The position numbers and the translations under genes were made by a program. Under the pieces are notes generated by a model, which saw only the letters and a list, made by a program, of their open reading frames with translations, was not told the origin of the DNA and ran no database searches. From IMG/VR virus record IMGVR_UViG_3300025133_009393: a DNA stretch of 64,000 nt. One strand, written 5' to 3'. Positions 1 to 64,000 of this stretch are shown here, piece by piece. Position 1 is the first letter of the stretch, and every line of letters begins with the position of its first letter. The stretch comes from a virus.

Positions 1-465
1 CTGAGTACTTGTACTCAAGACTTCAAGTTGCGAGTCGGGATCCTGAACTCCAATGCCAATTTTTCCAGTACCATCAATAACCAGATCATTTTCGTCCGAA
101 CCGGCGGCAATTACAAGATGATTCAGCGCATTAGATGAAGCGTCGCAACGAATCCAGGCTAGCTGTGTGCCATCTGTACTTTTAAATGCAATTTGGCTAT
201 CGCCATTGCCACTGGTCTCGCTAGCTTGAAAAAGAAGCTTTGGGTGTTCATCTTTGAGTTCTAGCAGAACGGCAGGAGAAGTCGTTCCGATGCCGACTTT
301 GCCGGTAGAGTCAACATGCAAAGCATTAACACCGGTACTATTGAGAGTAACAGTAGAGCCCGAAAGCACAACGGGTACCGAGCCTGAAATAACTTGATAA
401 CCAGCGGAATTACTACCGCTAATAACCATCCATCCACCATTAGATCCACTTACAACAACTGGCAT
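1..465 (-). CDS. Tail/head fibre protein, 5' part (runs off the window; not in the ORF track)
   Basis: ATG at 465-463, 3 nt after the upstream stop. My translation is open to base 1: MPVVVSGSNGGWMVISGS...KVGIGTTSPAVLLELKDEHPKLL...IRCDASSNALNH...KIGIGVQDP. It has VGIGT fibre repeats and the same module as 469..2160. Confidence 0.9.
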   Translation of the reverse strand, partial: MPVVVSGSNGGWMVISGSNSAGYQVISGSVPVVLSGSTVTLNSTGVNALHVDSTGKVGIGTTSPAVLLELKDEHPKLLFQASETSGNGDSQIAFKSTDGTQLAWIRCDASSNALNHLVIAAGSDENDLVIDGTGKIGIGVQDPDSQLEVLSTSTQ

Positions 466-468
466 AAT

Positions 469-2160
469 TTAATCCTCTATTTCCTGAAGCATCATTTTAT
501 ACTTCTTTCCGGTTTTGTTATTTACCACCTCTAAATAGTCCTCTTCCTCAACAATTGTCCAATCACCTTTATCATTTTTAAGATGTAAGTCGCCAGTATA
601 TATATTTGCCCAGCGATGAGCTGAAGATCCCAAATCATACGCATTGTCTGCACCTGGCAAAACACTTCCCGTAAGATCAGTTTGGCCGCTGACAGACAGC
701 TTGGAAGTTGGACTCGTAGTTCCGATGCCGACGTTGCCACCAGACGCTACAACCAAATGATCTTCACCAGAGCCTGCGCTGATCGCGAAATGGTTTAAAG
801 CGTTTGACGTAGCGTCACAACGAAAATTAACCAACTGGGTGCCGTCCAGGCTTTTAAACTTAATCCCACCGTCGCCGTTGGCGTGGCTACTTTGTATTGT
901 TATCGTCGGGTGCTCATCATAAATATGCAAGGCAGTGGCAGGAGCTACGATGCCGATACCAACCTTTGTGGTACCGCCGGATGCTGGATCTCCAAAATAG
1001 GCATAAGTGGTGTTTGCAGTCCCCTCTCCGACTAGCGAAAGTGTTGAGGTTGCTGCGGCGCCGGCGCTGGCCACGCCCATGTGGATAACGCCTTCTTCGG
1101 CGCCGGCGGTGACCGTGGTACCGGCGCCCAAGATCCACGCCATGTCCGCATCAGAATCTGCGGCGTCTTTACCGGTAAAGAAAATTGCGCCAACATCATC
1201 ACCAGCTGCTTCGTCGGTGGTGCTCTTGTAAAACCTCAATATCGAATGAATAGCATCGTCATTAGAATTTTCTATCAATACCTCGGGTTTATAAGTAACA
1301 GAGCTTTTGATATGAAGTAGCTCTGATGGGCTAGTTGTGCCAATACCGATCTTGCCATCAGACGCTACAACCAAATGATCCTCACCCGTAGATCCATTAA
1401 TGGAGAAGGATTCCATGATATTGTTTGTCACGGCGCATCTAATATTTGCCATCGTTGAGCCGTCGCCGCTTCGGAAAATGATCTGAGGGTCTCCATTCGC
1501 GGAGTTGCTGCGAAGAAGAAGCTTCGGATGTTCATCGTTAAGTTCTAATAAGCCCGTAAATTTATGTGTATCGTCAGACGAGTCGCCAAAGCTTGTGCTA
1601 CCGGTTGAACTAATATTAACAATCGTTTCGTTGTGAACGTTAACTTTGTATTCGTTAGCAACCAAGGTGCCAGATACAAAAAGCGAACCGGTCATGCGCA
1701 TTATTCCAGCCTGATAATCGTATGTTAAGTTTTTACTTCCGGATATCATTGTGCCGGCAGCGGTCGATCCAGAATTGAAAAGTATTTGTGTATTTGAACT
1801 AGAAGCAAGAAGCTCTTTTGAGAGCATCTTTATGTCAGTTGAGCCTACAACAATCGACGAAACAGTGTCGACGTAATCTATTCTTGCCCACCTAGATCCG
1901 GTGGTGTAAACAAGCCAATCATCAACTTGCCAACCAGTATTGCCCTCTAAATTTGTTGAGCCGGCAGTATTAACTTGCCAATATTCTCCAGTACTGATTT
2001 TGCCCGAGCCGCTTGGCTCGCCAACAAGGCCATTTGCATATCCACCATTTGCATGGGAGCCAGTAAATAAAAGGCCACCAGATAGTGCTGTGTTGGTACT
2101 AGCATTCCAATAGCCTCTGAATCTGGAAATTCCTATAAAAGATAAGCTGTCACTCGGCAT
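469..2160 (-). CDS. Fibre protein with VGIGT repeats and a conserved phage-fibre C-terminal domain
   Basis: KIGIGTTSP, KVGIGIVAP and NVGIGTTSP repeats. C-terminus WANIYTGDLHL..GDWTIVEEEDYL..NNKTGKKYK is typical of fibres of large aquatic myoviruses. SD-like AGGGGA upstream. Confidence 0.85.
   Translation of the reverse strand: MPSDSLSFIGISRFRGYWNASTNTALSGGLLFTGSHANGGYANGLVGEPSGSGKISTGEYWQVNTAGSTNLEGNTGWQVDDWLVYTTGSRWARIDYVDTVSSIVVGSTDIKMLSKELLASSSNTQILFNSGSTAAGTMISGSKNLTYDYQAGIMRMTGSLFVSGTLVANEYKVNVHNETIVNISSTGSTSFGDSSDDTHKFTGLLELNDEHPKLLLRSNSANGDPQIIFRSGDGSTMANIRCAVTNNIMESFSINGSTGEDHLVVASDGKIGIGTTSPSELLHIKSSVTYKPEVLIENSNDDAIHSILRFYKSTTDEAAGDDVGAIFFTGKDAADSDADMAWILGAGTTVTAGAEEGVIHMGVASAGAAATSTLSLVGEGTANTTYAYFGDPASGGTTKVGIGIVAPATALHIYDEHPTITIQSSHANGDGGIKFKSLDGTQLVNFRCDATSNALNHFAISAGSGEDHLVVASGGNVGIGTTSPTSKLSVSGQTDLTGSVLPGADNAYDLGSSAHRWANIYTGDLHLKNDKGDWTIVEEEDYLEVVNNKTGKKYKMMLQEIED
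734..1386 (-). repeat. Duplicated fibre module; near-identical ~35-nt stretches at ~734-768 and ~1352-1386, with a third protein-level copy at ~75-260
   Basis: ttgccaYcagacgctacaaccaaatgatcYtcacc occurs twice. The protein module DEHP..NGD..F.S.DG...RC....GEDHLVVAS.G..GIGTTSP is repeated. Confidence 0.8.
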
Positions 2161-2182
2161 AAATTATTCCCCTACTAACATA

Positions 2183-2189
2183 TAATTAG
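2183..2189 (-). promoter_or_regulatory. Putative phage late-promoter motif CTAATTA
   Basis: Lies ~23 nt upstream of the 2160 start. The same motif and spacing recur at five other gene starts. Confidence 0.55.
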
Positions 2190-2284
2190 GCTGCTATAAC
2201 TAAAATCGTCATGATAAGTTATAATATATGCGCTCCCCAAAAAGCCTTAACCTTGGCCGTTTCTTTTTGCAATCTTCTATATTT

Positions 2285-3358
2285 CTATCCAATACCCATG
2301 ACTTTCCCAACTGTTGCAACGCTAGACCCCATAATTTTTCCAAGTGAGGTATTTGCGGTACCGCCAAATTTACTACCACCTACCCAAATATACTGGTAAC
2401 ACCCTATCGTCGTTCCAGTACTGGCGTAGGCACGGTTTGTAATATCTGTGGTGGGCGCGGATTGGGCTGTTTGCCAATCGTATGTGCCGGCTCCGACCGC
2501 TTTGCTGACGCCCCCTGGTCTAAAGTTATCAGAGGCGTGGGCGGCGAATGTATCTGTTGTAATATCATCATATCCTAAACAAGCGGTTTCAGTGCCGTGA
2601 AAATCATCATCGCCGTCGACGCCATATGAAATACAATTTTTTATTGTTGTGCCATGAATTCCATAAGTTTGATCACCGCCAGAATTGTTATTGTATATAC
2701 AGTTATATACATTTGCAGCGTATATTCCTTTACCAGCGGTTTTTTGATAATCTGTCTGTACAGTGCAGTTAATAACATGGCCGCGGCCATCAACGTTAAT
2801 ACCGTTGGTATTAAAATCCTGCACTAAACAAGAATAAACCGTGGCCACGCTGCTGCCGCCGTATTGACCATCAATGCCAGTTGTTGCAGTCGAAGTGCCT
2901 TTATGAGTACATATAATCTGGCAACGATCAAGTGTCGCGCTTCCATAAAGTTCTACACCCCAAACACTTGATTTTATAATACAATTAGTTGCAGTACCGC
3001 CGCCGTAGGTGCTAACTGAGAAAGCAGAAATGCCGACAGAGGTGCCGGTATATATAATTGTGCAATGACTAATGGAGCATCCGCTAGCGCAGCTGACTAC
3101 ACCATGGCCACCGCCGCCGTCTCCAGAGTTGGTTATAATTACATCTTCTGGATTTCCTGTTGCACCAATAAAACTAAGGTTAATTCCACTTACGCCAGAC
3201 TGAGCCTTGATAGTTTCAGTATATGTTCCAGCGCCAATATATATGTTATCACCGTTTGATTCAATAGCTAGAGCACCAGCAATTGTGAGCTTGGCATTAT
3301 CCCAATCAGCACCACTATTGGAATTGTTGCCAGATTTACTTACATAGATATCCGCCAT
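2285..3358 (-). CDS. Right-handed parallel beta-helix (pectin-lyase-like) virion protein, putative depolymerase/adhesin
   Basis: N-terminal IYVSKSGNNSNSG..W.NAKLTI..AL..IYIGAGTY.E motif, repeated NC.I/SC.V beta-helix rungs, and C-terminal D.TNR...IGCYQY. Confidence 0.8.
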   Translation of the reverse strand: MADIYVSKSGNNSNSGADWDNAKLTIAGALAIESNGDNIYIGAGTYTETIKAQSGVSGINLSFIGATGNPEDVIITNSGDGGGGHGVVSCASGCSISHCTIIYTGTSVGISAFSVSTYGGGTATNCIIKSSVWGVELYGSATLDRCQIICTHKGTSTATTGIDGQYGGSSVATVYSCLVQDFNTNGINVDGRGHVINCTVQTDYQKTAGKGIYAANVYNCIYNNNSGGDQTYGIHGTTIKNCISYGVDGDDDFHGTETACLGYDDITTDTFAAHASDNFRPGGVSKAVGAGTYDWQTAQSAPTTDITNRAYASTGTTIGCYQYIWVGGSKFGGTANTSLGKIMGSSVATVGKVMGIG

Positions 3359-3374
3359 TGCACTGGGCCCCCCC

Positions 3375-4901
3375 CTAAGCTACTTCAACCCAAGTCTTGT
3401 CAGGATCAAACCATATAGTTGTATTTGAGCCGCTCGTGGCATATCCAATTATTCGTACAATGTCCCCAGAGCCACTAGGGGCAGTTGCGTCGCCGGCGCC
3501 GGCAGTTTCAGATAAATAAACTACGCTGCCGACGGCCTGGGTGCCATCAAGAGTATGCAGCTGCACAAAACCCCTAATAAGTACGCCGTATCCGTGATCT
3601 GAATGTGTTGCTACTCCGAGGAGGCCTGTGGCTGTGGCCGCGGCGTCCGCGTCGATGGTCTCCCAGGTACCATCTGATTTAAAATAATATATTTTTCCTG
3701 CAGTTAATGAACCTATGTTGGAGCCCATACCGTAAATAACATCACCATCTGAGATTTTACCGGCAGCGTCTATGTCGAGGAAGCCGGAGACCACGTTAGT
3801 GAGGGCGTTGAAGGTACCGTTGACTGACACATCGCCGGCGCCATTTCCTATTGTGACATTTACCCCGTCTTCTTCATCTCCGGATGTAACAATAAGACCC
3901 GGCTGCAGTTCACCATCGTGAGAGGCAACACTAAGAGTTAACCTTCCTTCTTCGGCGCCATCGGTCATGTCTGGAATATCTGCCTTAATGGTGGCATAAG
4001 TAGTTACTTCAGGGCTACCCGCGTCATTTTCACTAACAAAGGTAATATTACCAATAACATCATCGTCGGCAACATTAGCACCGTCTTTAAGGAATTTTAG
4101 TGTACCGCCAGTAGCGTCAGCGTTAGTGTTTTTGAGCGTGAGTACAGGGCATGCTGTTACACCGTTTCCTTCCAAGACTAGGCCGACATCGGCCTCGTGA
4201 GTTAAGGTAATCTCTTCGCTTGCGCCAAATTTAATTATCGATGCATCCGACTTGAGTGATAGGTTATCTTTAACTTCGACAGAGCCGGCGTCTGTAAGCC
4301 TTAAAGTTTCTGTGTCGTCTGTTTGGGTGAAGATAAGATCTTTTGAATCAACGATCTGTTTAATAGTGACGTCTCCACTACCGCTCTCAGTAATTGTTAA
4401 AACGGATGTGCCACCATCTTGGAAGTCTATGATTCCAGTAACTGAATCAAGCGTAACGTTTCCTGAGTTTGTTGATGTAATTTCAACACCGGTGTGGCCG
4501 TCGACTTTAACATTACCCGCGTTTGAATCAATAGTAATATTACCAGATGATGTATCAATAGAAACCGCTGCATCGCCCGAACTAATATCGTCTGCAGCTG
4601 ATGAGCCACCGCCGCCGCTAGCGGCAATAGAGCCGTCGTTAGTGAGGCGGACATCTTGGCCTGTATCATCAGTAAAATAAAGATCACATGGGGTATTTGA
4701 TTTAACCCAAAGCTGGCCATATGCATCAGTATCGCTATCAGCGTCCGCTTGTTCTTTGACAGTTACGGTCCCTTCAACAGTTAGTTTTGTTTTCGGGCTG
4801 GTTGTGCCAATACCAACTTTATCACCCGATGCATCAACTGATAATGTTCCAGAATCTACTTCTAAATTTGATAAATCTGATGTTCCTGCTTTAAATCCCA
4901 T
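3375..4901 (-). CDS. Fibre/decoration protein (VGIGT repeat, beta-rich shaft, C-terminal anchor-like domain)
   Basis: KVGIGTTSP; acidic Gly/Ser/Thr-rich body; C-terminal GSVVYLSETAG...TAPSGSGDIVRIIGYA resembles capsid-cement/fibre anchor domains. Confidence 0.7.
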   Translation of the reverse strand: MGFKAGTSDLSNLEVDSGTLSVDASGDKVGIGTTSPKTKLTVEGTVTVKEQADADSDTDAYGQLWVKSNTPCDLYFTDDTGQDVRLTNDGSIAASGGGGSSAADDISSGDAAVSIDTSSGNITIDSNAGNVKVDGHTGVEITSTNSGNVTLDSVTGIIDFQDGGTSVLTITESGSGDVTIKQIVDSKDLIFTQTDDTETLRLTDAGSVEVKDNLSLKSDASIIKFGASEEITLTHEADVGLVLEGNGVTACPVLTLKNTNADATGGTLKFLKDGANVADDDVIGNITFVSENDAGSPEVTTYATIKADIPDMTDGAEEGRLTLSVASHDGELQPGLIVTSGDEEDGVNVTIGNGAGDVSVNGTFNALTNVVSGFLDIDAAGKISDGDVIYGMGSNIGSLTAGKIYYFKSDGTWETIDADAAATATGLLGVATHSDHGYGVLIRGFVQLHTLDGTQAVGSVVYLSETAGAGDATAPSGSGDIVRIIGYATSGSNTTIWFDPDKTWVEVA

Positions 4902-4916
4902 ATTATTATTTCCTTA

Positions 4917-5375
4917 TTATAATCCTATGCCCTCGTCTGTCAAGCCGGATCCGGTTAGAGCAAACATTTGACTTGCAGGAATCCCTGTCAGCGTCGCGAC
5001 AACTCTATATTCCCTACTTCCATTTGAATCGTTTGGGGCTGAGATGTAAATTTCCTTGCACTTGACATCTGAAAATTCATACGCATCCTCATCGGTATCC
5101 AATTCAACAAAATGTTTACCAGTTATAACATAGGATCCGGCAGTATCTTTGGAGGAGTTAAAATGTATATAAACCTTACCAGTGCTAGAATCTCCATGCC
5201 TAATGACAGTGACACTTTTCGTCACATAAGGAAATACAATTTTATGCTCCTCGTTGTGACCTAAAGTCGCAGATCCAGTTATCCATGGCATACCAGAAAC
5301 TTGATATGAACCGACGTTATGGAGCCCGACTCCATATTTTGTAAAGGGTTTCGGGGCGCTCTTGCTATAAGACAT
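4917..5375 (-). CDS. Conserved virion structural protein (hypothetical)
   Basis: Good SD (AGGAG), beta-rich sequence GLHNVGSYQVSGMPWITGS, and preceded by the late motif. Confidence 0.6.
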   Translation of the reverse strand: MSYSKSAPKPFTKYGVGLHNVGSYQVSGMPWITGSATLGHNEEHKIVFPYVTKSVTVIRHGDSSTGKVYIHFNSSKDTAGSYVITGKHFVELDTDEDAYEFSDVKCKEIYISAPNDSNGSREYRVVATLTGIPASQMFALTGSGLTDEGIGL

Positions 5376-5393
5376 TACATTTCTCCTATTATT

Positions 5394-5636
5394 CTAATTA
5401 GCCTGGGGAATTAATTTTTTCCTTCGCTGTGTTTCCGCTTTTCTCGCATTTTCTTTTTTACGCAGACGCTCTCGTCTTTTCTTTGAAGATTTTTTTTCAT
5501 GATACATTCTTGATCTAAATTCTTCTATAATTTTCTCTTTTTTAACTTTTTTAATAAATCTTCTTATTAATCTATAAGGATCGCCCTTGACATCTCTCAA
5601 ACTTACGACAACATTTGCGGGTCTTTTTTTAGCCAT
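5394..5636 (-). CDS. rpsU: Phage-encoded 30S ribosomal protein bS21 homologue
   Basis: LIRRFIKKVKKEKIIEEFRSRMYHEKKSSKKRR aligns by eye with the bS21 core (ALRRFKR...GIL.E.R.R.FYEKPS.KR.R). 80 aa and very basic. Confidence 0.8.
   Translation of the reverse strand: MAKKRPANVVVSLRDVKGDPYRLIRRFIKKVKKEKIIEEFRSRMYHEKKSSKKRRERLRKKENARKAETQRRKKLIPQAN
5395..5401 (-). promoter_or_regulatory. Putative late-promoter motif CTAATTA
   Basis: Lies 20 nt upstream of the 5375 start, overlapping the end of bS21. Confidence 0.5.
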
Positions 5637-5646
5637 CTGTTTTCCT

Positions 5647-6045
5647 TTAGATTAAGTGTTTCCACTTACCCTTTGCCATTCCGATTATACCATCAATATT
5701 AACGCCGGCGTCGGAGGCTGAGATACCGGCAAGAGGCGAATGTGTTGATGATCCTTCTGGTGCAGGAGTGGTATTTTCGAAAACATCAATATTTACTTTC
5801 GTAGATTCATTTAATCTGCGAATTCTTTCTTGACGCTGTTTCTCATATTCTTCTTCTCTGTGTCTCTGCGTGCTGGTATTTTCATTAAACACAACGGCTG
5901 CACTCTCAGTAACAACTTTTTGATTGCCCATACCCTGCGCAACTTCTTTAATAATGCCAGATAGCACGCCCTCTTCAAAGATGCATTCTTTAATACATTC
6001 TTTAATAAGGGGTTTCAATACTTTTTTTAATTCATTCTTTTTCAT
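5647..6045 (-). CDS. Hypothetical head-associated protein
   Basis: N-terminal MKKNELKKVLKPLIKECIKE amphipathic helix; VVTE and RLNE are possible prohead-protease sites; located after the protease. Confidence 0.55.
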   Translation of the reverse strand: MKKNELKKVLKPLIKECIKECIFEEGVLSGIIKEVAQGMGNQKVVTESAAVVFNENTSTQRHREEEYEKQRQERIRRLNESTKVNIDVFENTTPAPEGSSTHSPLAGISASDAGVNIDGIIGMAKGKWKHLI

Positions 6046-6068
6046 TGTTTACTCTTTGGTGTTTTTCC

Positions 6069-6743
6069 TTAATAGGTGGCGCCCACGCTTTTGCGTGGAT
6101 TAATTGTAACCATCTGTCCGCCCTTATATTGCATCTCGCCTCCACTTCTGGGCTTGGGCTGTGCGTCGCGCGCGCGTCTCGCGGAGACTTCTTTTCTCCA
6201 GAATGCTTTTGAGGCTTCGTCGGCCTTCTTGGCGCGTTCGCGGTCTTCTTCGCGCCGGGCCCGGGCTTCTGGTGACTCCTCATACGCTTCTCTTTCCCAC
6301 CCTTTGATAAATCCAGTTTTAAACTTACCGAGAGCTTCACGAGCTAGCTGTAGGTCTTCCTGTTCTTCTTTAAATCCCTGGTTAATGCCTCCTTTCTCAT
6401 CTGGCCAATTGATATAGTGCTCCGGGGGCTCCATGTACTTTTCTACAAAAAGCGTATATAAATAGCGAAGAGTGAAGGAGTGCTCATTAGCAATGGACTG
6501 TTTGTCACGGTACTCACGTAAGGCAATTTCTTCTGCTATCTCTTTAAGTTTTAAATTTCCATATTCTTCTGTCTTCTTCCCCTTCCATTTTTCATCCCAG
6601 TGAGCCTGAGTTCCTGCCTCCGGAGGGGCAGTTTTTTTACCTAGGCCCAGAGCAGTTTTCGTACGATCCCAAAGACCCTCGCCTAAGATGGTCTCGATCT
6701 CTTCCTTGATAATTTCTTTTAATCTTGTTTTTGTAATTTTCAC
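6069..6743 (-). CDS. 'MKITK...IIKEE' leader protein, putative internal head protein
   Basis: GTG start directly after the protease stop. The N-terminus MKITKTRLKEIIKEEIE is shared with 18392..19009. Confidence 0.65.
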   Translation of the reverse strand: MKITKTRLKEIIKEEIETILGEGLWDRTKTALGLGKKTAPPEAGTQAHWDEKWKGKKTEEYGNLKLKEIAEEIALREYRDKQSIANEHSFTLRYLYTLFVEKYMEPPEHYINWPDEKGGINQGFKEEQEDLQLAREALGKFKTGFIKGWEREAYEESPEARARREEDRERAKKADEASKAFWRKEVSARRARDAQPKPRSGGEMQYKGGQMVTINPRKSVGATY

Positions 6744-6747
6744 GTAA

Positions 6748-7386
6748 TTACCCCTTTATAATATCATCAATAATATTGTTAATTTTTTGCTCTTTTGTAA
6801 GAGTATTGTTGCTCTCGTTTAAATATACACTAATTTCTGTATCCACATTTCCTGATTGCTTTCTGAGATACGCGCCGGGAGTTGAAGGCTCGGAGACCAT
6901 ATCAAAACAAATCAGTTGAAAATCATCTTCAACCATTGTCTGCCCATTAGATTCCCTTACAGTTCCCAATCCTCTAGACGAAATTCCAAGCTTAATGCCG
7001 GCCTTCAAAAGATCTTTCAAAATTCTTCCTGCCGGCGTGTCCAGTACTTCGAATTTAGCCATGACACTATCGCCATCCCACCACATTTTTGTAGCAAGAT
7101 GTGAAGTGTTTTTAAGATTGACAACACTGTCATCCGGATGATCTAATTCGCCCAAGGCTCTGCGCTCGCGGATCGACTTTTGATAGTTTTCAACTTCTCT
7201 TTGTAAAGTTTCTTTGCGATAGATTCTACCATTGCCATTTTTAACGCCGGCTTTTTGACACACGCCGACCAGATAAACAGCACCATTATCCATAGCATTG
7301 CGTTTTTCTGATTCAGTCATGACGTCGAGCGCGCAGCGGCCATCCGGACAGAGTTCAAAGTATTCTTGTAATAATTGTTTTGACAT
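6748..7386 (-). CDS. Prohead core protease (T4 gp21-like, peptidase S77)
   Basis: Motifs N.NGRIY, ALGELDHP, TPAGRIL, LGISSRGLG and FDMVSEPS. Confidence 0.95.
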   Translation of the reverse strand: MSKQLLQEYFELCPDGRCALDVMTESEKRNAMDNGAVYLVGVCQKAGVKNGNGRIYRKETLQREVENYQKSIRERRALGELDHPDDSVVNLKNTSHLATKMWWDGDSVMAKFEVLDTPAGRILKDLLKAGIKLGISSRGLGTVRESNGQTMVEDDFQLICFDMVSEPSTPGAYLRKQSGNVDTEISVYLNESNNTLTKEQKINNIIDDIIKG

Positions 7387-7399
7387 ATTTTTTATCTAA

Positions 7400-7416
7400 G
7401 CGAGGCTCACCCTCGC
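7400..7416. promoter_or_regulatory. GC-rich hairpin (GCGAGG-N5-CCTCGC) 14 nt upstream of the protease start
   Basis: Perfect 6-bp stem at 7400-7405/7411-7416 with no U-tract on the coding strand. Confidence 0.45.
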
Positions 7417-7472
7417 CTGGTTTTACTTCCTTTGCAACAACGACGTACATCAGGAATATTTCTTTTTCTCAT
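7407..7472 (-). CDS. Putative 21-aa basic Cys-Cys peptide MRKRNIPDVRRCCKGSKTRRG
   Basis: ATG at 7472 preceded by GAGGT SD. It fills the gap between the DUF1360-like gene and the protease, and is below the ORF-track cutoff. Confidence 0.45.
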   Translation of the reverse strand: MRKRNIPDVRRCCKGSKTRRG

Positions 7473-7476
7473 TGTT

Positions 7477-7779
7477 TTACCTCTTATTAATTTTTATACT
7501 CAAACCGTCGTCCTCTATAATGGAACTTATAAAGTAACTAGTACCTGCGGATAAGCAACCTAAAATAAATGGATTAATATAATTATAATCAAAACTAAAT
7601 AGTTCTGTTAAGCCGTTAATACTCCACAAAAATACACCAACCCAGAAACCCACACACAGGGGACATTCAAATAATTTACCCAAGATACCCTTGGATGGTC
7701 GAATTGAATTAAAGATCGATCCATACAACAGAATAAAAGTCATGCCATAAGCACATAAAATAAAATATATTAATTCCAC
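7477..7779 (-). CDS. DUF1360-like small membrane protein with CxxC
   Basis: Likely GTG start at 7779 (VELIYFIL..). It has three hydrophobic segments and a GKLFECPLCVGFWVG motif. Confidence 0.7.
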   Translation of the reverse strand: MELIYFILCAYGMTFILLYGSIFNSIRPSKGILGKLFECPLCVGFWVGVFLWSINGLTELFSFDYNYINPFILGCLSAGTSYFISSIIEDDGLSIKINKR

Positions 7780-7786
7780 TTTACAC

Positions 7787-8353
7787 CTAGAATCTATATG
7801 CAGAGGCAAGGCCATATGGCTTGACGCCCGGGCGAATTGAACCTTTCTCCTCGGCATGGCGTCGGGGATCAAATTCAGTTGACTCATCTTCGAACGGCTC
7901 GGATAGTCTTCTCTCGAATTCTATTTCTAGGGCTCTCTCGTATTCCATTGAAGGCCTTTCTTCTTCAATGAATTTGCCAATAGCAAATAAAGTTAGCTGA
8001 GTTGTGTTATAGTCAGCTGACTCGACAATCGTTCCTTCTAGGGAAGAAAAAACATTTCCGCCCTGTACGGAGTCTAGCGATATAACGCCTTTTCTCATTA
8101 GATAATCAAACATTCTACTTTGGGCGGTATAAACACTTTCTCCATACTGTTCTTTTGGGAAAGCGACAACTTTTTTCTTCCCTGGCATCAATATAATATC
8201 AATATCATGATGGTCGAATATCATAACATTACCATCTGGAGTCTTTCTCGCATTAAGAGACATCTTCGCCTGAGTTGGATTCTTCTCTTCTGCCTCTCTG
8301 GCTAGTTCTTGACGAGATTGCTCTTGTTTGTTTATTGTAATTTTTATTGCCAT
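7787..8353 (-). CDS. Hypothetical head-module protein
   Basis: 188-aa ORF coupled (TAATG) to the upstream gene, lying between portal and protease. Confidence 0.6.
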   Translation of the reverse strand: MAIKITINKQEQSRQELAREAEEKNPTQAKMSLNARKTPDGNVMIFDHHDIDIILMPGKKKVVAFPKEQYGESVYTAQSRMFDYLMRKGVISLDSVQGGNVFSSLEGTIVESADYNTTQLTLFAIGKFIEEERPSMEYERALEIEFERRLSEPFEDESTEFDPRRHAEEKGSIRPGVKPYGLASAYRF

Positions 8354-9162
8354 TATAGTTCCCCTAAAAGATTCTGTATATTGAGCACCTTCTTGACTAA
8401 TCCGGAATCAATTTCCCGTCCTTTAAACTCATCGACAACTTTTAAAACTTCTTGTAGTTTCTTGTTCAACGTGTCGTCTGGCATTTCCGACAATCTGCTT
8501 TCAATGCTTTCGCGCAGACGACCAACTTCTTCATTCAGATAAATTTTAAGCTGCAATCCGTTATCTGAAAAAGATGTAATATATTTGCCCAACAATTCTT
8601 TCTGTTCAGACAACAAGTCTTTTGAATAGGTAGAATTATATTTCTGTAAAAACGTTTTAAAGGCTAAATTATCAATCTTGGGAAACTTAACTTCTCCTGT
8701 TGTCTTTTGTTCCGTTAAGAGATCGGCAACACGAGTCTCCAATACTAGCCTAGATTTTGCTGCAAGGTCGTTGTCATGGAAAAATTGGTAAATTGTTGCA
8801 GCATCCTTATACGAAGGTACAAAATTTTCAAAAACATTTTTTGAAATAGTCTTGTTGATCTTATTGATTAGCCTTGTCTGCTGACCAAACACCTCTTTCG
8901 AATCAAGTTTTTGATGATCTTTTTTTACTTCATGCAAGAATCTACTAGCGGTATTAATATCTAAACTTTTATGCTCTAACATTGCTTTATAAAGCTTAAG
9001 CTCTTTCGAAAGAATCGTACCTTTCTTGAAAAACTCTCTCACTAATACTAGTATTTTATCTTTTTTTTCTATCTCTTCCTTAACCGTACATTTTGTCATT
9101 TCTCGAATTAAGGCCTCGAAAAGAAAAAAAGTATTTCGTTTTTTGTTGTGCTTAAACTTCAT
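8353..9162 (-). CDS. Conserved helical head-assembly protein (prohead core-like, hypothetical)
   Basis: Starts 1 nt after the portal stop. KHNKKRNT..LFE.L N-terminus and an all-helical, Lys/Glu-rich sequence. Confidence 0.6.
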   Translation of the reverse strand: MKFKHNKKRNTFFLFEALIREMTKCTVKEEIEKKDKILVLVREFFKKGTILSKELKLYKAMLEHKSLDINTASRFLHEVKKDHQKLDSKEVFGQQTRLINKINKTISKNVFENFVPSYKDAATIYQFFHDNDLAAKSRLVLETRVADLLTEQKTTGEVKFPKIDNLAFKTFLQKYNSTYSKDLLSEQKELLGKYITSFSDNGLQLKIYLNEEVGRLRESIESRLSEMPDDTLNKKLQEVLKVVDEFKGREIDSGLVKKVLNIQNLLGEL

Positions 9163-9163
9163 G

Positions 9164-11104
9164 TTATTTTTTTCCCTGATCTTCTAATTGGTCGAGAAGC
9201 TCTCTTATCTCATTATTCATAGCTAATATGTTTTCTTCTTCTTTCTTGTAAGTAGAATCTAAAGTTTCATAAATTCCAAAACGTGCTTGTTCTTGTGCTT
9301 CTCGGCCCGGAAAAACCTCGCCGGTCCTTGATCTGCTCGTTGCGCCGCGTTGATCAGACGAAACGTTTGCTTTTGCCCTCATATGAACCCGTCGGCGGCC
9401 GGTGCGGTGATAGTTTGGTCCCTTGTGGTGAGCCTTCCCTTTTTTGGCAACTGTCATATTATCATCGCGCTTTGCCGGCGGAAGAGTCTCTGTACCAGGC
9501 GGAGTGGCCAACAAATCACCCTCTTCAGGGCCGACGTCTTCGAGGCCGGCCTCTTCAGGCATTTCACCTTCGCCGCCCATTTCTTCTCCGCCCAAATCTT
9601 CTCCGCCCAAATCTAAGCCGCCGCCGAGGTCGGCGCCGCCGCCCAGGGAATCCGCTTCGGCGGCTCCTTCAATCGACCTCTCCAGGGCAGATTCAAACTT
9701 GCGATCATGGAACATCTCTCTCTGTATTCGTACCATTTCTTCTTCCGGCAGATTAAACAGATTTTCAGCGACCCAGCGCTTACTAAAGAATCCTTCCGTA
9801 GCGGAGCTAGCAATATCAAACTTAGTTTTCCAATGTTCCAACTCTTGCAATTCTGCCAAACGTGAGGGATTGTTAAGGCTTAGGGTAAAAGATAACAAAT
9901 CAGCCCCTCTATAACCCATTGTAAATAAATGAATAACACCAACCTTTTCAAGTTCCGAAACTATTGCGCGTTGGAGTCTTTGAATTGTTCTCGCAAAACG
10001 TATATCTTTTTGTGACAGCGTTGCTTCGTCTTCAGAGTCGTCGCCGCGCGAAAGATAGGATGCCGGTACTTTCAAAGCAGAGAACAATTTGTCTCTCAAA
10101 TACTTGACGTCATCGATGTCTCCAGTATAAGTTCCGCCGGGCAAGGATTCAACTCTAGAGGATTGGCCACCGCGCACAGGAATATAATAATCTTCCTCAA
10201 TGCTCATCGGGTTGTAACGCAAATCAACTCTGCCCGTATCCGGATCTACAATCTGATTTCGCTTCATCTGTGTGAGAACTTTTTGCATATAAGTTTCCAC
10301 GTCTGCGGGATTAATCGCGCCGACATCAATATAAAAAACTCTTCTTTCTGGCGATCTGACAATACGATATGCCATCATCGCATCCTCAATTAACGTCAGC
10401 TGTCTCCAGATTCTTCTTGCAGGCTCCAAAATAGAGGTACCATACGGAGCATATCGATCATTTCCTAAAATCCTGAAATGTGCAACCTGCCAATTTTCAA
10501 AAGTCATTCCAGCATCGTTCCATTGAAACTGTACATAATTTGGATTTGCTTTATCTTCACCCTCCAATCTCTCAACTTGCGCCGGCGGAATACCAGTTAC
10601 GTATTTGATCCCCTCTTGTTCCTCAATATCTAGATAAAGAAAGAAGTCGCCGTACTTGCACATCGTACGACACCAACCAAATAGATTGAAATCAATATTT
10701 AGAATACTATGATACAAAGTATCCAAGATATGTTTTATCTCTTCATTGGGGCACTTAATAGATAATAAAGGAGTTAAGTAAGTTGAGGTTGTCATCTCAT
10801 CAGCATATATATCTAACGCTGAGGCAATTTCCGGAGTGTATTCCATCTGGTCGAAATCAATATATCGATCTGCACGATTTTGATTTGCCATATATGCGGC
10901 TTGCATGGCCTCATAAGGGGAGCGAGTATCTTTTTTGAATGACTGGCCACTGGCAGATTTAAATTTAAGCCTATCTACTTGATGTCTTTTTAATTTACGT
11001 GGAGTCTGACGTCTGAAGTCAACCAAAGGTCCAGAAAGAAGTCGTGTAAGTTTTCTAAATAACTCGCTTTGATTGTTCTTGGGATTGTTTTTTCTATCAG
11101 CCAT
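9164..11104 (-). CDS. Portal protein (T4 gp20-like)
   Basis: PEIASALDIYADE, YGTSILEPARRIWRQL.L.EDAM..YRI.RSPERRVFYIDVG, EDYYIPVRG, LPGG, DDVKYL..KLF.ALKVP and DIRFARTIQRLQ. Confidence 0.97.
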   Translation of the reverse strand: MADRKNNPKNNQSELFRKLTRLLSGPLVDFRRQTPRKLKRHQVDRLKFKSASGQSFKKDTRSPYEAMQAAYMANQNRADRYIDFDQMEYTPEIASALDIYADEMTTSTYLTPLLSIKCPNEEIKHILDTLYHSILNIDFNLFGWCRTMCKYGDFFLYLDIEEQEGIKYVTGIPPAQVERLEGEDKANPNYVQFQWNDAGMTFENWQVAHFRILGNDRYAPYGTSILEPARRIWRQLTLIEDAMMAYRIVRSPERRVFYIDVGAINPADVETYMQKVLTQMKRNQIVDPDTGRVDLRYNPMSIEEDYYIPVRGGQSSRVESLPGGTYTGDIDDVKYLRDKLFSALKVPASYLSRGDDSEDEATLSQKDIRFARTIQRLQRAIVSELEKVGVIHLFTMGYRGADLLSFTLSLNNPSRLAELQELEHWKTKFDIASSATEGFFSKRWVAENLFNLPEEEMVRIQREMFHDRKFESALERSIEGAAEADSLGGGADLGGGLDLGGEDLGGEEMGGEGEMPEEAGLEDVGPEEGDLLATPPGTETLPPAKRDDNMTVAKKGKAHHKGPNYHRTGRRRVHMRAKANVSSDQRGATSRSRTGEVFPGREAQEQARFGIYETLDSTYKKEEENILAMNNEIRELLDQLEDQGKK

Positions 11105-11107
11105 GTG

Positions 11108-12682
11108 TTATCCTTTCAGCAGCCAGACAAAATCTTTTTGCATTTTTTTCTGCTTATCTTTTTTTATCTCGTCATACCCCAACATTCCTGGAATGTTGGT
11201 ATTTAAATTTGTTGAAGATTTTTGCATTGAATTCAAAAACGCCTTCTTATACTCAATCTCGCGCTGATTGACGCTAAAGACAGTATCTCTTATCCAGCAT
11301 CCGATCGCGCAAGATGTTATCAAATCATCATTATATTTTTTCATAGCCTGGGGCCGGCCCATATGCCACACAAAAGTTTTCATTTCATTATACAGTCTTC
11401 TCGAATATATTTTAATTAGTTTATTTCTAACTAATTCCTCCATTTTTGCAATCACCAAGGGGCGCGTTTTTGACGTCATGCTAAAGCCTGGGACTGCATT
11501 CGAAGCATGCTCTCCCAGTACTGGATCGACATACTCGTGCGAAGATTTGTATGAATAATATATATTTGGATATCCGGATTCTTGCAGTTTATCCAGCACT
11601 GTCCAGCCAACAGAGTTATTTTCCACCGCCAACATACAGTTTGCATATTCAGCACCAACCTGCGAAAGCAAATTCGCAAACATATCTAAAGATGGCTTTC
11701 CCTTGTACTCTGCTACAATCTCCATTGTCTCTATTTTAAAGATATGAAAGGCAGAATAATCTTTGCCGTCGCCTCTCGCGACGTCAGCAACTAACAGATA
11801 GTTAAACTCCGGACTGTGTTCTTCCCAAATCCAAAAATTTCTATCGAAGCCAGTCCTATGTTTGGGTTCACATATTGTTTGTTCAATCCTAGTCATGTCG
11901 TCCGGATGAAAAACAGTTTCACCAGACATATTAAAGTTGCACTGGAGTTCTTGCGCAATTTGTCGACGTGACATGTTCTTTGTTTCGTTCTCAAACCAGG
12001 CTTGATCGCGGTCGGGATGTACGTCCCAAGGCAGAATAGTGCCGAAAAAATCATTTTTGCTATCTTCCGCATCAATATAAGTTTGATGAAACCAATTACC
12101 AACGCCATTCGGCGTAGATAAGGCGATGCAGCGGCCGCCGGTTGATAGCGTCGGATACAAACCAGTCCAAAGTTCATCTAAACCTTCAACGTGTGCGGCC
12201 TCGTCGATAACCAGCAAAGATAGCGCTTCCGAACGTCCAGCGTCGGCACTAGTTGAAGATGCTTTAATCTGTGATCCGTTAGTCAGTTCAAACGAAGTTC
12301 TATTATCAACACTAATGTTTGATATTCTTACCCACTCGGGAAGGTTCTTGATAATGGCTTTAACCTTTTTGACCAAATTAGAAGCCGTGCTAAATTTAGT
12401 AGCAATTACAAGAATATTCTTGTCGCGGTGAAACATCATCAGCCACACAATATAAGCTGCAGAGATTGTAGAAATTCCTAGCTGACGGGCTTTCAATATT
12501 ACGTTAAAACGATGATCATTGAAATCCTTAATTAATTCTTCTTGATAACCATACATTTTGAAAGGTATCAAGCCCAACAAAGGGTGTGATATCTTAGCAT
12601 AATTATTAATAAAATAGACAGGATCTTTGCCAGATCTTATTATTTCTTTTATTATCTGGTCTTTCGAAAGCTGATAGCTCAT
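11108..12682 (-). CDS. terL: Terminase large subunit (T4 gp17-like)
   Basis: Walker A LKARQLGIST, Walker B LVIDEAAH, STPNG coupling motif, and nuclease ADVARGDGKDYS...NDDL. Confidence 0.97.
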   Translation of the reverse strand: MSYQLSKDQIIKEIIRSGKDPVYFINNYAKISHPLLGLIPFKMYGYQEELIKDFNDHRFNVILKARQLGISTISAAYIVWLMMFHRDKNILVIATKFSTASNLVKKVKAIIKNLPEWVRISNISVDNRTSFELTNGSQIKASSTSADAGRSEALSLLVIDEAAHVEGLDELWTGLYPTLSTGGRCIALSTPNGVGNWFHQTYIDAEDSKNDFFGTILPWDVHPDRDQAWFENETKNMSRRQIAQELQCNFNMSGETVFHPDDMTRIEQTICEPKHRTGFDRNFWIWEEHSPEFNYLLVADVARGDGKDYSAFHIFKIETMEIVAEYKGKPSLDMFANLLSQVGAEYANCMLAVENNSVGWTVLDKLQESGYPNIYYSYKSSHEYVDPVLGEHASNAVPGFSMTSKTRPLVIAKMEELVRNKLIKIYSRRLYNEMKTFVWHMGRPQAMKKYNDDLITSCAIGCWIRDTVFSVNQREIEYKKAFLNSMQKSSTNLNTNIPGMLGYDEIKKDKQKKMQKDFVWLLKG

Positions 12683-12685
12683 TTG

Positions 12686-13219
12686 CTAGCCCCTCTGGTT
12701 TTTATTTGAGGGACGCTGACCCCATCCTCCTAGATTTAGAAATTCTTTAAATTTACCTTCCAATCTCTCTTCTGATGGCTTTAGTCTATCTTCAACATCT
12801 TTTAAACCACCAATCTTATACGTCTTGGCGACTGTAACAAAAACTCGTACTCTGGATGTTGACTGCACTAAAATATCAACGTCGTCGCCGGCGGTCAAAG
12901 CCAAAGCATTGCCAGTTATCTTTTTATATTCTTTCTTGAGCCACTTTGCAATATCAGCACAGGTTCTATTACATTCGTTCTCAAAATTTGTATTATAAAC
13001 GTCTTTTAGCTTGATGTCGGATTGATAAGACACGATAAGTTTGGTGCCGTCGACCCTGCACTTAAAGCCGTCCATGGTTCTAGAATCGAGAGCGGGATTC
13101 CCCTCCTCTCTCCTGAGACCAATCTTGATTGGCTCACCCTTATCATCTAGCGCGCCATCATATGCATTGGCAGCTGCTTGAGCGATTCCTCTAATAATAT
13201 CTAAAGTTACTTGTGACAT
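12686..13219 (-). CDS. Hypothetical protein upstream of terminase
   Basis: 177-aa ORF with GGAG SD, abutting its neighbours. No motif recognised. Confidence 0.6.
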   Translation of the reverse strand: MSQVTLDIIRGIAQAAANAYDGALDDKGEPIKIGLRREEGNPALDSRTMDGFKCRVDGTKLIVSYQSDIKLKDVYNTNFENECNRTCADIAKWLKKEYKKITGNALALTAGDDVDILVQSTSRVRVFVTVAKTYKIGGLKDVEDRLKPSEERLEGKFKEFLNLGGWGQRPSNKNQRG

Positions 13220-13600
13220 TTAATTATCTCCTGGTCTCCAGCCGTTAAGCCATCTTTCTTCTCTGTCCTCAACGTATTGTATAAAACATTTTTCACAACA
13301 TTCATACTTCAACATGTATATATCGTCCTGCAAGTTAAATGAATAATATTCGCAAACAGAACATTTTCTATTTGAATCTCTATTAATTAGTTTTTTAGAT
13401 ACTAAAAAACCATCAATTTCAACCTTTTGTGTTTCTTCTTCTCGAAGGCGGTGCTTTTGATCAATTAATTTTATCTGTTCAAGATATTCTTTTTCTTTAT
13501 CAGGGCCCCAATTTGATCTAGGATTTTGTATTGCTTCGCTACCATATTTTTGCTTTATTGCTTTTTCCAAACGAGCAATATAATTCAAATCTTTTTTCAC
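13220..13600 (-). CDS. Zinc-finger protein (CxxC...CCxxC)
   Basis: Likely GTG start at 13600 overlapping the upstream TGA (GTGA). Motifs CSVC and CCEKC. Confidence 0.65.
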   Translation of the reverse strand: MKKDLNYIARLEKAIKQKYGSEAIQNPRSNWGPDKEKEYLEQIKLIDQKHRLREEETQKVEIDGFLVSKKLINRDSNRKCSVCEYYSFNLQDDIYMLKYECCEKCFIQYVEDREERWLNGWRPGDN

Positions 13601-14061
13601 TTCTGAGCCTCGACGGCAGCATAAAATATTCCAATAGACAACAGAGCGCCGGTGACGAGACCTAGCGTGACCCACAGGGCGGCATAATCATTGGGGCTTT
13701 CTGTCGCTATCTCTTGAAGGCGTGCTATCTCTTCTGTTTTAATACCTATTATTGAATCGCTGCTTTCTTTTAAACTGTCGTACCTGGCTTGAAGAGTGGA
13801 CAGCCTCAAGGTATAATCTGCCTCTATCTTCTTAAGCTCATAATTTAATTTAAGCTCATACTCCATCAAAGAATATTTTTTATCCGTATTGATTTTTGCA
13901 GCTGCAATTGGATCTAACAAGATGCCGGTATATGGTGCTTTTTGATTTGCCTGCATTACTGTGATTTGCCCCTCAAGCTCTTCTGTTTCTTGTGCTTTTG
14001 TTTGAAGCGGTGCTAAAACAATGCTAAGACTTATGACAATACTTAATAAAACTTTATTCAT
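13597..14061 (-). CDS. Exported coiled-coil protein with C-terminal TM helix, spanin-like
   Basis: Signal peptide (..APLQTKA/QE, no lipobox Cys), a coiled coil, and C-terminal LWVTLGLVTGALLSIGIFYAA. Third gene of the holin cluster. Confidence 0.6.
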   Translation of the reverse strand: MNKVLLSIVISLSIVLAPLQTKAQETEELEGQITVMQANQKAPYTGILLDPIAAAKINTDKKYSLMEYELKLNYELKKIEADYTLRLSTLQARYDSLKESSDSIIGIKTEEIARLQEIATESPNDYAALWVTLGLVTGALLSIGIFYAAVEAQK

Positions 14062-14064
14062 TTT

Positions 14065-14436
14065 TTAAACCTCAAAAAGCTTTTTCATCTCTTCAGCTAA
14101 AACAGAAGGATCATCCTTGTGCTCACTGACTAAATTCTGAATTTCTTTCTTTTTCTTTTTCGAAAGCTCGTCTACTTTAATAGTATGCTCTTTTTCAAGA
14201 TTTTTTAAGGTTTCTTGATAAACTAACACGATCTCTTCTCTTTGCTGCAGCTCTTTTTCATGGGCTGTTTTAATAACTTCAATCTCTTTTTGATAACTTT
14301 CTTTAGTAATGTCGAGTACTTTAAGGACATTAGCATTCGAACGTCTAAAAATTATCCACAGAACAATAGTATAGATCAGCACCGCCGGTATATACCAGTA
14401 GTGCTTAATCCAAACCCAAGCTTTTTTCCAAAACAT
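14065..14436 (-). CDS. i-spanin-like protein (N-terminal TM + coiled coil)
   Basis: Likely start MFWKKAW at 14436. TM segment YIPAVLIYTIVLWIIF followed by a Glu/Lys coiled coil. Confidence 0.6.
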   Translation of the reverse strand: MFWKKAWVWIKHYWYIPAVLIYTIVLWIIFRRSNANVLKVLDITKESYQKEIEVIKTAHEKELQQREEIVLVYQETLKNLEKEHTIKVDELSKKKKKEIQNLVSEHKDDPSVLAEEMKKLFEV

Positions 14437-14441
14437 ACTAA

Positions 14442-14624
14442 CTAGCTGCTTTTCCAAGCTTTGGCTAAGTCAACTGCAGCCTGCGAACCAATATAAATTA
14501 CAGTCACCGCAACCCAATCCTCGCTATGTAAAGCACCCTGCATGGCCAAAAAAGTTGCAGTACCCCAAGCAAGAAGTTTTCTACTTACCAATTTTCCTAT
14601 AACTCCATCAATGAACTCTTTCAT
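14442..14624 (-). CDS. Holin-like small membrane protein
   Basis: 60 aa with an SRKLL motif and two hydrophobic segments; strong AAGGAG SD; followed by spanin-like genes. Confidence 0.65.
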   Translation of the reverse strand: MKEFIDGVIGKLVSRKLLAWGTATFLAMQGALHSEDWVAVTVIYIGSQAAVDLAKAWKSS

Positions 14625-14666
14625 AATTATTCTCCTTTATTAAAAGTCTTTAATTAAATCCTTATA

Positions 14667-14673
14667 TAAATAG
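14667..14673 (-). promoter_or_regulatory. Putative late-promoter motif CTATTTA (ACTATTTATAT) for the lysis/packaging operon
   Basis: Immediately after the SbcCD stop and 43 nt upstream of the holin start. Confidence 0.55.
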
Positions 14674-14674
14674 T

Positions 14675-17600
14675 TTAATGATTTACATTTGCAAATCTGT
14701 CTTTCTTTTCAATAATAATCTGCGTATCCACAATGTCTTTCAAGCTGTCCAAATGCGAAATAAGTAGCACAGTTTTAAACTGAGTCTTGATCATGTCCAG
14801 GATTCGAATAAAGCCTTCCATGTTTTCTTCGTCTAAAGCAGTGCCGGGCTCGTCTAAAATAAATATGTCTCCCTTCGGAAGAGTAGATATATTTAATAGT
14901 GCCAAGCGAATAGCCATGGCAGCGATCGTCTTCTCTGCTCCTGAGCCCATTTCAATTGGCCTGGCATCATATTCCGGATGTTTAATTAAGATGTCTAACT
15001 TCGTATCCTCATTAACAAACATAATTTCGAACTCAACAATGTTTGTAAGAATCTTCGATACTTCTGAATTAATCAAAGGCAAACGTTTTTTAATAATGTC
15101 GTAAGCAATTCCATTTGCATGCATACAGCGCATAAATAAATCATAGGCCGAATATTGTTCTTGCATATCTTTGTATTCTTCCTGTTCTTGTTCAACCTTT
15201 TCAAGTTGCTGCTCAAGCGAACCATTTGCTTTATACAAATCTAATACCTTTTTTTGACACTGTCCATGCTTCATCTTCTGATCTTCTATCTTGTCTTTCA
15301 GCACTTTTTTTCTCTCCAGCAAACTTTCGAGATTTTCTATAGCCTCTTTGTTATCTTCGTATTGCTGTCTTTTGATACTCATTTCATTAACAATATTATT
15401 AGATTTGAGCATCCTTGTCTTATTCTTTTCAATCGATAGCTCCAGAGCAGATATCTCATTTTGTGTCGATGTTCTCTTTTCAACAACCTGCTCATACTTT
15501 GTAATATAATCATTAATTTTGTCTGGCTTTAAATCAGTTACAATATTCTGCTTTTCCTTCTTTGAGGCAGACAATTTCTCTACTGCAACAATTGTGCCGA
15601 CGAGACCCTTCTTGGCTGTATACGCATCTTTAATGAATCTACAATGTGAAAATTCTGAACCGCATGGCACTTCATTTAAAAGCTGTATCTTTTTCTTTTG
15701 CCTTTCTAGTTGGCCTTCGAACCGGAGGATTTCTTTTTCGATTTCATCAAGTCTTTCATAATTCTCCTCAATAAGCTTCTGTTTTTCTTCAAGCGAAGCG
15801 ACATCAAAAGCTTCCAAGAATTTTGCAAGCTTGTTAAACATCGTTTTGCTTTCTTGTAATTCTTCATTTGATTTTTTATTTTGCTCTTTGTATTTATTTA
15901 GCAGCCCCTGTTGAGCATCCAGTGCTCTTTCTATCTCTGAAATATTAATTATTTCCGTCGGAAGAGAACGAATCTTGGCATCAATATCTGAATACTCATC
16001 CAACATTTGTTTTACTTCATTTTGAATGTTTTCACATTCTCTTTCTTTAGTTAGTTTAAGTGTATCATTTCTAGCGAATTCCGTTCTGGCTTTTTTAATT
16101 TCGCTCTCAAATTCTCTCGCTTCAGAACGACGAAGGAGTCCTCTCATATCGGACGCGTCTTCTTTTGCTTTGCGAAACTTATTTTCAAAGATCTCCAAGT
16201 CAAGAAACTTGGCTAAAATCTCCTTTCTTCTTGTAGATCCTTCGCTGATATATGTTAAGGATCCTAGCTGAGATGCCATAGACGTTAACAAGAAGTCATC
16301 GATTGTTCCAAAGATCTTTCGAATATTCTTATCGGTATCGATACGGCTTAAGCCATTTAACTCTTGCTCTTCTCCGGTTGCATTATCAAGCACGCGAAAA
16401 TCCACATCAGTTTTTGCTTCCGTAGTTACCTTGCCTTTCAGTTTCTTTTGGTATTTCTTGCTTGTTCTTTCAATCATGTAAGTTCTGGTACCGATGTCAA
16501 CTTCGACATAACCCCTGCAATCTTCTTTATTCTGGTTTATAATATTGAGATTTTTTCGGTTGTGCTTGGATGTTGTGTTATAAAGAGTATACAGCATGCT
16601 ATCAATAATACTAGACTTTCCAGAAAAATTCTTTCCTAGAATTCCAACGGTACCATTCATGTTAAAAAAATCTATGCTATTGTTCTCGCTATAATTGAAT
16701 AAATTATCCCACTCTAAATGTTTTATTCTCCAACTAATATTACGACTAACTTCTTCCTGTTCTTCAACAATTGCCTTATACTTTCTATTAAGCCCATAAA
16801 CCTTTTGCAAGGTTTCGTCTTGAGCCTGAAAGTCTTTCAAATATTCATCGATTAACTCTTCTTGAATTGCAGTATCTCTCAAGTCTTCTTGGACTAAGCC
16901 ACTTGTTAGCTCTTCAACACTTCCGCGCTCGCCGGCTGCTCTACTTAAATATGTTATAGCTTCTGGCTTGAAGCGACTCTTGCTGGCTTCTACAGCTTTG
17001 CGTACAACTCCCAAAGGAAGATTGTTTTGTGATACCAAGCGTAGCCGGGCGCCCTTCTGTATTTCTGTGTTTCTAGGAATGCGTCCAGAAGGGGTAAGAG
17101 TAATTGTAATGAAAGGCTTGGGATTTTTAATAGAATGGTGCTTAACAGTGAATTTATCTTTGCTTTCAATATCCCAAATTAAATATCCCTTATTGTTTGT
17201 TTCTCCATGGTTCTGTTGGATCGTCGAGCCAGGATAGCGTATTTTACCCTCTTTGTCGAGGGCTTGATTGGTTTTGTGTATATCCCCAAGAAAACCATAG
17301 TCAAAATCATTAAAGATACTAAGATCATTTTCACCCCTCTCCATTGTCCAGCCGGCGTCAGTTTGGCAATTTGATATAGATCCATGATAAAGTGCAATAT
17401 TTATGCGTGAATTATCAGAAGGAGGTTGCCAGTTTCCCATATCGAACACAGATAGCACATTCAAGGAGAAATTACCCCTTAAAGCGACTTCTCCGGAATC
17501 ACGGAGTAAGTATAGGTTTGGATGGCCAAGGGCGTTTACGATGGGTGTAAGCGCGTCCTGGCGGCTTGAATTGCGCAAGTTACCATCATGGTTGCCCAAA

Positions 17601-17827
17601 ATGATATAAGTTGGCGCAATGTCTGCCAAATTACGAAAGAAATCAGAGCACATTTGCACGAATTCAGGACTAATTTGAGTCTTGGTGTGTGCAATGTCTC
17701 CACAATGAATTATATAATCCGGCTTTTGCTTAGCCAGCTTCTTGTAAAGCCGATCGAAAACCACTCGGTACTCTTTATGGTATTTGAGATTCCGAATGTG
17801 TGTATCGGCTAGATGTGCAAATCGCAT
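14675..17827 (-). CDS. Fused SbcD/Mre11 nuclease - SbcC/Rad50 ATPase (gp47-gp46-like)
   Basis: N-terminal metallophosphoesterase motifs ADTH, GDIAH, GNHD, LGDIH and YPGS. Then Walker A GKNFSGKSS, a long coiled coil with central CGSEFSHC, signature GSGAEK, Walker B ILDE and LISH. Confidence 0.93.
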   Translation of the reverse strand: MRFAHLADTHIRNLKYHKEYRVVFDRLYKKLAKQKPDYIIHCGDIAHTKTQISPEFVQMCSDFFRNLADIAPTYIILGNHDGNLRNSSRQDALTPIVNALGHPNLYLLRDSGEVALRGNFSLNVLSVFDMGNWQPPSDNSRINIALYHGSISNCQTDAGWTMERGENDLSIFNDFDYGFLGDIHKTNQALDKEGKIRYPGSTIQQNHGETNNKGYLIWDIESKDKFTVKHHSIKNPKPFITITLTPSGRIPRNTEIQKGARLRLVSQNNLPLGVVRKAVEASKSRFKPEAITYLSRAAGERGSVEELTSGLVQEDLRDTAIQEELIDEYLKDFQAQDETLQKVYGLNRKYKAIVEEQEEVSRNISWRIKHLEWDNLFNYSENNSIDFFNMNGTVGILGKNFSGKSSIIDSMLYTLYNTTSKHNRKNLNIINQNKEDCRGYVEVDIGTRTYMIERTSKKYQKKLKGKVTTEAKTDVDFRVLDNATGEEQELNGLSRIDTDKNIRKIFGTIDDFLLTSMASQLGSLTYISEGSTRRKEILAKFLDLEIFENKFRKAKEDASDMRGLLRRSEAREFESEIKKARTEFARNDTLKLTKERECENIQNEVKQMLDEYSDIDAKIRSLPTEIINISEIERALDAQQGLLNKYKEQNKKSNEELQESKTMFNKLAKFLEAFDVASLEEKQKLIEENYERLDEIEKEILRFEGQLERQKKKIQLLNEVPCGSEFSHCRFIKDAYTAKKGLVGTIVAVEKLSASKKEKQNIVTDLKPDKINDYITKYEQVVEKRTSTQNEISALELSIEKNKTRMLKSNNIVNEMSIKRQQYEDNKEAIENLESLLERKKVLKDKIEDQKMKHGQCQKKVLDLYKANGSLEQQLEKVEQEQEEYKDMQEQYSAYDLFMRCMHANGIAYDIIKKRLPLINSEVSKILTNIVEFEIMFVNEDTKLDILIKHPEYDARPIEMGSGAEKTIAAMAIRLALLNISTLPKGDIFILDEPGTALDEENMEGFIRILDMIKTQFKTVLLISHLDSLKDIVDTQIIIEKKDRFANVNH

Positions 17828-17849
17828 CTAGATCCTATTGTGTGTTACT

Positions 17850-17877
17850 ATTATAACTTCCGCAGTTTAAAAGTCAA
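17850..17877 (-). promoter_or_regulatory. Sigma70-type promoter TTGACT-N16-TATAAT for SbcCD
   Basis: -35 at 17877-17872 and -10 at 17855-17850, 22 nt before the ATG, in an intergenic gap. Confidence 0.75.
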
Positions 17878-17879
17878 GT

Positions 17880-18395
17880 TTAAAATCTTCTTTGACGTGT
17901 TTTTTTGGTTTTCGGCCCATCTTCTTCTTTATGATAGACTCTAGTTTTCATCAACCGATCAACCCAATCAGTTGTAACTCCCCAATTAGCATCTTGATTT
18001 TTTCCCATATGGTGATCATAGTGCCACCTTAAAAAGATCTTTCCCCATATAGGCTGTAAGTGTGCATATTTATGAATCTTATAATACCTCACGGCTGTGA
18101 ATATTAAAGTTATAAAAAACAAAGGCGCATAATATGCCAAAGGGCTGTGTATGGCTACTAATAAAAATAAACCAATCTTCTCTCTCAAAGGCGGACCCTG
18201 TATCCCATCTAGATAGTCCTCATCATAGTTGCCATATTTTCTACAATTTTTGTGATGTGCATGCCAATGAAAGGACCAAAAGCTTCTTCTTTTCTTTCCC
18301 AAGCCATGTAAAATATATTTATGAATAACCCATTCTGCTACCTGCGAATATATGATAGCAAGAGGTATAGATAATATATGAAAGAGATAGCTCAT
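17880..18395 (-). CDS. Fatty acid hydroxylase / sterol desaturase family membrane di-metal enzyme (AMG)
   Basis: His boxes EWVIHKYILHG, HWHAHH, HKYAH and WHYDHH, then NWGVT..WVDRL.KT, with TM segments. Confidence 0.88.
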   Translation of the reverse strand: MSYLFHILSIPLAIIYSQVAEWVIHKYILHGLGKKRRSFWSFHWHAHHKNCRKYGNYDEDYLDGIQGPPLREKIGLFLLVAIHSPLAYYAPLFFITLIFTAVRYYKIHKYAHLQPIWGKIFLRWHYDHHMGKNQDANWGVTTDWVDRLMKTRVYHKEEDGPKTKKTRQRRF

Positions 18396-19009
18396 CTTGG
18401 CTCTTGAGGTTTTAGCTCTTGAGGTATAATTAAATCTTTTTCTTGGCCCTGGAGTGAATAGCCAACAGACATGCTACCCCAGCGCGCTCCGGAGACGTCT
18501 CTAACAAATTCAGCCAATTCCATAATTTTATCAAAGATTTGAGGCTTAGATATCAGTATGCTTTTTGGAGCATGCTCTAATATATATTCAGCCATGTTCA
18601 TAGTAGATTTCCACAAATCTTCTGCAATCCGATACTCAACTTCTCTCAACCCTATCTGTGAATTATTCTTCATGAAGGTGCGCAGTACATAAATCAGATT
18701 CAACAGCTCTTTATCTAGTTGAAAAGCTTTTGAAGAATTGTGCAGGAGACTCAACTTTTCGAAAATAATATTTAAAGCTTTGCTGATGTAACTCCAGTTG
18801 GGAAAATCATCACCCTCTGTAGAAGATTTTGAAGAAGCTACTCCTTTGCCGAATCGAAGACTCTGCGGAGGATCCATATAGGCGCCTCGCTCTGCTGCAT
18901 GCGTAGCGTAATCTGCTTCTTTAAAAACATCAGTATTAAGCTCAATGCCAGTGAGGCCGGCAAGTTCTTCTAGAATGATCTTTTTTAATTGTGCTTTGGT
19001 AATCTTCAT
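18392..19009 (-). CDS. 'MKITK...IILEE' leader protein, putative internal head protein
   Basis: Likely true start at 19009 (MKITKAQLKKIILEEL), with the same leader as 6069..6743. Confidence 0.65.
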   Translation of the reverse strand: MKITKAQLKKIILEELAGLTGIELNTDVFKEADYATHAAERGAYMDPPQSLRFGKGVASSKSSTEGDDFPNWSYISKALNIIFEKLSLLHNSSKAFQLDKELLNLIYVLRTFMKNNSQIGLREVEYRIAEDLWKSTMNMAEYILEHAPKSILISKPQIFDKIMELAEFVRDVSGARWGSMSVGYSLQGQEKDLIIPQELKPQEPR

Positions 19010-19023
19010 ATGTAGACGTAATG

Positions 19024-19045
19024 AAAAACGCCGATCTTGTCGGCG
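19024..19045 (-). terminator. Intrinsic terminator after primase
   Basis: Minus strand reads CGCCGA-CAAGA-TCGGCG followed by TTTTT. Confidence 0.7.
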
Positions 19046-19085
19046 CAAAAAGTCATCACCCCCTTTATTTTTTTCATTTAAGAGA

Positions 19086-20024
19086 TTAGATTTTCATAAT
19101 CTCTTTCAATAAATAGTTGTCTTTGTTCATAAGTTCTGCTTTCTTTTTTCTTTTTGTATACTCTTCTTTGGACATTTCTCCAACGTCTGTATATGGAGAG
19201 ATATTCACTTTATATACTTCTATGCCATAGTCCAACAAGCTATTGATTAAACGCATCGCTTTCTTTTCGGCGTCAGAATCTAAAGCTATGTAGACTGGAG
19301 TATCATTTTGAACAATCTCCATGAACAATTTGGAATCTTCGCGAAGCGTTGATCCCAGCAAAGGAGCCGCATTTGGGCCGGCGGCGACTGCGTCGAAGGC
19401 GCCTTCAACAATAGACAGCTCCTCGTCAAAGTTTAAAAATAGATGATTGAAGATAATATCTCTACTTATAGGAGGGTTGAAATATTTCCTCCAATCATCT
19501 GTGTATGTCCTGGCGGTAAAATAATTACAGTACCCAGACATATTAAAAGAAGGTATTATGATCCTTCCGGCATATTGTCCGGAGCTGCAATAGCCGATCT
19601 TCCAGCGTACTATATCTTCTTTAGTAATCCCTCTTTGCTTGAGATAGTTTCTTGCATATAGAGAATTGTACGGCAAGTCTTTATTGACTAGTGAAATAAA
19701 TTCTTCTGGTAAATCAATTTTTTGCTCTATCGGCTCTTCCTTTCGAAAGAGCATCTTCTCCTCAAAAGACGTTATTTCAACTTGTTCAGTTAACTTATCC
19801 CATTCAGATCTGTGCTTGAAATTTCCAAAACGACGGACGAGTCGGCGCAACGTTCTTCCAGTATAATCGCATATCCAACATTTATAAACATCTTTTGCAA
19901 TATTTACTGATAACTTCTTCTTATGGTGATCACACTTAGGGCAAAAAAACAGGTGCTCATCATTAACTCTATAGCATGAACCCAACAGTTCTCTTAAGAT
20001 TGAGAGCTTTTTCCCTTCAGACAT
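19086..20024 (-). CDS. DNA primase (Zn-finger + TOPRIM, gp61-like)
   Basis: CPKCDH...CWIC, GRIIIPS, IVEGAFDA and ALDSDA motifs. Confidence 0.92.
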   Translation of the reverse strand: MSEGKKLSILRELLGSCYRVNDEHLFFCPKCDHHKKKLSVNIAKDVYKCWICDYTGRTLRRLVRRFGNFKHRSEWDKLTEQVEITSFEEKMLFRKEEPIEQKIDLPEEFISLVNKDLPYNSLYARNYLKQRGITKEDIVRWKIGYCSSGQYAGRIIIPSFNMSGYCNYFTARTYTDDWRKYFNPPISRDIIFNHLFLNFDEELSIVEGAFDAVAAGPNAAPLLGSTLREDSKLFMEIVQNDTPVYIALDSDAEKKAMRLINSLLDYGIEVYKVNISPYTDVGEMSKEEYTKRKKKAELMNKDNYLLKEIMKI

Positions 20025-20533
20025 TCATACCCTGCTCTTGCAACTACCCAACTATCAGCCATATCATAGCATCCAGGTTTTGGATTTCCTTGCTTAGTAT
20101 AACTTATAAGAACATCAGGTACATTGTCAATCACATATTTTATAACTACTTGTTTTGCTTTAGAACCTTTCGGTATTGTAATGCCACACTTTTTTCTTGC
20201 AGAAGTAGCTGCGATATATTCCGGTTCTAATTTAAATATTTCATAACATAACCACGAAATTATTCCATTAAAGCGGGAAAGAGTAGACAAAGTTTTTGCC
20301 GATGAAAAACCACTTCGAAAGCTTTGCAAGGATTGTTCAATATAAATTGAAGAAATAGAATAATGATCATCGATTTCCCATAACAAGTTTTTAATTTCCT
20401 GCCCCTTGTGAAAAAGGCTGGGGAAGTGATTTTTATTTCGTGTGTCCCAAGCTTCGCAAAAAAGAATCTTGCCCTCTTTGTCAAGAACTGTTGCGCCAGT
20501 TATACTTGTACTGATATCTAAGCCTAAAATCAT
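19994..20533 (-). CDS. RuvC-like Holliday junction resolvase
   Basis: Likely start MILGLDISTSITG at 20533; IYIEQ, TL.RFNG, SARK and DMADS motifs. Confidence 0.88.
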   Translation of the reverse strand: MILGLDISTSITGATVLDKEGKILFCEAWDTRNKNHFPSLFHKGQEIKNLLWEIDDHYSISSIYIEQSLQSFRSGFSSAKTLSTLSRFNGIISWLCYEIFKLEPEYIAATSARKKCGITIPKGSKAKQVVIKYVIDNVPDVLISYTKQGNPKPGCYDMADSWVVARAGYECLKGKSSQS

Positions 20534-20631
20534 TTGGACATCATATAAATTCCCAACACCAACAAAACTGGAATTCCTATAGTTATACCCGCATGTACTG
20601 CCCAAAGCTGCAGCTGTTCCTTACTCTTCAT
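20530..20631 (-). CDS. Putative 33-aa single-pass membrane peptide MKSKEQLQLWAVHAGITIGIPVLLVLGIYMMSK
   Basis: GGAGG SD upstream, and its TGA overlaps the RuvC ATG (ATGA coupling). Not in the ORF track. Confidence 0.6.
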   Translation of the reverse strand: MKSKEQLQLWAVHAGITIGIPVLLVLGIYMMSK

Positions 20632-20657
20632 ATCATCAAACCTCCACCAAAACTATA

Positions 20658-21863
20658 TCATATATCGAGCTTGAGTTTAAATGTATATTCGTCGTCTTCT
20701 CTTTTTCGGATAGGGGTTGCCAGCTTTGCAATTGCAATTAAGTTTCTGTTTTTATCATATATCCCAACCTTTGAAATATACGTCTGCTTCAAGAAACTGG
20801 CAGAATGTTTTGAATAATTACTCTTAACCGTATTTTTAATAGTCAATTCTGGATTTTCAATATAAGTGTCAGTAGGAATCGGACCCCATGTAAAAGCCGA
20901 AGCTTGGGAGCCGGTTGTAGTAAGTTGTATATCTTGGTTGTGATCTAAAAATGTTGGATTGTTCGAATGATTCAGTTCGCCCTTTTTCGCATGAGCTAAC
21001 ATTGTAAGGGTTGGCGTATATGTCGTACCTTCAAACATCATATCGTAACTTGCTGAAACTAGAGGATTTGTCGTATCAGTGGATCCAGTTGAGAAATAAT
21101 TTAACCAGCTAGCTGCAAAAGTTCCGGAAGGAGCGACGTCGCCCTCATAATAAGCCCGATGTCCGCTGGCAAGATCATCACTTCCTGTTAATATTATGAA
21201 ACCCTCATTATAAAGTACTATTCCGGCGCACTTTCCGATATGTGAAGAATTGTATGTTTCCAGCAGTTCTCCATTTCTTCTCTCATCTTCTAGTCGACCA
21301 ACTAAAGTACCAGTAATATAATAATTTAATTGAAGACTTCCCTTGCGTATTGAAGAACCATAGAAAATAGAAGGTATGCTTATTAAAGATAGTTGCACAC
21401 TATCAAAATCACGACTAGGATATACAGATGAGGAAAAAGCAAAATGAGGACTTTGGCATCTATAAAAATCAATAGTTGATTTAAGAGCATCTACTCTTCT
21501 GCGCGGACTACCTGTTGGCTCATATTTCCTGCTCATAGAAGCAGTTAGCGGATAAGAGCCAGACAAGCTATCTCCATAATTAAAATCTGTATTTACGCTA
21601 GTGGCAGAAATTGTTTTAAAACTGGTTAAGCTGCCTTCTTTTGTAATAAATGGAAAAACTAACCCGTGATCTGCCTCGGTTCTATTTACATTTATTTCGT
21701 AAAGATTTATATGACCATCGGGCGTATTTGAATTTTGTTTGCTCTGTTGAATATCGTTATAATATGCGTTATGAAGAGCGCTAAAAACAGTAAATTTTAC
21801 TTTAGGATATGCTTTTACTTGGTTGTAGAAAATATCATTTTTTCCAAATTTATAATACGACAT
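20658..21863 (-). CDS. Baseplate/fibre-attachment protein with a DUF3751-like C-terminal half
   Basis: C-terminus YISKVGIYDKNRNLIAIAKLATPIRK..FKLKLDI; paralogue of 21879..23078. Confidence 0.7.
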   Translation of the reverse strand: MSYYKFGKNDIFYNQVKAYPKVKFTVFSALHNAYYNDIQQSKQNSNTPDGHINLYEINVNRTEADHGLVFPFITKEGSLTSFKTISATSVNTDFNYGDSLSGSYPLTASMSRKYEPTGSPRRRVDALKSTIDFYRCQSPHFAFSSSVYPSRDFDSVQLSLISIPSIFYGSSIRKGSLQLNYYITGTLVGRLEDERRNGELLETYNSSHIGKCAGIVLYNEGFIILTGSDDLASGHRAYYEGDVAPSGTFAASWLNYFSTGSTDTTNPLVSASYDMMFEGTTYTPTLTMLAHAKKGELNHSNNPTFLDHNQDIQLTTTGSQASAFTWGPIPTDTYIENPELTIKNTVKSNYSKHSASFLKQTYISKVGIYDKNRNLIAIAKLATPIRKREDDEYTFKLKLDI

Positions 21864-21878
21864 GACATTATCTTTTTC

Positions 21879-23078
21879 CTAGTAATCCAATCGGACACGT
21901 AAAGTAAATTCTGTTGTAGGATCTTTCTTAAGCGGCTCTGAAAGTTTTGCAACTGCCAGCAGCTCATTGTCTGCGGAATAGAGCCCTACAGTGGTAATAT
22001 AAGACACCGGTGTGTCAGTAGATACATTTTTAACTCTCAGTTTGCTACCTGAAATGTAAGTAGGATTTGAGCTATAGTTGTACTCGTTATGGTGCGCTCG
22101 GCAATAATAGATCGTCGAGTTTAATTCGGTAGTATTGTTGAATTGAACATTTGCAATCCTTCTTCTTAAAGAATTGGAAATGCCATTAATAGTTGAACCA
22201 GTTATATAATGATATACAGATGTATTTTGATGTTCTGTGCCATCTTCAGTAATGCCAAATTGATAATCGTCACCGTCACTCCATAAAGCAGGGGCGCCGC
22301 CGGCCTCAGCCATGGAGCCGGCTGCGGAACCAAAGACAGAGGCTGTAATAACAGCAATCCCGGCTTGATAATAGACATGGCCCAATGCAGTGGCTGGGTT
22401 GGCGCCAGAGCCAGTTAAGAGCAAGCCATATTCGCCTGCAGGAGAATTGACAAAATAACTATTCTGCGCGCCGTGATCAGTAAGATCTAACAATCCGCCG
22501 TCAGAAGCAGCATGGCCGTTCGCGAAGTCGCCGTCGGCCTCGTAGTTAAGGAGGGTGCGCGAGCCGCCGGCCTCGTCTCGTTTGCCAACGCCTATCTCTT
22601 CATTCAAGCCACCGGTCATAAATGATATTGTAAAGCTTCCTTTTTTAATTTCGTCTTTGTTAAGGAGTCTAGAAAATGACACAAAGAAACATTGATGGAA
22701 TTTTCGGTTGGTTGCGTCTTCCGAATCTGGAGCAGCATTGCCATCTTGATCGAACGTTCTTATTCCGCCGGTTACGTCGTGGCCAACCAATACTTGAGCC
22801 ATCTGATTGTAAATATTTAATTTTTTAGAATTTTGCTTGTAAGTCTCATCTTCCACTGCCGATGAGTGTCCAAAAGAAATATCAAACAAATGATTAGCAG
22901 AAGAGCTTAAATACGGATAATCATAGACACTCTGGAACATTCCATGTGAATATGTCTTGATATTCCTATCTTCATAAGTTCCCGATACTAGTGCTCCAGT
23001 AATCGGTATTGCTTCGTGAAGAAGCGTTCTAGTTGATGTAACGTCATTGTTGGTTAAAGATTTAAATGATGATGCCAT
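21879..23078 (-). CDS. Baseplate/fibre-attachment protein with a DUF3751-like C-terminal half
   Basis: EYNYSSNPTY...YITTVGLYSADNELLAVAKLSEPLKK..LRVRLDY. Confidence 0.7.
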   Translation of the reverse strand: MASSFKSLTNNDVTSTRTLLHEAIPITGALVSGTYEDRNIKTYSHGMFQSVYDYPYLSSSANHLFDISFGHSSAVEDETYKQNSKKLNIYNQMAQVLVGHDVTGGIRTFDQDGNAAPDSEDATNRKFHQCFFVSFSRLLNKDEIKKGSFTISFMTGGLNEEIGVGKRDEAGGSRTLLNYEADGDFANGHAASDGGLLDLTDHGAQNSYFVNSPAGEYGLLLTGSGANPATALGHVYYQAGIAVITASVFGSAAGSMAEAGGAPALWSDGDDYQFGITEDGTEHQNTSVYHYITGSTINGISNSLRRRIANVQFNNTTELNSTIYYCRAHHNEYNYSSNPTYISGSKLRVKNVSTDTPVSYITTVGLYSADNELLAVAKLSEPLKKDPTTEFTLRVRLDY

Positions 23079-23095
23079 TTGTTAATTCCTATTTT

Positions 23096-24076
23096 TTAAG
23101 ATGATGGTTTCTTGATGTATCTGATTGGGATATCTATTTTATAGCCGGTTGTTACACCAGTTAAACGTAAATTGGTGTCAATATATTGCAAGGTGGTCCC
23201 CATTCCCATGCTATCGGCAGTGTCGACAGAACCAAACTTGTTAAATAAGTGAGTCGACGTTTGTAATTCTAACTTAGCACGCACTCCGCACTGAAAATAA
23301 CTGCCCCTAGGACCTCTAATGACTTGATCGGGGCCGCCAGGCTGCGAAGTGTCGCGCTGACCAACGACGCCGATAGACTCATTGTTTTTTACAAAATCTG
23401 CTGATGCATCAGAAAGATAATAACTAGCAACGTTGTCATCGTCCAAGAACGAATAGGTCTGTGTATTGCCAACATTCTCACCTTCTCCGCCAGTACACAA
23501 ACGGCCCAGCCTATCGTCCATTTCGACCATATACTGAGTTTCATATAAATCTTGATCAATTTGAAAGCCGGGGGAGATCTCAGGAGTATCTAATCCCTGA
23601 TCAACGCGTATATATCCGCCTTGATAGGTTTGTGTATCAGCAGTGCCATTTAAGACTCCGTTCGGAAGATCTTGGCCAGTATTGGTCGCGGTGGCGGCTA
23701 CTAAAGTAGTAGTATCTACTGCAACCAAAAACATATCACTAATTGTGCCGAAATCGGCGCGCTTGTTGCTGGTCTTATTTAATTTTAGAATAGGCAAATA
23801 CAATAAATTTGTTCTTGAAATTGTTATCAGTCTAGATTTCATCAAAGACGTATTGTTTGTAAATGCCTCCAGAACAGGAGTTTGTAAAATTTCTAAGTCA
23901 AAGTAAGCGGATCCGGATAGATGATTCTTATTATAGTTGGTATAATTAATCTCATCATCACCTAGGGCGAATTTTGTGATTTTAAAGCTGCCATCGCCGC
24001 GTGCCAACCTAAAGCGTCCTGTATCTGTCAATACAGCGTCTAAGATAATATCTCCAGAATTGTCTAGAAAAGCCAT
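23096..24076 (-). CDS. Baseplate protein with a DUF3751-like N-terminal half
   Basis: DAVLTDTGRFRLARG..FKITKFALGDDEINY; AGGAG SD. Confidence 0.7.
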   Translation of the reverse strand: MAFLDNSGDIILDAVLTDTGRFRLARGDGSFKITKFALGDDEINYTNYNKNHLSGSAYFDLEILQTPVLEAFTNNTSLMKSRLITISRTNLLYLPILKLNKTSNKRADFGTISDMFLVAVDTTTLVAATATNTGQDLPNGVLNGTADTQTYQGGYIRVDQGLDTPEISPGFQIDQDLYETQYMVEMDDRLGRLCTGGEGENVGNTQTYSFLDDDNVASYYLSDASADFVKNNESIGVVGQRDTSQPGGPDQVIRGPRGSYFQCGVRAKLELQTSTHLFNKFGSVDTADSMGMGTTLQYIDTNLRLTGVTTGYKIDIPIRYIKKPSS

Positions 24077-24098
24077 TTATTTTCTCCTATTTTCTTTA

Positions 24099-24105
24099 TA
24101 AATAG
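24099..24105 (-). promoter_or_regulatory. Putative late-promoter motif CTATTTA (ACTATTTATA)
   Basis: Lies 23 nt upstream of the 24076 start. Confidence 0.6.
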
Positions 24106-24170
24106 TATTATGGATTATAATCTACTTCTAAAAGTATTTAAAGTAATTACTATTTTATGTATTTTTTTAT

Positions 24171-27100
24171 TCATTCAATCAAAGGTTTTTCATGTTTGTG
24201 CTTAAATTGAAAATTAACATCAAGTCTTCTTCCGGTAGTCTTCGATGTAATCCTTAGTTTAAATTTCTTATTACTCATAGCAGAGCCGCTGATATCTTGC
24301 TGCGCAAACAAAGAATTTTCAGTCACACCTAATACCGGTTGAACCAAATTTAAATTTAAGGTTGGATTTTCTTTCGATCCAGGAAATTTTGAAACAGTTT
24401 CGTTAAGCTCTGCCTGATCGGCAGCCGGTCTTATAAGAAGATACTTTCTCATCCCTCTGGCATAATTATCTCTTGTTGGTTTTGGAAAATTATATAACTT
24501 TATCATTGGTAAAACCGCAACACGATGTGTGTCGGCGCCATCTTCAAGAGTAACTAATTCTATCTCATAGACCACCGAAGGGTTAGAAATATTTCCCCTG
24601 GAATCTATACTCCTAAACATATAATAATATTTTCGATTTGGATTGATTAAATCTGTAAACTGCTTTGTTGAAGTTGTAAATATTTTCTTTCCTTGAAAAT
24701 CTTTATATGTTCTAGGCGGATTTACTGTTCTAAAAACCTGGAATGAAACTAAAGAGTTGTCAGAATTAAATGTAATCGCTTCTCCAGCTCCCACAGATTG
24801 TGCCAAGCGTTGAATGTCATAATATTCTTGATCTCCGTCTTCTATAACAACCGGCAAAACAGTTTCTTTTCCTACCGAACCTTCGAAAAAGAATGTAATT
24901 TTATCTTTTGTCGCTCGATAAGGAATAACGTTAACCTGTGGCGGCAAAGGAGGGCGGTCCAAAACCATAGAATGGCCGCCGGGATCTACATTAAAATGTG
25001 GTAACTCTATTAATTTTAACGTCGGCTTCATCATGACGTCAAATTTAAGAGACATTACTGCGTCTGGCCATTGTGGAACAGCTTCTGGATTTTCAAGAGG
25101 AGGCGCGGGGAATTCTAGATTTTCCTGTGCTGGCGCGCCAGTGGGAGAGGCCTGAGAGGGAAGGTTAAGTCCGCCGCCAGTGGAGTCTAAAGAGCTACCA
25201 TAGTTAGCGGGTACGGACATACCTCCGGCAATGGGCCCTGCGGGATTTCCGAATCCAGCGCCGGCTTGACTTTCGATCGGATCTGCGCTTAAGGGATCCG
25301 ATTGGCCGTAGGCCGGCGGTGGGCTGCATTCACTAACCAAAGCACCGTATTGGCCATATGTTGGGTTGCCCGACGCGTCATAGCCAGCGAACACCATTGA
25401 TGAATTATCTTCGCACAATTCCGGAGTTGCAACAGGGAGTGGCGTAGACGGCTCATGCAACATAGGTAAATTTGCACCCCCAGACCAAACATTCCAATAG
25501 CTATATTGTGTACCAACAACTGCATAATATGCGTATACGCGGTATCGATAAAATACACCATATTTTACTTGAGTGTCAATTATATTAGCAATATCTGTCT
25601 TGTTCGTGTTTGGCACATAAATGTTTTGACAAAATTCATAACTCTCTGTAACTGTGTTGAATTTGCTTTTTTCTATACGATAAAGTACTATTTCTGCATC
25701 GGCATGTTCTCCGTTTAATACCTCTTCATAAGTTCTGGCGCGATTTGAGATGTACTCTTGCATCTTATTTTTAAAAACAGCCAGCAAAATTGTTTTTACA
25801 ATCGAAGAAGACGGATCAGAAAAATCTAGCTCATTGGTGCTAAAAAATACAGTATGATTATCTGCTTCCTTGTTGATATAATCTTCTCCCATTACCTGAT
25901 ATGCATTTGCAATTTTTTCCAAATCCCAAGTTTTTCTTATTGTCTCTTTGAAGACTTGCTTTTTTCTCAACTCTGAATCTTGTGTGGGGCTCTCTTCGAT
26001 AGTGTAACGATCAGATAATTCGACAAACTGTTTTGATTTTATACCAAACATAGTACCATAATTGTCAGCATCCGGAATATCAACGTCCGTTACCTCAATA
26101 ACTTTTTCAATTATTGCCGGCATTAAATAAGATTCATTAAGAAGATTGGTTAAGTCCACGTCTCTATCGGTCTTAAAAACTATGTTAGTTGACATCGGAA
26201 AAGAAGATTTATACTCAGTAAACTCACGCATCATATCTACTGTCGACTCTGCAAAAACTATATTTTCATATGCAGAAGACTGTTTTAAAACATTCTTAGA
26301 TATACCATCTTCATTGCCTAAATCTCCCAATATAGAAGAAAGAACATAAGAATAAACATTATAATATTTTTCGCGGTCCATTGTATGAAGCGCTGTTTTT
26401 AAGTCCACTTCAGGAAATATTTTTTCTCCTTTATGGTTTGTTGCTATTTGCATCTCGCTACCAAGAGTAATATTGGAAATAAGATGACTAAGTTTGTTTG
26501 TAAAAGTTGAAGGCTCGTCTTCTTTTTCTGACAAAAGCAAAAATGAATATAAATTTGGCAAAGTACATTCTTGTACTTCCGAGGATTCTATAGTATCAAT
26601 ATATTTATCAAAAGAAAAATTAGGTGAATAATAGGTCTTTATATCAGCAGATATTGCGCCTGGTCCAGAATTCATTTTTTCTAACTCAATATTGGAAAAA
26701 GGAGCAGTAGCTATAAAAGAATTGCTCTCGTAAATATAGTGACCATTTTGTGTCGACTCTTTAATAATTCCCGGGTGGTCTCCAGTTCCATAGACATATC
26801 CTCTCCATTCGTCAATTGCACTATATATTTCACTAAATCTTGTGTTACCAACATCCAACTCTACAGAAACTGAGTATAGCTTTGCTCCATTATCTTTGGC
26901 TAATTTTGTAGCTACCGGGTAGGCAGCTTTTTGGCTCTCTGCTGATTCACCATGCTGTGTGATAGTCATTGGAAGACTTCCATACATTGCGCGCGCAATT
27001 TTCATACCGCCGTCGCCTGCATTGTCTATATCAATAACTTGATTTAGATTGTATTTGAGACGATGAGCGTACCAAAATCTAGTCCACAAGCCAATTTCAT

Positions 27101-27410
27101 GACCATAGATCAATTCGCCCGGGGTCGTTGGATCAGTATTCTTTGACGGATCTATTGGAATTCCTGGTGATTCTCCGGGAACAATCAAGTCCCAATATTT
27201 CCCCATCTCTATCCTAAATCTATCTCTAGAGTTATATTCATTTCCCCAAATACCAAAACTCATTCCGTAAAACGAGCCATTAGGCCTAGGGTTGTCTGAA
27301 TTTATATCGCCATATATATTATTGTCAATCACAAGTGTCGTTTTTCCAACACCAGAAGCGTGATTTTTTGGTAAATATATAGATGAATTTTCTTTGCTTT
27401 CTTTTGGCAT
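24171..27410 (-). CDS. Large virion protein with Fn3/Ig-like segments
   Basis: Two Fn3-like motifs (IDTQVKYGVFYRYRVYAY and FTDLINPNRKYYYMFRSID..GNISNPS) and a Pro/Gly-rich insert. Located in the baseplate cluster. Confidence 0.6.
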   Translation of the reverse strand: MPKESKENSSIYLPKNHASGVGKTTLVIDNNIYGDINSDNPRPNGSFYGMSFGIWGNEYNSRDRFRIEMGKYWDLIVPGESPGIPIDPSKNTDPTTPGELIYGHEIGLWTRFWYAHRLKYNLNQVIDIDNAGDGGMKIARAMYGSLPMTITQHGESAESQKAAYPVATKLAKDNGAKLYSVSVELDVGNTRFSEIYSAIDEWRGYVYGTGDHPGIIKESTQNGHYIYESNSFIATAPFSNIELEKMNSGPGAISADIKTYYSPNFSFDKYIDTIESSEVQECTLPNLYSFLLLSEKEDEPSTFTNKLSHLISNITLGSEMQIATNHKGEKIFPEVDLKTALHTMDREKYYNVYSYVLSSILGDLGNEDGISKNVLKQSSAYENIVFAESTVDMMREFTEYKSSFPMSTNIVFKTDRDVDLTNLLNESYLMPAIIEKVIEVTDVDIPDADNYGTMFGIKSKQFVELSDRYTIEESPTQDSELRKKQVFKETIRKTWDLEKIANAYQVMGEDYINKEADNHTVFFSTNELDFSDPSSSIVKTILLAVFKNKMQEYISNRARTYEEVLNGEHADAEIVLYRIEKSKFNTVTESYEFCQNIYVPNTNKTDIANIIDTQVKYGVFYRYRVYAYYAVVGTQYSYWNVWSGGANLPMLHEPSTPLPVATPELCEDNSSMVFAGYDASGNPTYGQYGALVSECSPPPAYGQSDPLSADPIESQAGAGFGNPAGPIAGGMSVPANYGSSLDSTGGGLNLPSQASPTGAPAQENLEFPAPPLENPEAVPQWPDAVMSLKFDVMMKPTLKLIELPHFNVDPGGHSMVLDRPPLPPQVNVIPYRATKDKITFFFEGSVGKETVLPVVIEDGDQEYYDIQRLAQSVGAGEAITFNSDNSLVSFQVFRTVNPPRTYKDFQGKKIFTTSTKQFTDLINPNRKYYYMFRSIDSRGNISNPSVVYEIELVTLEDGADTHRVAVLPMIKLYNFPKPTRDNYARGMRKYLLIRPAADQAELNETVSKFPGSKENPTLNLNLVQPVLGVTENSLFAQQDISGSAMSNKKFKLRITSKTTGRRLDVNFQFKHKHEKPLIE

Positions 27411-27425
27411 AATATATTTCTCTTT

Positions 27426-30400
27426 CTAAGCGGTGGCGTTTGAAACATCTAAAATAAAATATTTATTTAGTATAGGCACTTGTGTTGTCAAAGCCGTCTC
27501 TCTGACATTAAAATTCTCATTGGTGTATCTTCTTAAGCGACAAATCAATCGCCCCCCGCCGACGGCGCGTGCTCGGTCCATCAGCGAAGGAGTTAGTGAC
27601 GCCCACAAAGGCTTGGAAACATGCATGGAATGTACATTAAACGCCTCTTCATCATCGCGGCCTTGATTCTTAATAACGGTGCTCGTGTCGCCGGCGAGTC
27701 CAACCATCGCTTCAACAGCTACAATATTTTTATATATCATCCAATAAAAAGGATATACTTCTTGATCGTCTGCGTCGATCGTTAAAATTTTATTTTTTAG
27801 AGAGTTCCTGATACTCAAGGGTCCGGCATGCTGTTCCGAAAGCATCATCAGCATGGGCAAAGGAAGAGTTTTAACATATTGTTGTATTTGATTGTCACTC
27901 CCCAAAGAAAACAAATATTTTGATATTCTAGAAGGTTCTTCTCTATGATCACGGCTGAATTCAAGAAAATAATCCCCTTGAGTATCAATATGGCTACTAA
28001 ACAAATTTCTCTTAACAACATTCGCAGCGAACCCAGCAATTTTATTCAGGCCGGCGGCGCGGCCTTCGGCTGCTCTTTCATAAAACATTCCCGAGCTGGC
28101 ATCGTATTTCATTCCAGTAGATGAATCGATATTTCTTTGTCTTGTTATAGTTAATTTTTCCATATCGTCAGCCGAATATTGGTTTTCGTACGTTGGATTA
28201 ACTGCTTCGTTTCCATCCGCATCAATATAAAAATATTTATCATTAAATGTAGTATTTAAGGTAACAGCGGGATCGGCCGGCTTAGAGAGCAAAGAATAAT
28301 TTGCAAAATCATGGGAATCTATAGCCACTATCCTGCAATTATATTTCTCTAGCAGAGACAAATAATTTGTAGCATCTATCAAAGCTGTTTTGAGGCCGTC
28401 AGCGTCCTCTTGAAATACAAGATTGTTATCAAATTTTGTGCTATAAGAGCCAGCAAGAATATGCTCCATTATAGAAACAACGCTAGTGTTGGCCAATCTG
28501 ATAATATCAGATTGGTTTAGTGTATAATTTGAATTTCCTCTTTTGTAAAGGCCCGATAATAAATCAGAAGTTGCGCCGGTGAATCTTACAGCAGAAGGCG
28601 TTAAATATTGATGAGCGTTTTCGATTATTTGAAGTTGGCCACTATAATCAAGCGTCGTGCCGGAGGAGGCGCCTTGTTGTAAATGAAGAATTAGTCCTGC
28701 AGGATTTTCATTCGTATTCGTCTGTATATACTTCTTTACTTCCCATATGGCCCGGGCTGAATATTCCGCTCTAGAAATTTCTTTTAACCCAGGAGACCCT
28801 TTCCAGGCATTTCCAAGCGGACTGGCTTCGGGCAATCTTGATCCAAGATATTCATATCCAGTATGTCTATTGGTAAAATTAAGATCTAGTATGTTATTAA
28901 ACTTGCATTCATACTCAAAAACTCTTTTTGAAGATGGCGGCTTTTGTATAGATGTTGTGCTGGCAGAGTTGTTAACCCCAATGCCTTCTTTGTTCAAGGT
29001 CGCAGGACTACCCAAAACACGACTAGCTGCTAGGTGAAAATCCTCTATAATCTCTAAAACTATACCTATTCCTTTGGGGCTTCCACTGCCGGGGTTGCAC
29101 ATCTTTTTGAAATTTTCTCTAATTTTCTCAGTATTATATAAGTCCTTAGAGTTTTGATATAGCATTTCTGCGCAGTCTAAATAAGAATCAATGGCCTTTT
29201 CCCACAGCCATCTTTGCGGAACATATCGCTTCTTAAATGCTTGCGAAAATGTTTTATAAATAGGATCCCAAGATCCTGGCCCTTTTCCGGGGCCCTTCGA
29301 GGCGACTGCTTTGTATTTTCTTAATTTTATAATACCGTTTTTTATTTCTCTTAGCTTACCAGCCAAATATTGATTTGTACCATTTATAACTCTTATTTTA
29401 ATTGAATATTGATATTTTCCAGCAGATAAATGCCCTAGGGATCCATCGGTCGCTGTAAAGTATCTCACGCCGGTGGCGGGCATGTCGATCAAACTAACGT
29501 CAGTAAGTTCTTGTACACTGCCCATGGGTGTTATAATATATGTAGGAGTAACAGATCCAGCAAGAGCTGCGTCATTGCCCGATGAAGCTTTCTTAGTATG
29601 TAGTCTGGTTTTTAAAGCCCGAGTTGAAGAAACTTCTGTAGTGTTCGCTATCAATTCGGGCGGATGGTTCTCATCTATATCAATCATGGCAGCAAACGGA
29701 TTTTCGCTTTCATTGACCACCTTTTCTCTAAAAATAGAGAATGAAACGATCTTGCTAAGTTTTAATATCTCATTTACCCTATCAGCGTGGGCCGGCTTTG
29801 TTGGATAATTCAATAAAGACGGGAACAAGGAATTGTCCTGAAGAAGCTTTCTCCAATCTAGCATAAAGAACATATTGTTAACCATGCCACCAGACTGCGA
29901 AGGTGTCATATAAAGTTTAGACACATAAGATGTATTTCCCGCGGGAGTGAGCGGTTTGTGAGAAGCCATCTTTAAATTACTATTCAGTTGAGATGCTAGA
30001 TTTTTCGTAGATGTAAAGTCTAAAGATCTTGGAGTTGTTAATCTTTTTATTCTTCGATAATCCACTACTTTGTGATTTCGAATTCTAACCTTTTTCAAAT
30101 TAACAGATTTTAATGTTGTCTTGTGGCCAGTACTATATCTTCCTGGAATTGTATCTCCAGCTTCATTAGTGAATGGCGGTATCCAATGTATCGGCCCGAA
30201 CCATGGCACATCGTCAGCAGTGGCAAAACGATCTGTTGTTCCGGCGGGGTGGCCGTCGACCAGCACTCTCTCAACCAGGGGGGCATTATAAATAACATCG
30301 AAATTAGCAGGATTTATATTAAATTCGTTAACAAGAGCATTTCCCACGCCGTCGGCGCCTTTTGTACCTCCGCCAAGATCTACGCTAGCAAAAACCACCA

Positions 30401-31013
30401 ATGTTAAATTCTGTTGATTTTTTGGTATATCAAAATCAATGCGATATGGTACATTGTAAACGTTTTTTCTTGTCGTGCGATCATACGACTCATATGCAGA
30501 TCCAAATGTGCGACGGGGCTTTCCAGGAGTTTTATCGCCAGTGCCGGCAGTATTGTTGGGTGTTTCATTTAAAAATATTTTATAATGCCTGACGATGTTC
30601 TGTTGTAGATCATCAAAAACTTCTCCACGGACTATTTTCTCAATATTGTGTCGCAATAATTGATTTGTTTTTTTAGTGCTCTTGACAGCAACCACATTAA
30701 TTGCAATAAATTGTTTTATGAAATCATTGTCAATCCATAAGGGAAGTTTGTTTTTACCTTCCATGCTATCTTTGGCTATGACAGTAACAGATACCTTGGT
30801 ATTTCCATTGGTGGAGCTTGTATTATAGATTGGCTTTTTTGTACCGGTAGTAGTATATCTAACCAACTTTCCGGTAAGATAATTGTAATAAGCTGCATGC
30901 TGGGTTTCTTCACTAATGTGAGGATTGTCGCTTAATTTCTTATTGTAGCCATCAGAAGCTGACTCTAAAATAACTTTGTTGACATACAAGGATGGTAAAA
31001 TCTGTTCAGACAT
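27426..31013 (-). CDS. Large hypothetical virion protein
   Basis: Likely ATG at 31013 (TAATG overlap with the upstream stop); ~1195 aa; baseplate cluster context. Confidence 0.6.
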   Translation of the reverse strand: MSEQILPSLYVNKVILESASDGYNKKLSDNPHISEETQHAAYYNYLTGKLVRYTTTGTKKPIYNTSSTNGNTKVSVTVIAKDSMEGKNKLPLWIDNDFIKQFIAINVVAVKSTKKTNQLLRHNIEKIVRGEVFDDLQQNIVRHYKIFLNETPNNTAGTGDKTPGKPRRTFGSAYESYDRTTRKNVYNVPYRIDFDIPKNQQNLTLVVFASVDLGGGTKGADGVGNALVNEFNINPANFDVIYNAPLVERVLVDGHPAGTTDRFATADDVPWFGPIHWIPPFTNEAGDTIPGRYSTGHKTTLKSVNLKKVRIRNHKVVDYRRIKRLTTPRSLDFTSTKNLASQLNSNLKMASHKPLTPAGNTSYVSKLYMTPSQSGGMVNNMFFMLDWRKLLQDNSLFPSLLNYPTKPAHADRVNEILKLSKIVSFSIFREKVVNESENPFAAMIDIDENHPPELIANTTEVSSTRALKTRLHTKKASSGNDAALAGSVTPTYIITPMGSVQELTDVSLIDMPATGVRYFTATDGSLGHLSAGKYQYSIKIRVINGTNQYLAGKLREIKNGIIKLRKYKAVASKGPGKGPGSWDPIYKTFSQAFKKRYVPQRWLWEKAIDSYLDCAEMLYQNSKDLYNTEKIRENFKKMCNPGSGSPKGIGIVLEIIEDFHLAASRVLGSPATLNKEGIGVNNSASTTSIQKPPSSKRVFEYECKFNNILDLNFTNRHTGYEYLGSRLPEASPLGNAWKGSPGLKEISRAEYSARAIWEVKKYIQTNTNENPAGLILHLQQGASSGTTLDYSGQLQIIENAHQYLTPSAVRFTGATSDLLSGLYKRGNSNYTLNQSDIIRLANTSVVSIMEHILAGSYSTKFDNNLVFQEDADGLKTALIDATNYLSLLEKYNCRIVAIDSHDFANYSLLSKPADPAVTLNTTFNDKYFYIDADGNEAVNPTYENQYSADDMEKLTITRQRNIDSSTGMKYDASSGMFYERAAEGRAAGLNKIAGFAANVVKRNLFSSHIDTQGDYFLEFSRDHREEPSRISKYLFSLGSDNQIQQYVKTLPLPMLMMLSEQHAGPLSIRNSLKNKILTIDADDQEVYPFYWMIYKNIVAVEAMVGLAGDTSTVIKNQGRDDEEAFNVHSMHVSKPLWASLTPSLMDRARAVGGGRLICRLRRYTNENFNVRETALTTQVPILNKYFILDVSNATA

Positions 31014-32110
31014 TAGCAAATTTCTCCCGAACCATCGCCCATCTCGTCATCATATATATCTTCCACGATCCTCATCGTATCTTCATAATCTCCACAATCA
31101 ATAAACTCGTCGCCAAAGATTCCCTTAGAGCGATCTGTTATATAGTGACATAATACTCCTTGTGGTATTTCTTCGTCTATGTACAAATCAAAATAATATT
31201 CCACATCTCTATTCGTAACAGGAGGTGACGCCAAGTTCAAACCCTCTTCGTCAAAGAGGTCGCCGGCGGAAATATTAAAATTCATCCTATCGCGGGTTTC
31301 ATGACCTTGGTTGATCAAGAAATTTAAAGGTATTAAATTTTCTTCCCCCGTCTTTACGGTCAAATTGTTAACTATGTCTTTCTTTTCTTCTATCTCGAAC
31401 AACTCTATATCAAAATTTTTAAGCAAAAATTGTGTATTTTTTTCCTCAATGTGGATCAACAGAAAATCTTCATCTATTCTTATAAACCCATCCGTTCCGG
31501 CAACTTCTGATGGGATCCCAAGATCTAGTTCAGCTACCTCTAGCATTCCAGACTTGTAATCAGCTTCATCAAATAAATCCATATTAACCGAAGTCTTGTA
31601 AACTGCCTGGCACTCTATTTGAGGAAAATTTATGACCCTATCCATATTGGTTTTGCTGCTAGCGCCTGTTATATAAAGATAGTGCTTTGCTTCCGTCATC
31701 TCTCCTTTGTGAAATTTTAGATACCAAGCAGGGGCATTTTGCTCATTCAAATCAGAAGTGCCGATTGGGCTGATTAAAGCAAAGTGTTTGTCATTGGTGG
31801 GCTGTATACTTTCAGCACCTAAATCAACTCTCTCTGAGGAAAGTGTCGAACGAACTAATTCATTTATTCTTTTTACCTCTGTTTCTATCCCAGAATAAAC
31901 ATACTGTGTTCTAGCGCGCGGTGTATCTAGGCGTATTCTGTCTTCAGTATTATTTTGTTCTTCAAATTTGCCAGCATATTCTAAATCATATAAAATATCA
32001 TCATCATAAAATGCGTAATAAGTCGGGCGCAGGTTGCCCTTTGACAACAAATATTTACCATATTGAGTCAATTCTAAATCAACAACATCTTCTTTTCGAT
32101 CAAAAAACAT
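31013..32110 (-). CDS. Baseplate protein, paralogue of 23096..24076 (DUF3751-like N-terminal half)
   Basis: DLELTQYGKYLLSKG..PTYYAFYDDDILY; AGGAGAGG SD. Confidence 0.7.
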   Translation of the reverse strand: MFFDRKEDVVDLELTQYGKYLLSKGNLRPTYYAFYDDDILYDLEYAGKFEEQNNTEDRIRLDTPRARTQYVYSGIETEVKRINELVRSTLSSERVDLGAESIQPTNDKHFALISPIGTSDLNEQNAPAWYLKFHKGEMTEAKHYLYITGASSKTNMDRVINFPQIECQAVYKTSVNMDLFDEADYKSGMLEVAELDLGIPSEVAGTDGFIRIDEDFLLIHIEEKNTQFLLKNFDIELFEIEEKKDIVNNLTVKTGEENLIPLNFLINQGHETRDRMNFNISAGDLFDEEGLNLASPPVTNRDVEYYFDLYIDEEIPQGVLCHYITDRSKGIFGDEFIDCGDYEDTMRIVEDIYDDEMGDGSGEIC

Positions 32111-32126
32111 TTCTTTCCTCTCCTAC

Positions 32127-32133
32127 TAAATAG
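32127..32133 (-). promoter_or_regulatory. Putative late-promoter motif CTATTTA
   Basis: Lies 17 nt upstream of the 32110 start. Confidence 0.55.
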
Positions 32134-32177
32134 GGAATAATGTAAATTATTTAATTTATCTAAACTCGCTATCCATA

Positions 32178-35100
32178 CTATGAAGATTTTGTATAATCAT
32201 ATTCCACTGTCAACTTGGCAACTTCTACCAGACTAAAGAAATCATAAGGCCAATTATAACTATATTTAGTATTCCATATGTTATCGGATATTGCTCCGCC
32301 TGGTGGCGATATGCCTGGGGCTGCAGGATATTTAACCTGGCTCATGTACATATTAGCACGTTTCTTGACTTTGAAGACAAGCCACTTAAGACCAGGGTGG
32401 GAGGGATCGGCAAAGATTTTCTTAAGAGTCCGTGTGTTTTTATTACGTCCATGGATATTATGTCCAAGGACCGTAATATCTAGAAGATCATCCAAACGCC
32501 CAAAAAGCTCATATTGAGAGTTTGGTCCAGCGAGATCGGTACCTACTGAAGAAGCTTCTTTTTTCCCTCTCATTCCAGTATCCGGAAGGAGATTTTGCCA
32601 GATATCTCCCAAGTCTTTACTATTTAGCTCTCTTTTAAACTCATGAATATACATAATGAATGGGTTCAGACCTGAGTGTTCATTGTTTCCAAATCTCCTG
32701 CGCGTTATTTCATATTTCGCGTCCTCCGATGAGCCTATTCCTTTGTGATAAAAATCTAGTTCTGGGGGGATGATATATTTTGACACCATGTCCATGAGTG
32801 CGGTAATACCAGTTTTTCCAATTGCCTGCTCCGGTTGATCTAAATTCAACTTCGTGTGCGCTGTCGGATCCGATGGGTGAATTTTCACCGCAGCGGCGCC
32901 GGCATGGAAATTTTGCCACTGGGCAAAATATTCATCCGGATGGATTTTAATAAAGTTAATATCATCAATATTATATCTTGAAAATGGTCGGAACGTGACT
33001 TTTGGAATTTCTATTTCAAGGAACGGAATGGCAACAACGGCCTCTGATATCTCTTTCCCCGAAGCAATTTGACCAATATATTTTGATAACTCTTGAGGTT
33101 CGGTGTTATTATCTCTAAATCCAAGCGCATCTAAAAGTGAGCCGTTATGTGAGTCGTCCGTAAATGCGGCATCTGAAAGTGATAATTTTATGCCGCGCTT
33201 GGGGATAGAGACCTTAGTTCCATCCGGAAGGGTTGTTTTTTCCGCTTCGCCAACATTGCTAGTATTGCCATATCCCATCCAAATAGATCGGCCTGTGCGA
33301 TCACTAAAATATCCATCTTTGTTGTTTGAGCCAGGCACAAAGTCCGGACGGTGGCGATTTGATCCAACATAGCTGCTGCCAGAAAGATTTATAACCGGGC
33401 ACTCAAATTTTGTAGATATCTCCCATATATGGTCCACTTTATTAACTATTTGCGGCGGGAGAAGCGGGTCGGTCCCGCCGGGGCTGATGCGCTGGGGCGG
33501 GACTTCTACTTGAGTTATTACGGCCCTTTTCTTGAAAATGTCCAAAGAGGCCGTAAGTTTCATTCTATTTTCGTAGGCAAGGTGACCCCAGTAGCCGCTG
33601 GCGTGAGGGTAGGGCACGTCTCCGGCGGTGAGCGCTTCGTCGCGGCGCATTATATCTCTAGCGCGTACAGGTGTACCGTCCTCTCGGTAATAAAGTGGCC
33701 GGCCCAAATCATTAAACTCAGTTGTCAGTGGATTATTAATGATATTTGAATGAATCTCGTCGATTGTTGGGGTGGCGCCCATTTCATAGCCACCCTCTGT
33801 CGTGACCATTTTAGGCGTAGTGTGTGTATACGCTAGCCACTTATGTACCTTACCATAATAATATGGAGGCGTCCATGGGGCATATCCAGGATCTGCTTCG
33901 TGATATCGCAGATCATACATTTCTCCGCTAGAGCCAGTTGATTTAATATCACCAGCATTAGTGAGCAGTGGGCCAGTTGCAGTTGGCCCTCCAGTAAATT
34001 GTTGGCCATCGCGATGATCTTGATATGGCAGCGCTGGTCCGAAAATAGAGCCGCGTCGTGGTAGAGGCTGGAATTGCGTAGCGGTATCATTCATCGGAAC
34101 CAAAGGTTTGCGTGGACCCTCAGCCATGACAAATTCTCCGTTGACGCCGGCGTTGCCGGAGTTGGGGTGAGAATGTTCATCAAAAATTTCCAAGGTAACC
34201 TTCATGATATAAGTCTTACCCTCGATGAGATTCTTTATCTTGGATGAAGGAGCGGATTTAAAGTTGGTCAAACCTTTATTTTTTAAGAAGAAATTTGGAA
34301 TTTCGGATAAGAAATTATTCGCAGCCTTTTCATATAGCGGTCCTCGATGGCCGCCCCATGCTGCCCAAAAGCTGCCAGCCATTTTTTTACCTAGTTTAGC
34401 TTTGCCTTGATCGTCAGTACCACACTGAAACCATGCTGGCTCGGTATAATAAATTTTTGGTATCTCTGACAATTCTAGGCCGCGGCCATAGGTTTCAGTT
34501 GTTAAGCCCATGCTTGTTGCGAGGTCGCCGACTTGCTCAGATGAAGGTATCTTGCTTAGATCATAAATTGCCTCAAATGGCAATCTAAAGTTCGGCTTAA
34601 CCTGCATCATCACGCCATCTGTATAGTCCCTTAGAGCGACGACGGGCCCGCCTTCGGTGGTGGTGAATTCTGAGGGTGTCTGCGGCGTTGGATCGACGTC
34701 GGCTTGGTTAATATATACCGGGTAGTCAACAGCAATACCTGACTTAATAGTATTATACATGATGCCAGGAGCAAAAGTTGGCTGCAGCATGGCTTGCATT
34801 TTTCCGGCTCGGTGAACGTCCAATAACGCCTTTTTCCATCCAATTGATCCTTCATGGCCGGCATCTGCAAGATCAAACAATTTAGTTGAGAAATGAGCGC
34901 CGTCTTTGACCTTGAGCGCGATAGAGCTGGCGCCTGGGTCGATGGTGGGATATTCGGGATCTGCGCCCCAATATGGATCGCTTTCGATGTCGATGAGTTG
35001 GCCTTCAGCAGCCATCCCTGTTCTTAGTTGATAGGTGGGATGCTGACTGGCAGTTATAAATTCGGCGCCGGGTTCGGTGTAGTTGTCTGTAAAGCTGAAT

Positions 35101-38100
35101 CTTATGTCGTCTCCTAGAGGATTGTCATCAACAGCGTTATCGCCGTCATTCCACAGCTGTTTAATAGAATTGTAACCCAGATAAGTTCTTTTATTGATTT
35201 TATAAGTATCGGTGCTGGAACTTAAATATGGACCAATAGATTGTGAAAATAATGTAGCCAATTGTAACGTTCTTGTTACAGGATAAAAGCCATAATAAGG
35301 CATAAGCTTTGTAACAGCATCAAACCGAAGTTTTATTCTGCGAGGTATCTCAAAATCTTCTGCCATTTTATTACGATATCGTACAGAATCTGATATGCAA
35401 TAACGCCTCAAGAAATCTCTGTCCATAGTACCATTCATACCGCCCGGGTTGGCAATATCAGCACCTATACTTTCCAAGACGTCGGCCAAAGCAAGATCAT
35501 GTGAAGCAAATGGCTCATATCCTAAACTAGATGAAAGTTTGGCGCCCTTAAGAGTCAAGAATCCTGGATTGGGTCGTGTCCAATCAAAATTATACTGTGC
35601 ATATTCATCCATGTTTTCCGACATATTAAATTCGGCCAACACTCCGTAATCTTGTCCCAATGATCTTACATCATCAATATAGCTTTCGTATGAATCATAC
35701 CAAGGATTCTTGCCGGCAAGCTTGTTAGTTCTATAGTATGGAGCAGTCTTAACATATCCCAAAGCACCGGAAAAGTCTAATATATTCGTCTGTACTTCGG
35801 TGGGGCCTCCGTGGTGGCTGATCTTATATTTACCGCCGACGACGGTGCGGCCATGCAAAGTTTCGGCACTTCCACTTTCTTTTCCGGCTGGCCCACCAGA
35901 AAATGAAGCCGACAGGCCAATAACATTAAAGTTGTTATAAGGATCTCTAAAGAAACAAGGGGAGGCATAAGGTCGACGATATCCACCTCTAAACATCGTG
36001 CTAAAAGTTGGAGGCGATTGCCACACCGGCGCGTCGATGTCTTCATTGTTGACCAAAGCCTCGCGGTGAAGCTCATAATCTGAGCCGCCCATGGCAGTAT
36101 ATTCGTAGCCCGCGTTGATGGCGTCGCCCGGGCTTGAAGGCTGCGTATTTTGATTCGCAGCTGTCTTGTCAACAAACGGGTAGAAGAAAGATGCGGTACC
36201 ACATGCCCAATAAGCCGAAGCCCACGAAGTAAGGAAGTTCATTGACGGATCTTCTGCCAGCTCCCCCTTCATACCAAATGTGCCAGATACAAAATGATCT
36301 CCGAAGGTCGATCCGGATATTAAATTATAAGTACCGCGAAATACGGTCGAAGAGCCGGCGGCGTCGAGAGTTTCAGCAGTCGACATAGACTCGCGGCCTA
36401 GGCACTTCCGGAAGTCGTCCGTCTTACCCCATCTTTGTTTATAAGTTGGACCATACATTCCACCTTCATAAAGAGAATTAGGATGATAACTATGCACTTC
36501 CATTACGCCGCCATATTTGCCCTCGTCTAGCGGCCAAGCAGAAAGCGGCATATCTTGGAATGTAGAGCCAATGCAGGGATTGCAGAATGGTAAAACAGTC
36601 CCGCCAAAGTTCATATTCTCACTGGCAGAAACAACAGTGCAAGCCTTGCCACTCAGGGCTGTGGTGCCTAGGCCGAGGCCGGCAGCGACGGAAACCGCAT
36701 CACAGAAGGGCATTGGATCTGTTGGACCATAATCCATAAAATATGTTCCATCGTCCAGTTTGGGGCCTCCAAACCGACTCAAAAGCCAGCCTTGTGAATT
36801 ATATGCATAGCCTTCGTTTCTTTTTCTATCTGGAAAAGCTAAAGTATGTCTTCCTTTCCAGAAAGTATTATGGGAAATCTTATCAATTCCTTTCGGGCCA
36901 TGGCCTTGAATTTCTGCGTATTCTACTCTCTTTCTTGTCTCATTCAAATACGTATTAGAGCCCCGGGGCCAAACTGATTCAGTATAGCGATAAGGGGCGC
37001 CGACCAATTCGCTATCTATAACTGTTTGGTGTATATCATTGTCACTGCTTGCATGAAAATCAGAAACTTCATATATTTTCAGTCTTTCATTTAGCGCTTG
37101 ATTGCTGAATTTGATCATATTGTTTGCGTACGTATAAACAAAACGAGTATCGAGGCCGGTGCGTTGCCGTGCAGTGGCCGTCATTGGCTTAAACTTCGAA
37201 GTAACTGCAGGCTCTTTATATCTGCGGATTATTAGTCCGGAAGATAAAACTTTGCGGTGAGGATGTATAAGCGCGTACGCGCGGTAGATACTGCCCGGGC
37301 CAGACGGGTTAGCTCCCCACTCATAAGGTGTTTTATCTCCGAAAACGCCTTCTTCTCCAGTGATTGTGATAATACTGTTTTTACGTTGATGCCTGGCAAT
37401 TGGATGCTCTCCAGTTCTGATCTGCTTCCAAGAAGGATAGTGATAAGGTCCGTTTCTATGGAGAAGAATCCCGTTTAACACCTCAGCATTTCCAGCAATG
37501 CCGCCGGCGAGGGCGCCCATATGAGAGCCAATAGATGGCAATGTCGTCAATCCAGTTTTAAAATATTCAAAGAATTTAGAGCCGGTCGGAAGATAGCCTA
37601 AAGTATTCGAGCCTGTATCAAAAGACTCATGAATATTAGTATTCATTCCTACCATATCATTTGGCATAAAACCGGGAGAGGTAACATACGCACGAGATAC
37701 ACCATATTTCCAGTTTTCAACAAAATATTCGACATTAAAGCCGTCGAGGGCCCCCGGGGGTTGATTAATAACATAGAACGCCGACACTTTGTCGCGGTGA
37801 CTGCCCATATCAGAACTACTGACAAATCTAAATTGATGTGATGCAGTGGCATATCCCCATGGAGCAGTCGGATTTTGACTATTGTACGCCTCTGAAGAGC
37901 TGGCATACAAGTGACTAAATGGCTCTTGTTTCTGGTCTAGAGATCTCCAAATCCAATTATATTGAACGTCGCTTTGTGGAATTGGGCGCTGGACAAGCCA
38001 ATTGTCATGAACTGATTTAAGTATCGTATCGTTTCCTTGCCAATTAATATCGACTGAGTAATCCAAATAATTTGGCGTGCCGTCGACGAAATAGTCTATA

Positions 38101-41100
38101 CTAGAATCGCCTAGTATAACAGCGTCATGACTACCTTTCTGATCTTCAATTATTCCCTCGCCAGTAGCAACAGGACCTCCTGTAAAATCAACAGCAGTAA
38201 TATGATCGCCAACAGTTGTAATACTTTTATTTCCAGTAGAGCCGCCCACTTCTTGTGTGAGGGTAATTGTTTGATTCGAACCATCGGCTGCGCTTGAGCC
38301 TGGTGATATTGCTCCGAATGCAATTGCTGGATTGTCAGCTGCGAGGGCGATGGAGACAGTAGCGCTGTCTGCGACGAGGACTGTCTCGACGGCGATTGAG
38401 TATGGGTTACTCAAATCTTTTGTAGCTATTGTTAAAACTGGAGGGCTGACGTCAGTATTAAGAACATTATTTCCGAGAGATTGTGTTGAGTCAAATGCAA
38501 TCTTGAGCGAGTTTCCTGAAGCGTCTGTAAGAGTGATCGTTTGGCTGTCGAGGACCGATTGTGGAAGTATTCCAGTAGCACCGTCACTAAAAGACCATGG
38601 ATAAGACTGGCTGGATTCCTTACCCCAGCTTTGATTTGTGATATCGACACCCAAGAAAGATATAGTTTTATTTCCTGCGGCGCCTTCTGCATCTTGAGTT
38701 AATGTAATCGGAGACACAATGGTCACCAAGCCCGTAGCTGCATTGTTTAGGGTGTTTGTGGTTGGCTCGGTTGCAGTAATTTTCCAGCCATTTTGTTTTG
38801 CCAAAACAAACGCTTCATATATCCTATTTGATATAGCTGCTTTTGTAGCAGGATTGTCTCCAACTTTTATAGTTATAGTTTTTGGAGGGCCTGCAGCATA
38901 TGTCAGGGCGCCGTCGTTGCCGCCGCTAAACGTTGGAGGGCTAGCGCCCCAATTCCAGCCGCCGGATTTCTTTAATACACTTGACAAAGCTTCGTTGTGA
39001 AGGCCGATAGTGCCATTTCCAGCTTCACCTGATACATCCTGTACTAAATTTACACTCCATGGATTATCTGTAGCAGAGGTACCTCCTACAGCTGAATAAG
39101 AGCCGGCTGTAACCTTTAAAACGCCGGCGGCTTTAGCTTGAGTAACTGCATTAGAAATCGTGGCAGCAATAAGTTTAGGGGTGATCAGGCCGTCGTCTAT
39201 TTGTTGAAATGTACCCATTCCCATGCTAACTTCTGCTTTATAGCCCGTAGTAACATCCGCGGTTATCACAGTGGTATTATTAAAAGTCAACTCGTCTGTA
39301 CTAACAACAAGATCCTTTACAAAGTAAAATAATACTCGATTACCTTCTGTGTCTTTTATCCAAAATTTTTCAAATTGAGGAGTATTGGCGAGGAGCAGAG
39401 CGTTAAAATTACCGCCGGCGCTGGTCACTGCAGGAATTAAAAGAGTAGAATTTGTTGATGCAGCGGATGGCGCGGCGCTGGTGTGAGAAAACAAGAATTT
39501 TGCGGGGGTACCTTCATAATCTTCTAACTGAAAATATTCTCCATCCAAGGCAGACCAAAAATCAGACAGTGGTTCCGTTGGCTCAGGAACAAAGAAATCT
39601 TTACTAGCAGCGTTGCCAATAACTTCGGTCGGCCAAGAATCACCGCTGATAGTAACACTGCCTTCGGCATAAGTAGAATTTACGTAATCGGTATAATCTG
39701 ATCCACACTTATCATTTACATCGCCCATTGCCCACCAAGCAACCAAGTTGGAGACACTTGAATGCTCATTTAAGTTGGTTGATTTGCCACCATTATAGAT
39801 CTCTGTTACTTTATCCGCAGCAAGAGTAGCATCCCACAAACTTACCTCGTCTATGGTGGCATCACAACTATCCGTGACAGCTGCGCGGGCTCCGATGGTA
39901 AATTTATTGCTAGTGTTGGACATGCCGGTATATCCGGGACTTCCGGAGGTTCCAAAATCAGTAGTACCATTAGATGTTTTAAGCTCGCCATTTACATATA
40001 TAGACATGTTGGTTTTGCCGGCTGCGCTAGCGCCATTATATGTACATACTACGTTGTCCCACACATCATGCTTTCCGTTAAATCCGCTAGAGATATCATA
40101 GAAAAGTTTGTGGCCGGTCGCATTTGCATCGGCGGCGCATGTTCCGTCTAAACAAGTGCCAGGTTCTGCGCTTCCAAGCTGAAATACCAAGAACCTGTCA
40201 TCTTTGTCTGCAGAGACTGCAGTGCCCTCAGAACCAGTGGTATACAGGTATACCGCATATTCTCCGCTCTTGCCGGCTAGCCATTCTTTAGTATTTGTAG
40301 CTGTTACATCTTTTCTCTTAATCCACATGCTTAAGCTGAATGAGTCATCTTGTCCGGGGGTGCCGTTGTTAAAACTTAAATCATCATGATCTTCAGCCTC
40401 AACAATAACACTATTATCTGTCTGCGATCCAAAGTCAAAGCCTTTGCTGCCTGGAACGGTTACATAATTTGGACCGGCAGGAGCTGGTCTGTAAGAAGTA
40501 TTCCTGTGTATCTTGTGATACGACGCAGTTAGGAATACATCAACATCTCCATATAATTTTAAACCGTCGCCGTTGGGCGCGCCAACAGATTTTTGTTCTG
40601 CACCATCACGTAAGCCAAATTTCTCGCTATGTCTAACCAGAAGACTAGAGGTGCCAATATTTGCCAAGAATCTTCTTGTGCCCCAATTTCTCCAAGGAAG
40701 AGCATTGTAAACTGAGAAAGTTTCTGATGCGCGATCTAAAAAGCCTCTAGATAAGGTTGCAACGTCGCCTGGAGCAGAGAATCTTTCAGCAATAACAGTT
40801 TTATTTCTGGTACCATCAGCTAGCTTTCCGCGATCAACTAATTTATAGTCTTGCAAGCCGTACACAGCATCGAGATTGGATAAAGAATCTTCGACGCCTC
40901 CGGCGCCTTTTGATCCAGAACGGAACCACATATTATTAACATTGCGCCCAGAAGTTTGTACAACTTGATAATTGTGTTCATAATTACCAATAATCGTTGG
41001 TAGTTTTTGATGTCCCTTTTGTTCTTCTATTAATGTCTCCCCGCGGAAACGCCCAACTGCTCCGCCGGCCGGTGCAGAAGCTGTATGTTTGATATTCCTA

Positions 41101-44100
41101 ATGTTTACAGGCCTTTTTGCATATTCGTCGCGGTAATAAGGAGCGCGGGGACGATGCAAGTCAAATCTCAGAGAACTGTCTGTATCCTGCTTTGTTACCT
41201 TTTTGTAATTAATATCATACAAAGTCATTCTAGCGCTGTCTAATAAGTCTACGGGCAAAGATATATCGTCAATTGCTGCAAATCCGTTGCCACCAAAGCT
41301 TGTATGACCATGATTAACAATTCTAATAAAGAATTTAGTACCGATAAGCGACGACAAATCAATTTTTGCCAACTTCCACAAGCCTCCAAACTTGCCAGTA
41401 AGATGATGACCTTGGTCCCCTGTTATTGAAGTCGCATCAGTGCCATCCCAATTAACTGTAAAATCTGTAAATGTAGATGTAATTTCCTTTCCGCTGGCAT
41501 ACTGCACTCTTAACGTACCCGGGTTGGTGCCTCGTAGCTGATAATAAAATTTAAATTCCGGAGGGGCTGATATCGGATCGACATCACTTAAATCAATTTG
41601 CGGGGTAAAGAAACTAAATTCTCTGACTTTGGAAAATTCGTATTGGCCGCCGTTTATAAGATCATCGGCTGGCGATAATGGATTGCCTGTTTTTTTCGCG
41701 AAATTCAAAGCGGCGCCTTTGCTAATGGGGGTGAGAAGCATTCTATCGCCAGAACGTGGAAGGAGGAGTTTACCATACGACTTGGCGATGGCGCCCATTC
41801 CGGTACCTGTGTGGAGGCCAAAACCAAATGAAGGTACCTTGTCACCGATATCAATATATTTTAAAGCAGAGTCCGTTTGAGGGCGATTGTCAAAACCCAG
41901 ATCTCCTAAAGTATTATTTGCTTGATTAAACTGTGTTGAATTTTCCCATTGATCAAAGTTATCATTTATAAGATATTCGCCTTGTTTTCCTCCTACCGGA
42001 GCCTGTAGATACCAAGCTTCTGGGCGGGTTGCCTCAGTATCACTTCCTCTAATTGAAGAAGAATAATTTATATCAATGTGCCTGTGCTGCTGCCCACCAA
42101 CATATTTTTCAGTAAACGGACCTTGCATTGGTATCTCATTTCCAATAATATACTTATCTTCATGCAAATTTGTTACTGTAATTCTAGAGGCGCTTACAAA
42201 GGTGGCATAAGAAGGCTTGTCTATTGAAGCAGAATAAATTGAGAATGGAGCTATCAAGCCAGGCTTCATGTTGCCATAGATATTATAGCTCGAAGATTCA
42301 ATAGGTACTCCATTCGAATAAACCTGTGCCTTTCCTAATATTTTGCTCTTAATGCTTAATGATCTGTTCTCATCACACACGGGAGGCTGGGTTGTATTTT
42401 TTTCAAAAGTGATATATGAAAGTGGATCGGCCCACCTGATTGCATGCCGATGATAGCCATGAAGCTTATTCATACCTTCGTTTGATCCGCCGTCTAAATG
42501 TTTTGATTTTTCAATATCAAATTTGTATGGACGCGAAAGTCTTCTCAAGGCGTATGTTGAACCTTTGTACGTGGTTCCATCAGAACCTTTGCGACGAGGG
42601 CCGGATGCACTATTTTCAGTTGTGACAATATAATTTATAGTATTGCGCTGAGAGTCTAGAGTAGCATCTCCCGACGATAAGGCAGACAAATCTCGGTCAG
42701 CGCGTTCGTTCCACCACAGGCAGTTTTTATTCTGTTCTGTATGTGAACTTTTACTTGGATCGTCAGAAGCCGATGCGTGGCCGAACTTCCAGTTATATAA
42801 CAACTCATTAATTCCCATTATCTTGGCTTCTGGGGGAGGCTGATTCATCTCTAGCGTTGGAAACTTATTCCAATACTTGTTTCTTTCAAGAACATGGCTC
42901 TCGATCATATTACGCATACTATCACTAGCATTTGCAGAAGCCGGCAATAGACCCTGAATCATGCGTATTATTGCAGAATCAAACCACTTGTAATAGCTTA
43001 AGTATTTTTCTATATCCGGAGTATTCTGAACTCTCTCAAAGAAAAGTTGGCGGAGCTTGCCCATTTCTTTATAATCTTGTCGATATTTATTTATCGGATC
43101 GCCTATAACATTATTGAAATACTCTACAGTATCGAAGAAACTAATCATTTCTTCAGAGATTGTTTGATACATACTTTTCTCTAAAGCAATATAATATTGT
43201 ATAGGCTTGGTCTCTCTGGTAAAAACATCGTCGTCCTGTTCGACAATATTGATCATATCATCAGAATTTATAAGCTCCGGTAATTGTTTTTTACCTGCAG
43301 CGACGTAGAATTTATCAACTATCTTATTGCTACTAGTTGCAAAGAATTGCCCCTTAGCATCGTGATATTTATCTACGATATCAGCAAATAAGCTTGGATA
43401 TCTAGACAAATAATTACTTGAACCCGATGAGAAATCAGACACATAGAATGTTCCATCGGCGGCCGATGAAGATACGTTTTCAAAATCCCAATTTAATATT
43501 AATGTCTCGATAGGCCGGATGTGGGCGCCCGAAAGTTGATGCTGGCTAAAATATGAATTACCGTAATCATGAGATCTACCAAAATTCTTTGGATCCAAAG
43601 CGTGTGCTTTGACAGAAGCGGTAGGAAGATAGTCGAGCCAAGCTCTCACTGAGCCTATTTTTACGTCTGAGAGTGTTACTACGCTGCCAGTAAAGTCTGT
43701 GCGATGCGCACCAGCATATATTCTCTTTGGAGCAGATACAAATTTTCTTCCGCCGTCATATGAAAGGCTCTTTGTTACGTGAAATTCATTAACAATATGG
43801 CCTAATTCTCTATTAACTCCATAGAATTCTAATTTGTAACCAGTAGAGGCGTCAATAGAGCCGGATGAGCCAGAAACTAAATCAATATATTTTTTCTCAG
43901 GGCTTACCGAAACTGCAAAATTCCACTTCGAGTTATCGTAAACTTCTGGATAATATTCGGAACTAAGTGTGATTGAACCACTAAGATTTACAGCGAAGCG
44001 TGCGTCGGTATCATTAACGGTACTTTGTACCGAATATACCTTAAAATGAGCGTGATCGTTGCTAGCGTCGGCGCCATTCATCCATTTAATTGTGCTAGCG

Positions 44101-46346
44101 TTATTGGGATCCAGCTGATGCATTCCAAAAATAGAACTTGATCCTAAAATCGGTGCGGCGCCGAGTGTTTTATTTGTTGCAACTTTCTTAGGAAAGATTG
44201 CCTCTGCCTCAGCTGAAAAAGAAAATCCATCCAAATGCTCGCCATTAAAAATGTTAGTTCCGCTAATATAATTAACTGAATCTTCATTTACAGCATCTGT
44301 GTTCTGATATACTGTTCCTTGGAATGGAGCTTGTCCTAATGGTGTTCTATGTACGTAATCATTAAAGTCGACATATTTATTATCAAATGTGTTTACCCTG
44401 TAGTTATCTTCAAAGCGATAAGTGGCATTATCAGCGTATAAGTTAATTTTTATCAACTCGTCGTCGACGCCAAAGCTTCTTAAAACATTTCTCAGCGATC
44501 TTTCAGTACCCTTTGATTTATAAGTGGGTACCAAACCATTATAAATGTTTTGATAAATTAAATTTTTAATCTCCTCTATCTTCATTCCAAAAGAAGCGCT
44601 TTCATTGCGATTATAATATCTTTCAAGCGTCGAAAGATCAGTAAGCAAATCCGAAGTATCAAAACCATACGATTGCAATAATTTATCAGTAAATGCAATC
44701 GGCTTGTCATAAACAACTGCGCCGGCGCTGCTGCTAGGATATGTAATATTTTTTAATTTTGGCAGCTCGTCTATTTGTATTTGCAAGGTATCAAAATAGC
44801 TAGCCATAATTTGTGTAAGCTTTTTGAGTACAGCTGAGCCGCCCTTGCTTGATTCTGTATCAGATTCAATGATCCAAGATGGAAGACTGTGAAAGATTGA
44901 TGAGTTGTTCTTTACATCCCATTCGAGCCCTTCTTGTGCTTTCCTATCATAGTAGGCTTTAACATCCGGATGGGTTGAATATATGATAGGATCTTTATAT
45001 TCGGATTCTACATGTCCGGATTGAACGATCGCCGACTCAGTACTTCTAGAATCAGACTGATATCCTTCCCAAGCACCATTTGATATTCTACCAGAATAAT
45101 CTAGCGCGATGGAATCTTTTGCGCTATCTCCAGTAATTCCCTCATTAAACTTATAATAAACACCCAAATCTACATTTGAAGTATCTGTATTGGTGCCTCC
45201 ACCAACTTGAAATTTCCAAAAGCGGCCTATCTGCTTGGCGGTTCTAATTCTCTTCCAGTATCTAAATTCATCAAAAGAGGTATATGCAACATTTCCCCAG
45301 CCTTTGTCGCCAGAGGTAAGATTACTATCCTCACTCGGCGTAGTTATGTCTCCGGCTTGAGGAGACGCCTGTGCGCCAAGAGCTGCTACCATGTTGCCTT
45401 CAATCGAGCCTACATAGCCGCTAACTCCATCTCCATCGTAACTCGGAGCACTTAACGAAGATTGTTCTTTTCCGTCTACATATAATTTAGTAATATTAGA
45501 GTCGCTTTCTACCCCAAACGTAAGTGCATAATGATGCCATTGGCCGTCGGCGATATCGCTTAAACCAGTTTCGTGATCCCAACGATTGGCGACAGAGCCA
45601 GAACTAGCCCAAATTCTTATTTGTGATTTTACTGTAGCGTCATTGGCAGAATATAGTGCAAAGTGGCCATATTGCGCGCCGGTGGCTCCTATAGAGCCCA
45701 TATCATATAAATATTCTATTTTGCTAGCACCGGACCAATCATTCTTTTTCATCCAAAATTCAACAGTAATACCTCTACTCATATTAAATTCAAGGTTACT
45801 GCCTCTTAGACTACCAGTGTGGTATATGTTTGCTTTTGATTTTCCTTTTCCTGCGGGGCCCGTCGCGAGCGGGCTTTTATAGTCTCCATTGGGATCCGCG
45901 TGGGGGCCGCCATAAAAAAGAATATATTGTGGAGCGCTTGAGCTATAAACCGGCCAATCAGTATCAGAAAACTTAGTACTAGTATACGTGTGGGAAGCGC
46001 TATTAAATGTTGCGAATCCATTTGTCCTTGGATACTCTTTCTCGAAAATGAATCTCTGCAAGTAAGAGCCGGTATTGTGCCAAGAGATTTTCTCTTTTAG
46101 AGAGCCGTCATAAGGAAAGGTTTTGTAAATATTACTAATAGTATCTTTATAATATTCTTCGGCCGAACCATACCTGGCAAAATACTGAGGTTTTGAAAAA
46201 TCAACCGCTGGCATGAATCTTTCAGCGTCTCTTTCAAATTCGGTAACGTAGCTAGCGGATTCCATGCCATCGTCTAAGACGCCATTGAGCGTCTTGGAAG
46301 ATATAATTTTTCCGTCGCCTTTATTAAATAAGTTTTTAATACTCAT
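32178..46346 (-). CDS. Giant (4722 aa) baseplate wedge/receptor-binding protein (gp7-like scaffold with LamG, MAM and inserted beta domains)
   Basis: YKSKGTERSLRNVLRSFG is a gp7/P2-gpI-type motif. LamG motifs TVEFWMK..DGQWHHYAL..FDEFRYW and SLSMWIK..IDEVSLW..LVAWW; MAM motif FYYQLRG..GTLRV..W..AKIDL..AAIDDISL. It follows gp6. Confidence 0.75.
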   Translation of the reverse strand: MSIKNLFNKGDGKIISSKTLNGVLDDGMESASYVTEFERDAERFMPAVDFSKPQYFARYGSAEEYYKDTISNIYKTFPYDGSLKEKISWHNTGSYLQRFIFEKEYPRTNGFATFNSASHTYTSTKFSDTDWPVYSSSAPQYILFYGGPHADPNGDYKSPLATGPAGKGKSKANIYHTGSLRGSNLEFNMSRGITVEFWMKKNDWSGASKIEYLYDMGSIGATGAQYGHFALYSANDATVKSQIRIWASSGSVANRWDHETGLSDIADGQWHHYALTFGVESDSNITKLYVDGKEQSSLSAPSYDGDGVSGYVGSIEGNMVAALGAQASPQAGDITTPSEDSNLTSGDKGWGNVAYTSFDEFRYWKRIRTAKQIGRFWKFQVGGGTNTDTSNVDLGVYYKFNEGITGDSAKDSIALDYSGRISNGAWEGYQSDSRSTESAIVQSGHVESEYKDPIIYSTHPDVKAYYDRKAQEGLEWDVKNNSSIFHSLPSWIIESDTESSKGGSAVLKKLTQIMASYFDTLQIQIDELPKLKNITYPSSSAGAVVYDKPIAFTDKLLQSYGFDTSDLLTDLSTLERYYNRNESASFGMKIEEIKNLIYQNIYNGLVPTYKSKGTERSLRNVLRSFGVDDELIKINLYADNATYRFEDNYRVNTFDNKYVDFNDYVHRTPLGQAPFQGTVYQNTDAVNEDSVNYISGTNIFNGEHLDGFSFSAEAEAIFPKKVATNKTLGAAPILGSSSIFGMHQLDPNNASTIKWMNGADASNDHAHFKVYSVQSTVNDTDARFAVNLSGSITLSSEYYPEVYDNSKWNFAVSVSPEKKYIDLVSGSSGSIDASTGYKLEFYGVNRELGHIVNEFHVTKSLSYDGGRKFVSAPKRIYAGAHRTDFTGSVVTLSDVKIGSVRAWLDYLPTASVKAHALDPKNFGRSHDYGNSYFSQHQLSGAHIRPIETLILNWDFENVSSSAADGTFYVSDFSSGSSNYLSRYPSLFADIVDKYHDAKGQFFATSSNKIVDKFYVAAGKKQLPELINSDDMINIVEQDDDVFTRETKPIQYYIALEKSMYQTISEEMISFFDTVEYFNNVIGDPINKYRQDYKEMGKLRQLFFERVQNTPDIEKYLSYYKWFDSAIIRMIQGLLPASANASDSMRNMIESHVLERNKYWNKFPTLEMNQPPPEAKIMGINELLYNWKFGHASASDDPSKSSHTEQNKNCLWWNERADRDLSALSSGDATLDSQRNTINYIVTTENSASGPRRKGSDGTTYKGSTYALRRLSRPYKFDIEKSKHLDGGSNEGMNKLHGYHRHAIRWADPLSYITFEKNTTQPPVCDENRSLSIKSKILGKAQVYSNGVPIESSSYNIYGNMKPGLIAPFSIYSASIDKPSYATFVSASRITVTNLHEDKYIIGNEIPMQGPFTEKYVGGQQHRHIDINYSSSIRGSDTEATRPEAWYLQAPVGGKQGEYLINDNFDQWENSTQFNQANNTLGDLGFDNRPQTDSALKYIDIGDKVPSFGFGLHTGTGMGAIAKSYGKLLLPRSGDRMLLTPISKGAALNFAKKTGNPLSPADDLINGGQYEFSKVREFSFFTPQIDLSDVDPISAPPEFKFYYQLRGTNPGTLRVQYASGKEITSTFTDFTVNWDGTDATSITGDQGHHLTGKFGGLWKLAKIDLSSLIGTKFFIRIVNHGHTSFGGNGFAAIDDISLPVDLLDSARMTLYDINYKKVTKQDTDSSLRFDLHRPRAPYYRDEYAKRPVNIRNIKHTASAPAGGAVGRFRGETLIEEQKGHQKLPTIIGNYEHNYQVVQTSGRNVNNMWFRSGSKGAGGVEDSLSNLDAVYGLQDYKLVDRGKLADGTRNKTVIAERFSAPGDVATLSRGFLDRASETFSVYNALPWRNWGTRRFLANIGTSSLLVRHSEKFGLRDGAEQKSVGAPNGDGLKLYGDVDVFLTASYHKIHRNTSYRPAPAGPNYVTVPGSKGFDFGSQTDNSVIVEAEDHDDLSFNNGTPGQDDSFSLSMWIKRKDVTATNTKEWLAGKSGEYAVYLYTTGSEGTAVSADKDDRFLVFQLGSAEPGTCLDGTCAADANATGHKLFYDISSGFNGKHDVWDNVVCTYNGASAAGKTNMSIYVNGELKTSNGTTDFGTSGSPGYTGMSNTSNKFTIGARAAVTDSCDATIDEVSLWDATLAADKVTEIYNGGKSTNLNEHSSVSNLVAWWAMGDVNDKCGSDYTDYVNSTYAEGSVTISGDSWPTEVIGNAASKDFFVPEPTEPLSDFWSALDGEYFQLEDYEGTPAKFLFSHTSAAPSAASTNSTLLIPAVTSAGGNFNALLLANTPQFEKFWIKDTEGNRVLFYFVKDLVVSTDELTFNNTTVITADVTTGYKAEVSMGMGTFQQIDDGLITPKLIAATISNAVTQAKAAGVLKVTAGSYSAVGGTSATDNPWSVNLVQDVSGEAGNGTIGLHNEALSSVLKKSGGWNWGASPPTFSGGNDGALTYAAGPPKTITIKVGDNPATKAAISNRIYEAFVLAKQNGWKITATEPTTNTLNNAATGLVTIVSPITLTQDAEGAAGNKTISFLGVDITNQSWGKESSQSYPWSFSDGATGILPQSVLDSQTITLTDASGNSLKIAFDSTQSLGNNVLNTDVSPPVLTIATKDLSNPYSIAVETVLVADSATVSIALAADNPAIAFGAISPGSSAADGSNQTITLTQEVGGSTGNKSITTVGDHITAVDFTGGPVATGEGIIEDQKGSHDAVILGDSSIDYFVDGTPNYLDYSVDINWQGNDTILKSVHDNWLVQRPIPQSDVQYNWIWRSLDQKQEPFSHLYASSSEAYNSQNPTAPWGYATASHQFRFVSSSDMGSHRDKVSAFYVINQPPGALDGFNVEYFVENWKYGVSRAYVTSPGFMPNDMVGMNTNIHESFDTGSNTLGYLPTGSKFFEYFKTGLTTLPSIGSHMGALAGGIAGNAEVLNGILLHRNGPYHYPSWKQIRTGEHPIARHQRKNSIITITGEEGVFGDKTPYEWGANPSGPGSIYRAYALIHPHRKVLSSGLIIRRYKEPAVTSKFKPMTATARQRTGLDTRFVYTYANNMIKFSNQALNERLKIYEVSDFHASSDNDIHQTVIDSELVGAPYRYTESVWPRGSNTYLNETRKRVEYAEIQGHGPKGIDKISHNTFWKGRHTLAFPDRKRNEGYAYNSQGWLLSRFGGPKLDDGTYFMDYGPTDPMPFCDAVSVAAGLGLGTTALSGKACTVVSASENMNFGGTVLPFCNPCIGSTFQDMPLSAWPLDEGKYGGVMEVHSYHPNSLYEGGMYGPTYKQRWGKTDDFRKCLGRESMSTAETLDAAGSSTVFRGTYNLISGSTFGDHFVSGTFGMKGELAEDPSMNFLTSWASAYWACGTASFFYPFVDKTAANQNTQPSSPGDAINAGYEYTAMGGSDYELHREALVNNEDIDAPVWQSPPTFSTMFRGGYRRPYASPCFFRDPYNNFNVIGLSASFSGGPAGKESGSAETLHGRTVVGGKYKISHHGGPTEVQTNILDFSGALGYVKTAPYYRTNKLAGKNPWYDSYESYIDDVRSLGQDYGVLAEFNMSENMDEYAQYNFDWTRPNPGFLTLKGAKLSSSLGYEPFASHDLALADVLESIGADIANPGGMNGTMDRDFLRRYCISDSVRYRNKMAEDFEIPRRIKLRFDAVTKLMPYYGFYPVTRTLQLATLFSQSIGPYLSSSTDTYKINKRTYLGYNSIKQLWNDGDNAVDDNPLGDDIRFSFTDNYTEPGAEFITASQHPTYQLRTGMAAEGQLIDIESDPYWGADPEYPTIDPGASSIALKVKDGAHFSTKLFDLADAGHEGSIGWKKALLDVHRAGKMQAMLQPTFAPGIMYNTIKSGIAVDYPVYINQADVDPTPQTPSEFTTTEGGPVVALRDYTDGVMMQVKPNFRLPFEAIYDLSKIPSSEQVGDLATSMGLTTETYGRGLELSEIPKIYYTEPAWFQCGTDDQGKAKLGKKMAGSFWAAWGGHRGPLYEKAANNFLSEIPNFFLKNKGLTNFKSAPSSKIKNLIEGKTYIMKVTLEIFDEHSHPNSGNAGVNGEFVMAEGPRKPLVPMNDTATQFQPLPRRGSIFGPALPYQDHRDGQQFTGGPTATGPLLTNAGDIKSTGSSGEMYDLRYHEADPGYAPWTPPYYYGKVHKWLAYTHTTPKMVTTEGGYEMGATPTIDEIHSNIINNPLTTEFNDLGRPLYYREDGTPVRARDIMRRDEALTAGDVPYPHASGYWGHLAYENRMKLTASLDIFKKRAVITQVEVPPQRISPGGTDPLLPPQIVNKVDHIWEISTKFECPVINLSGSSYVGSNRHRPDFVPGSNNKDGYFSDRTGRSIWMGYGNTSNVGEAEKTTLPDGTKVSIPKRGIKLSLSDAAFTDDSHNGSLLDALGFRDNNTEPQELSKYIGQIASGKEISEAVVAIPFLEIEIPKVTFRPFSRYNIDDINFIKIHPDEYFAQWQNFHAGAAAVKIHPSDPTAHTKLNLDQPEQAIGKTGITALMDMVSKYIIPPELDFYHKGIGSSEDAKYEITRRRFGNNEHSGLNPFIMYIHEFKRELNSKDLGDIWQNLLPDTGMRGKKEASSVGTDLAGPNSQYELFGRLDDLLDITVLGHNIHGRNKNTRTLKKIFADPSHPGLKWLVFKVKKRANMYMSQVKYPAAPGISPPGGAISDNIWNTKYSYNWPYDFFSLVEVAKLTVEYDYTKSS

Positions 46347-47907
46347 CTTTGTCTACTCTAAACCTAAACTTTTCGTCTTGTTCATGATATTGCCCGCTTA
46401 AATAATATAAGAATTTTATTTCATACATGTAATCAGGCTCTAATAAATTCATTTCTAAATCAAAATAATTTCCCGAAACATCACAGGAAAGTCTTGTGTT
46501 ATACATCTGATTAGAGCCGGTACCATAAGATATGGCTTCAAAATCATCTGCTACTCTCACTACTTTATAGAAGGCGTCTTCAATTGCCATGGAGGTGGCC
46601 TTTTTCGATGCTTTTGTATAAACATTTGGATTCCAATCTTTAACTCTGGTAAATAGCCTCAGCCTAGGAGTCTCTTTTTTGTCATAAGATGGCTTAAGGT
46701 TTCTAAGACTAGTTACAAAATTTTGCTCTGCATCATTATAACCAGAAGCTGCAAAATTTTTAACATTTATTGTTCCTGTGAAATATTGATTACTGCCGCT
46801 AAACCAAACATCATGTATAATCGACGCCGTTGTATCAACTGCAATACTAGCAGAATATATACCTGCTTTATATATTCCACCAGTAACCGGTGTTAATGGT
46901 GCTGTAGTTATTGGATCGCCTGTCGCTACTCCGTCTACGTCTGCATATAAATTAACATATATATCTTGCTTTGTCGGCTCGGCAGTATGACCCAAAGGAA
47001 TATTTTTAAGCTGTCCTCTGACATAATTATATAGATAAACTTTATTTAAATTATCATCGGTGGCAACCAACGAGCTGCTAGCATAAAAACTCGCTCTTCT
47101 ATCTTTTACAGAAGAATCCCACTGGGCTTCTAGGCAGGGTTTCTTAAAGAAGAATTGTGTTCCTCTACTAAAGAACTTCTTTGTGTAATATGATCTCCTA
47201 TTAGTACCATCAAACTGACTTTCGTTTTCATATGTACCAGACATTCTTATCATTACACCGTCGTATCTTTGATATATCGCGCCCGAAGGACAAGCTCGAA
47301 GCCAAGCCTCGACCCAATCTGTCACATCGACTTTCATATCTTCGTTGCCGCGTTCGAAATATGCGCTAGCTGTAATCGAGCGCTCAGCGTGGCCAGAACT
47401 AGCCGGCTCGGTGCGATTATAATCTGTTGTACCAAAGGCGCCCGGGGATCCCCAATACTGATCAGTGCGCGCGCGGTTCCAATTAGAAGAGCCAGAATCA
47501 GTGTATCCTTCCATATCTAAGCCATAGCCTTCAGTCCAGCCTTCATTCTGCAATGGGTCTATAGCTTCTGGCCAGGCCTGTGTGTTAATTGGTAAAATAT
47601 GTAAATAATACTTTTCTGGCAATGTTTGTGAATGCCTTGCATTGAACATTCTTAAATAAAATTTTACCGAACCACTAGCAGGAATATCCTCTGTCGTGAA
47701 TCTAGAAGAAGATATCTCGTTTATGGGAAAGCTAATCAATATTCTTGATGCTTCTAGAGAGGATGACGATGCTTGGCCATAGATAGAAAATACCTCTAGA
47801 ATATCAGATGCTCCCATGTTGGCTTCGCTACCTGAGTTTGTCAGGTCTGCCTTGAAAGCATTTGTTATAGTATTGTCTTTATCAGCATAGAATCTTTTAA
47901 TTGCCAT
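46336..47907 (-). CDS. Baseplate-associated virion protein
   Basis: KRFYADKDNTI, SRILI.F, KKFFSR..P.LEAQWD and GNYFDL.M..LEP..Y.IKF motifs; lies between gp6 and the giant protein. Confidence 0.65.
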   Translation of the reverse strand: MAIKRFYADKDNTITNAFKADLTNSGSEANMGASDILEVFSIYGQASSSSLEASRILISFPINEISSSRFTTEDIPASGSVKFYLRMFNARHSQTLPEKYYLHILPINTQAWPEAIDPLQNEGWTEGYGLDMEGYTDSGSSNWNRARTDQYWGSPGAFGTTDYNRTEPASSGHAERSITASAYFERGNEDMKVDVTDWVEAWLRACPSGAIYQRYDGVMIRMSGTYENESQFDGTNRRSYYTKKFFSRGTQFFFKKPCLEAQWDSSVKDRRASFYASSSLVATDDNLNKVYLYNYVRGQLKNIPLGHTAEPTKQDIYVNLYADVDGVATGDPITTAPLTPVTGGIYKAGIYSASIAVDTTASIIHDVWFSGSNQYFTGTINVKNFAASGYNDAEQNFVTSLRNLKPSYDKKETPRLRLFTRVKDWNPNVYTKASKKATSMAIEDAFYKVVRVADDFEAISYGTGSNQMYNTRLSCDVSGNYFDLEMNLLEPDYMYEIKFLYYLSGQYHEQDEKFRFRVDKDEY

Positions 47908-47908
47908 T

Positions 47909-49702
47909 TTATCTGACCGTCCCTCTTATATCTTTTAAAGGAAATTTCATTTCCATAATCGTATCTTCCGGAACATCAATAAATCTTCCATCTGCAGAAA
48001 TATGTTCATCAATATTGAGAACAATACTAGAGTATGGATTACCGGATAGATTCTTTATTTTTACCGAGACGACATCAACGACGCCCGGGGTGTCATTAAT
48101 TACATCATATAGCCTCGTAATCATTAAAGGCTCTCCCATATCGTACGGATTGGTGAGAAATTCCTGCATTCTAACTATAATTCTATTGAAAACATCGTAT
48201 TTATTTGATCCCAAGTCTGATACAGCTACAAAGTCAATGCCAAAATTTGCAATTCTGCCATTAAGAATATCAATAGTATCATTAATCATTTTATACTGAC
48301 TTATCCAAGTTTTTAAATTATTTTTAATAGTGGCATTTGTATTCACCAATTGATTATCCGAATCTTCGGACAGCACATATAAATTTAAGTTTCTCTTAAA
48401 AGAGTCGTTATCATGAGTCATATTACACCTCTTAATCTTGCCAAATTTAGATGGCATAGCGTAAATCAAGCTCATATAATCGTTTTTTGTGACGGCTCTG
48501 TTTTGGGTTGGAAAAAATCCCAAAGCACGTCTTTTTAACTCTTCGCCATCTGGTGTGGCAACATCACCAATAATCGGCTCTTCATTGATGACTTCTAGAG
48601 AAGCTCTAACCAGAGCTTTCTTGATATTGGATGATGCATCTTGTGAAAATCTATACGTAGCTTCCACCGGTGCAGTGACCGTGCCAGCAGAAGCGTTGAT
48701 TACTGTAGAGGAGTTTCTACGAACCACAACCGTTAAACTAGTATTGGTTGGAGCAACGCCAAACTTATCAGTCTTTAAGAGTTTTGAAGGATCTAGATAA
48801 CTCAAAGTCTCATATGGCCTTCCGTGCCTTTCTAAAACTAAATTGCTTGGATGAACAATTGGATCAAGCCTCATTTCGGTATCTGATCCATAACCAAACC
48901 GCAGAAAGACATTGTTCTCATCATCTCTCTCGACAACATATCTCCTAGGAACACTCTGAGCCTTCAATATGTTGGGTGCCATTTTTTTGGTATTACCAGT
49001 ATTTGGAATCGATCGATAAATTATGTTTTGTGATAGATGATCAACTTCGTAATAAAGATGCCCCTCTGAGTCATATACAGTGGCTACCTCTGTTATGTTA
49101 TCGATGGGTACCTCAAGCCTCAAAAACTTCTCATACTCTCCAACTTCTAGAATAATTTCTTCAAGTTCGCCCGACATTACCTGTCCGTAGGTTTTTATGG
49201 CCCATCTGCTGACTGATCCGTTTGAAGCTTCGCCGGCCACAACTTCGTTGTCTGGGTGTGAAAAATCTACATCGTTCAACAAAACATACGTTGCTCCGCT
49301 ATCTGCCGAGAATCTAGAGCCTCGACGAAGAACCGGAGCATAAGTAGCATCTGGGCCTAGGCCGTCTGCAGTCGACGGTACCAAAAGATAAAGAGCCAAG
49401 CTGCCAAAAGAGGCTGCGGGGCCGGGACGTTTATAGCCTAGCTGTTCTGCATGCTTTGCAATATTCTCATATTCAGAAGCAGTAGACATGAAAGATTCAT
49501 TTACATTATAATCTACGTAAAACGATAACATGTCGCCGATGTAGGCAACTGTATCTAACATTAAAGAAGCAAATCCAGCATCAGAGAAATCCTGTACTGT
49601 ATCGGGATAATATATCCTAGCATACTCCTCCAGATCTTTCCTGATAGAAGCAAAATCTCTATTGGTGTACTTAATTGGAACTATTTCTTTGTTTTTTGCC
49701 AT
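47909..49702 (-). CDS. Baseplate wedge subunit (T4 gp6-like)
   Basis: YTNRDFASIR.DL, LD..AYIGD.LSFY.D...NESF, A.QLGYK, LRFG.G and QNRAVT..DY motifs. Confidence 0.93.
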   Translation of the reverse strand: MAKNKEIVPIKYTNRDFASIRKDLEEYARIYYPDTVQDFSDAGFASLMLDTVAYIGDMLSFYVDYNVNESFMSTASEYENIAKHAEQLGYKRPGPAASFGSLALYLLVPSTADGLGPDATYAPVLRRGSRFSADSGATYVLLNDVDFSHPDNEVVAGEASNGSVSRWAIKTYGQVMSGELEEIILEVGEYEKFLRLEVPIDNITEVATVYDSEGHLYYEVDHLSQNIIYRSIPNTGNTKKMAPNILKAQSVPRRYVVERDDENNVFLRFGYGSDTEMRLDPIVHPSNLVLERHGRPYETLSYLDPSKLLKTDKFGVAPTNTSLTVVVRRNSSTVINASAGTVTAPVEATYRFSQDASSNIKKALVRASLEVINEEPIIGDVATPDGEELKRRALGFFPTQNRAVTKNDYMSLIYAMPSKFGKIKRCNMTHDNDSFKRNLNLYVLSEDSDNQLVNTNATIKNNLKTWISQYKMINDTIDILNGRIANFGIDFVAVSDLGSNKYDVFNRIIVRMQEFLTNPYDMGEPLMITRLYDVINDTPGVVDVVSVKIKNLSGNPYSSIVLNIDEHISADGRFIDVPEDTIMEMKFPLKDIRGTVR

Positions 49703-49721
49703 CTTATTTCCTCATATAAAT

Positions 49722-49728
49722 TAAGTAG
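49722..49728 (-). promoter_or_regulatory. Putative late-promoter motif CTACTTA
   Basis: Lies 20 nt upstream of the gp6 start. Confidence 0.5.
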
Positions 49729-49730
49729 TT

Positions 49731-50120
49731 CTATTGTGCAATATTCAAATCTATTAAATCACTAGTTCCCAGAGGTGTTATTTCATAAATTATTCTAACT
49801 TGTAATACTTCTTCTGCATACAACTCTTCTATATCCGGAGGGTATTTCACATCGAGTAATTTAATATAAGGCATATAGATTTTTACTTGATTTTGAATTT
49901 TTGCCCTTAAAGCAGATTTGCCTTCCTCTCTCTGTTCAAACAAAAAACGATATATACCCACACCAAAATTTATATCCATCATTCTCTCGCCCGGGCTGGT
50001 GAGGATGAGATTTTTGAAATTTTGCTTAATTGCCTCTTTAAACGTTTTCAGCATTGCATATTGACCATCGGTAGGATTCATTGTTAAGGGTAGGTGTGGT
50101 GTTATTCCATAAACGGGCAT
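49731..50120 (-). CDS. Baseplate wedge/sheath initiator (gp25/GPW-like)
   Basis: IKQNFKNLILTSPGERMMDINFGVGI..FLFE motif. Confidence 0.93.
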   Translation of the reverse strand: MPVYGITPHLPLTMNPTDGQYAMLKTFKEAIKQNFKNLILTSPGERMMDINFGVGIYRFLFEQREEGKSALRAKIQNQVKIYMPYIKLLDVKYPPDIEELYAEEVLQVRIIYEITPLGTSDLIDLNIAQ

Positions 50121-50144
50121 ATATTTCTCCTTAGTATTTTAATT

Positions 50145-53100
50145 TTATGAAGTCGGAACATGCGCACAAGGATCAACACCTTCAAGCAACTCTTGTGCCA
50201 ATTCCTCTTTTTCTTGATCGAAGGCGTCAAAAAGACCTTCTGTAATAAGTAGCAAGCAATAAATAAATCCGAACAATGTCATGGGTGGCCCAACTCCCCA
50301 GCCAAAAGGCGGCGGCGGAAATAAAAATCCATATGGCAAGTTTACTGGGAATTGAGCAAATGAAATTGCCGGGACCATGAATGGAGAAATAGCCTCAACG
50401 ACTTTTTTAACTTCGTCGATAGCTTCTCTCATTTCCACTTCAGCCTCTTCAAGAGCATCTTCTGCGGATTGGATGCCATCTTTTATTCCTTGAACAGTAG
50501 CTTTTATTTTTTCGTATTCTGCTTTTAGCTCTGCTACTTCTTGTTGTTTTTGCTCTAGCTCAAATTGAACAGATGGATCCGGAGGCTGCTGTTTGTTAGC
50601 TTCTTTCTGGAGTTTGTCTATAGAAAGTTCTGTAGTATCAATAGCTATCTCCATCATTCCTGGCTTATCATCTGTTCCAACCGCCGATTCAGCTTTCTCT
50701 AATTGAGTTTTGAGTTCGGACAGGACCAAGCCTACGCTGGCTATAATTCCACTTCTTACCTCTTCGGCGATCATGATCGAAGTATTAACAATTGTCATAA
50801 TTAAATCGTTAATGGTTATGGCGGTACTAACACAAGGATCTGTTAATGTTACAACTCCCTTGAGAATTAATCTAGGCGTCGTATATAACATCTTCAGCGC
50901 TATATCTCCCCATGGCGTGTTGTGTGAGCTAGTCGATTGTGCGTCAGTGCCGATCTGGTAATTAGCTATACTACCATATGGTCGCATCGAATAAGGTAAT
51001 TCAAATTCTCCTTCCTCTATCAAGCCCATAACAAAATCTAGAATTATCTCGCGAGTTGCCTTAAAGCGATTCTCCATTCTAAGATCTTGGTTACTTAAGC
51101 CGGCGTGCAGACACATGAATGACAACAATCTATCATATGGAAATATATGATTAAACAATAAATTATATTCAGGAGTTTTTCTTAGTTGATTCATCAATTC
51201 AGGAACTGCCTTTGCATATGAAGCCGCTAAGGTACCCCTGCCTCCAACATCAGGCGGCCTAAACGCACCAAACTCCAAGGGGGCGCCGGTACAATATATC
51301 TCTTCTACATCTATAAGCGCGTCGGCAAAAGGAATTGGATGAACTCGCAGGCTCCGATGTTCTAGGCCGTCTTCAGTGCCACCGGACGTCTCATAATATT
51401 CGATCCTATCTCTGTATTCATTTAAATCAAAAGCTTTCTGCTTCGCCATCATTAATTCAAAAGAATTCATAATACCCTTGGTGCCGACGGATCCGGCGTC
51501 TTGTGCTTTTTTAGCATCGCTATAAAGCATATCCATGGCATCAGACAAGCCTTTTGTTATTTCAGCTCTATAGTCTTCATGTTCTTTAGTCTCTCCTTGG
51601 TGACGGCCGCCGCCATATTTGTCAGCTGGAGGGACATACATCAATCTTAAACCATATTTCATACAAATAAAATACTGTTTAAAATACTGCAAAGTTGTTG
51701 CATTTACATGTCCAGTTTTCGGAACTGTTATCGAATCATATTCGCCACTCCAAAAAGAATATTTATAGCCAGGCCGGTAGTTGCCGCCGGCGTGAAAGTC
51801 GTCGGGACCGGTCGAGTGGCTGTTAAGCGGACTACCGGCGTTCTGTTTTTCCCACTCTGATACCTCTTCAAAATATGCGCCGGCCTCAGTGGTGGAAGGT
51901 ATCATGCCTCCGTAGTTATAGGAGCCGCGGCCCCCTTGGCCGTATTCTAGACTAATCCTAGGATACGCCATACCCTGTTCTAAAATTTCGCTAAAGTGAG
52001 TCTCCGCGTTGTGCCAGCCATGTTCATCTGCGAGCTGGCCAAATGCTGAATCAATCATAATTAAGTTTGCATTTTCAAGTACATGTGACCAGCCGAAGAC
52101 GCGTCTATCACTAGTCGTATGAAGTTTAACATATTTATCGGTGTTGGCCACGGTGGGGCCGCCGGCGACCATCACGAGGGGATCGGACTCCAGCCCCACC
52201 GGGTTGTTGCCGCCCGTCCAAGTTTCTTTAGCACCTTCGGCTGTCATGACATATCCCGGGGGGTACTTTGGATTATAAACAAGGCGATCATATTGGGGGT
52301 TGAAATCATAATATTCATCAGACATATTATAAAGCTGTCCGGCGTCCATCGGGGTCTCGCCGACGGTCATATGGACATCGATGTGTGCGCGCGCTTTCGC
52401 TTCGACGCCGGTCAAGCCGAGGTGGAGCGTTGTATTCATCGCTGACAGTCTGATAAATTTATTTTTCAGGTCTACAAGCCTGCTATATGCTGCATGCTCG
52501 GCGTTCTTCACCGCGGCTTCTAGTTTAATTTGATTTTCTTTAAATTGTGGATCATCTTCTTCCATATATAGATCAACAGCGCTAGACTCAAGGAAACTGA
52601 GCTTGTATGCTTTTCGATATCTTAAATATTGTTTATGGACAGCCTCTAAAGTGATTATTCCGGTATAATTGGGGTTAGACACTGGGAAGAATCCATAGTC
52701 TGTCGTCTGTACGTCCATGGTACCATCTTCGTTCATATGAAGATCCAATGGCTCTCCATCTTCGTGAAGAAACTCATATCCAATGTTCGGAGAAGCTTTA
52801 TCCTTTACATAGGACTCATATACATCGTGAACGAGGCGTGGGAGACCGTCGATGGTATGACCAGCGTTATGGTTAGGAGAGGCAAACGGGAAGGCCGGGC
52901 CGAGCTTACGGAAGCCTACTAGATTTTTAAGGCCGGCAGAGGTTTGAGTTTCAAGAGTTGCGTAATCCAGCATTGTTCCGGCGGGGGGCACATCGGGGGC
53001 GGGCACATCGACGGTAAGTACTTTCCAAGGTGTACTCTTTGACTTGGTGATCTTGTTCACTGCCACATCGCGCGATGCGCTAATATCATCTTTGTATCTG

Positions 53101-56100
53101 AAAATACCCTGACAGGGTCGCATACAATCAAAAGAATATATTATGTCAAACAAATCATCGACTTTTTGAAGCATCTCTTGATACTTATCTGCATCCTTCG
53201 CTGCATGTGCGCCGACCTCGGGCACATGTCCATGAGCAATATTCCAACCAAATGGACGCCTGTGTCCCAAAGGTGTTTCCATAACAACATCATACAGGTA
53301 GTCAAAAGGACCGGCGATTTTCTCGAAAACTTCACCCCAGAAGTCTATGCTGCTAACTCCCGCTTCATCGAGTTTTTCATATGGTCTGTCTTTGTCCTCG
53401 AAAACCTGAATAAAAGGATCTAAAGTTGCAAGATCCGGGACATCGATAGCCATAGGATTGCCGAGTGTATCGGTCGGCTGGGGCATTGGATATGTCTTGT
53501 TAAACGCCGTATTGTAGATCTTGCTATGCTGGCCTGGAGTTTGGGGGTCGCCGGCGGCATTTCTGTGTTGCACCCACAGATAAGGCTGCAAGATAAAGCC
53601 TCCGTCTCTTAAAAGTTTCTCTTGGTTGCTTACACTCATCTTAAAAAGATTGGACGGATAAGCATTGGCAGAATGATTAGCTACCAGGGCCCCGCCATTT
53701 TTTGTTTTCTGGGCAGCTCCCTTATTCCAGTCATTTGTATACTCAACTAAATTATTGTCCGGACTTTTTGAATTAATATATAGTCCATAATCCGGATGCT
53801 CGGTGGGGCCCGCAATGCCGAACTGATGGGCGGCAGGCCGGCCGACTGCATAAAGTTGATTCGTGTTAAGCCCAGAAGCGAAAGGAGCAATAATGAGGTT
53901 ATCGACAAAATCATGATAATTTTTAATTCTCAAATGTGAATGACCTAGATCATCCAAGAGCCTGTTCATTGTCGCTACCATAACAGAGTATTGTCTTTCA
54001 AATATTCTTTCAATGGCTTTGTGTGCGGGCCATCTTTTGTGATCTTCCTCTAACTCGTGTTTGTGGTTGTAATTTTTGCCATCATCGAGGCCTACAGTAT
54101 AAATCGGCTTGTGAAGAACATAGTTCTTAATTCTATGTTTGTGAGGGCGCCCGAACCCTTGTGGGTCGGCGCCTGGAGATACAATCTCCACCGCCCATCC
54201 ATCACCATTTTTATCAATTTCATATGTATGTTTATGATAACTTTTATTGGGATGTTGAGTTATGCCTCTTCCGTCAGCCAATTCGTCCAGCAAGATTGAA
54301 CTACATCGAGCGCCGATAAGTTCATAATATTCTGGAGATTCAGACTTTAGCTGATTCATCACTCTATTGATGGCCAAAGATCTAAAATATTGTTTATGCA
54401 TGGCGGGGCGCACATCAAAAGTTGTTGCAACTGGTAAATATTCAAATAAAATTTGCATTGCAGACAATCGAAGTCTCATTTGAAGGAGACCATCGAGGGA
54501 AGCTTCTTCGATGGGCTCTAGGCCGAGGGCCTGATCTTTGCTGCCCTCGACGGCCTCTAGATACATTGCATCTTGCTGCATTATTTTTTTATCTTCTTCT
54601 GATATAAGCAATGGCTGTCGGCATAATACCTCTCTTAACCGATTATCTATCTGCTCTCTTAGCGGCTCTAGACCCAACAATCTTTCAGCGACAGTGCCAT
54701 CGTTAAACTCGCATATATCCGAATATGAAGTTAAAAATAATTTTCTAATAAACTTATCAATAAATTTGACACTAAAGAACGGAGATACTAAAGTTCTTTC
54801 CCGCATCTTGTGTACAATACGCTCTGTTTCAAAAGGGTGTATGTGGTTCGCGAAAACAGCCGATATCTTTTCCTCGGACTGCTGGGTCAGACTAAAATCT
54901 TTAACAGCAAAATTTGGATCCGCATCAGAACTGGGATTTGATTTCCAAGGTAACCTTCTGGTAAATTGAGCAACGGTCAGTTTACCGAACAGGTCAGCAA
55001 CTGATCTTGGCTGTTTGGTAATGTCTATCCCGGATGCTTCCATCGCATTAAGAGAGGCCTGTGACCAATCTTTTGTTTCAAGTTCATCAATCAATTTTAA
55101 GCCAGAATTATCAACATTTATACGAAATGCATCAGAAGACTTGCCTGATGCATCTATATCCGATTCTATTACTTCGTATGAAACTTCCAGGCTAGATTGA
55201 TTAACCCTATCCATCAGCTTTGATGTAGCTTTGGATGTAATACCGCTTACTTCCTCGTATGTTTCATCAGGCCGGCCGGTTAGCGCTAAACTAAATGCCT
55301 GTCTCATTGCCTTTTCGGCGCCCGGGTCGTAGTCTCGGATCATCTCAAAAAATTCAGGCTTCATGGTTGTCGGATCTTTGTGTGAAGGATCGGTGCCATA
55401 AGAGCCGGCTGTGGACGTCGGACCATTAACTGCAGTAAGCAGCTGAGATTGTGCTTCGCTTCTCGGAACAGTCAAAATATGCTTAACAGTACTATCTTTG
55501 TCGTCATATATCCACTCTCCCTTTACCCAATGCGCCGGCTGTTTATAGTGGCCAGGCACCCATACAAGCTTAGACTGCGATGAGGTAGCAACCTCTTTGG
55601 CCTCGATCGCCAGCTCGGACCGGGTCATTGCGTCGGCTTCGGCTTCATCATCCTTTGAAAGCTCTCCATAGGACCAATAGCCGCCAATCCATACCTCTTC
55701 TTCTCCAGTAATCGGTACATGGTGGCCAGGAACATATCTTACATCCGGCGCAGACTCTCTTTTCAAAGCGCTGCGATCTGATAAAGAATCGTAAAGTCGT
55801 TGGAAGGGCTTGAGTGGTGGCTCTGCTTTCATAAGAGCTGCCGGGTCTTGTTGTGGTAGTTCAAAAGTAAGGCCGCGATCTCGCAATTCTTGAAGCGGAA
55901 TAAGAGTTGTACAAGAACGATGGGGCAGCCCGGGCTCCAAGTCATGACCCCGGGCATGATATCGACACCAGTTTTTGTATCCGTCATCATCTGTGTTCCC
56001 GCCTTCGCCAAAGTCAATTGGACTAGTTGGATACCCCCGGGGCAGTGGGGAGCCTGCGATCTGGTAGGTGCCTTGCTCATCCATAAGTCTTTTTAGAGTC

Positions 56101-59100
56101 TGCTTGTCCGCGAGACTAACCAAGCCAGACCCATTTTTTTCATTGAAGCCACCCGGGTGGCGACCAGTTTTGTCATAGCAAAAAGCCATTACGTAATCTT
56201 CATACGCAAAGTCGACTATAGTTTTGCCACTTTTTTCATAATGTACATTCTTTTCTTCATAATCAGTTTCGTATTGAAACGTAAGCGGCCTCTTTAAAAT
56301 AACAGCATAATAGCGTTTACGTCCGGACGGCCAATTGTCCATCCATTGCTGCCACCAATCATCTTCGCGTATTAACACTGCAGGAGTATGATTGAAAACA
56401 TATTTACCATCAATATATAAAAACTCCGGAGCGTCGTTGGGCTTGCCGCGCTGGGCGCCTTCGATGTGACGGTCGTCGGTGATCTTCCAGCCACGACCCT
56501 TATCGGCAAAAACAAACGATTTTGATTCTTTCTGGCGTGTGATCATTGGGCCACGACCGGGGGCTACTGCTCCTAGCTGGTCCAAGCCAGGATCAGTAGT
56601 AAATTTTGGAGCAGGATACTTTTTATAATCAGGGGCGCTAGCGACCCATTCATCCATAGAGCCCAAAACAGCAGCCATATCAGCCATCACCGCTGCTTCT
56701 CTTGCGGGGTCCGGACTAATAATTGCCTTAATAGAGGATGCTTCTTTTCGAAAAATGTTTTTAATTATGCCAAAGATGGTATCCAAAACCATTTTGTTGG
56801 CCCGAGCGATGGACGGGGCGACGCCGCCAGGAATTAAATCTTCACAACGAAGAGTGGGAAGTTTATTTCTCAACAACTCAGAGGGATCTTGTCTCAGTAG
56901 GCTCATTAAATCTTTTATTTTTTCCAAATTACCATCAAGCTCATTTTTAAGTTGAGATTCGATTTCTTCATCCGAAAATCCATGAGATAAAAGGGCGGCG
57001 CGTTTGCCGGCAAGAGAATCAAAATCTTCACACAAATCTTCAATGTAAGGAACATATTCTTGATACTCCTCACACACGTCTAAATCAATGTAGCTACCAA
57101 CATGTGTAAAGAACATACGGATATCCGGCAAAGTACTGAGTGCTGGTAAATATTCTTGATAGTCTCTTTCTATTAAAGATCTTATTAACATCAGTATACT
57201 TTGTGGGCTCACACCATTAAAGAGGTTGCATAATTCTCGTCCGGTTAACATTCTCGCCACGTTTTTCATAAATCTAGCGGAATTGTCTGTTGGGAGATCA
57301 TATGCTTCGTAAGCTTCCCTTAAGGCTGGGCCAGCTGCTTCACTAACAAATGCCGGGAATCGATTTTCGAGTACTCCATATTCACCGGAACCAACACTTG
57401 GGCCCGGGCCTGGCTCTGTAAGACATGCATTCATCAGCTCGGACATTGCACCTTCGACGAGGCCGGAAACGATACCGGCAGTTATCTCCCAAAGCATATC
57501 TTCGTAAATTTCTACTAAGTCTCCATTAGAGCTTGTTATCTTCTTATATTTTGGAAACGTAAATTTTGGTATTGTCGGGAGATCCGGAACAAAATCCATA
57601 AGGAATTGCCAATCAAACGAACCTTCCGGAGTTGTGAGATCCTCAAATACAGCTGTGGGGTCTTCTAAGAAATCTCCCGGGAGGTCCAACATTGTCTGAG
57701 TAATATCTGTACAGATCTGCTTAAAGTCAAAAAATTGTTTTAACTCTTGTATAAAAGCATCTACATCTTCGGCAACGACGGCTGTGTCTGCCATAAACTC
57801 CGCAACGTTTCCGGAATCATCACCAGGGACGCCGCTTTGAGCAGCTGTGTATTCTGCCGGAGACATGCCAGTGCCAGCTTCGACGGCTTCCCCTATAACA
57901 ACGCCAAAAGGATCTGCTACATAATCAGATTCTACTTGAGACTGCATTTCGGATTGGGCGCCGGCGGCGGAAGAAGCAATTGCTTCTACATCATGTAAGC
58001 CTTGTTGAATAACACTATTGCTGTTGGTGCTTTCTCCTGTGAATATTTCCTCCGGAGTTCCGCCGAAAGCCGAAGTGGTTAAGCCATCGATAGTTCCCAT
58101 CGTTACTGCTCCAGAAGCACTTAAAACCAAACGCATTTCGTCGACACCAATAGCTTTAAGCAGCTCTCTAAATAAATATTCGCATAATGCTTCGCCAGTA
58201 AGTGGAATTCCAGCTAAATGTGATAGACACTTTAATATCTGAGCCCAAACATGTTTCATATCAACTTGATTGAAAAGTTTCATATAGATATCTTCAAATG
58301 TTTTCCACTCTTCAGATTCTAGCCAAGATGGTTCATATATAGGATCGCTGTCTGAATCTCTCTCTTTCGATGCAGCGAGATAGGCCTGTGTACGACTTTT
58401 TCTAATAGCAACGGTTTTTTCTAGTTCTTGTTGTTCATGATATTCTTTTTCTGTCAAGATTGATTTTTGATATAGCTCATCCAATCTTTCTTTATCTTTT
58501 TTCTCTTTTCCTTGTACAGCTTCGTAGTCAGAGGCCGTCATCCCAGAGCCGTTAGGATAGATTTTAACAGCAGGATATATTACGCCGTTGACGAACTCTA
58601 TCCATTCATCTGTATTTCCTTTTTTCTTGGTATCGTACGCGTATATTTCTTTATACAGAGAAACTAAATGTAATGTTCTGGGTGAGATTTTATTTCTTAA
58701 ACATTCCAATCCAACATGGCATATAGACAATGCAGTGGTTTTTGCACCAAAAGACACCTGAGATATTAACATATTATCCTGGGCACATTGAAATTCCATA
58801 TATGCTCTCGGAGTTTTTATACCCTCTGGAAAGCCTTCCGGCTCGTATCCCTGGCCTGGATATTTCAAAAACTCATCAACTATGTCATTCAAACTTTCAA
58901 GCTGTCGGGCCTCATGAGCCAGGTCAAGATGATGTATTACTCCGCCTCTTCTTTCAAAATCTTTAACTTTTTTATCATATCTTCTCAATATGCTGGCGAT
59001 TTTTTTCATTGTTGTGGAAAAAGAAGAAGCCCCCAAGTCAAAGAACGTATTAAAACAGCCTCCATGCTCGGCACAATATTGTTTATGATCATGAAGCTTT

Positions 59101-60638
59101 GCCTTGCTTATATCACCTTCGAAGGGTATGCTATCTATGAAAGCTCGGCTGACCGCAACAAAAACGTGGCGGCGGCCGTCTCTGGGGTCTATATAGACAC
59201 CAAAAGAGTCCGGAAACCTCTCCGTCTGATATCGGCCAGCGACGTTTGCCGCGGCTGTAGCCATAGCCCCCGGGGGTGGATTCGGTACAAAAGCTATATC
59301 GTTAGATATCGGAGCTTCGGTTGGTGGGGGCTTGGGATCCAGCAAAGATATTTTTTCCATCAACGCGGCGCGCGTATTCAGGCCGGCTGATTCCAAATTT
59401 TTTCTAAAAAACTTAACTACTTTTTCTACGCCATCTGCTCTTTGTTCAAGATAGCCCGGGCTTGGTAGAAGACGAACTACTTTTACACACCAAAAATCCT
59501 CTCCAAGTAAGCCTGGATCAGGAATTGGAAGATTCGGATCTTTTTCAAGCCAAGCCAAAGGATAGCGACGTATCTGAACCAGGCGTGTTTGCCACCTCCG
59601 TAAGCCCCATTGCCCTTTTTTTGGCAGCGGTATATCTTGAAGTACGGAAGGGATAGCAATGTTTGGATTTCGTTTTACTCTTTCATAGCCATGAAAATTT
59701 AACTGATACTCGCGAGTTTGAATAATGTCCAAGCCATGTTGTGGCGCCTTCGGGTGTGGAATTTGATCTAACTTAGAATCCCAACGCTCTCCTTTGATAT
59801 AAGGGCCGGGCTTATTCGGGCCTAGGCCTACGTAGTACGTTGTAAAGGTCTTCAGTCTGCACAACATAGGGGCACAATCGTCCATCTTTTTGTACCAATT
59901 GAAGCCTTTGTTTTTGCTCATCGAGTCAGCAATCGAGGCTGGTGTCCAGGTATAGTTTTTTGGTGGCTGTGAAGGGAATGGCAGCGGATGCCATGGTGGC
60001 TTGGCCGGATCGGTTTCGGGGGCCGCCCCTTCCAAAACAGGTGGGAGATCATCTAAAAGCTTGACTAGTGTTTCGCGGAAATTAGCTTCATCAATATTGA
60101 AACTAGCCTCATATCGAAAAGAATATCCATCCAAATCTCCGTGCGTTTCAGCGGGATTAATAGAGTCAGCAAAAGGAAAGTCTGCACCTATGGTGAAATC
60201 CTTAATCTGAGAAAACCAGTCTATAATAAAACTCGGAGGCGGATCAGGATGAGGGTTCACATCCGGATCAGATGTACCCCAAAATTTAGGCCAGTCACTA
60301 TGAGTGCCGGTACCAATGACCCATCTAAAATCTATCATCTTTGTGAGTTTTTTGGAATATTGTATAGCAGAAGCATGAGAAACCGGGTCGCCGTCGTCTA
60401 TACCTACAGACTCTCTCCATACTCTAAATTTTTCACTATCTTTAGTAAAGAATTCATAGAAAGTCTTCTTAACTGTAAATTCAGATGACTTTATTATTTG
60501 CTGAAGTGAATCCTCTGAAATTTCTAAAGTCCAGCCGCCGGTATCATGATACTCTTTCCAAAAATTCTTCTTCGTAGAAACTCCTGAAATATTATATTGA
60601 ATATTCGAAGGCGATTTTAATGTTATAACTGTTCCCAT
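50145..60638 (-). CDS. Giant (3497 aa) tail/baseplate-associated protein with C-terminal coiled coil and hydrophobic tip
   Basis: Uninterrupted ORF between the spike and gp25. Largely helical, with a coiled coil at ~50400-50760 and a Pro-rich/hydrophobic segment at ~50240-50390. Confidence 0.6.
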   Translation of the reverse strand: MGTVITLKSPSNIQYNISGVSTKKNFWKEYHDTGGWTLEISEDSLQQIIKSSEFTVKKTFYEFFTKDSEKFRVWRESVGIDDGDPVSHASAIQYSKKLTKMIDFRWVIGTGTHSDWPKFWGTSDPDVNPHPDPPPSFIIDWFSQIKDFTIGADFPFADSINPAETHGDLDGYSFRYEASFNIDEANFRETLVKLLDDLPPVLEGAAPETDPAKPPWHPLPFPSQPPKNYTWTPASIADSMSKNKGFNWYKKMDDCAPMLCRLKTFTTYYVGLGPNKPGPYIKGERWDSKLDQIPHPKAPQHGLDIIQTREYQLNFHGYERVKRNPNIAIPSVLQDIPLPKKGQWGLRRWQTRLVQIRRYPLAWLEKDPNLPIPDPGLLGEDFWCVKVVRLLPSPGYLEQRADGVEKVVKFFRKNLESAGLNTRAALMEKISLLDPKPPPTEAPISNDIAFVPNPPPGAMATAAANVAGRYQTERFPDSFGVYIDPRDGRRHVFVAVSRAFIDSIPFEGDISKAKLHDHKQYCAEHGGCFNTFFDLGASSFSTTMKKIASILRRYDKKVKDFERRGGVIHHLDLAHEARQLESLNDIVDEFLKYPGQGYEPEGFPEGIKTPRAYMEFQCAQDNMLISQVSFGAKTTALSICHVGLECLRNKISPRTLHLVSLYKEIYAYDTKKKGNTDEWIEFVNGVIYPAVKIYPNGSGMTASDYEAVQGKEKKDKERLDELYQKSILTEKEYHEQQELEKTVAIRKSRTQAYLAASKERDSDSDPIYEPSWLESEEWKTFEDIYMKLFNQVDMKHVWAQILKCLSHLAGIPLTGEALCEYLFRELLKAIGVDEMRLVLSASGAVTMGTIDGLTTSAFGGTPEEIFTGESTNSNSVIQQGLHDVEAIASSAAGAQSEMQSQVESDYVADPFGVVIGEAVEAGTGMSPAEYTAAQSGVPGDDSGNVAEFMADTAVVAEDVDAFIQELKQFFDFKQICTDITQTMLDLPGDFLEDPTAVFEDLTTPEGSFDWQFLMDFVPDLPTIPKFTFPKYKKITSSNGDLVEIYEDMLWEITAGIVSGLVEGAMSELMNACLTEPGPGPSVGSGEYGVLENRFPAFVSEAAGPALREAYEAYDLPTDNSARFMKNVARMLTGRELCNLFNGVSPQSILMLIRSLIERDYQEYLPALSTLPDIRMFFTHVGSYIDLDVCEEYQEYVPYIEDLCEDFDSLAGKRAALLSHGFSDEEIESQLKNELDGNLEKIKDLMSLLRQDPSELLRNKLPTLRCEDLIPGGVAPSIARANKMVLDTIFGIIKNIFRKEASSIKAIISPDPAREAAVMADMAAVLGSMDEWVASAPDYKKYPAPKFTTDPGLDQLGAVAPGRGPMITRQKESKSFVFADKGRGWKITDDRHIEGAQRGKPNDAPEFLYIDGKYVFNHTPAVLIREDDWWQQWMDNWPSGRKRYYAVILKRPLTFQYETDYEEKNVHYEKSGKTIVDFAYEDYVMAFCYDKTGRHPGGFNEKNGSGLVSLADKQTLKRLMDEQGTYQIAGSPLPRGYPTSPIDFGEGGNTDDDGYKNWCRYHARGHDLEPGLPHRSCTTLIPLQELRDRGLTFELPQQDPAALMKAEPPLKPFQRLYDSLSDRSALKRESAPDVRYVPGHHVPITGEEEVWIGGYWSYGELSKDDEAEADAMTRSELAIEAKEVATSSQSKLVWVPGHYKQPAHWVKGEWIYDDKDSTVKHILTVPRSEAQSQLLTAVNGPTSTAGSYGTDPSHKDPTTMKPEFFEMIRDYDPGAEKAMRQAFSLALTGRPDETYEEVSGITSKATSKLMDRVNQSSLEVSYEVIESDIDASGKSSDAFRINVDNSGLKLIDELETKDWSQASLNAMEASGIDITKQPRSVADLFGKLTVAQFTRRLPWKSNPSSDADPNFAVKDFSLTQQSEEKISAVFANHIHPFETERIVHKMRERTLVSPFFSVKFIDKFIRKLFLTSYSDICEFNDGTVAERLLGLEPLREQIDNRLREVLCRQPLLISEEDKKIMQQDAMYLEAVEGSKDQALGLEPIEEASLDGLLQMRLRLSAMQILFEYLPVATTFDVRPAMHKQYFRSLAINRVMNQLKSESPEYYELIGARCSSILLDELADGRGITQHPNKSYHKHTYEIDKNGDGWAVEIVSPGADPQGFGRPHKHRIKNYVLHKPIYTVGLDDGKNYNHKHELEEDHKRWPAHKAIERIFERQYSVMVATMNRLLDDLGHSHLRIKNYHDFVDNLIIAPFASGLNTNQLYAVGRPAAHQFGIAGPTEHPDYGLYINSKSPDNNLVEYTNDWNKGAAQKTKNGGALVANHSANAYPSNLFKMSVSNQEKLLRDGGFILQPYLWVQHRNAAGDPQTPGQHSKIYNTAFNKTYPMPQPTDTLGNPMAIDVPDLATLDPFIQVFEDKDRPYEKLDEAGVSSIDFWGEVFEKIAGPFDYLYDVVMETPLGHRRPFGWNIAHGHVPEVGAHAAKDADKYQEMLQKVDDLFDIIYSFDCMRPCQGIFRYKDDISASRDVAVNKITKSKSTPWKVLTVDVPAPDVPPAGTMLDYATLETQTSAGLKNLVGFRKLGPAFPFASPNHNAGHTIDGLPRLVHDVYESYVKDKASPNIGYEFLHEDGEPLDLHMNEDGTMDVQTTDYGFFPVSNPNYTGIITLEAVHKQYLRYRKAYKLSFLESSAVDLYMEEDDPQFKENQIKLEAAVKNAEHAAYSRLVDLKNKFIRLSAMNTTLHLGLTGVEAKARAHIDVHMTVGETPMDAGQLYNMSDEYYDFNPQYDRLVYNPKYPPGYVMTAEGAKETWTGGNNPVGLESDPLVMVAGGPTVANTDKYVKLHTTSDRRVFGWSHVLENANLIMIDSAFGQLADEHGWHNAETHFSEILEQGMAYPRISLEYGQGGRGSYNYGGMIPSTTEAGAYFEEVSEWEKQNAGSPLNSHSTGPDDFHAGGNYRPGYKYSFWSGEYDSITVPKTGHVNATTLQYFKQYFICMKYGLRLMYVPPADKYGGGRHQGETKEHEDYRAEITKGLSDAMDMLYSDAKKAQDAGSVGTKGIMNSFELMMAKQKAFDLNEYRDRIEYYETSGGTEDGLEHRSLRVHPIPFADALIDVEEIYCTGAPLEFGAFRPPDVGGRGTLAASYAKAVPELMNQLRKTPEYNLLFNHIFPYDRLLSFMCLHAGLSNQDLRMENRFKATREIILDFVMGLIEEGEFELPYSMRPYGSIANYQIGTDAQSTSSHNTPWGDIALKMLYTTPRLILKGVVTLTDPCVSTAITINDLIMTIVNTSIMIAEEVRSGIIASVGLVLSELKTQLEKAESAVGTDDKPGMMEIAIDTTELSIDKLQKEANKQQPPDPSVQFELEQKQQEVAELKAEYEKIKATVQGIKDGIQSAEDALEEAEVEMREAIDEVKKVVEAISPFMVPAISFAQFPVNLPYGFLFPPPPFGWGVGPPMTLFGFIYCLLLITEGLFDAFDQEKEELAQELLEGVDPCAHVPTS

Positions 60639-60651
60639 ATCTTATTCTCTT

Positions 60652-61689
60652 TTAGTTTGTCATATTCCATTTGCTCAAGCTTGGCCACATGCCGCTGGCC
60701 ACGACTTTTTTGTATTCTTCTGAAGTGATCGTCCGGACCCCGGTCTTAGTTTTCTCTAGTTCAACTCTTCCTAAACCCCAATCTATTTTCAAGGTTTTTA
60801 AAAAGCGCTGAAAGTTAAGAATTTCAGTCTTTTGCTCTTTGATAACATCTATCATTTTTTGAGGCAAACTTTTAACCCCCTCTGGCGAGGGAGTGGTTTT
60901 TCCAAAATAAAACGGCGAATGATGCTCGTGGAGCGCAATAACTTCCCATACTTTCAGCGCGTGTTCCATATAACGATCGTACATCTTTGTTGAGTCAATT
61001 ATCTGATCTATAATTACGCTAAGCAGCATATTTAAATTAAGACCTTTTACTAGCGGCTGAATTGGGTAGTCCTCGTCAGTATCCCTTTGTGGATTTTCAG
61101 ATTGATTGCCGGCTATAAGATGAATTCCGCCAACAGATTGTATTTTTCCGTTTTTTGGGCCGCGCGAATCATAAGGATCAGTATAAGTAACTAATTTTAT
61201 AGTTCGGCGGCCGACGATGCGTACATCATCAGCCTTGACAGCTACGGCAGATAACCCCTTTCCAGAGCGAAGTATTTTGCTTTTTATGTCTAAATAATCA
61301 TCTATATTTGCTTTTTGACTAACATATATTCTGGCTGCGTCGCGACGAAAATCTGTGTTTGTATAGGTAGCAGATCCATTTTGATAGGCCTTTGTATATC
61401 TTCCGACAACGATATCAACAGCTCCGCATTGGGTGTGTGTGCGGCCGGCGTAGCCACTGGCTTTTGAGCCCGGGCGGTCGCGTCCGAGAACAATATAACA
61501 ATTATTTGCATCACCTGAGCCTGGACACAGTTCTTCCCAATCAGCTTTAATAAACTTTGCTGAGCCATCGATGACATTACCTCGATCTAGATTCGCATCT
61601 ATTCGATCCTCAACCGAGATTCTATCGTGTTTGTTTTTTATTTTTGGATCTAAATTATCTTGATCTAATGATTTTTTTCCGGTACTCAT
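60652..61689 (-). CDS. Baseplate spike/gp5 C-terminal-like protein
   Basis: Beta-strand repeats (AARIYVSQK, SAVAVKADDVRIVGRRTIKLVT), PLVKG.NL..LL, and an HEH metal-binding tip motif. Follows the gp5-like gene. Confidence 0.6.
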   Translation of the reverse strand: MSTGKKSLDQDNLDPKIKNKHDRISVEDRIDANLDRGNVIDGSAKFIKADWEELCPGSGDANNCYIVLGRDRPGSKASGYAGRTHTQCGAVDIVVGRYTKAYQNGSATYTNTDFRRDAARIYVSQKANIDDYLDIKSKILRSGKGLSAVAVKADDVRIVGRRTIKLVTYTDPYDSRGPKNGKIQSVGGIHLIAGNQSENPQRDTDEDYPIQPLVKGLNLNMLLSVIIDQIIDSTKMYDRYMEHALKVWEVIALHEHHSPFYFGKTTPSPEGVKSLPQKMIDVIKEQKTEILNFQRFLKTLKIDWGLGRVELEKTKTGVRTITSEEYKKVVASGMWPSLSKWNMTN

Positions 61690-61707
61690 TTAATTCCTTT
61701 TGTTTCT

Positions 61708-64000
61708 CTAAGCTTTAAATCTTTTTAATACTTCTATCCATGATATGTTTGATTTATTTCCTTTTGCTACCGTTTTATTGGCGCCGCCGGTGCCCATCCA
61801 AACGCATAGCATACTTGCCGGATGAGTTTTTTGCATTTCTATAACAGCCTCGACGTTGCCGTAGACTTTTCCTGTCTTAGGATTAAACCGGCCGGAGTCT
61901 ATCACGGGAGCAAATTTGCGAGAAGCCTTACGAGCTTCTTTATGATGTATCTTAATCTTCTTTTTATAAGTCTTGGCAATTGTTGCATATACCATCGGAG
62001 CATAAAGATCAAACATTTGATTTAACTCTTTAGTTCTCGCCTTCAACACTCCGGATGACCATTTCGACATGCATGTATTTGCAAGAGGAATCCCGGGAGC
62101 AGTAGCACGAAAAGCTCTTACAAATTCTGACATCCTGCCAACCACATCCGGATAAAAAGGCGATCCACTGGTGCCTAGCCACTGCTTCTCAGCATTAACC
62201 CAATGAAGCTTCGAGCCTAGTTTTAAGGCGCGTTGGGCCATTAAAACACCCTCTCTTGCTGCTTGTTCGTAGCTCGTACAATAACTATACGCCCAAGTAT
62301 GAAGAGGGACATTTGCCCTGACAGAAAGATTCTTTATAATTGCACAATGTTCTGCGAAGCTCTTAGCGCCTCTGTAATTTTTTTCAAACTTCATCTCGCC
62401 GCAGCCGCTCTTCGCACACACAAAGCCAAAATGCTTGATATATTCCGGATTAATTGCATCTCCTGTCGCTCCGGTAGCATAATACATAAAACCAATGGGA
62501 GGGCCTGCGCCGCTTCGCTTAACAGCTGTTTTGAGAGCGCCTTTTAGGACAGGAGCATACTTGTATGTTTTGCATGGAACACAATTGGGCGGCTTTGATT
62601 TGTTGAGCTTGTTTTCTAATTCTTTTATCGTTTCTTGTATTTTGTTTAATTCCTTTTTTAAGTCGTCTGGTGGATTTTCGCCAGCAGCCTTGATCTTTTC
62701 TTGTATTTCCGTTCTTTGTTTTTGAGCTGCAGCAAGACGTTGTTCGTCTGCCGCATTTGAATTATCAGTTCCTGATTTTCCTTCTTTTTTGAAGACCTCT
62801 CCTCCCTCATCAAGAAGTTGGTCTTTGTTCTCCTTGGAAGCAGTTTTATCAGCCTCGGCGGAGGGTGACTTACTTTTTTCTGCAGGAGCTGGGGCTTCCT
62901 TGCCCGGGGCGGGTTTAACAGCTCTTGCTTTTGCCCCGAACCTTATTGCGATGTTAGCAACATATTCTGTTGCACCTTTTTCATCCAAGTGTAAGCCATC
63001 ATGATCTGTTTTTCTACCCATGTACTTGGGAAGATATTTTCCCCAATCTTTAATTGGATCAACATAATATAAAGTTTTGCCATAGCCCCACTGTGAAGAT
63101 AGTGAGGAATTAAAATTTTTGTTGATCGTTGTTCGATAAGCAAATTTTCCTGGCTTTTTTATTTGATGTAAATCATCGCCGGTGTACCTGCCGCCGGGTA
63201 CAACCGGCGGGCAGCCGCATATTATAATTGCACCAGATTGAGTTGGGTTAGTCCAGCCGGCTTGTTGGCGTATTCTCTGTATTAATTTAACCATATCCGG
63301 AGCAGCTTGGGCCTGCCATGGCTCGCCCTTGTTATTACCACCCATACTAACAACAATTAAGGCCGGCTTATATTTTGCAATATATTCAGCAATACAACCC
63401 CACAACTCAGCTTTTGCTGGATTGGTTGCAACTTTACATTTAGATGCATCCGCAGAAAGCCATGGATCAACTCTTGCTCCGGAGCGGTGGACGCGTTTGG
63501 TTTTCCACCCAGAACTCTTGAAATATGCTTCCAATGTTTTACCAAAATATCCGGCTATTTGGCTATCTCCAAAAACAAGACATCTATTGTTTCCCGTCTT
63601 CGGAACTAATGAACCTTTTGCGATTGGGAACGTACTTGTATCAATGGGCGAGCCGCCGCCTTTCCCATAACTCAAGCACCCCTTAATACATTTTTCAGCA
63701 CCCTGTTTTGCAGACATAGCAGCCCTCGCGGCGGCGGCTGCGTCGAGCATGCCAAGCGGCGGTGCAATAACTGGTCCTAAATATATTGGACCGGTCCAAT
63801 TTTGTTTATTTTGATAATCAACCCACACCAATTCTCCAATTTTTGGCTCTGGTACATTGTTATCTTTGGCCGTAAAAGTTGGATGCATATCAATAATATT
63901 ATGATCATCCGAATGTGCCGGCTCCATAACCGGCGAATGAACTTCTGGGATTCTTGCTTTTATCTGTACCCGAACTGACAAGCCGGCTCCAACGTCAGTT
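61708..64000 (-). CDS. gp5-like baseplate hub: OB fold + SGNH hydrolase + coiled coil + GH25-like TIM barrel (5' end outside the window)
   Basis: The frame is open to the window edge. ARIPEVH and P.IGELVWVDY...PIYLG are gp5/VgrG OB motifs. SGNH blocks FGDS, SG, GGN and DGLH. C-terminal FVCAK..TWAYSY..WVNAE..DLYAPMVY. Confidence 0.78.
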   Translation of the reverse strand, partial: TDVGAGLSVRVQIKARIPEVHSPVMEPAHSDDHNIIDMHPTFTAKDNNVPEPKIGELVWVDYQNKQNWTGPIYLGPVIAPPLGMLDAAAAARAAMSAKQGAEKCIKGCLSYGKGGGSPIDTSTFPIAKGSLVPKTGNNRCLVFGDSQIAGYFGKTLEAYFKSSGWKTKRVHRSGARVDPWLSADASKCKVATNPAKAELWGCIAEYIAKYKPALIVVSMGGNNKGEPWQAQAAPDMVKLIQRIRQQAGWTNPTQSGAIIICGCPPVVPGGRYTGDDLHQIKKPGKFAYRTTINKNFNSSLSSQWGYGKTLYYVDPIKDWGKYLPKYMGRKTDHDGLHLDEKGATEYVANIAIRFGAKARAVKPAPGKEAPAPAEKSKSPSAEADKTASKENKDQLLDEGGEVFKKEGKSGTDNSNAADEQRLAAAQKQRTEIQEKIKAAGENPPDDLKKELNKIQETIKELENKLNKSKPPNCVPCKTYKYAPVLKGALKTAVKRSGAGPPIGFMYYATGATGDAINPEYIKHFGFVCAKSGCGEMKFEKNYRGAKSFAEHCAIIKNLSVRANVPLHTWAYSYCTSYEQAAREGVLMAQRALKLGSKLHWVNAEKQWLGTSGSPFYPDVVGRMSEFVRAFRATAPGIPLANTCMSKWSSGVLKARTKELNQMFDLYAPMVYATIAKTYKKKIKIHHKEARKASRKFAPVIDSGRFNPKTGKVYGNVEAVIEMQKTHPASMLCVWMGTGGANKTVAKGNKSNISWIEVLKRFKA

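Follow-up and report, generated by a model that had tools for sequence, protein, structure and literature searches.

The hexamer GCCGGC occurs 71 times in a stretch of 64,000 nucleotides (hereafter the window; GC content 41.3%) from an uncultured marine T4-like phage, and it stands at the top of a wider bias that favors gap-free, GC-rich palindromes in general, as opposed to an effect of one hexamer. Phages usually avoid 6-bp palindromic sites, and the excess of GCCGGC seen here has the opposite sign. The reading we prefer, which we hold tentatively and with somewhat less than even confidence, is that a DNA-level palindrome bias acts throughout this family of marine T4-like phages and is countered by restriction avoidance, with GCCGGC as its most visible product.

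Codon usage and the excess of GCCGGC

Base composition (order 0) predicts 4.9 GCCGGC sites in the window, and 8.6 are expected at order 1. The observed density is about 1.1 per kb, with sites spread over all genes of the window; the excess amounts to about 14-fold over base composition and 2-3-fold over the codon-aware null models. The same excess goes on in 37 kb of this phage's DNA upstream of the window. The initial annotation had described GCCGGC as highly iterated, and all 16 of its example coordinates coincide with true sites among the following.

GCCGGC start positions:
1060, 1102, 1753, 1960, 2486, 3492, 3498, 3834, 4284, 5704, 6997, 7031, 7246, 9474, 9545
10581, 11353, 12887, 16931, 17351, 18956, 19377, 22299, 22317, 22566, 25260, 25312, 26116, 27690, 28050
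28276, 29791, 30543, 31262, 32898, 33698, 34146, 34857, 35712, 36354, 36678, 37503, 39102, 39123, 39414
40017, 40272, 41064, 42940, 44721, 47402, 49232, 51099, 51786, 51879, 52161, 52932, 53550, 53837
55271, 55404, 55534, 57006, 57960, 59382, 61108, 61444, 63256, 63362, 63917, 63982

Individual sites of interest:
3492..3503, 12-nt perfect palindrome GCCGGCGCCGGC, two GCCGGC with a shared central GGCGCC
7031..7036, minus strand, GCCGGC in the second frame (ACG-CCG-GCA, Thr-Pro-Ala), in the prohead protease gene 6748-7386
11353..11358, minus strand, GCCGGC in the rare frame (GGC-CGG-CCC, Gly-Arg-Pro, with the rare Arg codon CGG), in the large terminase gene

The palindrome GCCGGCGCCGGC is read in frame as Ala-Gly-Ala-Gly within an ORF of 508 aa (3375-4901, minus strand), and the protease gene is assigned to Peptidase_S77.

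We conclude that the GCCGGC excess is a DNA-level and not a translational phenomenon, because it is found whatever the reading frame, and outside coding sequence as well. An ORF-by-ORF assignment, which agrees with the earlier claim that the sites lie in more than one frame, places 54 of the 71 sites in the GCC-GGC (Ala-Gly) frame, 12 in xxG-CCG-GCx and 4 in xGC-CGG-Cxx, with 1 outside called ORFs. All three frames are enriched, by 2.5- to 10-fold; in the window, the second frame holds 12 sites against 4.7 expected and the third holds 4 against 0.9 (5/0.5 in the relative G001 and 12/2.2 in G005). Pooled non-coding DNA contains 15 sites, where 1.1 are expected. About 40% of Ala-Gly dipeptides are written GCC-GGC.

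When synonymous codons are shuffled within genes, 21.7 GCCGGC sites are expected (z 11.9), and this expectation rises to 25.8 (z 10.6) and 32.9 (z 8.7) when the shuffle is confined to blocks of 100 and of 40 codons. The strictest null, a codon shuffle of the coding DNA that also preserves every phase-specific dinucleotide, gives 28-39 expected sites against 70 observed (z 9.1 and 7.4). Under every codon-aware null, GCCGGC ranks first of the 4096 hexamers in the window, and it is the top hexamer in the relatives G001, G002 and G005 as well (z 7.4-13). The initial annotation had allowed that the enrichment might vanish once codon and dipeptide usage were controlled, or might extend to all GC-rich hexamers alike; the excess survives such control (z at least 7.4), and CGGCCG, CCGCGG and GGGCCC lie near expectation (z about 0-1.8).

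It is very improbable, in our judgment, that the excess is a by-product of codon usage, dipeptide or codon-pair usage, local GC-rich patches, or recoding around other words, and the results presented here have already largely refuted such an origin. In favor of a by-product are the predominance of GCC-GGC among the sites and the rank of GGC as the most used glycine codon (42%); GC-rich hexamers, whatever their symmetry, are slightly elevated too (1.10-1.25-fold), and stricter nulls raise the expectation for GCCGGC from 22 to 39. The excess nevertheless outlasts every null, appears in all frames and outside genes, and is confined to the palindromic order of identical triplets: the non-palindromic GCCGCC and GGCGGC, made of the same triplets, reach merely 1.1-1.6-fold. 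Usage of the Ala-Gly dipeptide is elevated just 1.10-1.15-fold, and none of the four hexamers purged from the window overlaps the synonymous alternatives for Ala-Gly.

Palindromes of other sequence and their flanking bases

The companions GGCGCC, TCCGGA and GTCGAC, which had been called frequent and often chained (as in GCCGGCGCCGGC at 3492), are indeed in excess, along with two further palindromes.

Companion palindromes in excess, positions 1..64000:
GGCGCC, 40 sites
TCCGGA, 51 sites
CCCGGG, 27 sites
GTCGAC, 19 sites
GGTACC, 23 sites

Under the dinucleotide-preserving shuffle in blocks of 150 codons, the observed and expected counts are 40/21.5 for GGCGCC (z 5.5), 51/31 for TCCGGA (z 6.1) and 27/15 for CCCGGG (z 4.9). 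The core CCGG itself occurs 300 times in the window against about 116 expected, and in a table of all NCCGGN words the excess falls in the palindromic combinations only. All four complementary flank pairs are over-represented (GCCGGC 1.47-fold, GGCGCC 1.29-fold, TCCGGA 1.76-fold, CCCGGG 1.44-fold), and flanks of C..C and G..G, which are no less GC-rich, are depleted around the core hexamers.

The enrichment of gap-free palindromes grows with their length, from 1.08-1.17-fold for 6-mers to 1.21-1.36-fold for 8-mers, 1.33-1.54-fold for 10-mers and about 1.5-fold for those of at least 12 nucleotides. It also grows with GC content: all-AT 6-mers stand at 1.02-fold, all-GC 6-mers at 1.58-fold and all-GC 8-mers at 2.4-fold, and 8-mer palindromes centered on AT, TA or GC are up too (1.13-1.23-fold). 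Among all-GC hexamers of matched composition, palindromes are enriched 1.59-fold, mirror repeats 1.25-fold, direct repeats 1.18-fold and complement repeats 1.16-fold. Inverted repeats spaced by gaps of 1, 3 or 4 bases show no consistent trend (0.92-1.13-fold), and a small excess at a gap of 2 is explained by longer gap-free palindromes. Palindromes of equal GC content are unequally enriched, with GCCGGC at 2.0-2.6-fold, GGCGCC at 1.5-2.2-fold, and CCGCGG, GCGCGC and GGGCCC at about 1.0-1.5-fold; this inequality counts against the preferred reading and calls for either sequence-specific factors or partial purging.

Relatives, site turnover and methyltransferase genes

The GCCGGC excess is common to the relatives G001, G002 and G005 and to most of 32 related IMG/VR loci. 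In a tree of the large terminase TerL, the GCCGGC-rich state occurs in both basal and derived clades, and the TerL proteins of the family members with the trait descend to about 65% identity with that of the window. Related lineages have purged palindromes on at least three independent occasions: about 20 GC-rich ones are gone from G003 and two other clades, and GCCGGC and GGCGCC change between the rich and the purged state independently of one another. Such purging is as expected under restriction. The palindrome effect is lacking in a cultured but distant relative, Flavobacterium phage immuto, and this counts against the preferred reading.

Palindromes absent from the window, positions 1..64000:
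GAGCTC, 0 sites (order-1 expectation 12.3)
CTCGAG, 0 sites (order-1 expectation 9.6)
GTGCAC, 0 sites (order-1 expectation 7.3)
CACGTG, 0 sites (order-1 expectation 5.7)

With these four absent palindromes, restriction avoidance forms the counterpart to the enrichment; GAGCTC and CTCGAG are missing from all five genomes examined (0/118 and 0/85). Compared with the avoidance of palindromic restriction sites known in phages (Rusinov et al. 2018, PMC6286503), the purged clades and the family-wide absence of GAGCTC and CTCGAG are alike, whereas the window and most of its relatives are enriched for GCCGGC, GGCGCC and others.

Individual sites come and go at about the rate of neutral synonymous positions, according to the comparison among relatives that had been proposed at the outset. 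Where the window and G001 have an Ala-Gly dipeptide in common, G001 has a site with frequency 0.36 if the window has one and 0.39 if it does not. Across 15 pairs of relatives, GCCGGC is kept in 6/20 cases where divergence is moderate and in 14/77 where the pair is distant, small samples that compare with 14% kept for matched NNC-NNC codon pairs and an equilibrium usage of about 38%. We detected no positional conservation beyond that of neutral positions, either between the window and G001 or in the 15 pairs (n = 20-77). As for the suggestion that GCCGGC is a packaging or site-specific recombination signal, such signals are few, positionally conserved, and often clustered or oriented, whereas the 71 sites here are spread almost at random (CV of spacing 0.90; density 0.5-1.1 per kb across all modules), at positions that turn over at the neutral rate. 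We consider this role unlikely.

The initial annotation had also proposed a HIP-like, methylation-linked system with Vsr-like biased repair. Its HIP-like and DNA-level character stands; the cognate C5 methyltransferase was not found in the relatives searched. The enzyme search covered five relatives, four of them CheckV-complete. Over half of all phage ORFs carry no family assignment, and they may include an unrecognized methylase, nuclease or DNA-binding protein. In the five relatives the search returned no match to a C5 methyltransferase (PF00145), to Vsr (PF03852) or MutH (PF02976), to a ThyA-like hydroxymethylase or to DpdA, and we have rejected a phage-encoded pair of C5 methyltransferase and Vsr as the source. 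The DNA methyltransferases detected are of adenine type alone. PF01555 methyltransferases are confined to two phages, the purged G003 and that of the window, and Dam-type enzymes alone are found elsewhere. The PF01555 enzyme of the window phage (the "orphan MTase") carries the motif DPPY and, among solved proteins, is most closely related to adenine methylases of H. pylori (E 4e-32). GCCGGC contains no adenine.

A hallmark of Dcm/Vsr is the depletion of T-containing deamination products. The signature of very-short-patch repair by Dcm/Vsr in E. coli was reportedly described by Bhagwat and McClelland and by Merkl et al. in 1992. The likeness to that system is that repair there alters the frequencies of oligonucleotides in the neighborhood of a methylated palindrome; unlike it, the T-variants of GCCGGC are not clearly depleted here (GTCGGC/GCCGAC 1.1-2.1-fold, GCTGGC/GCCAGC 0.7-1.0-fold), and Vsr, the mismatch endonuclease of such repair, was not found in the five relatives.

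Origin of the palindrome bias

According to the reading we prefer, the bias would create and maintain GC-rich, gap-free palindromes wherever coding permits, as well as between genes, so that single sites would not be fixed functional elements and would reach a high equilibrium frequency despite neutral-like gain and loss. The force would act on self-complementarity itself, more strongly with increasing palindrome length and GC content, and would couple the bases that flank a core palindrome, making them complementary too. Its most likely source may lie in the machinery by which the phage itself replicates and recombines its DNA, where a bias in copying or repair would correct one arm of a near-palindrome against the other. 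The opposing force would be classical restriction avoidance: where hosts cut a given palindrome, the lineage would purge it to zero, and each palindrome would therefore be either enriched or absent.

A known process of this kind is template-switch correction, first described in phage T4 (Ripley 1982), to which an over-representation of short perfect inverted repeats, stronger for longer arms, has been attributed (Lavi et al. 2018, PMC5941160). The present excess likewise grows with arm length and depends on complementarity and not on base identity, and the replication system in which template-switch correction was first described is of T4 type. It differs in that spaced repeats (hairpins) are included there, whereas here the excess is restricted to gap-free palindromes, depends strongly on GC content, and places two hexamers far above the rest. 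The mechanism therefore fits only in part, since it predicts spaced inverted repeats, which are not enriched here.

The pattern also resembles, by analogy, the highly iterated palindromes (HIPs) of cyanobacteria. HIP1, GCGATCGC, is an 8-mer that is 15- to 300-fold over-represented, with sites conserved between genomes and a periodicity of 10-90 kb (Xu, Lawrence and Durand 2018, PMC5861425). Like HIP1, GCCGGC is a hyper-abundant GC-rich palindrome present about once per gene, within coding regions and with no known function; unlike HIP1, it shows a weaker excess and no detectable positional conservation. More generally, GCCGGC behaves as a HIP in being the leading outlier of its length, independently of frame and of coding, but a cognate methyltransferase in the same genome (five relatives searched) and site conservation above neutral (small samples) were not found. 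The closer parallel is with the alternate HIPs, GGCGCC in Calothrix PCC 7103 and rCCGGy/GCCGGC in Oscillatoria PCC 10802 (Elhai 2015, PMC4390886): the two hexamers are the same, the excess is likewise strong in an otherwise unremarkable genome, and Elhai takes it for a side effect of biased repair, with no need for the sites to have a function. Those genomes, however, are cellular and have a cognate m5C methyltransferase in each case, whereas adenine methylases only were detected in the phages, where the two hexamers are in excess side by side and the bias reaches other palindromes and the flanks.

Elhai's model could be carried over if host m5C or m4C methyltransferases (for GCCGGC/rCCGGy and GGCGCC/GrCGyC), linked to mismatch repair by Vsr-like enzymes or a MutH analogue, turned near-sites into sites in replicating phage DNA. 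We think this improbable. Each alternate HIP is tied to a host methylase, biased repair predicts turnover without positional conservation, and the further enriched palindromes vary by lineage (CGGCCG, CCCGGG, GCTAGC, TCCGGA), as expected if hosts differ. Set against this are the lack of clear T-variant depletion; the absence of such enzymes from the phages themselves (five relatives) and of a psbA gene that would mark them as cyanophages; and the persistence of the trait across a family of such TerL divergence. Moreover, the bias spans many palindromes of 6-12 nt, AT-centered ones included, with flanks coupled by complementarity and not by base identity, so that the model would need many methylases. 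An equally improbable proposal is that selection acts on site density, a two-fold symmetric phage or host factor reading GCCGGC (and, less so, other symmetric GC-rich words) and keeping about one site per kb, indifferent to position, in order, for example, to mark phage DNA as self, compact it, load proteins or nick it. The first rank of GCCGGC among hexamers in four genomes, its near-uniform density over all modules, its excess in non-coding DNA and in every frame despite rare codons such as CGG, the stability of the trait over deep divergence, and the argument that HIP1 is selected (PMC5861425) all fit such a factor. Yet positional conservation is undetectable, unlike in HIP1; base-specific reading by a homodimer predicts independent preferences of the half-sites and not an excess of all four complementary flank pairs; and the graded dependence on length and GC content across unrelated palindromes is not predicted. 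Lineages without any such sites persist (G003), and these sites are therefore dispensable. A comparison of gene content between rich genomes and the purged genome yielded no candidate site-reading protein.

Returning to a bias intrinsic to the phages, one could go further and suppose that this family, which replicates with a DnaE-type polymerase, has a "palindrome drive" of its own, exerted by a process linked to replication or repair or by an unrecognized symmetric DNA-reading protein, either of which would keep adding perfect GC-rich palindromes to the phage chromosome, with each 6-bp palindrome enriched or purged according to the hosts met. We regard this stronger proposal as rather doubtful. 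If it is true, palindrome drive gives the phage DNA a composition unlike the one that restriction pressure would produce.

GCCGGC excess under codon-aware null models

The initial annotation proposed that GCCGGC is over-represented in the window, and each of the coordinates it listed is correct against the full set of sites. The window contains 71 GCCGGC sites, as compared with 4.9 expected from base composition and 8.6 under a first-order Markov model. The reading frames are GCC-GGC (Ala-Gly) at 54 sites, xxG-CCG-GCx at 12, and xGC-CGG-Cxx at 4; codon usage alone would write only about 15 of the 134 Ala-Gly dipeptides as GCC-GGC, versus the 54 observed. When synonymous codons are shuffled within genes we expect 21.7 sites (z 11.9), and when shuffling is confined to blocks of 100 or 40 codons we expect 25.8 (z 10.6) or 32.9 (z 8.7), respectively. 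Our strictest shuffle, which also keeps every phase-specific dinucleotide, yields 28-39 sites versus 70 in coding DNA (z 9.1 and 7.4), so that the excess survives control for codon and dipeptide content with z of at least 7.4. CpG at codon junctions is ruled out as its cause by the same procedure. Under every shuffle test GCCGGC ranks first among the 4096 hexamers of the window.

Four relatives from IMG/VR were analysed whole: G001 (113 kb, 62% complete), G002 (190 kb), G003 (186 kb) and G005 (203 kb). GCCGGC again ranks first in G001, G002 and G005, with 78, 82 and 178 sites observed and 38, 32 and 88 expected (z 10-13). Taken frame by frame, the enrichment is 2.5- to 10-fold in all three frames, while the same-triplet controls GCCGCC and GGCGGC reach only 1.1-1.6x. 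Non-coding DNA, pooled over four genomes, holds 15 sites versus 1.1 expected, and 37 kb upstream of the window in the same phage is equally rich (29/4.2, 17/2.3 and 16/2.3 observed/expected). The usage of Ala-Gly dipeptides is itself hardly distorted (1.10-1.15x). Given the null models, the frames, the non-coding DNA and the upstream stretch, we conclude that the GCCGGC excess is confirmed.

Dependence on symmetry, length and GC content

GCCGGC is the peak of a wider palindrome bias. GGCGCC, TCCGGA, CCCGGG, GTCGAC, GGTACC and GCTAGC are in excess as well, and in the window palindromic hexamers are shifted up as a class (Mann-Whitney p 7e-14). The enrichment of gap-free palindromes grows with length, from 1.08-1.17x for 6-mers to 1.21-1.36x for 8-mers and 1.33-1.54x for 10-mers; no enrichment is seen for inverted repeats whose arms are separated by 1, 3 or 4 bases. 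Its dependence on GC content is steep: 1.02x for all-AT 6-mers, 1.58x for all-GC 6-mers, and 2.4x for all-GC 8-mers. Even 8-mers centred on AT, TA or GC, which are unable to contain GCCGGC, are in excess.

We compared all-GC words of matched composition by symmetry class, and found palindromes at 1.59x versus 1.16-1.25x for mirror, direct and complement repeats. This control separates palindromes from other GC-rich words, and rules out equal enrichment of all GC-rich hexamers, the outcome that the initial annotation had set against its own proposal. Among all-GC palindromes, GCCGGC (2.0-2.6x) and GGCGCC (1.5-2.2x) dominate. In the flanks of GCCGGC, GGCGCC, TCCGGA and CCCGGG all four complementary pairs are up (1.29-1.76x), and non-complementary flanks of equal GC richness are depleted. 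Because the flanks are coupled by complementarity, this pattern points to self-complementarity itself at work, rather than the base-specific contacts of a 6-bp enzyme.

Turnover, purging and avoidance across the family

The window has a GC content of 41.3%, and about 98% of it is covered by 35 called ORFs, all on the minus strand, which encode fibres, two giant ORFs (4722 aa and 3497 aa) and the features listed here.

Selected features of the window
469-2160, minus strand: fibre-like protein, 563 aa, C-terminal ~140 residues like cyanophage structural proteins
5394-5636, minus strand: 80-aa ORF, faint match to ribosomal protein S21 (PF01165)
6748-7386, minus strand: prohead protease, Peptidase_S77-type (ORF annotation)
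9164-11104, minus strand: portal (ORF annotation)
11108-12682, minus strand: large terminase, T4-type (ORF annotation)
14675-17827, minus strand: Rad50/SbcC-like protein (ORF annotation)

All public runs containing the window are marine metagenomes. A 115-kb marine contig in ENA matches it at 100% identity, and a contig from a JGI marine virome at 99.96%. At window ~6699-6794, adjoining the prohead protease gene, the ENA contig (L124:5041-5367) carries a local rearrangement or duplication, which could reflect either strain variation or misassembly; the JGI contig agrees here with the window. A megablast search of the phage collection gave no near relative. By large terminase (TerL), a large group of relatives in IMG/VR stands at 65-89% identity; among cultured phages, Flavobacterium phage immuto and Microcystis phage Mel-JY01 come closest (~44%). 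In Mel-JY01, the gene positioned equivalently to the 80-aa ORF is annotated RpsU S21. Although the C-terminus of the fibre-like protein is 36-41% identical to structural proteins of Synechococcus and Prochlorococcus phages, a family search found no psbA (PF00124) in the relatives, so that nothing marks them as cyanophages.

Spacing of GCCGGC is near random (CV ~0.9-1.2), and both structural and replication genes carry the sites. Four-fold synonymous sites are near saturation when the window is compared with G001 (identity 0.375), and at shared Ala-Gly dipeptides G001 has GCCGGC at 36% of positions where the window has one and at 39% where it does not. Over 15 pairs of relatives, 6 of 20 sites are kept at moderate divergence and 14 of 77 at far divergence; matched NNC-NNC codon pairs are kept at 14%, and usage at equilibrium is about 38%. 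Positional conservation of GCCGGC is thus not detectable in these small samples (n=20 and 77). The site-specific recombination or packaging signal suggested in the initial annotation is disfavoured by the near-random spacing and the lack of detectable conservation.

On the TerL tree the rich state occurs in basal and derived clades alike, and complete purging of GCCGGC and GGCGCC has at least three separate origins. The two words change state independently (locus L041 has 9 GCCGGC and 0 GGCGCC), and G003 is purged of ~20 GC-rich palindromes. Mel-JY01 (L140, 1-50000, 35.6% GC) has the enriched/absent split of the family with a different set of palindromes: CCGG occurs 308 times, ~6-fold over expectation, CCCGGG 44 times versus 6.9 expected, and TCCGGA and CACGTG are also enriched, while GCCGGC is at 0, GATC and CTAG are wholly absent, and ~18 six-base palindromes are at zero. 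Phage immuto shows no palindrome effect. With repeated purges alongside rich relatives, any one palindrome is usually either over-represented or missing.

GAGCTC (SacI-type) and CTCGAG (XhoI-type) are the sole hexamers missing from all five genomes (0 versus 118 and 85 expected) and are also missing from all 32 related loci longer than 12 kb. The avoidance is limited to these exact 6-mers, suggesting either a restriction pair conserved in the hosts, or a phage-encoded nuclease whose sites are avoided. Other losses are lineage-specific: GTGCAC and CACGTG are absent from the window and nearly so from G001, whereas G002 is enriched in GTGCAC (36 versus ~17-22 expected). G005 is purged of CCWGG (1 site versus ~100-200 in relatives) and G003 has almost lost GGCC (12 sites), further lineage-specific avoidance signatures. 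At the end of G005 (L110-L111, ~187-203 kb), the last site lies at 186,655, and neither GCCGGC nor GGCGCC occurs in the ~17 kb beyond it; from 181 kb to the end (22 kb), 17 other palindromes are at zero. This region, the most GC-rich part of the genome with many small ORFs on both strands, could be early-entering DNA under restriction pressure, or foreign DNA.

Candidate sources of the bias

The initial annotation attributed the sites to a phage methyltransferase coupled to Vsr-like repair, a proposal which our searches do not support. We searched five relatives by protein family, of which four are complete by CheckV, and obtained no match to a C5 methyltransferase, Vsr, MutH, ThyA-like hydroxymethylase or DpdA; the relatives also lack the hypermodification routes PF00303 and PF01702. 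What they do encode are Dam-type adenine methylases, in G002, G003 and G005, and PF01555, which among them is confined to the purged G003. By stepping exact-protein matches along overlapping contigs, we reached a PF01555 methylase in the window phage itself.

Features upstream of the window, same phage
L136:14298-15068, plus strand, 39-40 kb upstream: PF01555 DNA methyltransferase, 256 aa, DPPY motif
L132 and L136: replication module with a bacterial-type DnaE Pol III alpha of 1144 aa, carrying PHP and DNA_pol3_alpha domains

The methylase gene lies directly after a ParB_N-like gene (345 aa) and before the DnaE-type gene. The best solved relatives of its product are H. pylori adenine methylases (E 4e-32; PDB 5hek, 5hfj), which with the DPPY motif identifies it as an adenine enzyme; since GCCGGC contains no adenine, the enzyme cannot modify it. 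One-base T-variants of GCCGGC show no clear depletion. Comparing the gene content of rich G005 and G002 with that of purged G003 singled out 16 genes, the annotated ones being a GT4 glycosyltransferase, a UDP-glucose dehydrogenase, a NUDIX protein and a thioesterase, with no nuclease or methylase among the 16. The upstream module also encodes a PolA-like protein, RecA/UvsX, DnaB, class II RNR, ThyX, dCMP deaminase and Cpn10, and the part of it that was read revealed no family B polymerase of the T4 type.

The excess carries the hallmarks of a process driven by complementarity, and a cognate methylase, the usual suspect, is not detectable in the phage. It may represent a DNA-level equilibrium, constantly replenished rather than preserved site by site; it depends on complementarity, length and GC content, and is a stable family trait over deep divergence. 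We take these dependences and this stability to favour a source intrinsic to phage replication, recombination or repair, with restriction avoidance as the counter-force; in this general form the explanation is quite plausible, and we hold it tentatively. Arm-to-arm templated correction would be the best available model, yet as the specific mechanism it is doubtful. An excess of perfect inverted repeats growing with arm length has been attributed to template switching, first seen in T4 (PMC5941160), and growth with arm length is common to both systems; the classical model, however, expects spaced repeats to be enriched too, whereas the phage has no such excess, and enrichment varies widely among palindromes with the same GC content.

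A methylation-linked repair process encoded by the host would account for the identity of the words: GGCGCC and rCCGGy/GCCGGC are exactly the alternate highly iterated palindromes (HIPs) published for two cyanobacteria, each with a host methylase, for which Elhai proposes biased repair without any site function (PMC4390886). The phage shares both hexamers but has no detectable cognate enzyme, and we regard a host source as unlikely. It is likewise rather improbable that site density is selected through some symmetric reader. HIP1, the cyanobacterial palindrome, is positionally conserved (PMC5861425), whereas the phage sites, in our small samples, are not detectably so. That the excess is a by-product of codon usage or of avoidance is very improbable, since it persists when dinucleotides are preserved. 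Compared with these, we continue to prefer a phage-intrinsic process.

Palindrome avoidance is classically illustrated by phages. Here a whole family of them shows the reverse bias and, together with its purged sister lineages, offers a natural on/off system for the long-standing question of whether selection, or else bias in repair or replication, gives rise to HIPs. The findings would bear on k-mer-based host prediction, on models of restriction avoidance, and on how DnaE-type phage replisomes treat self-complementary DNA. A complementarity-driven process, if confirmed, would be a mutational force able to shape synonymous sites genome-wide.
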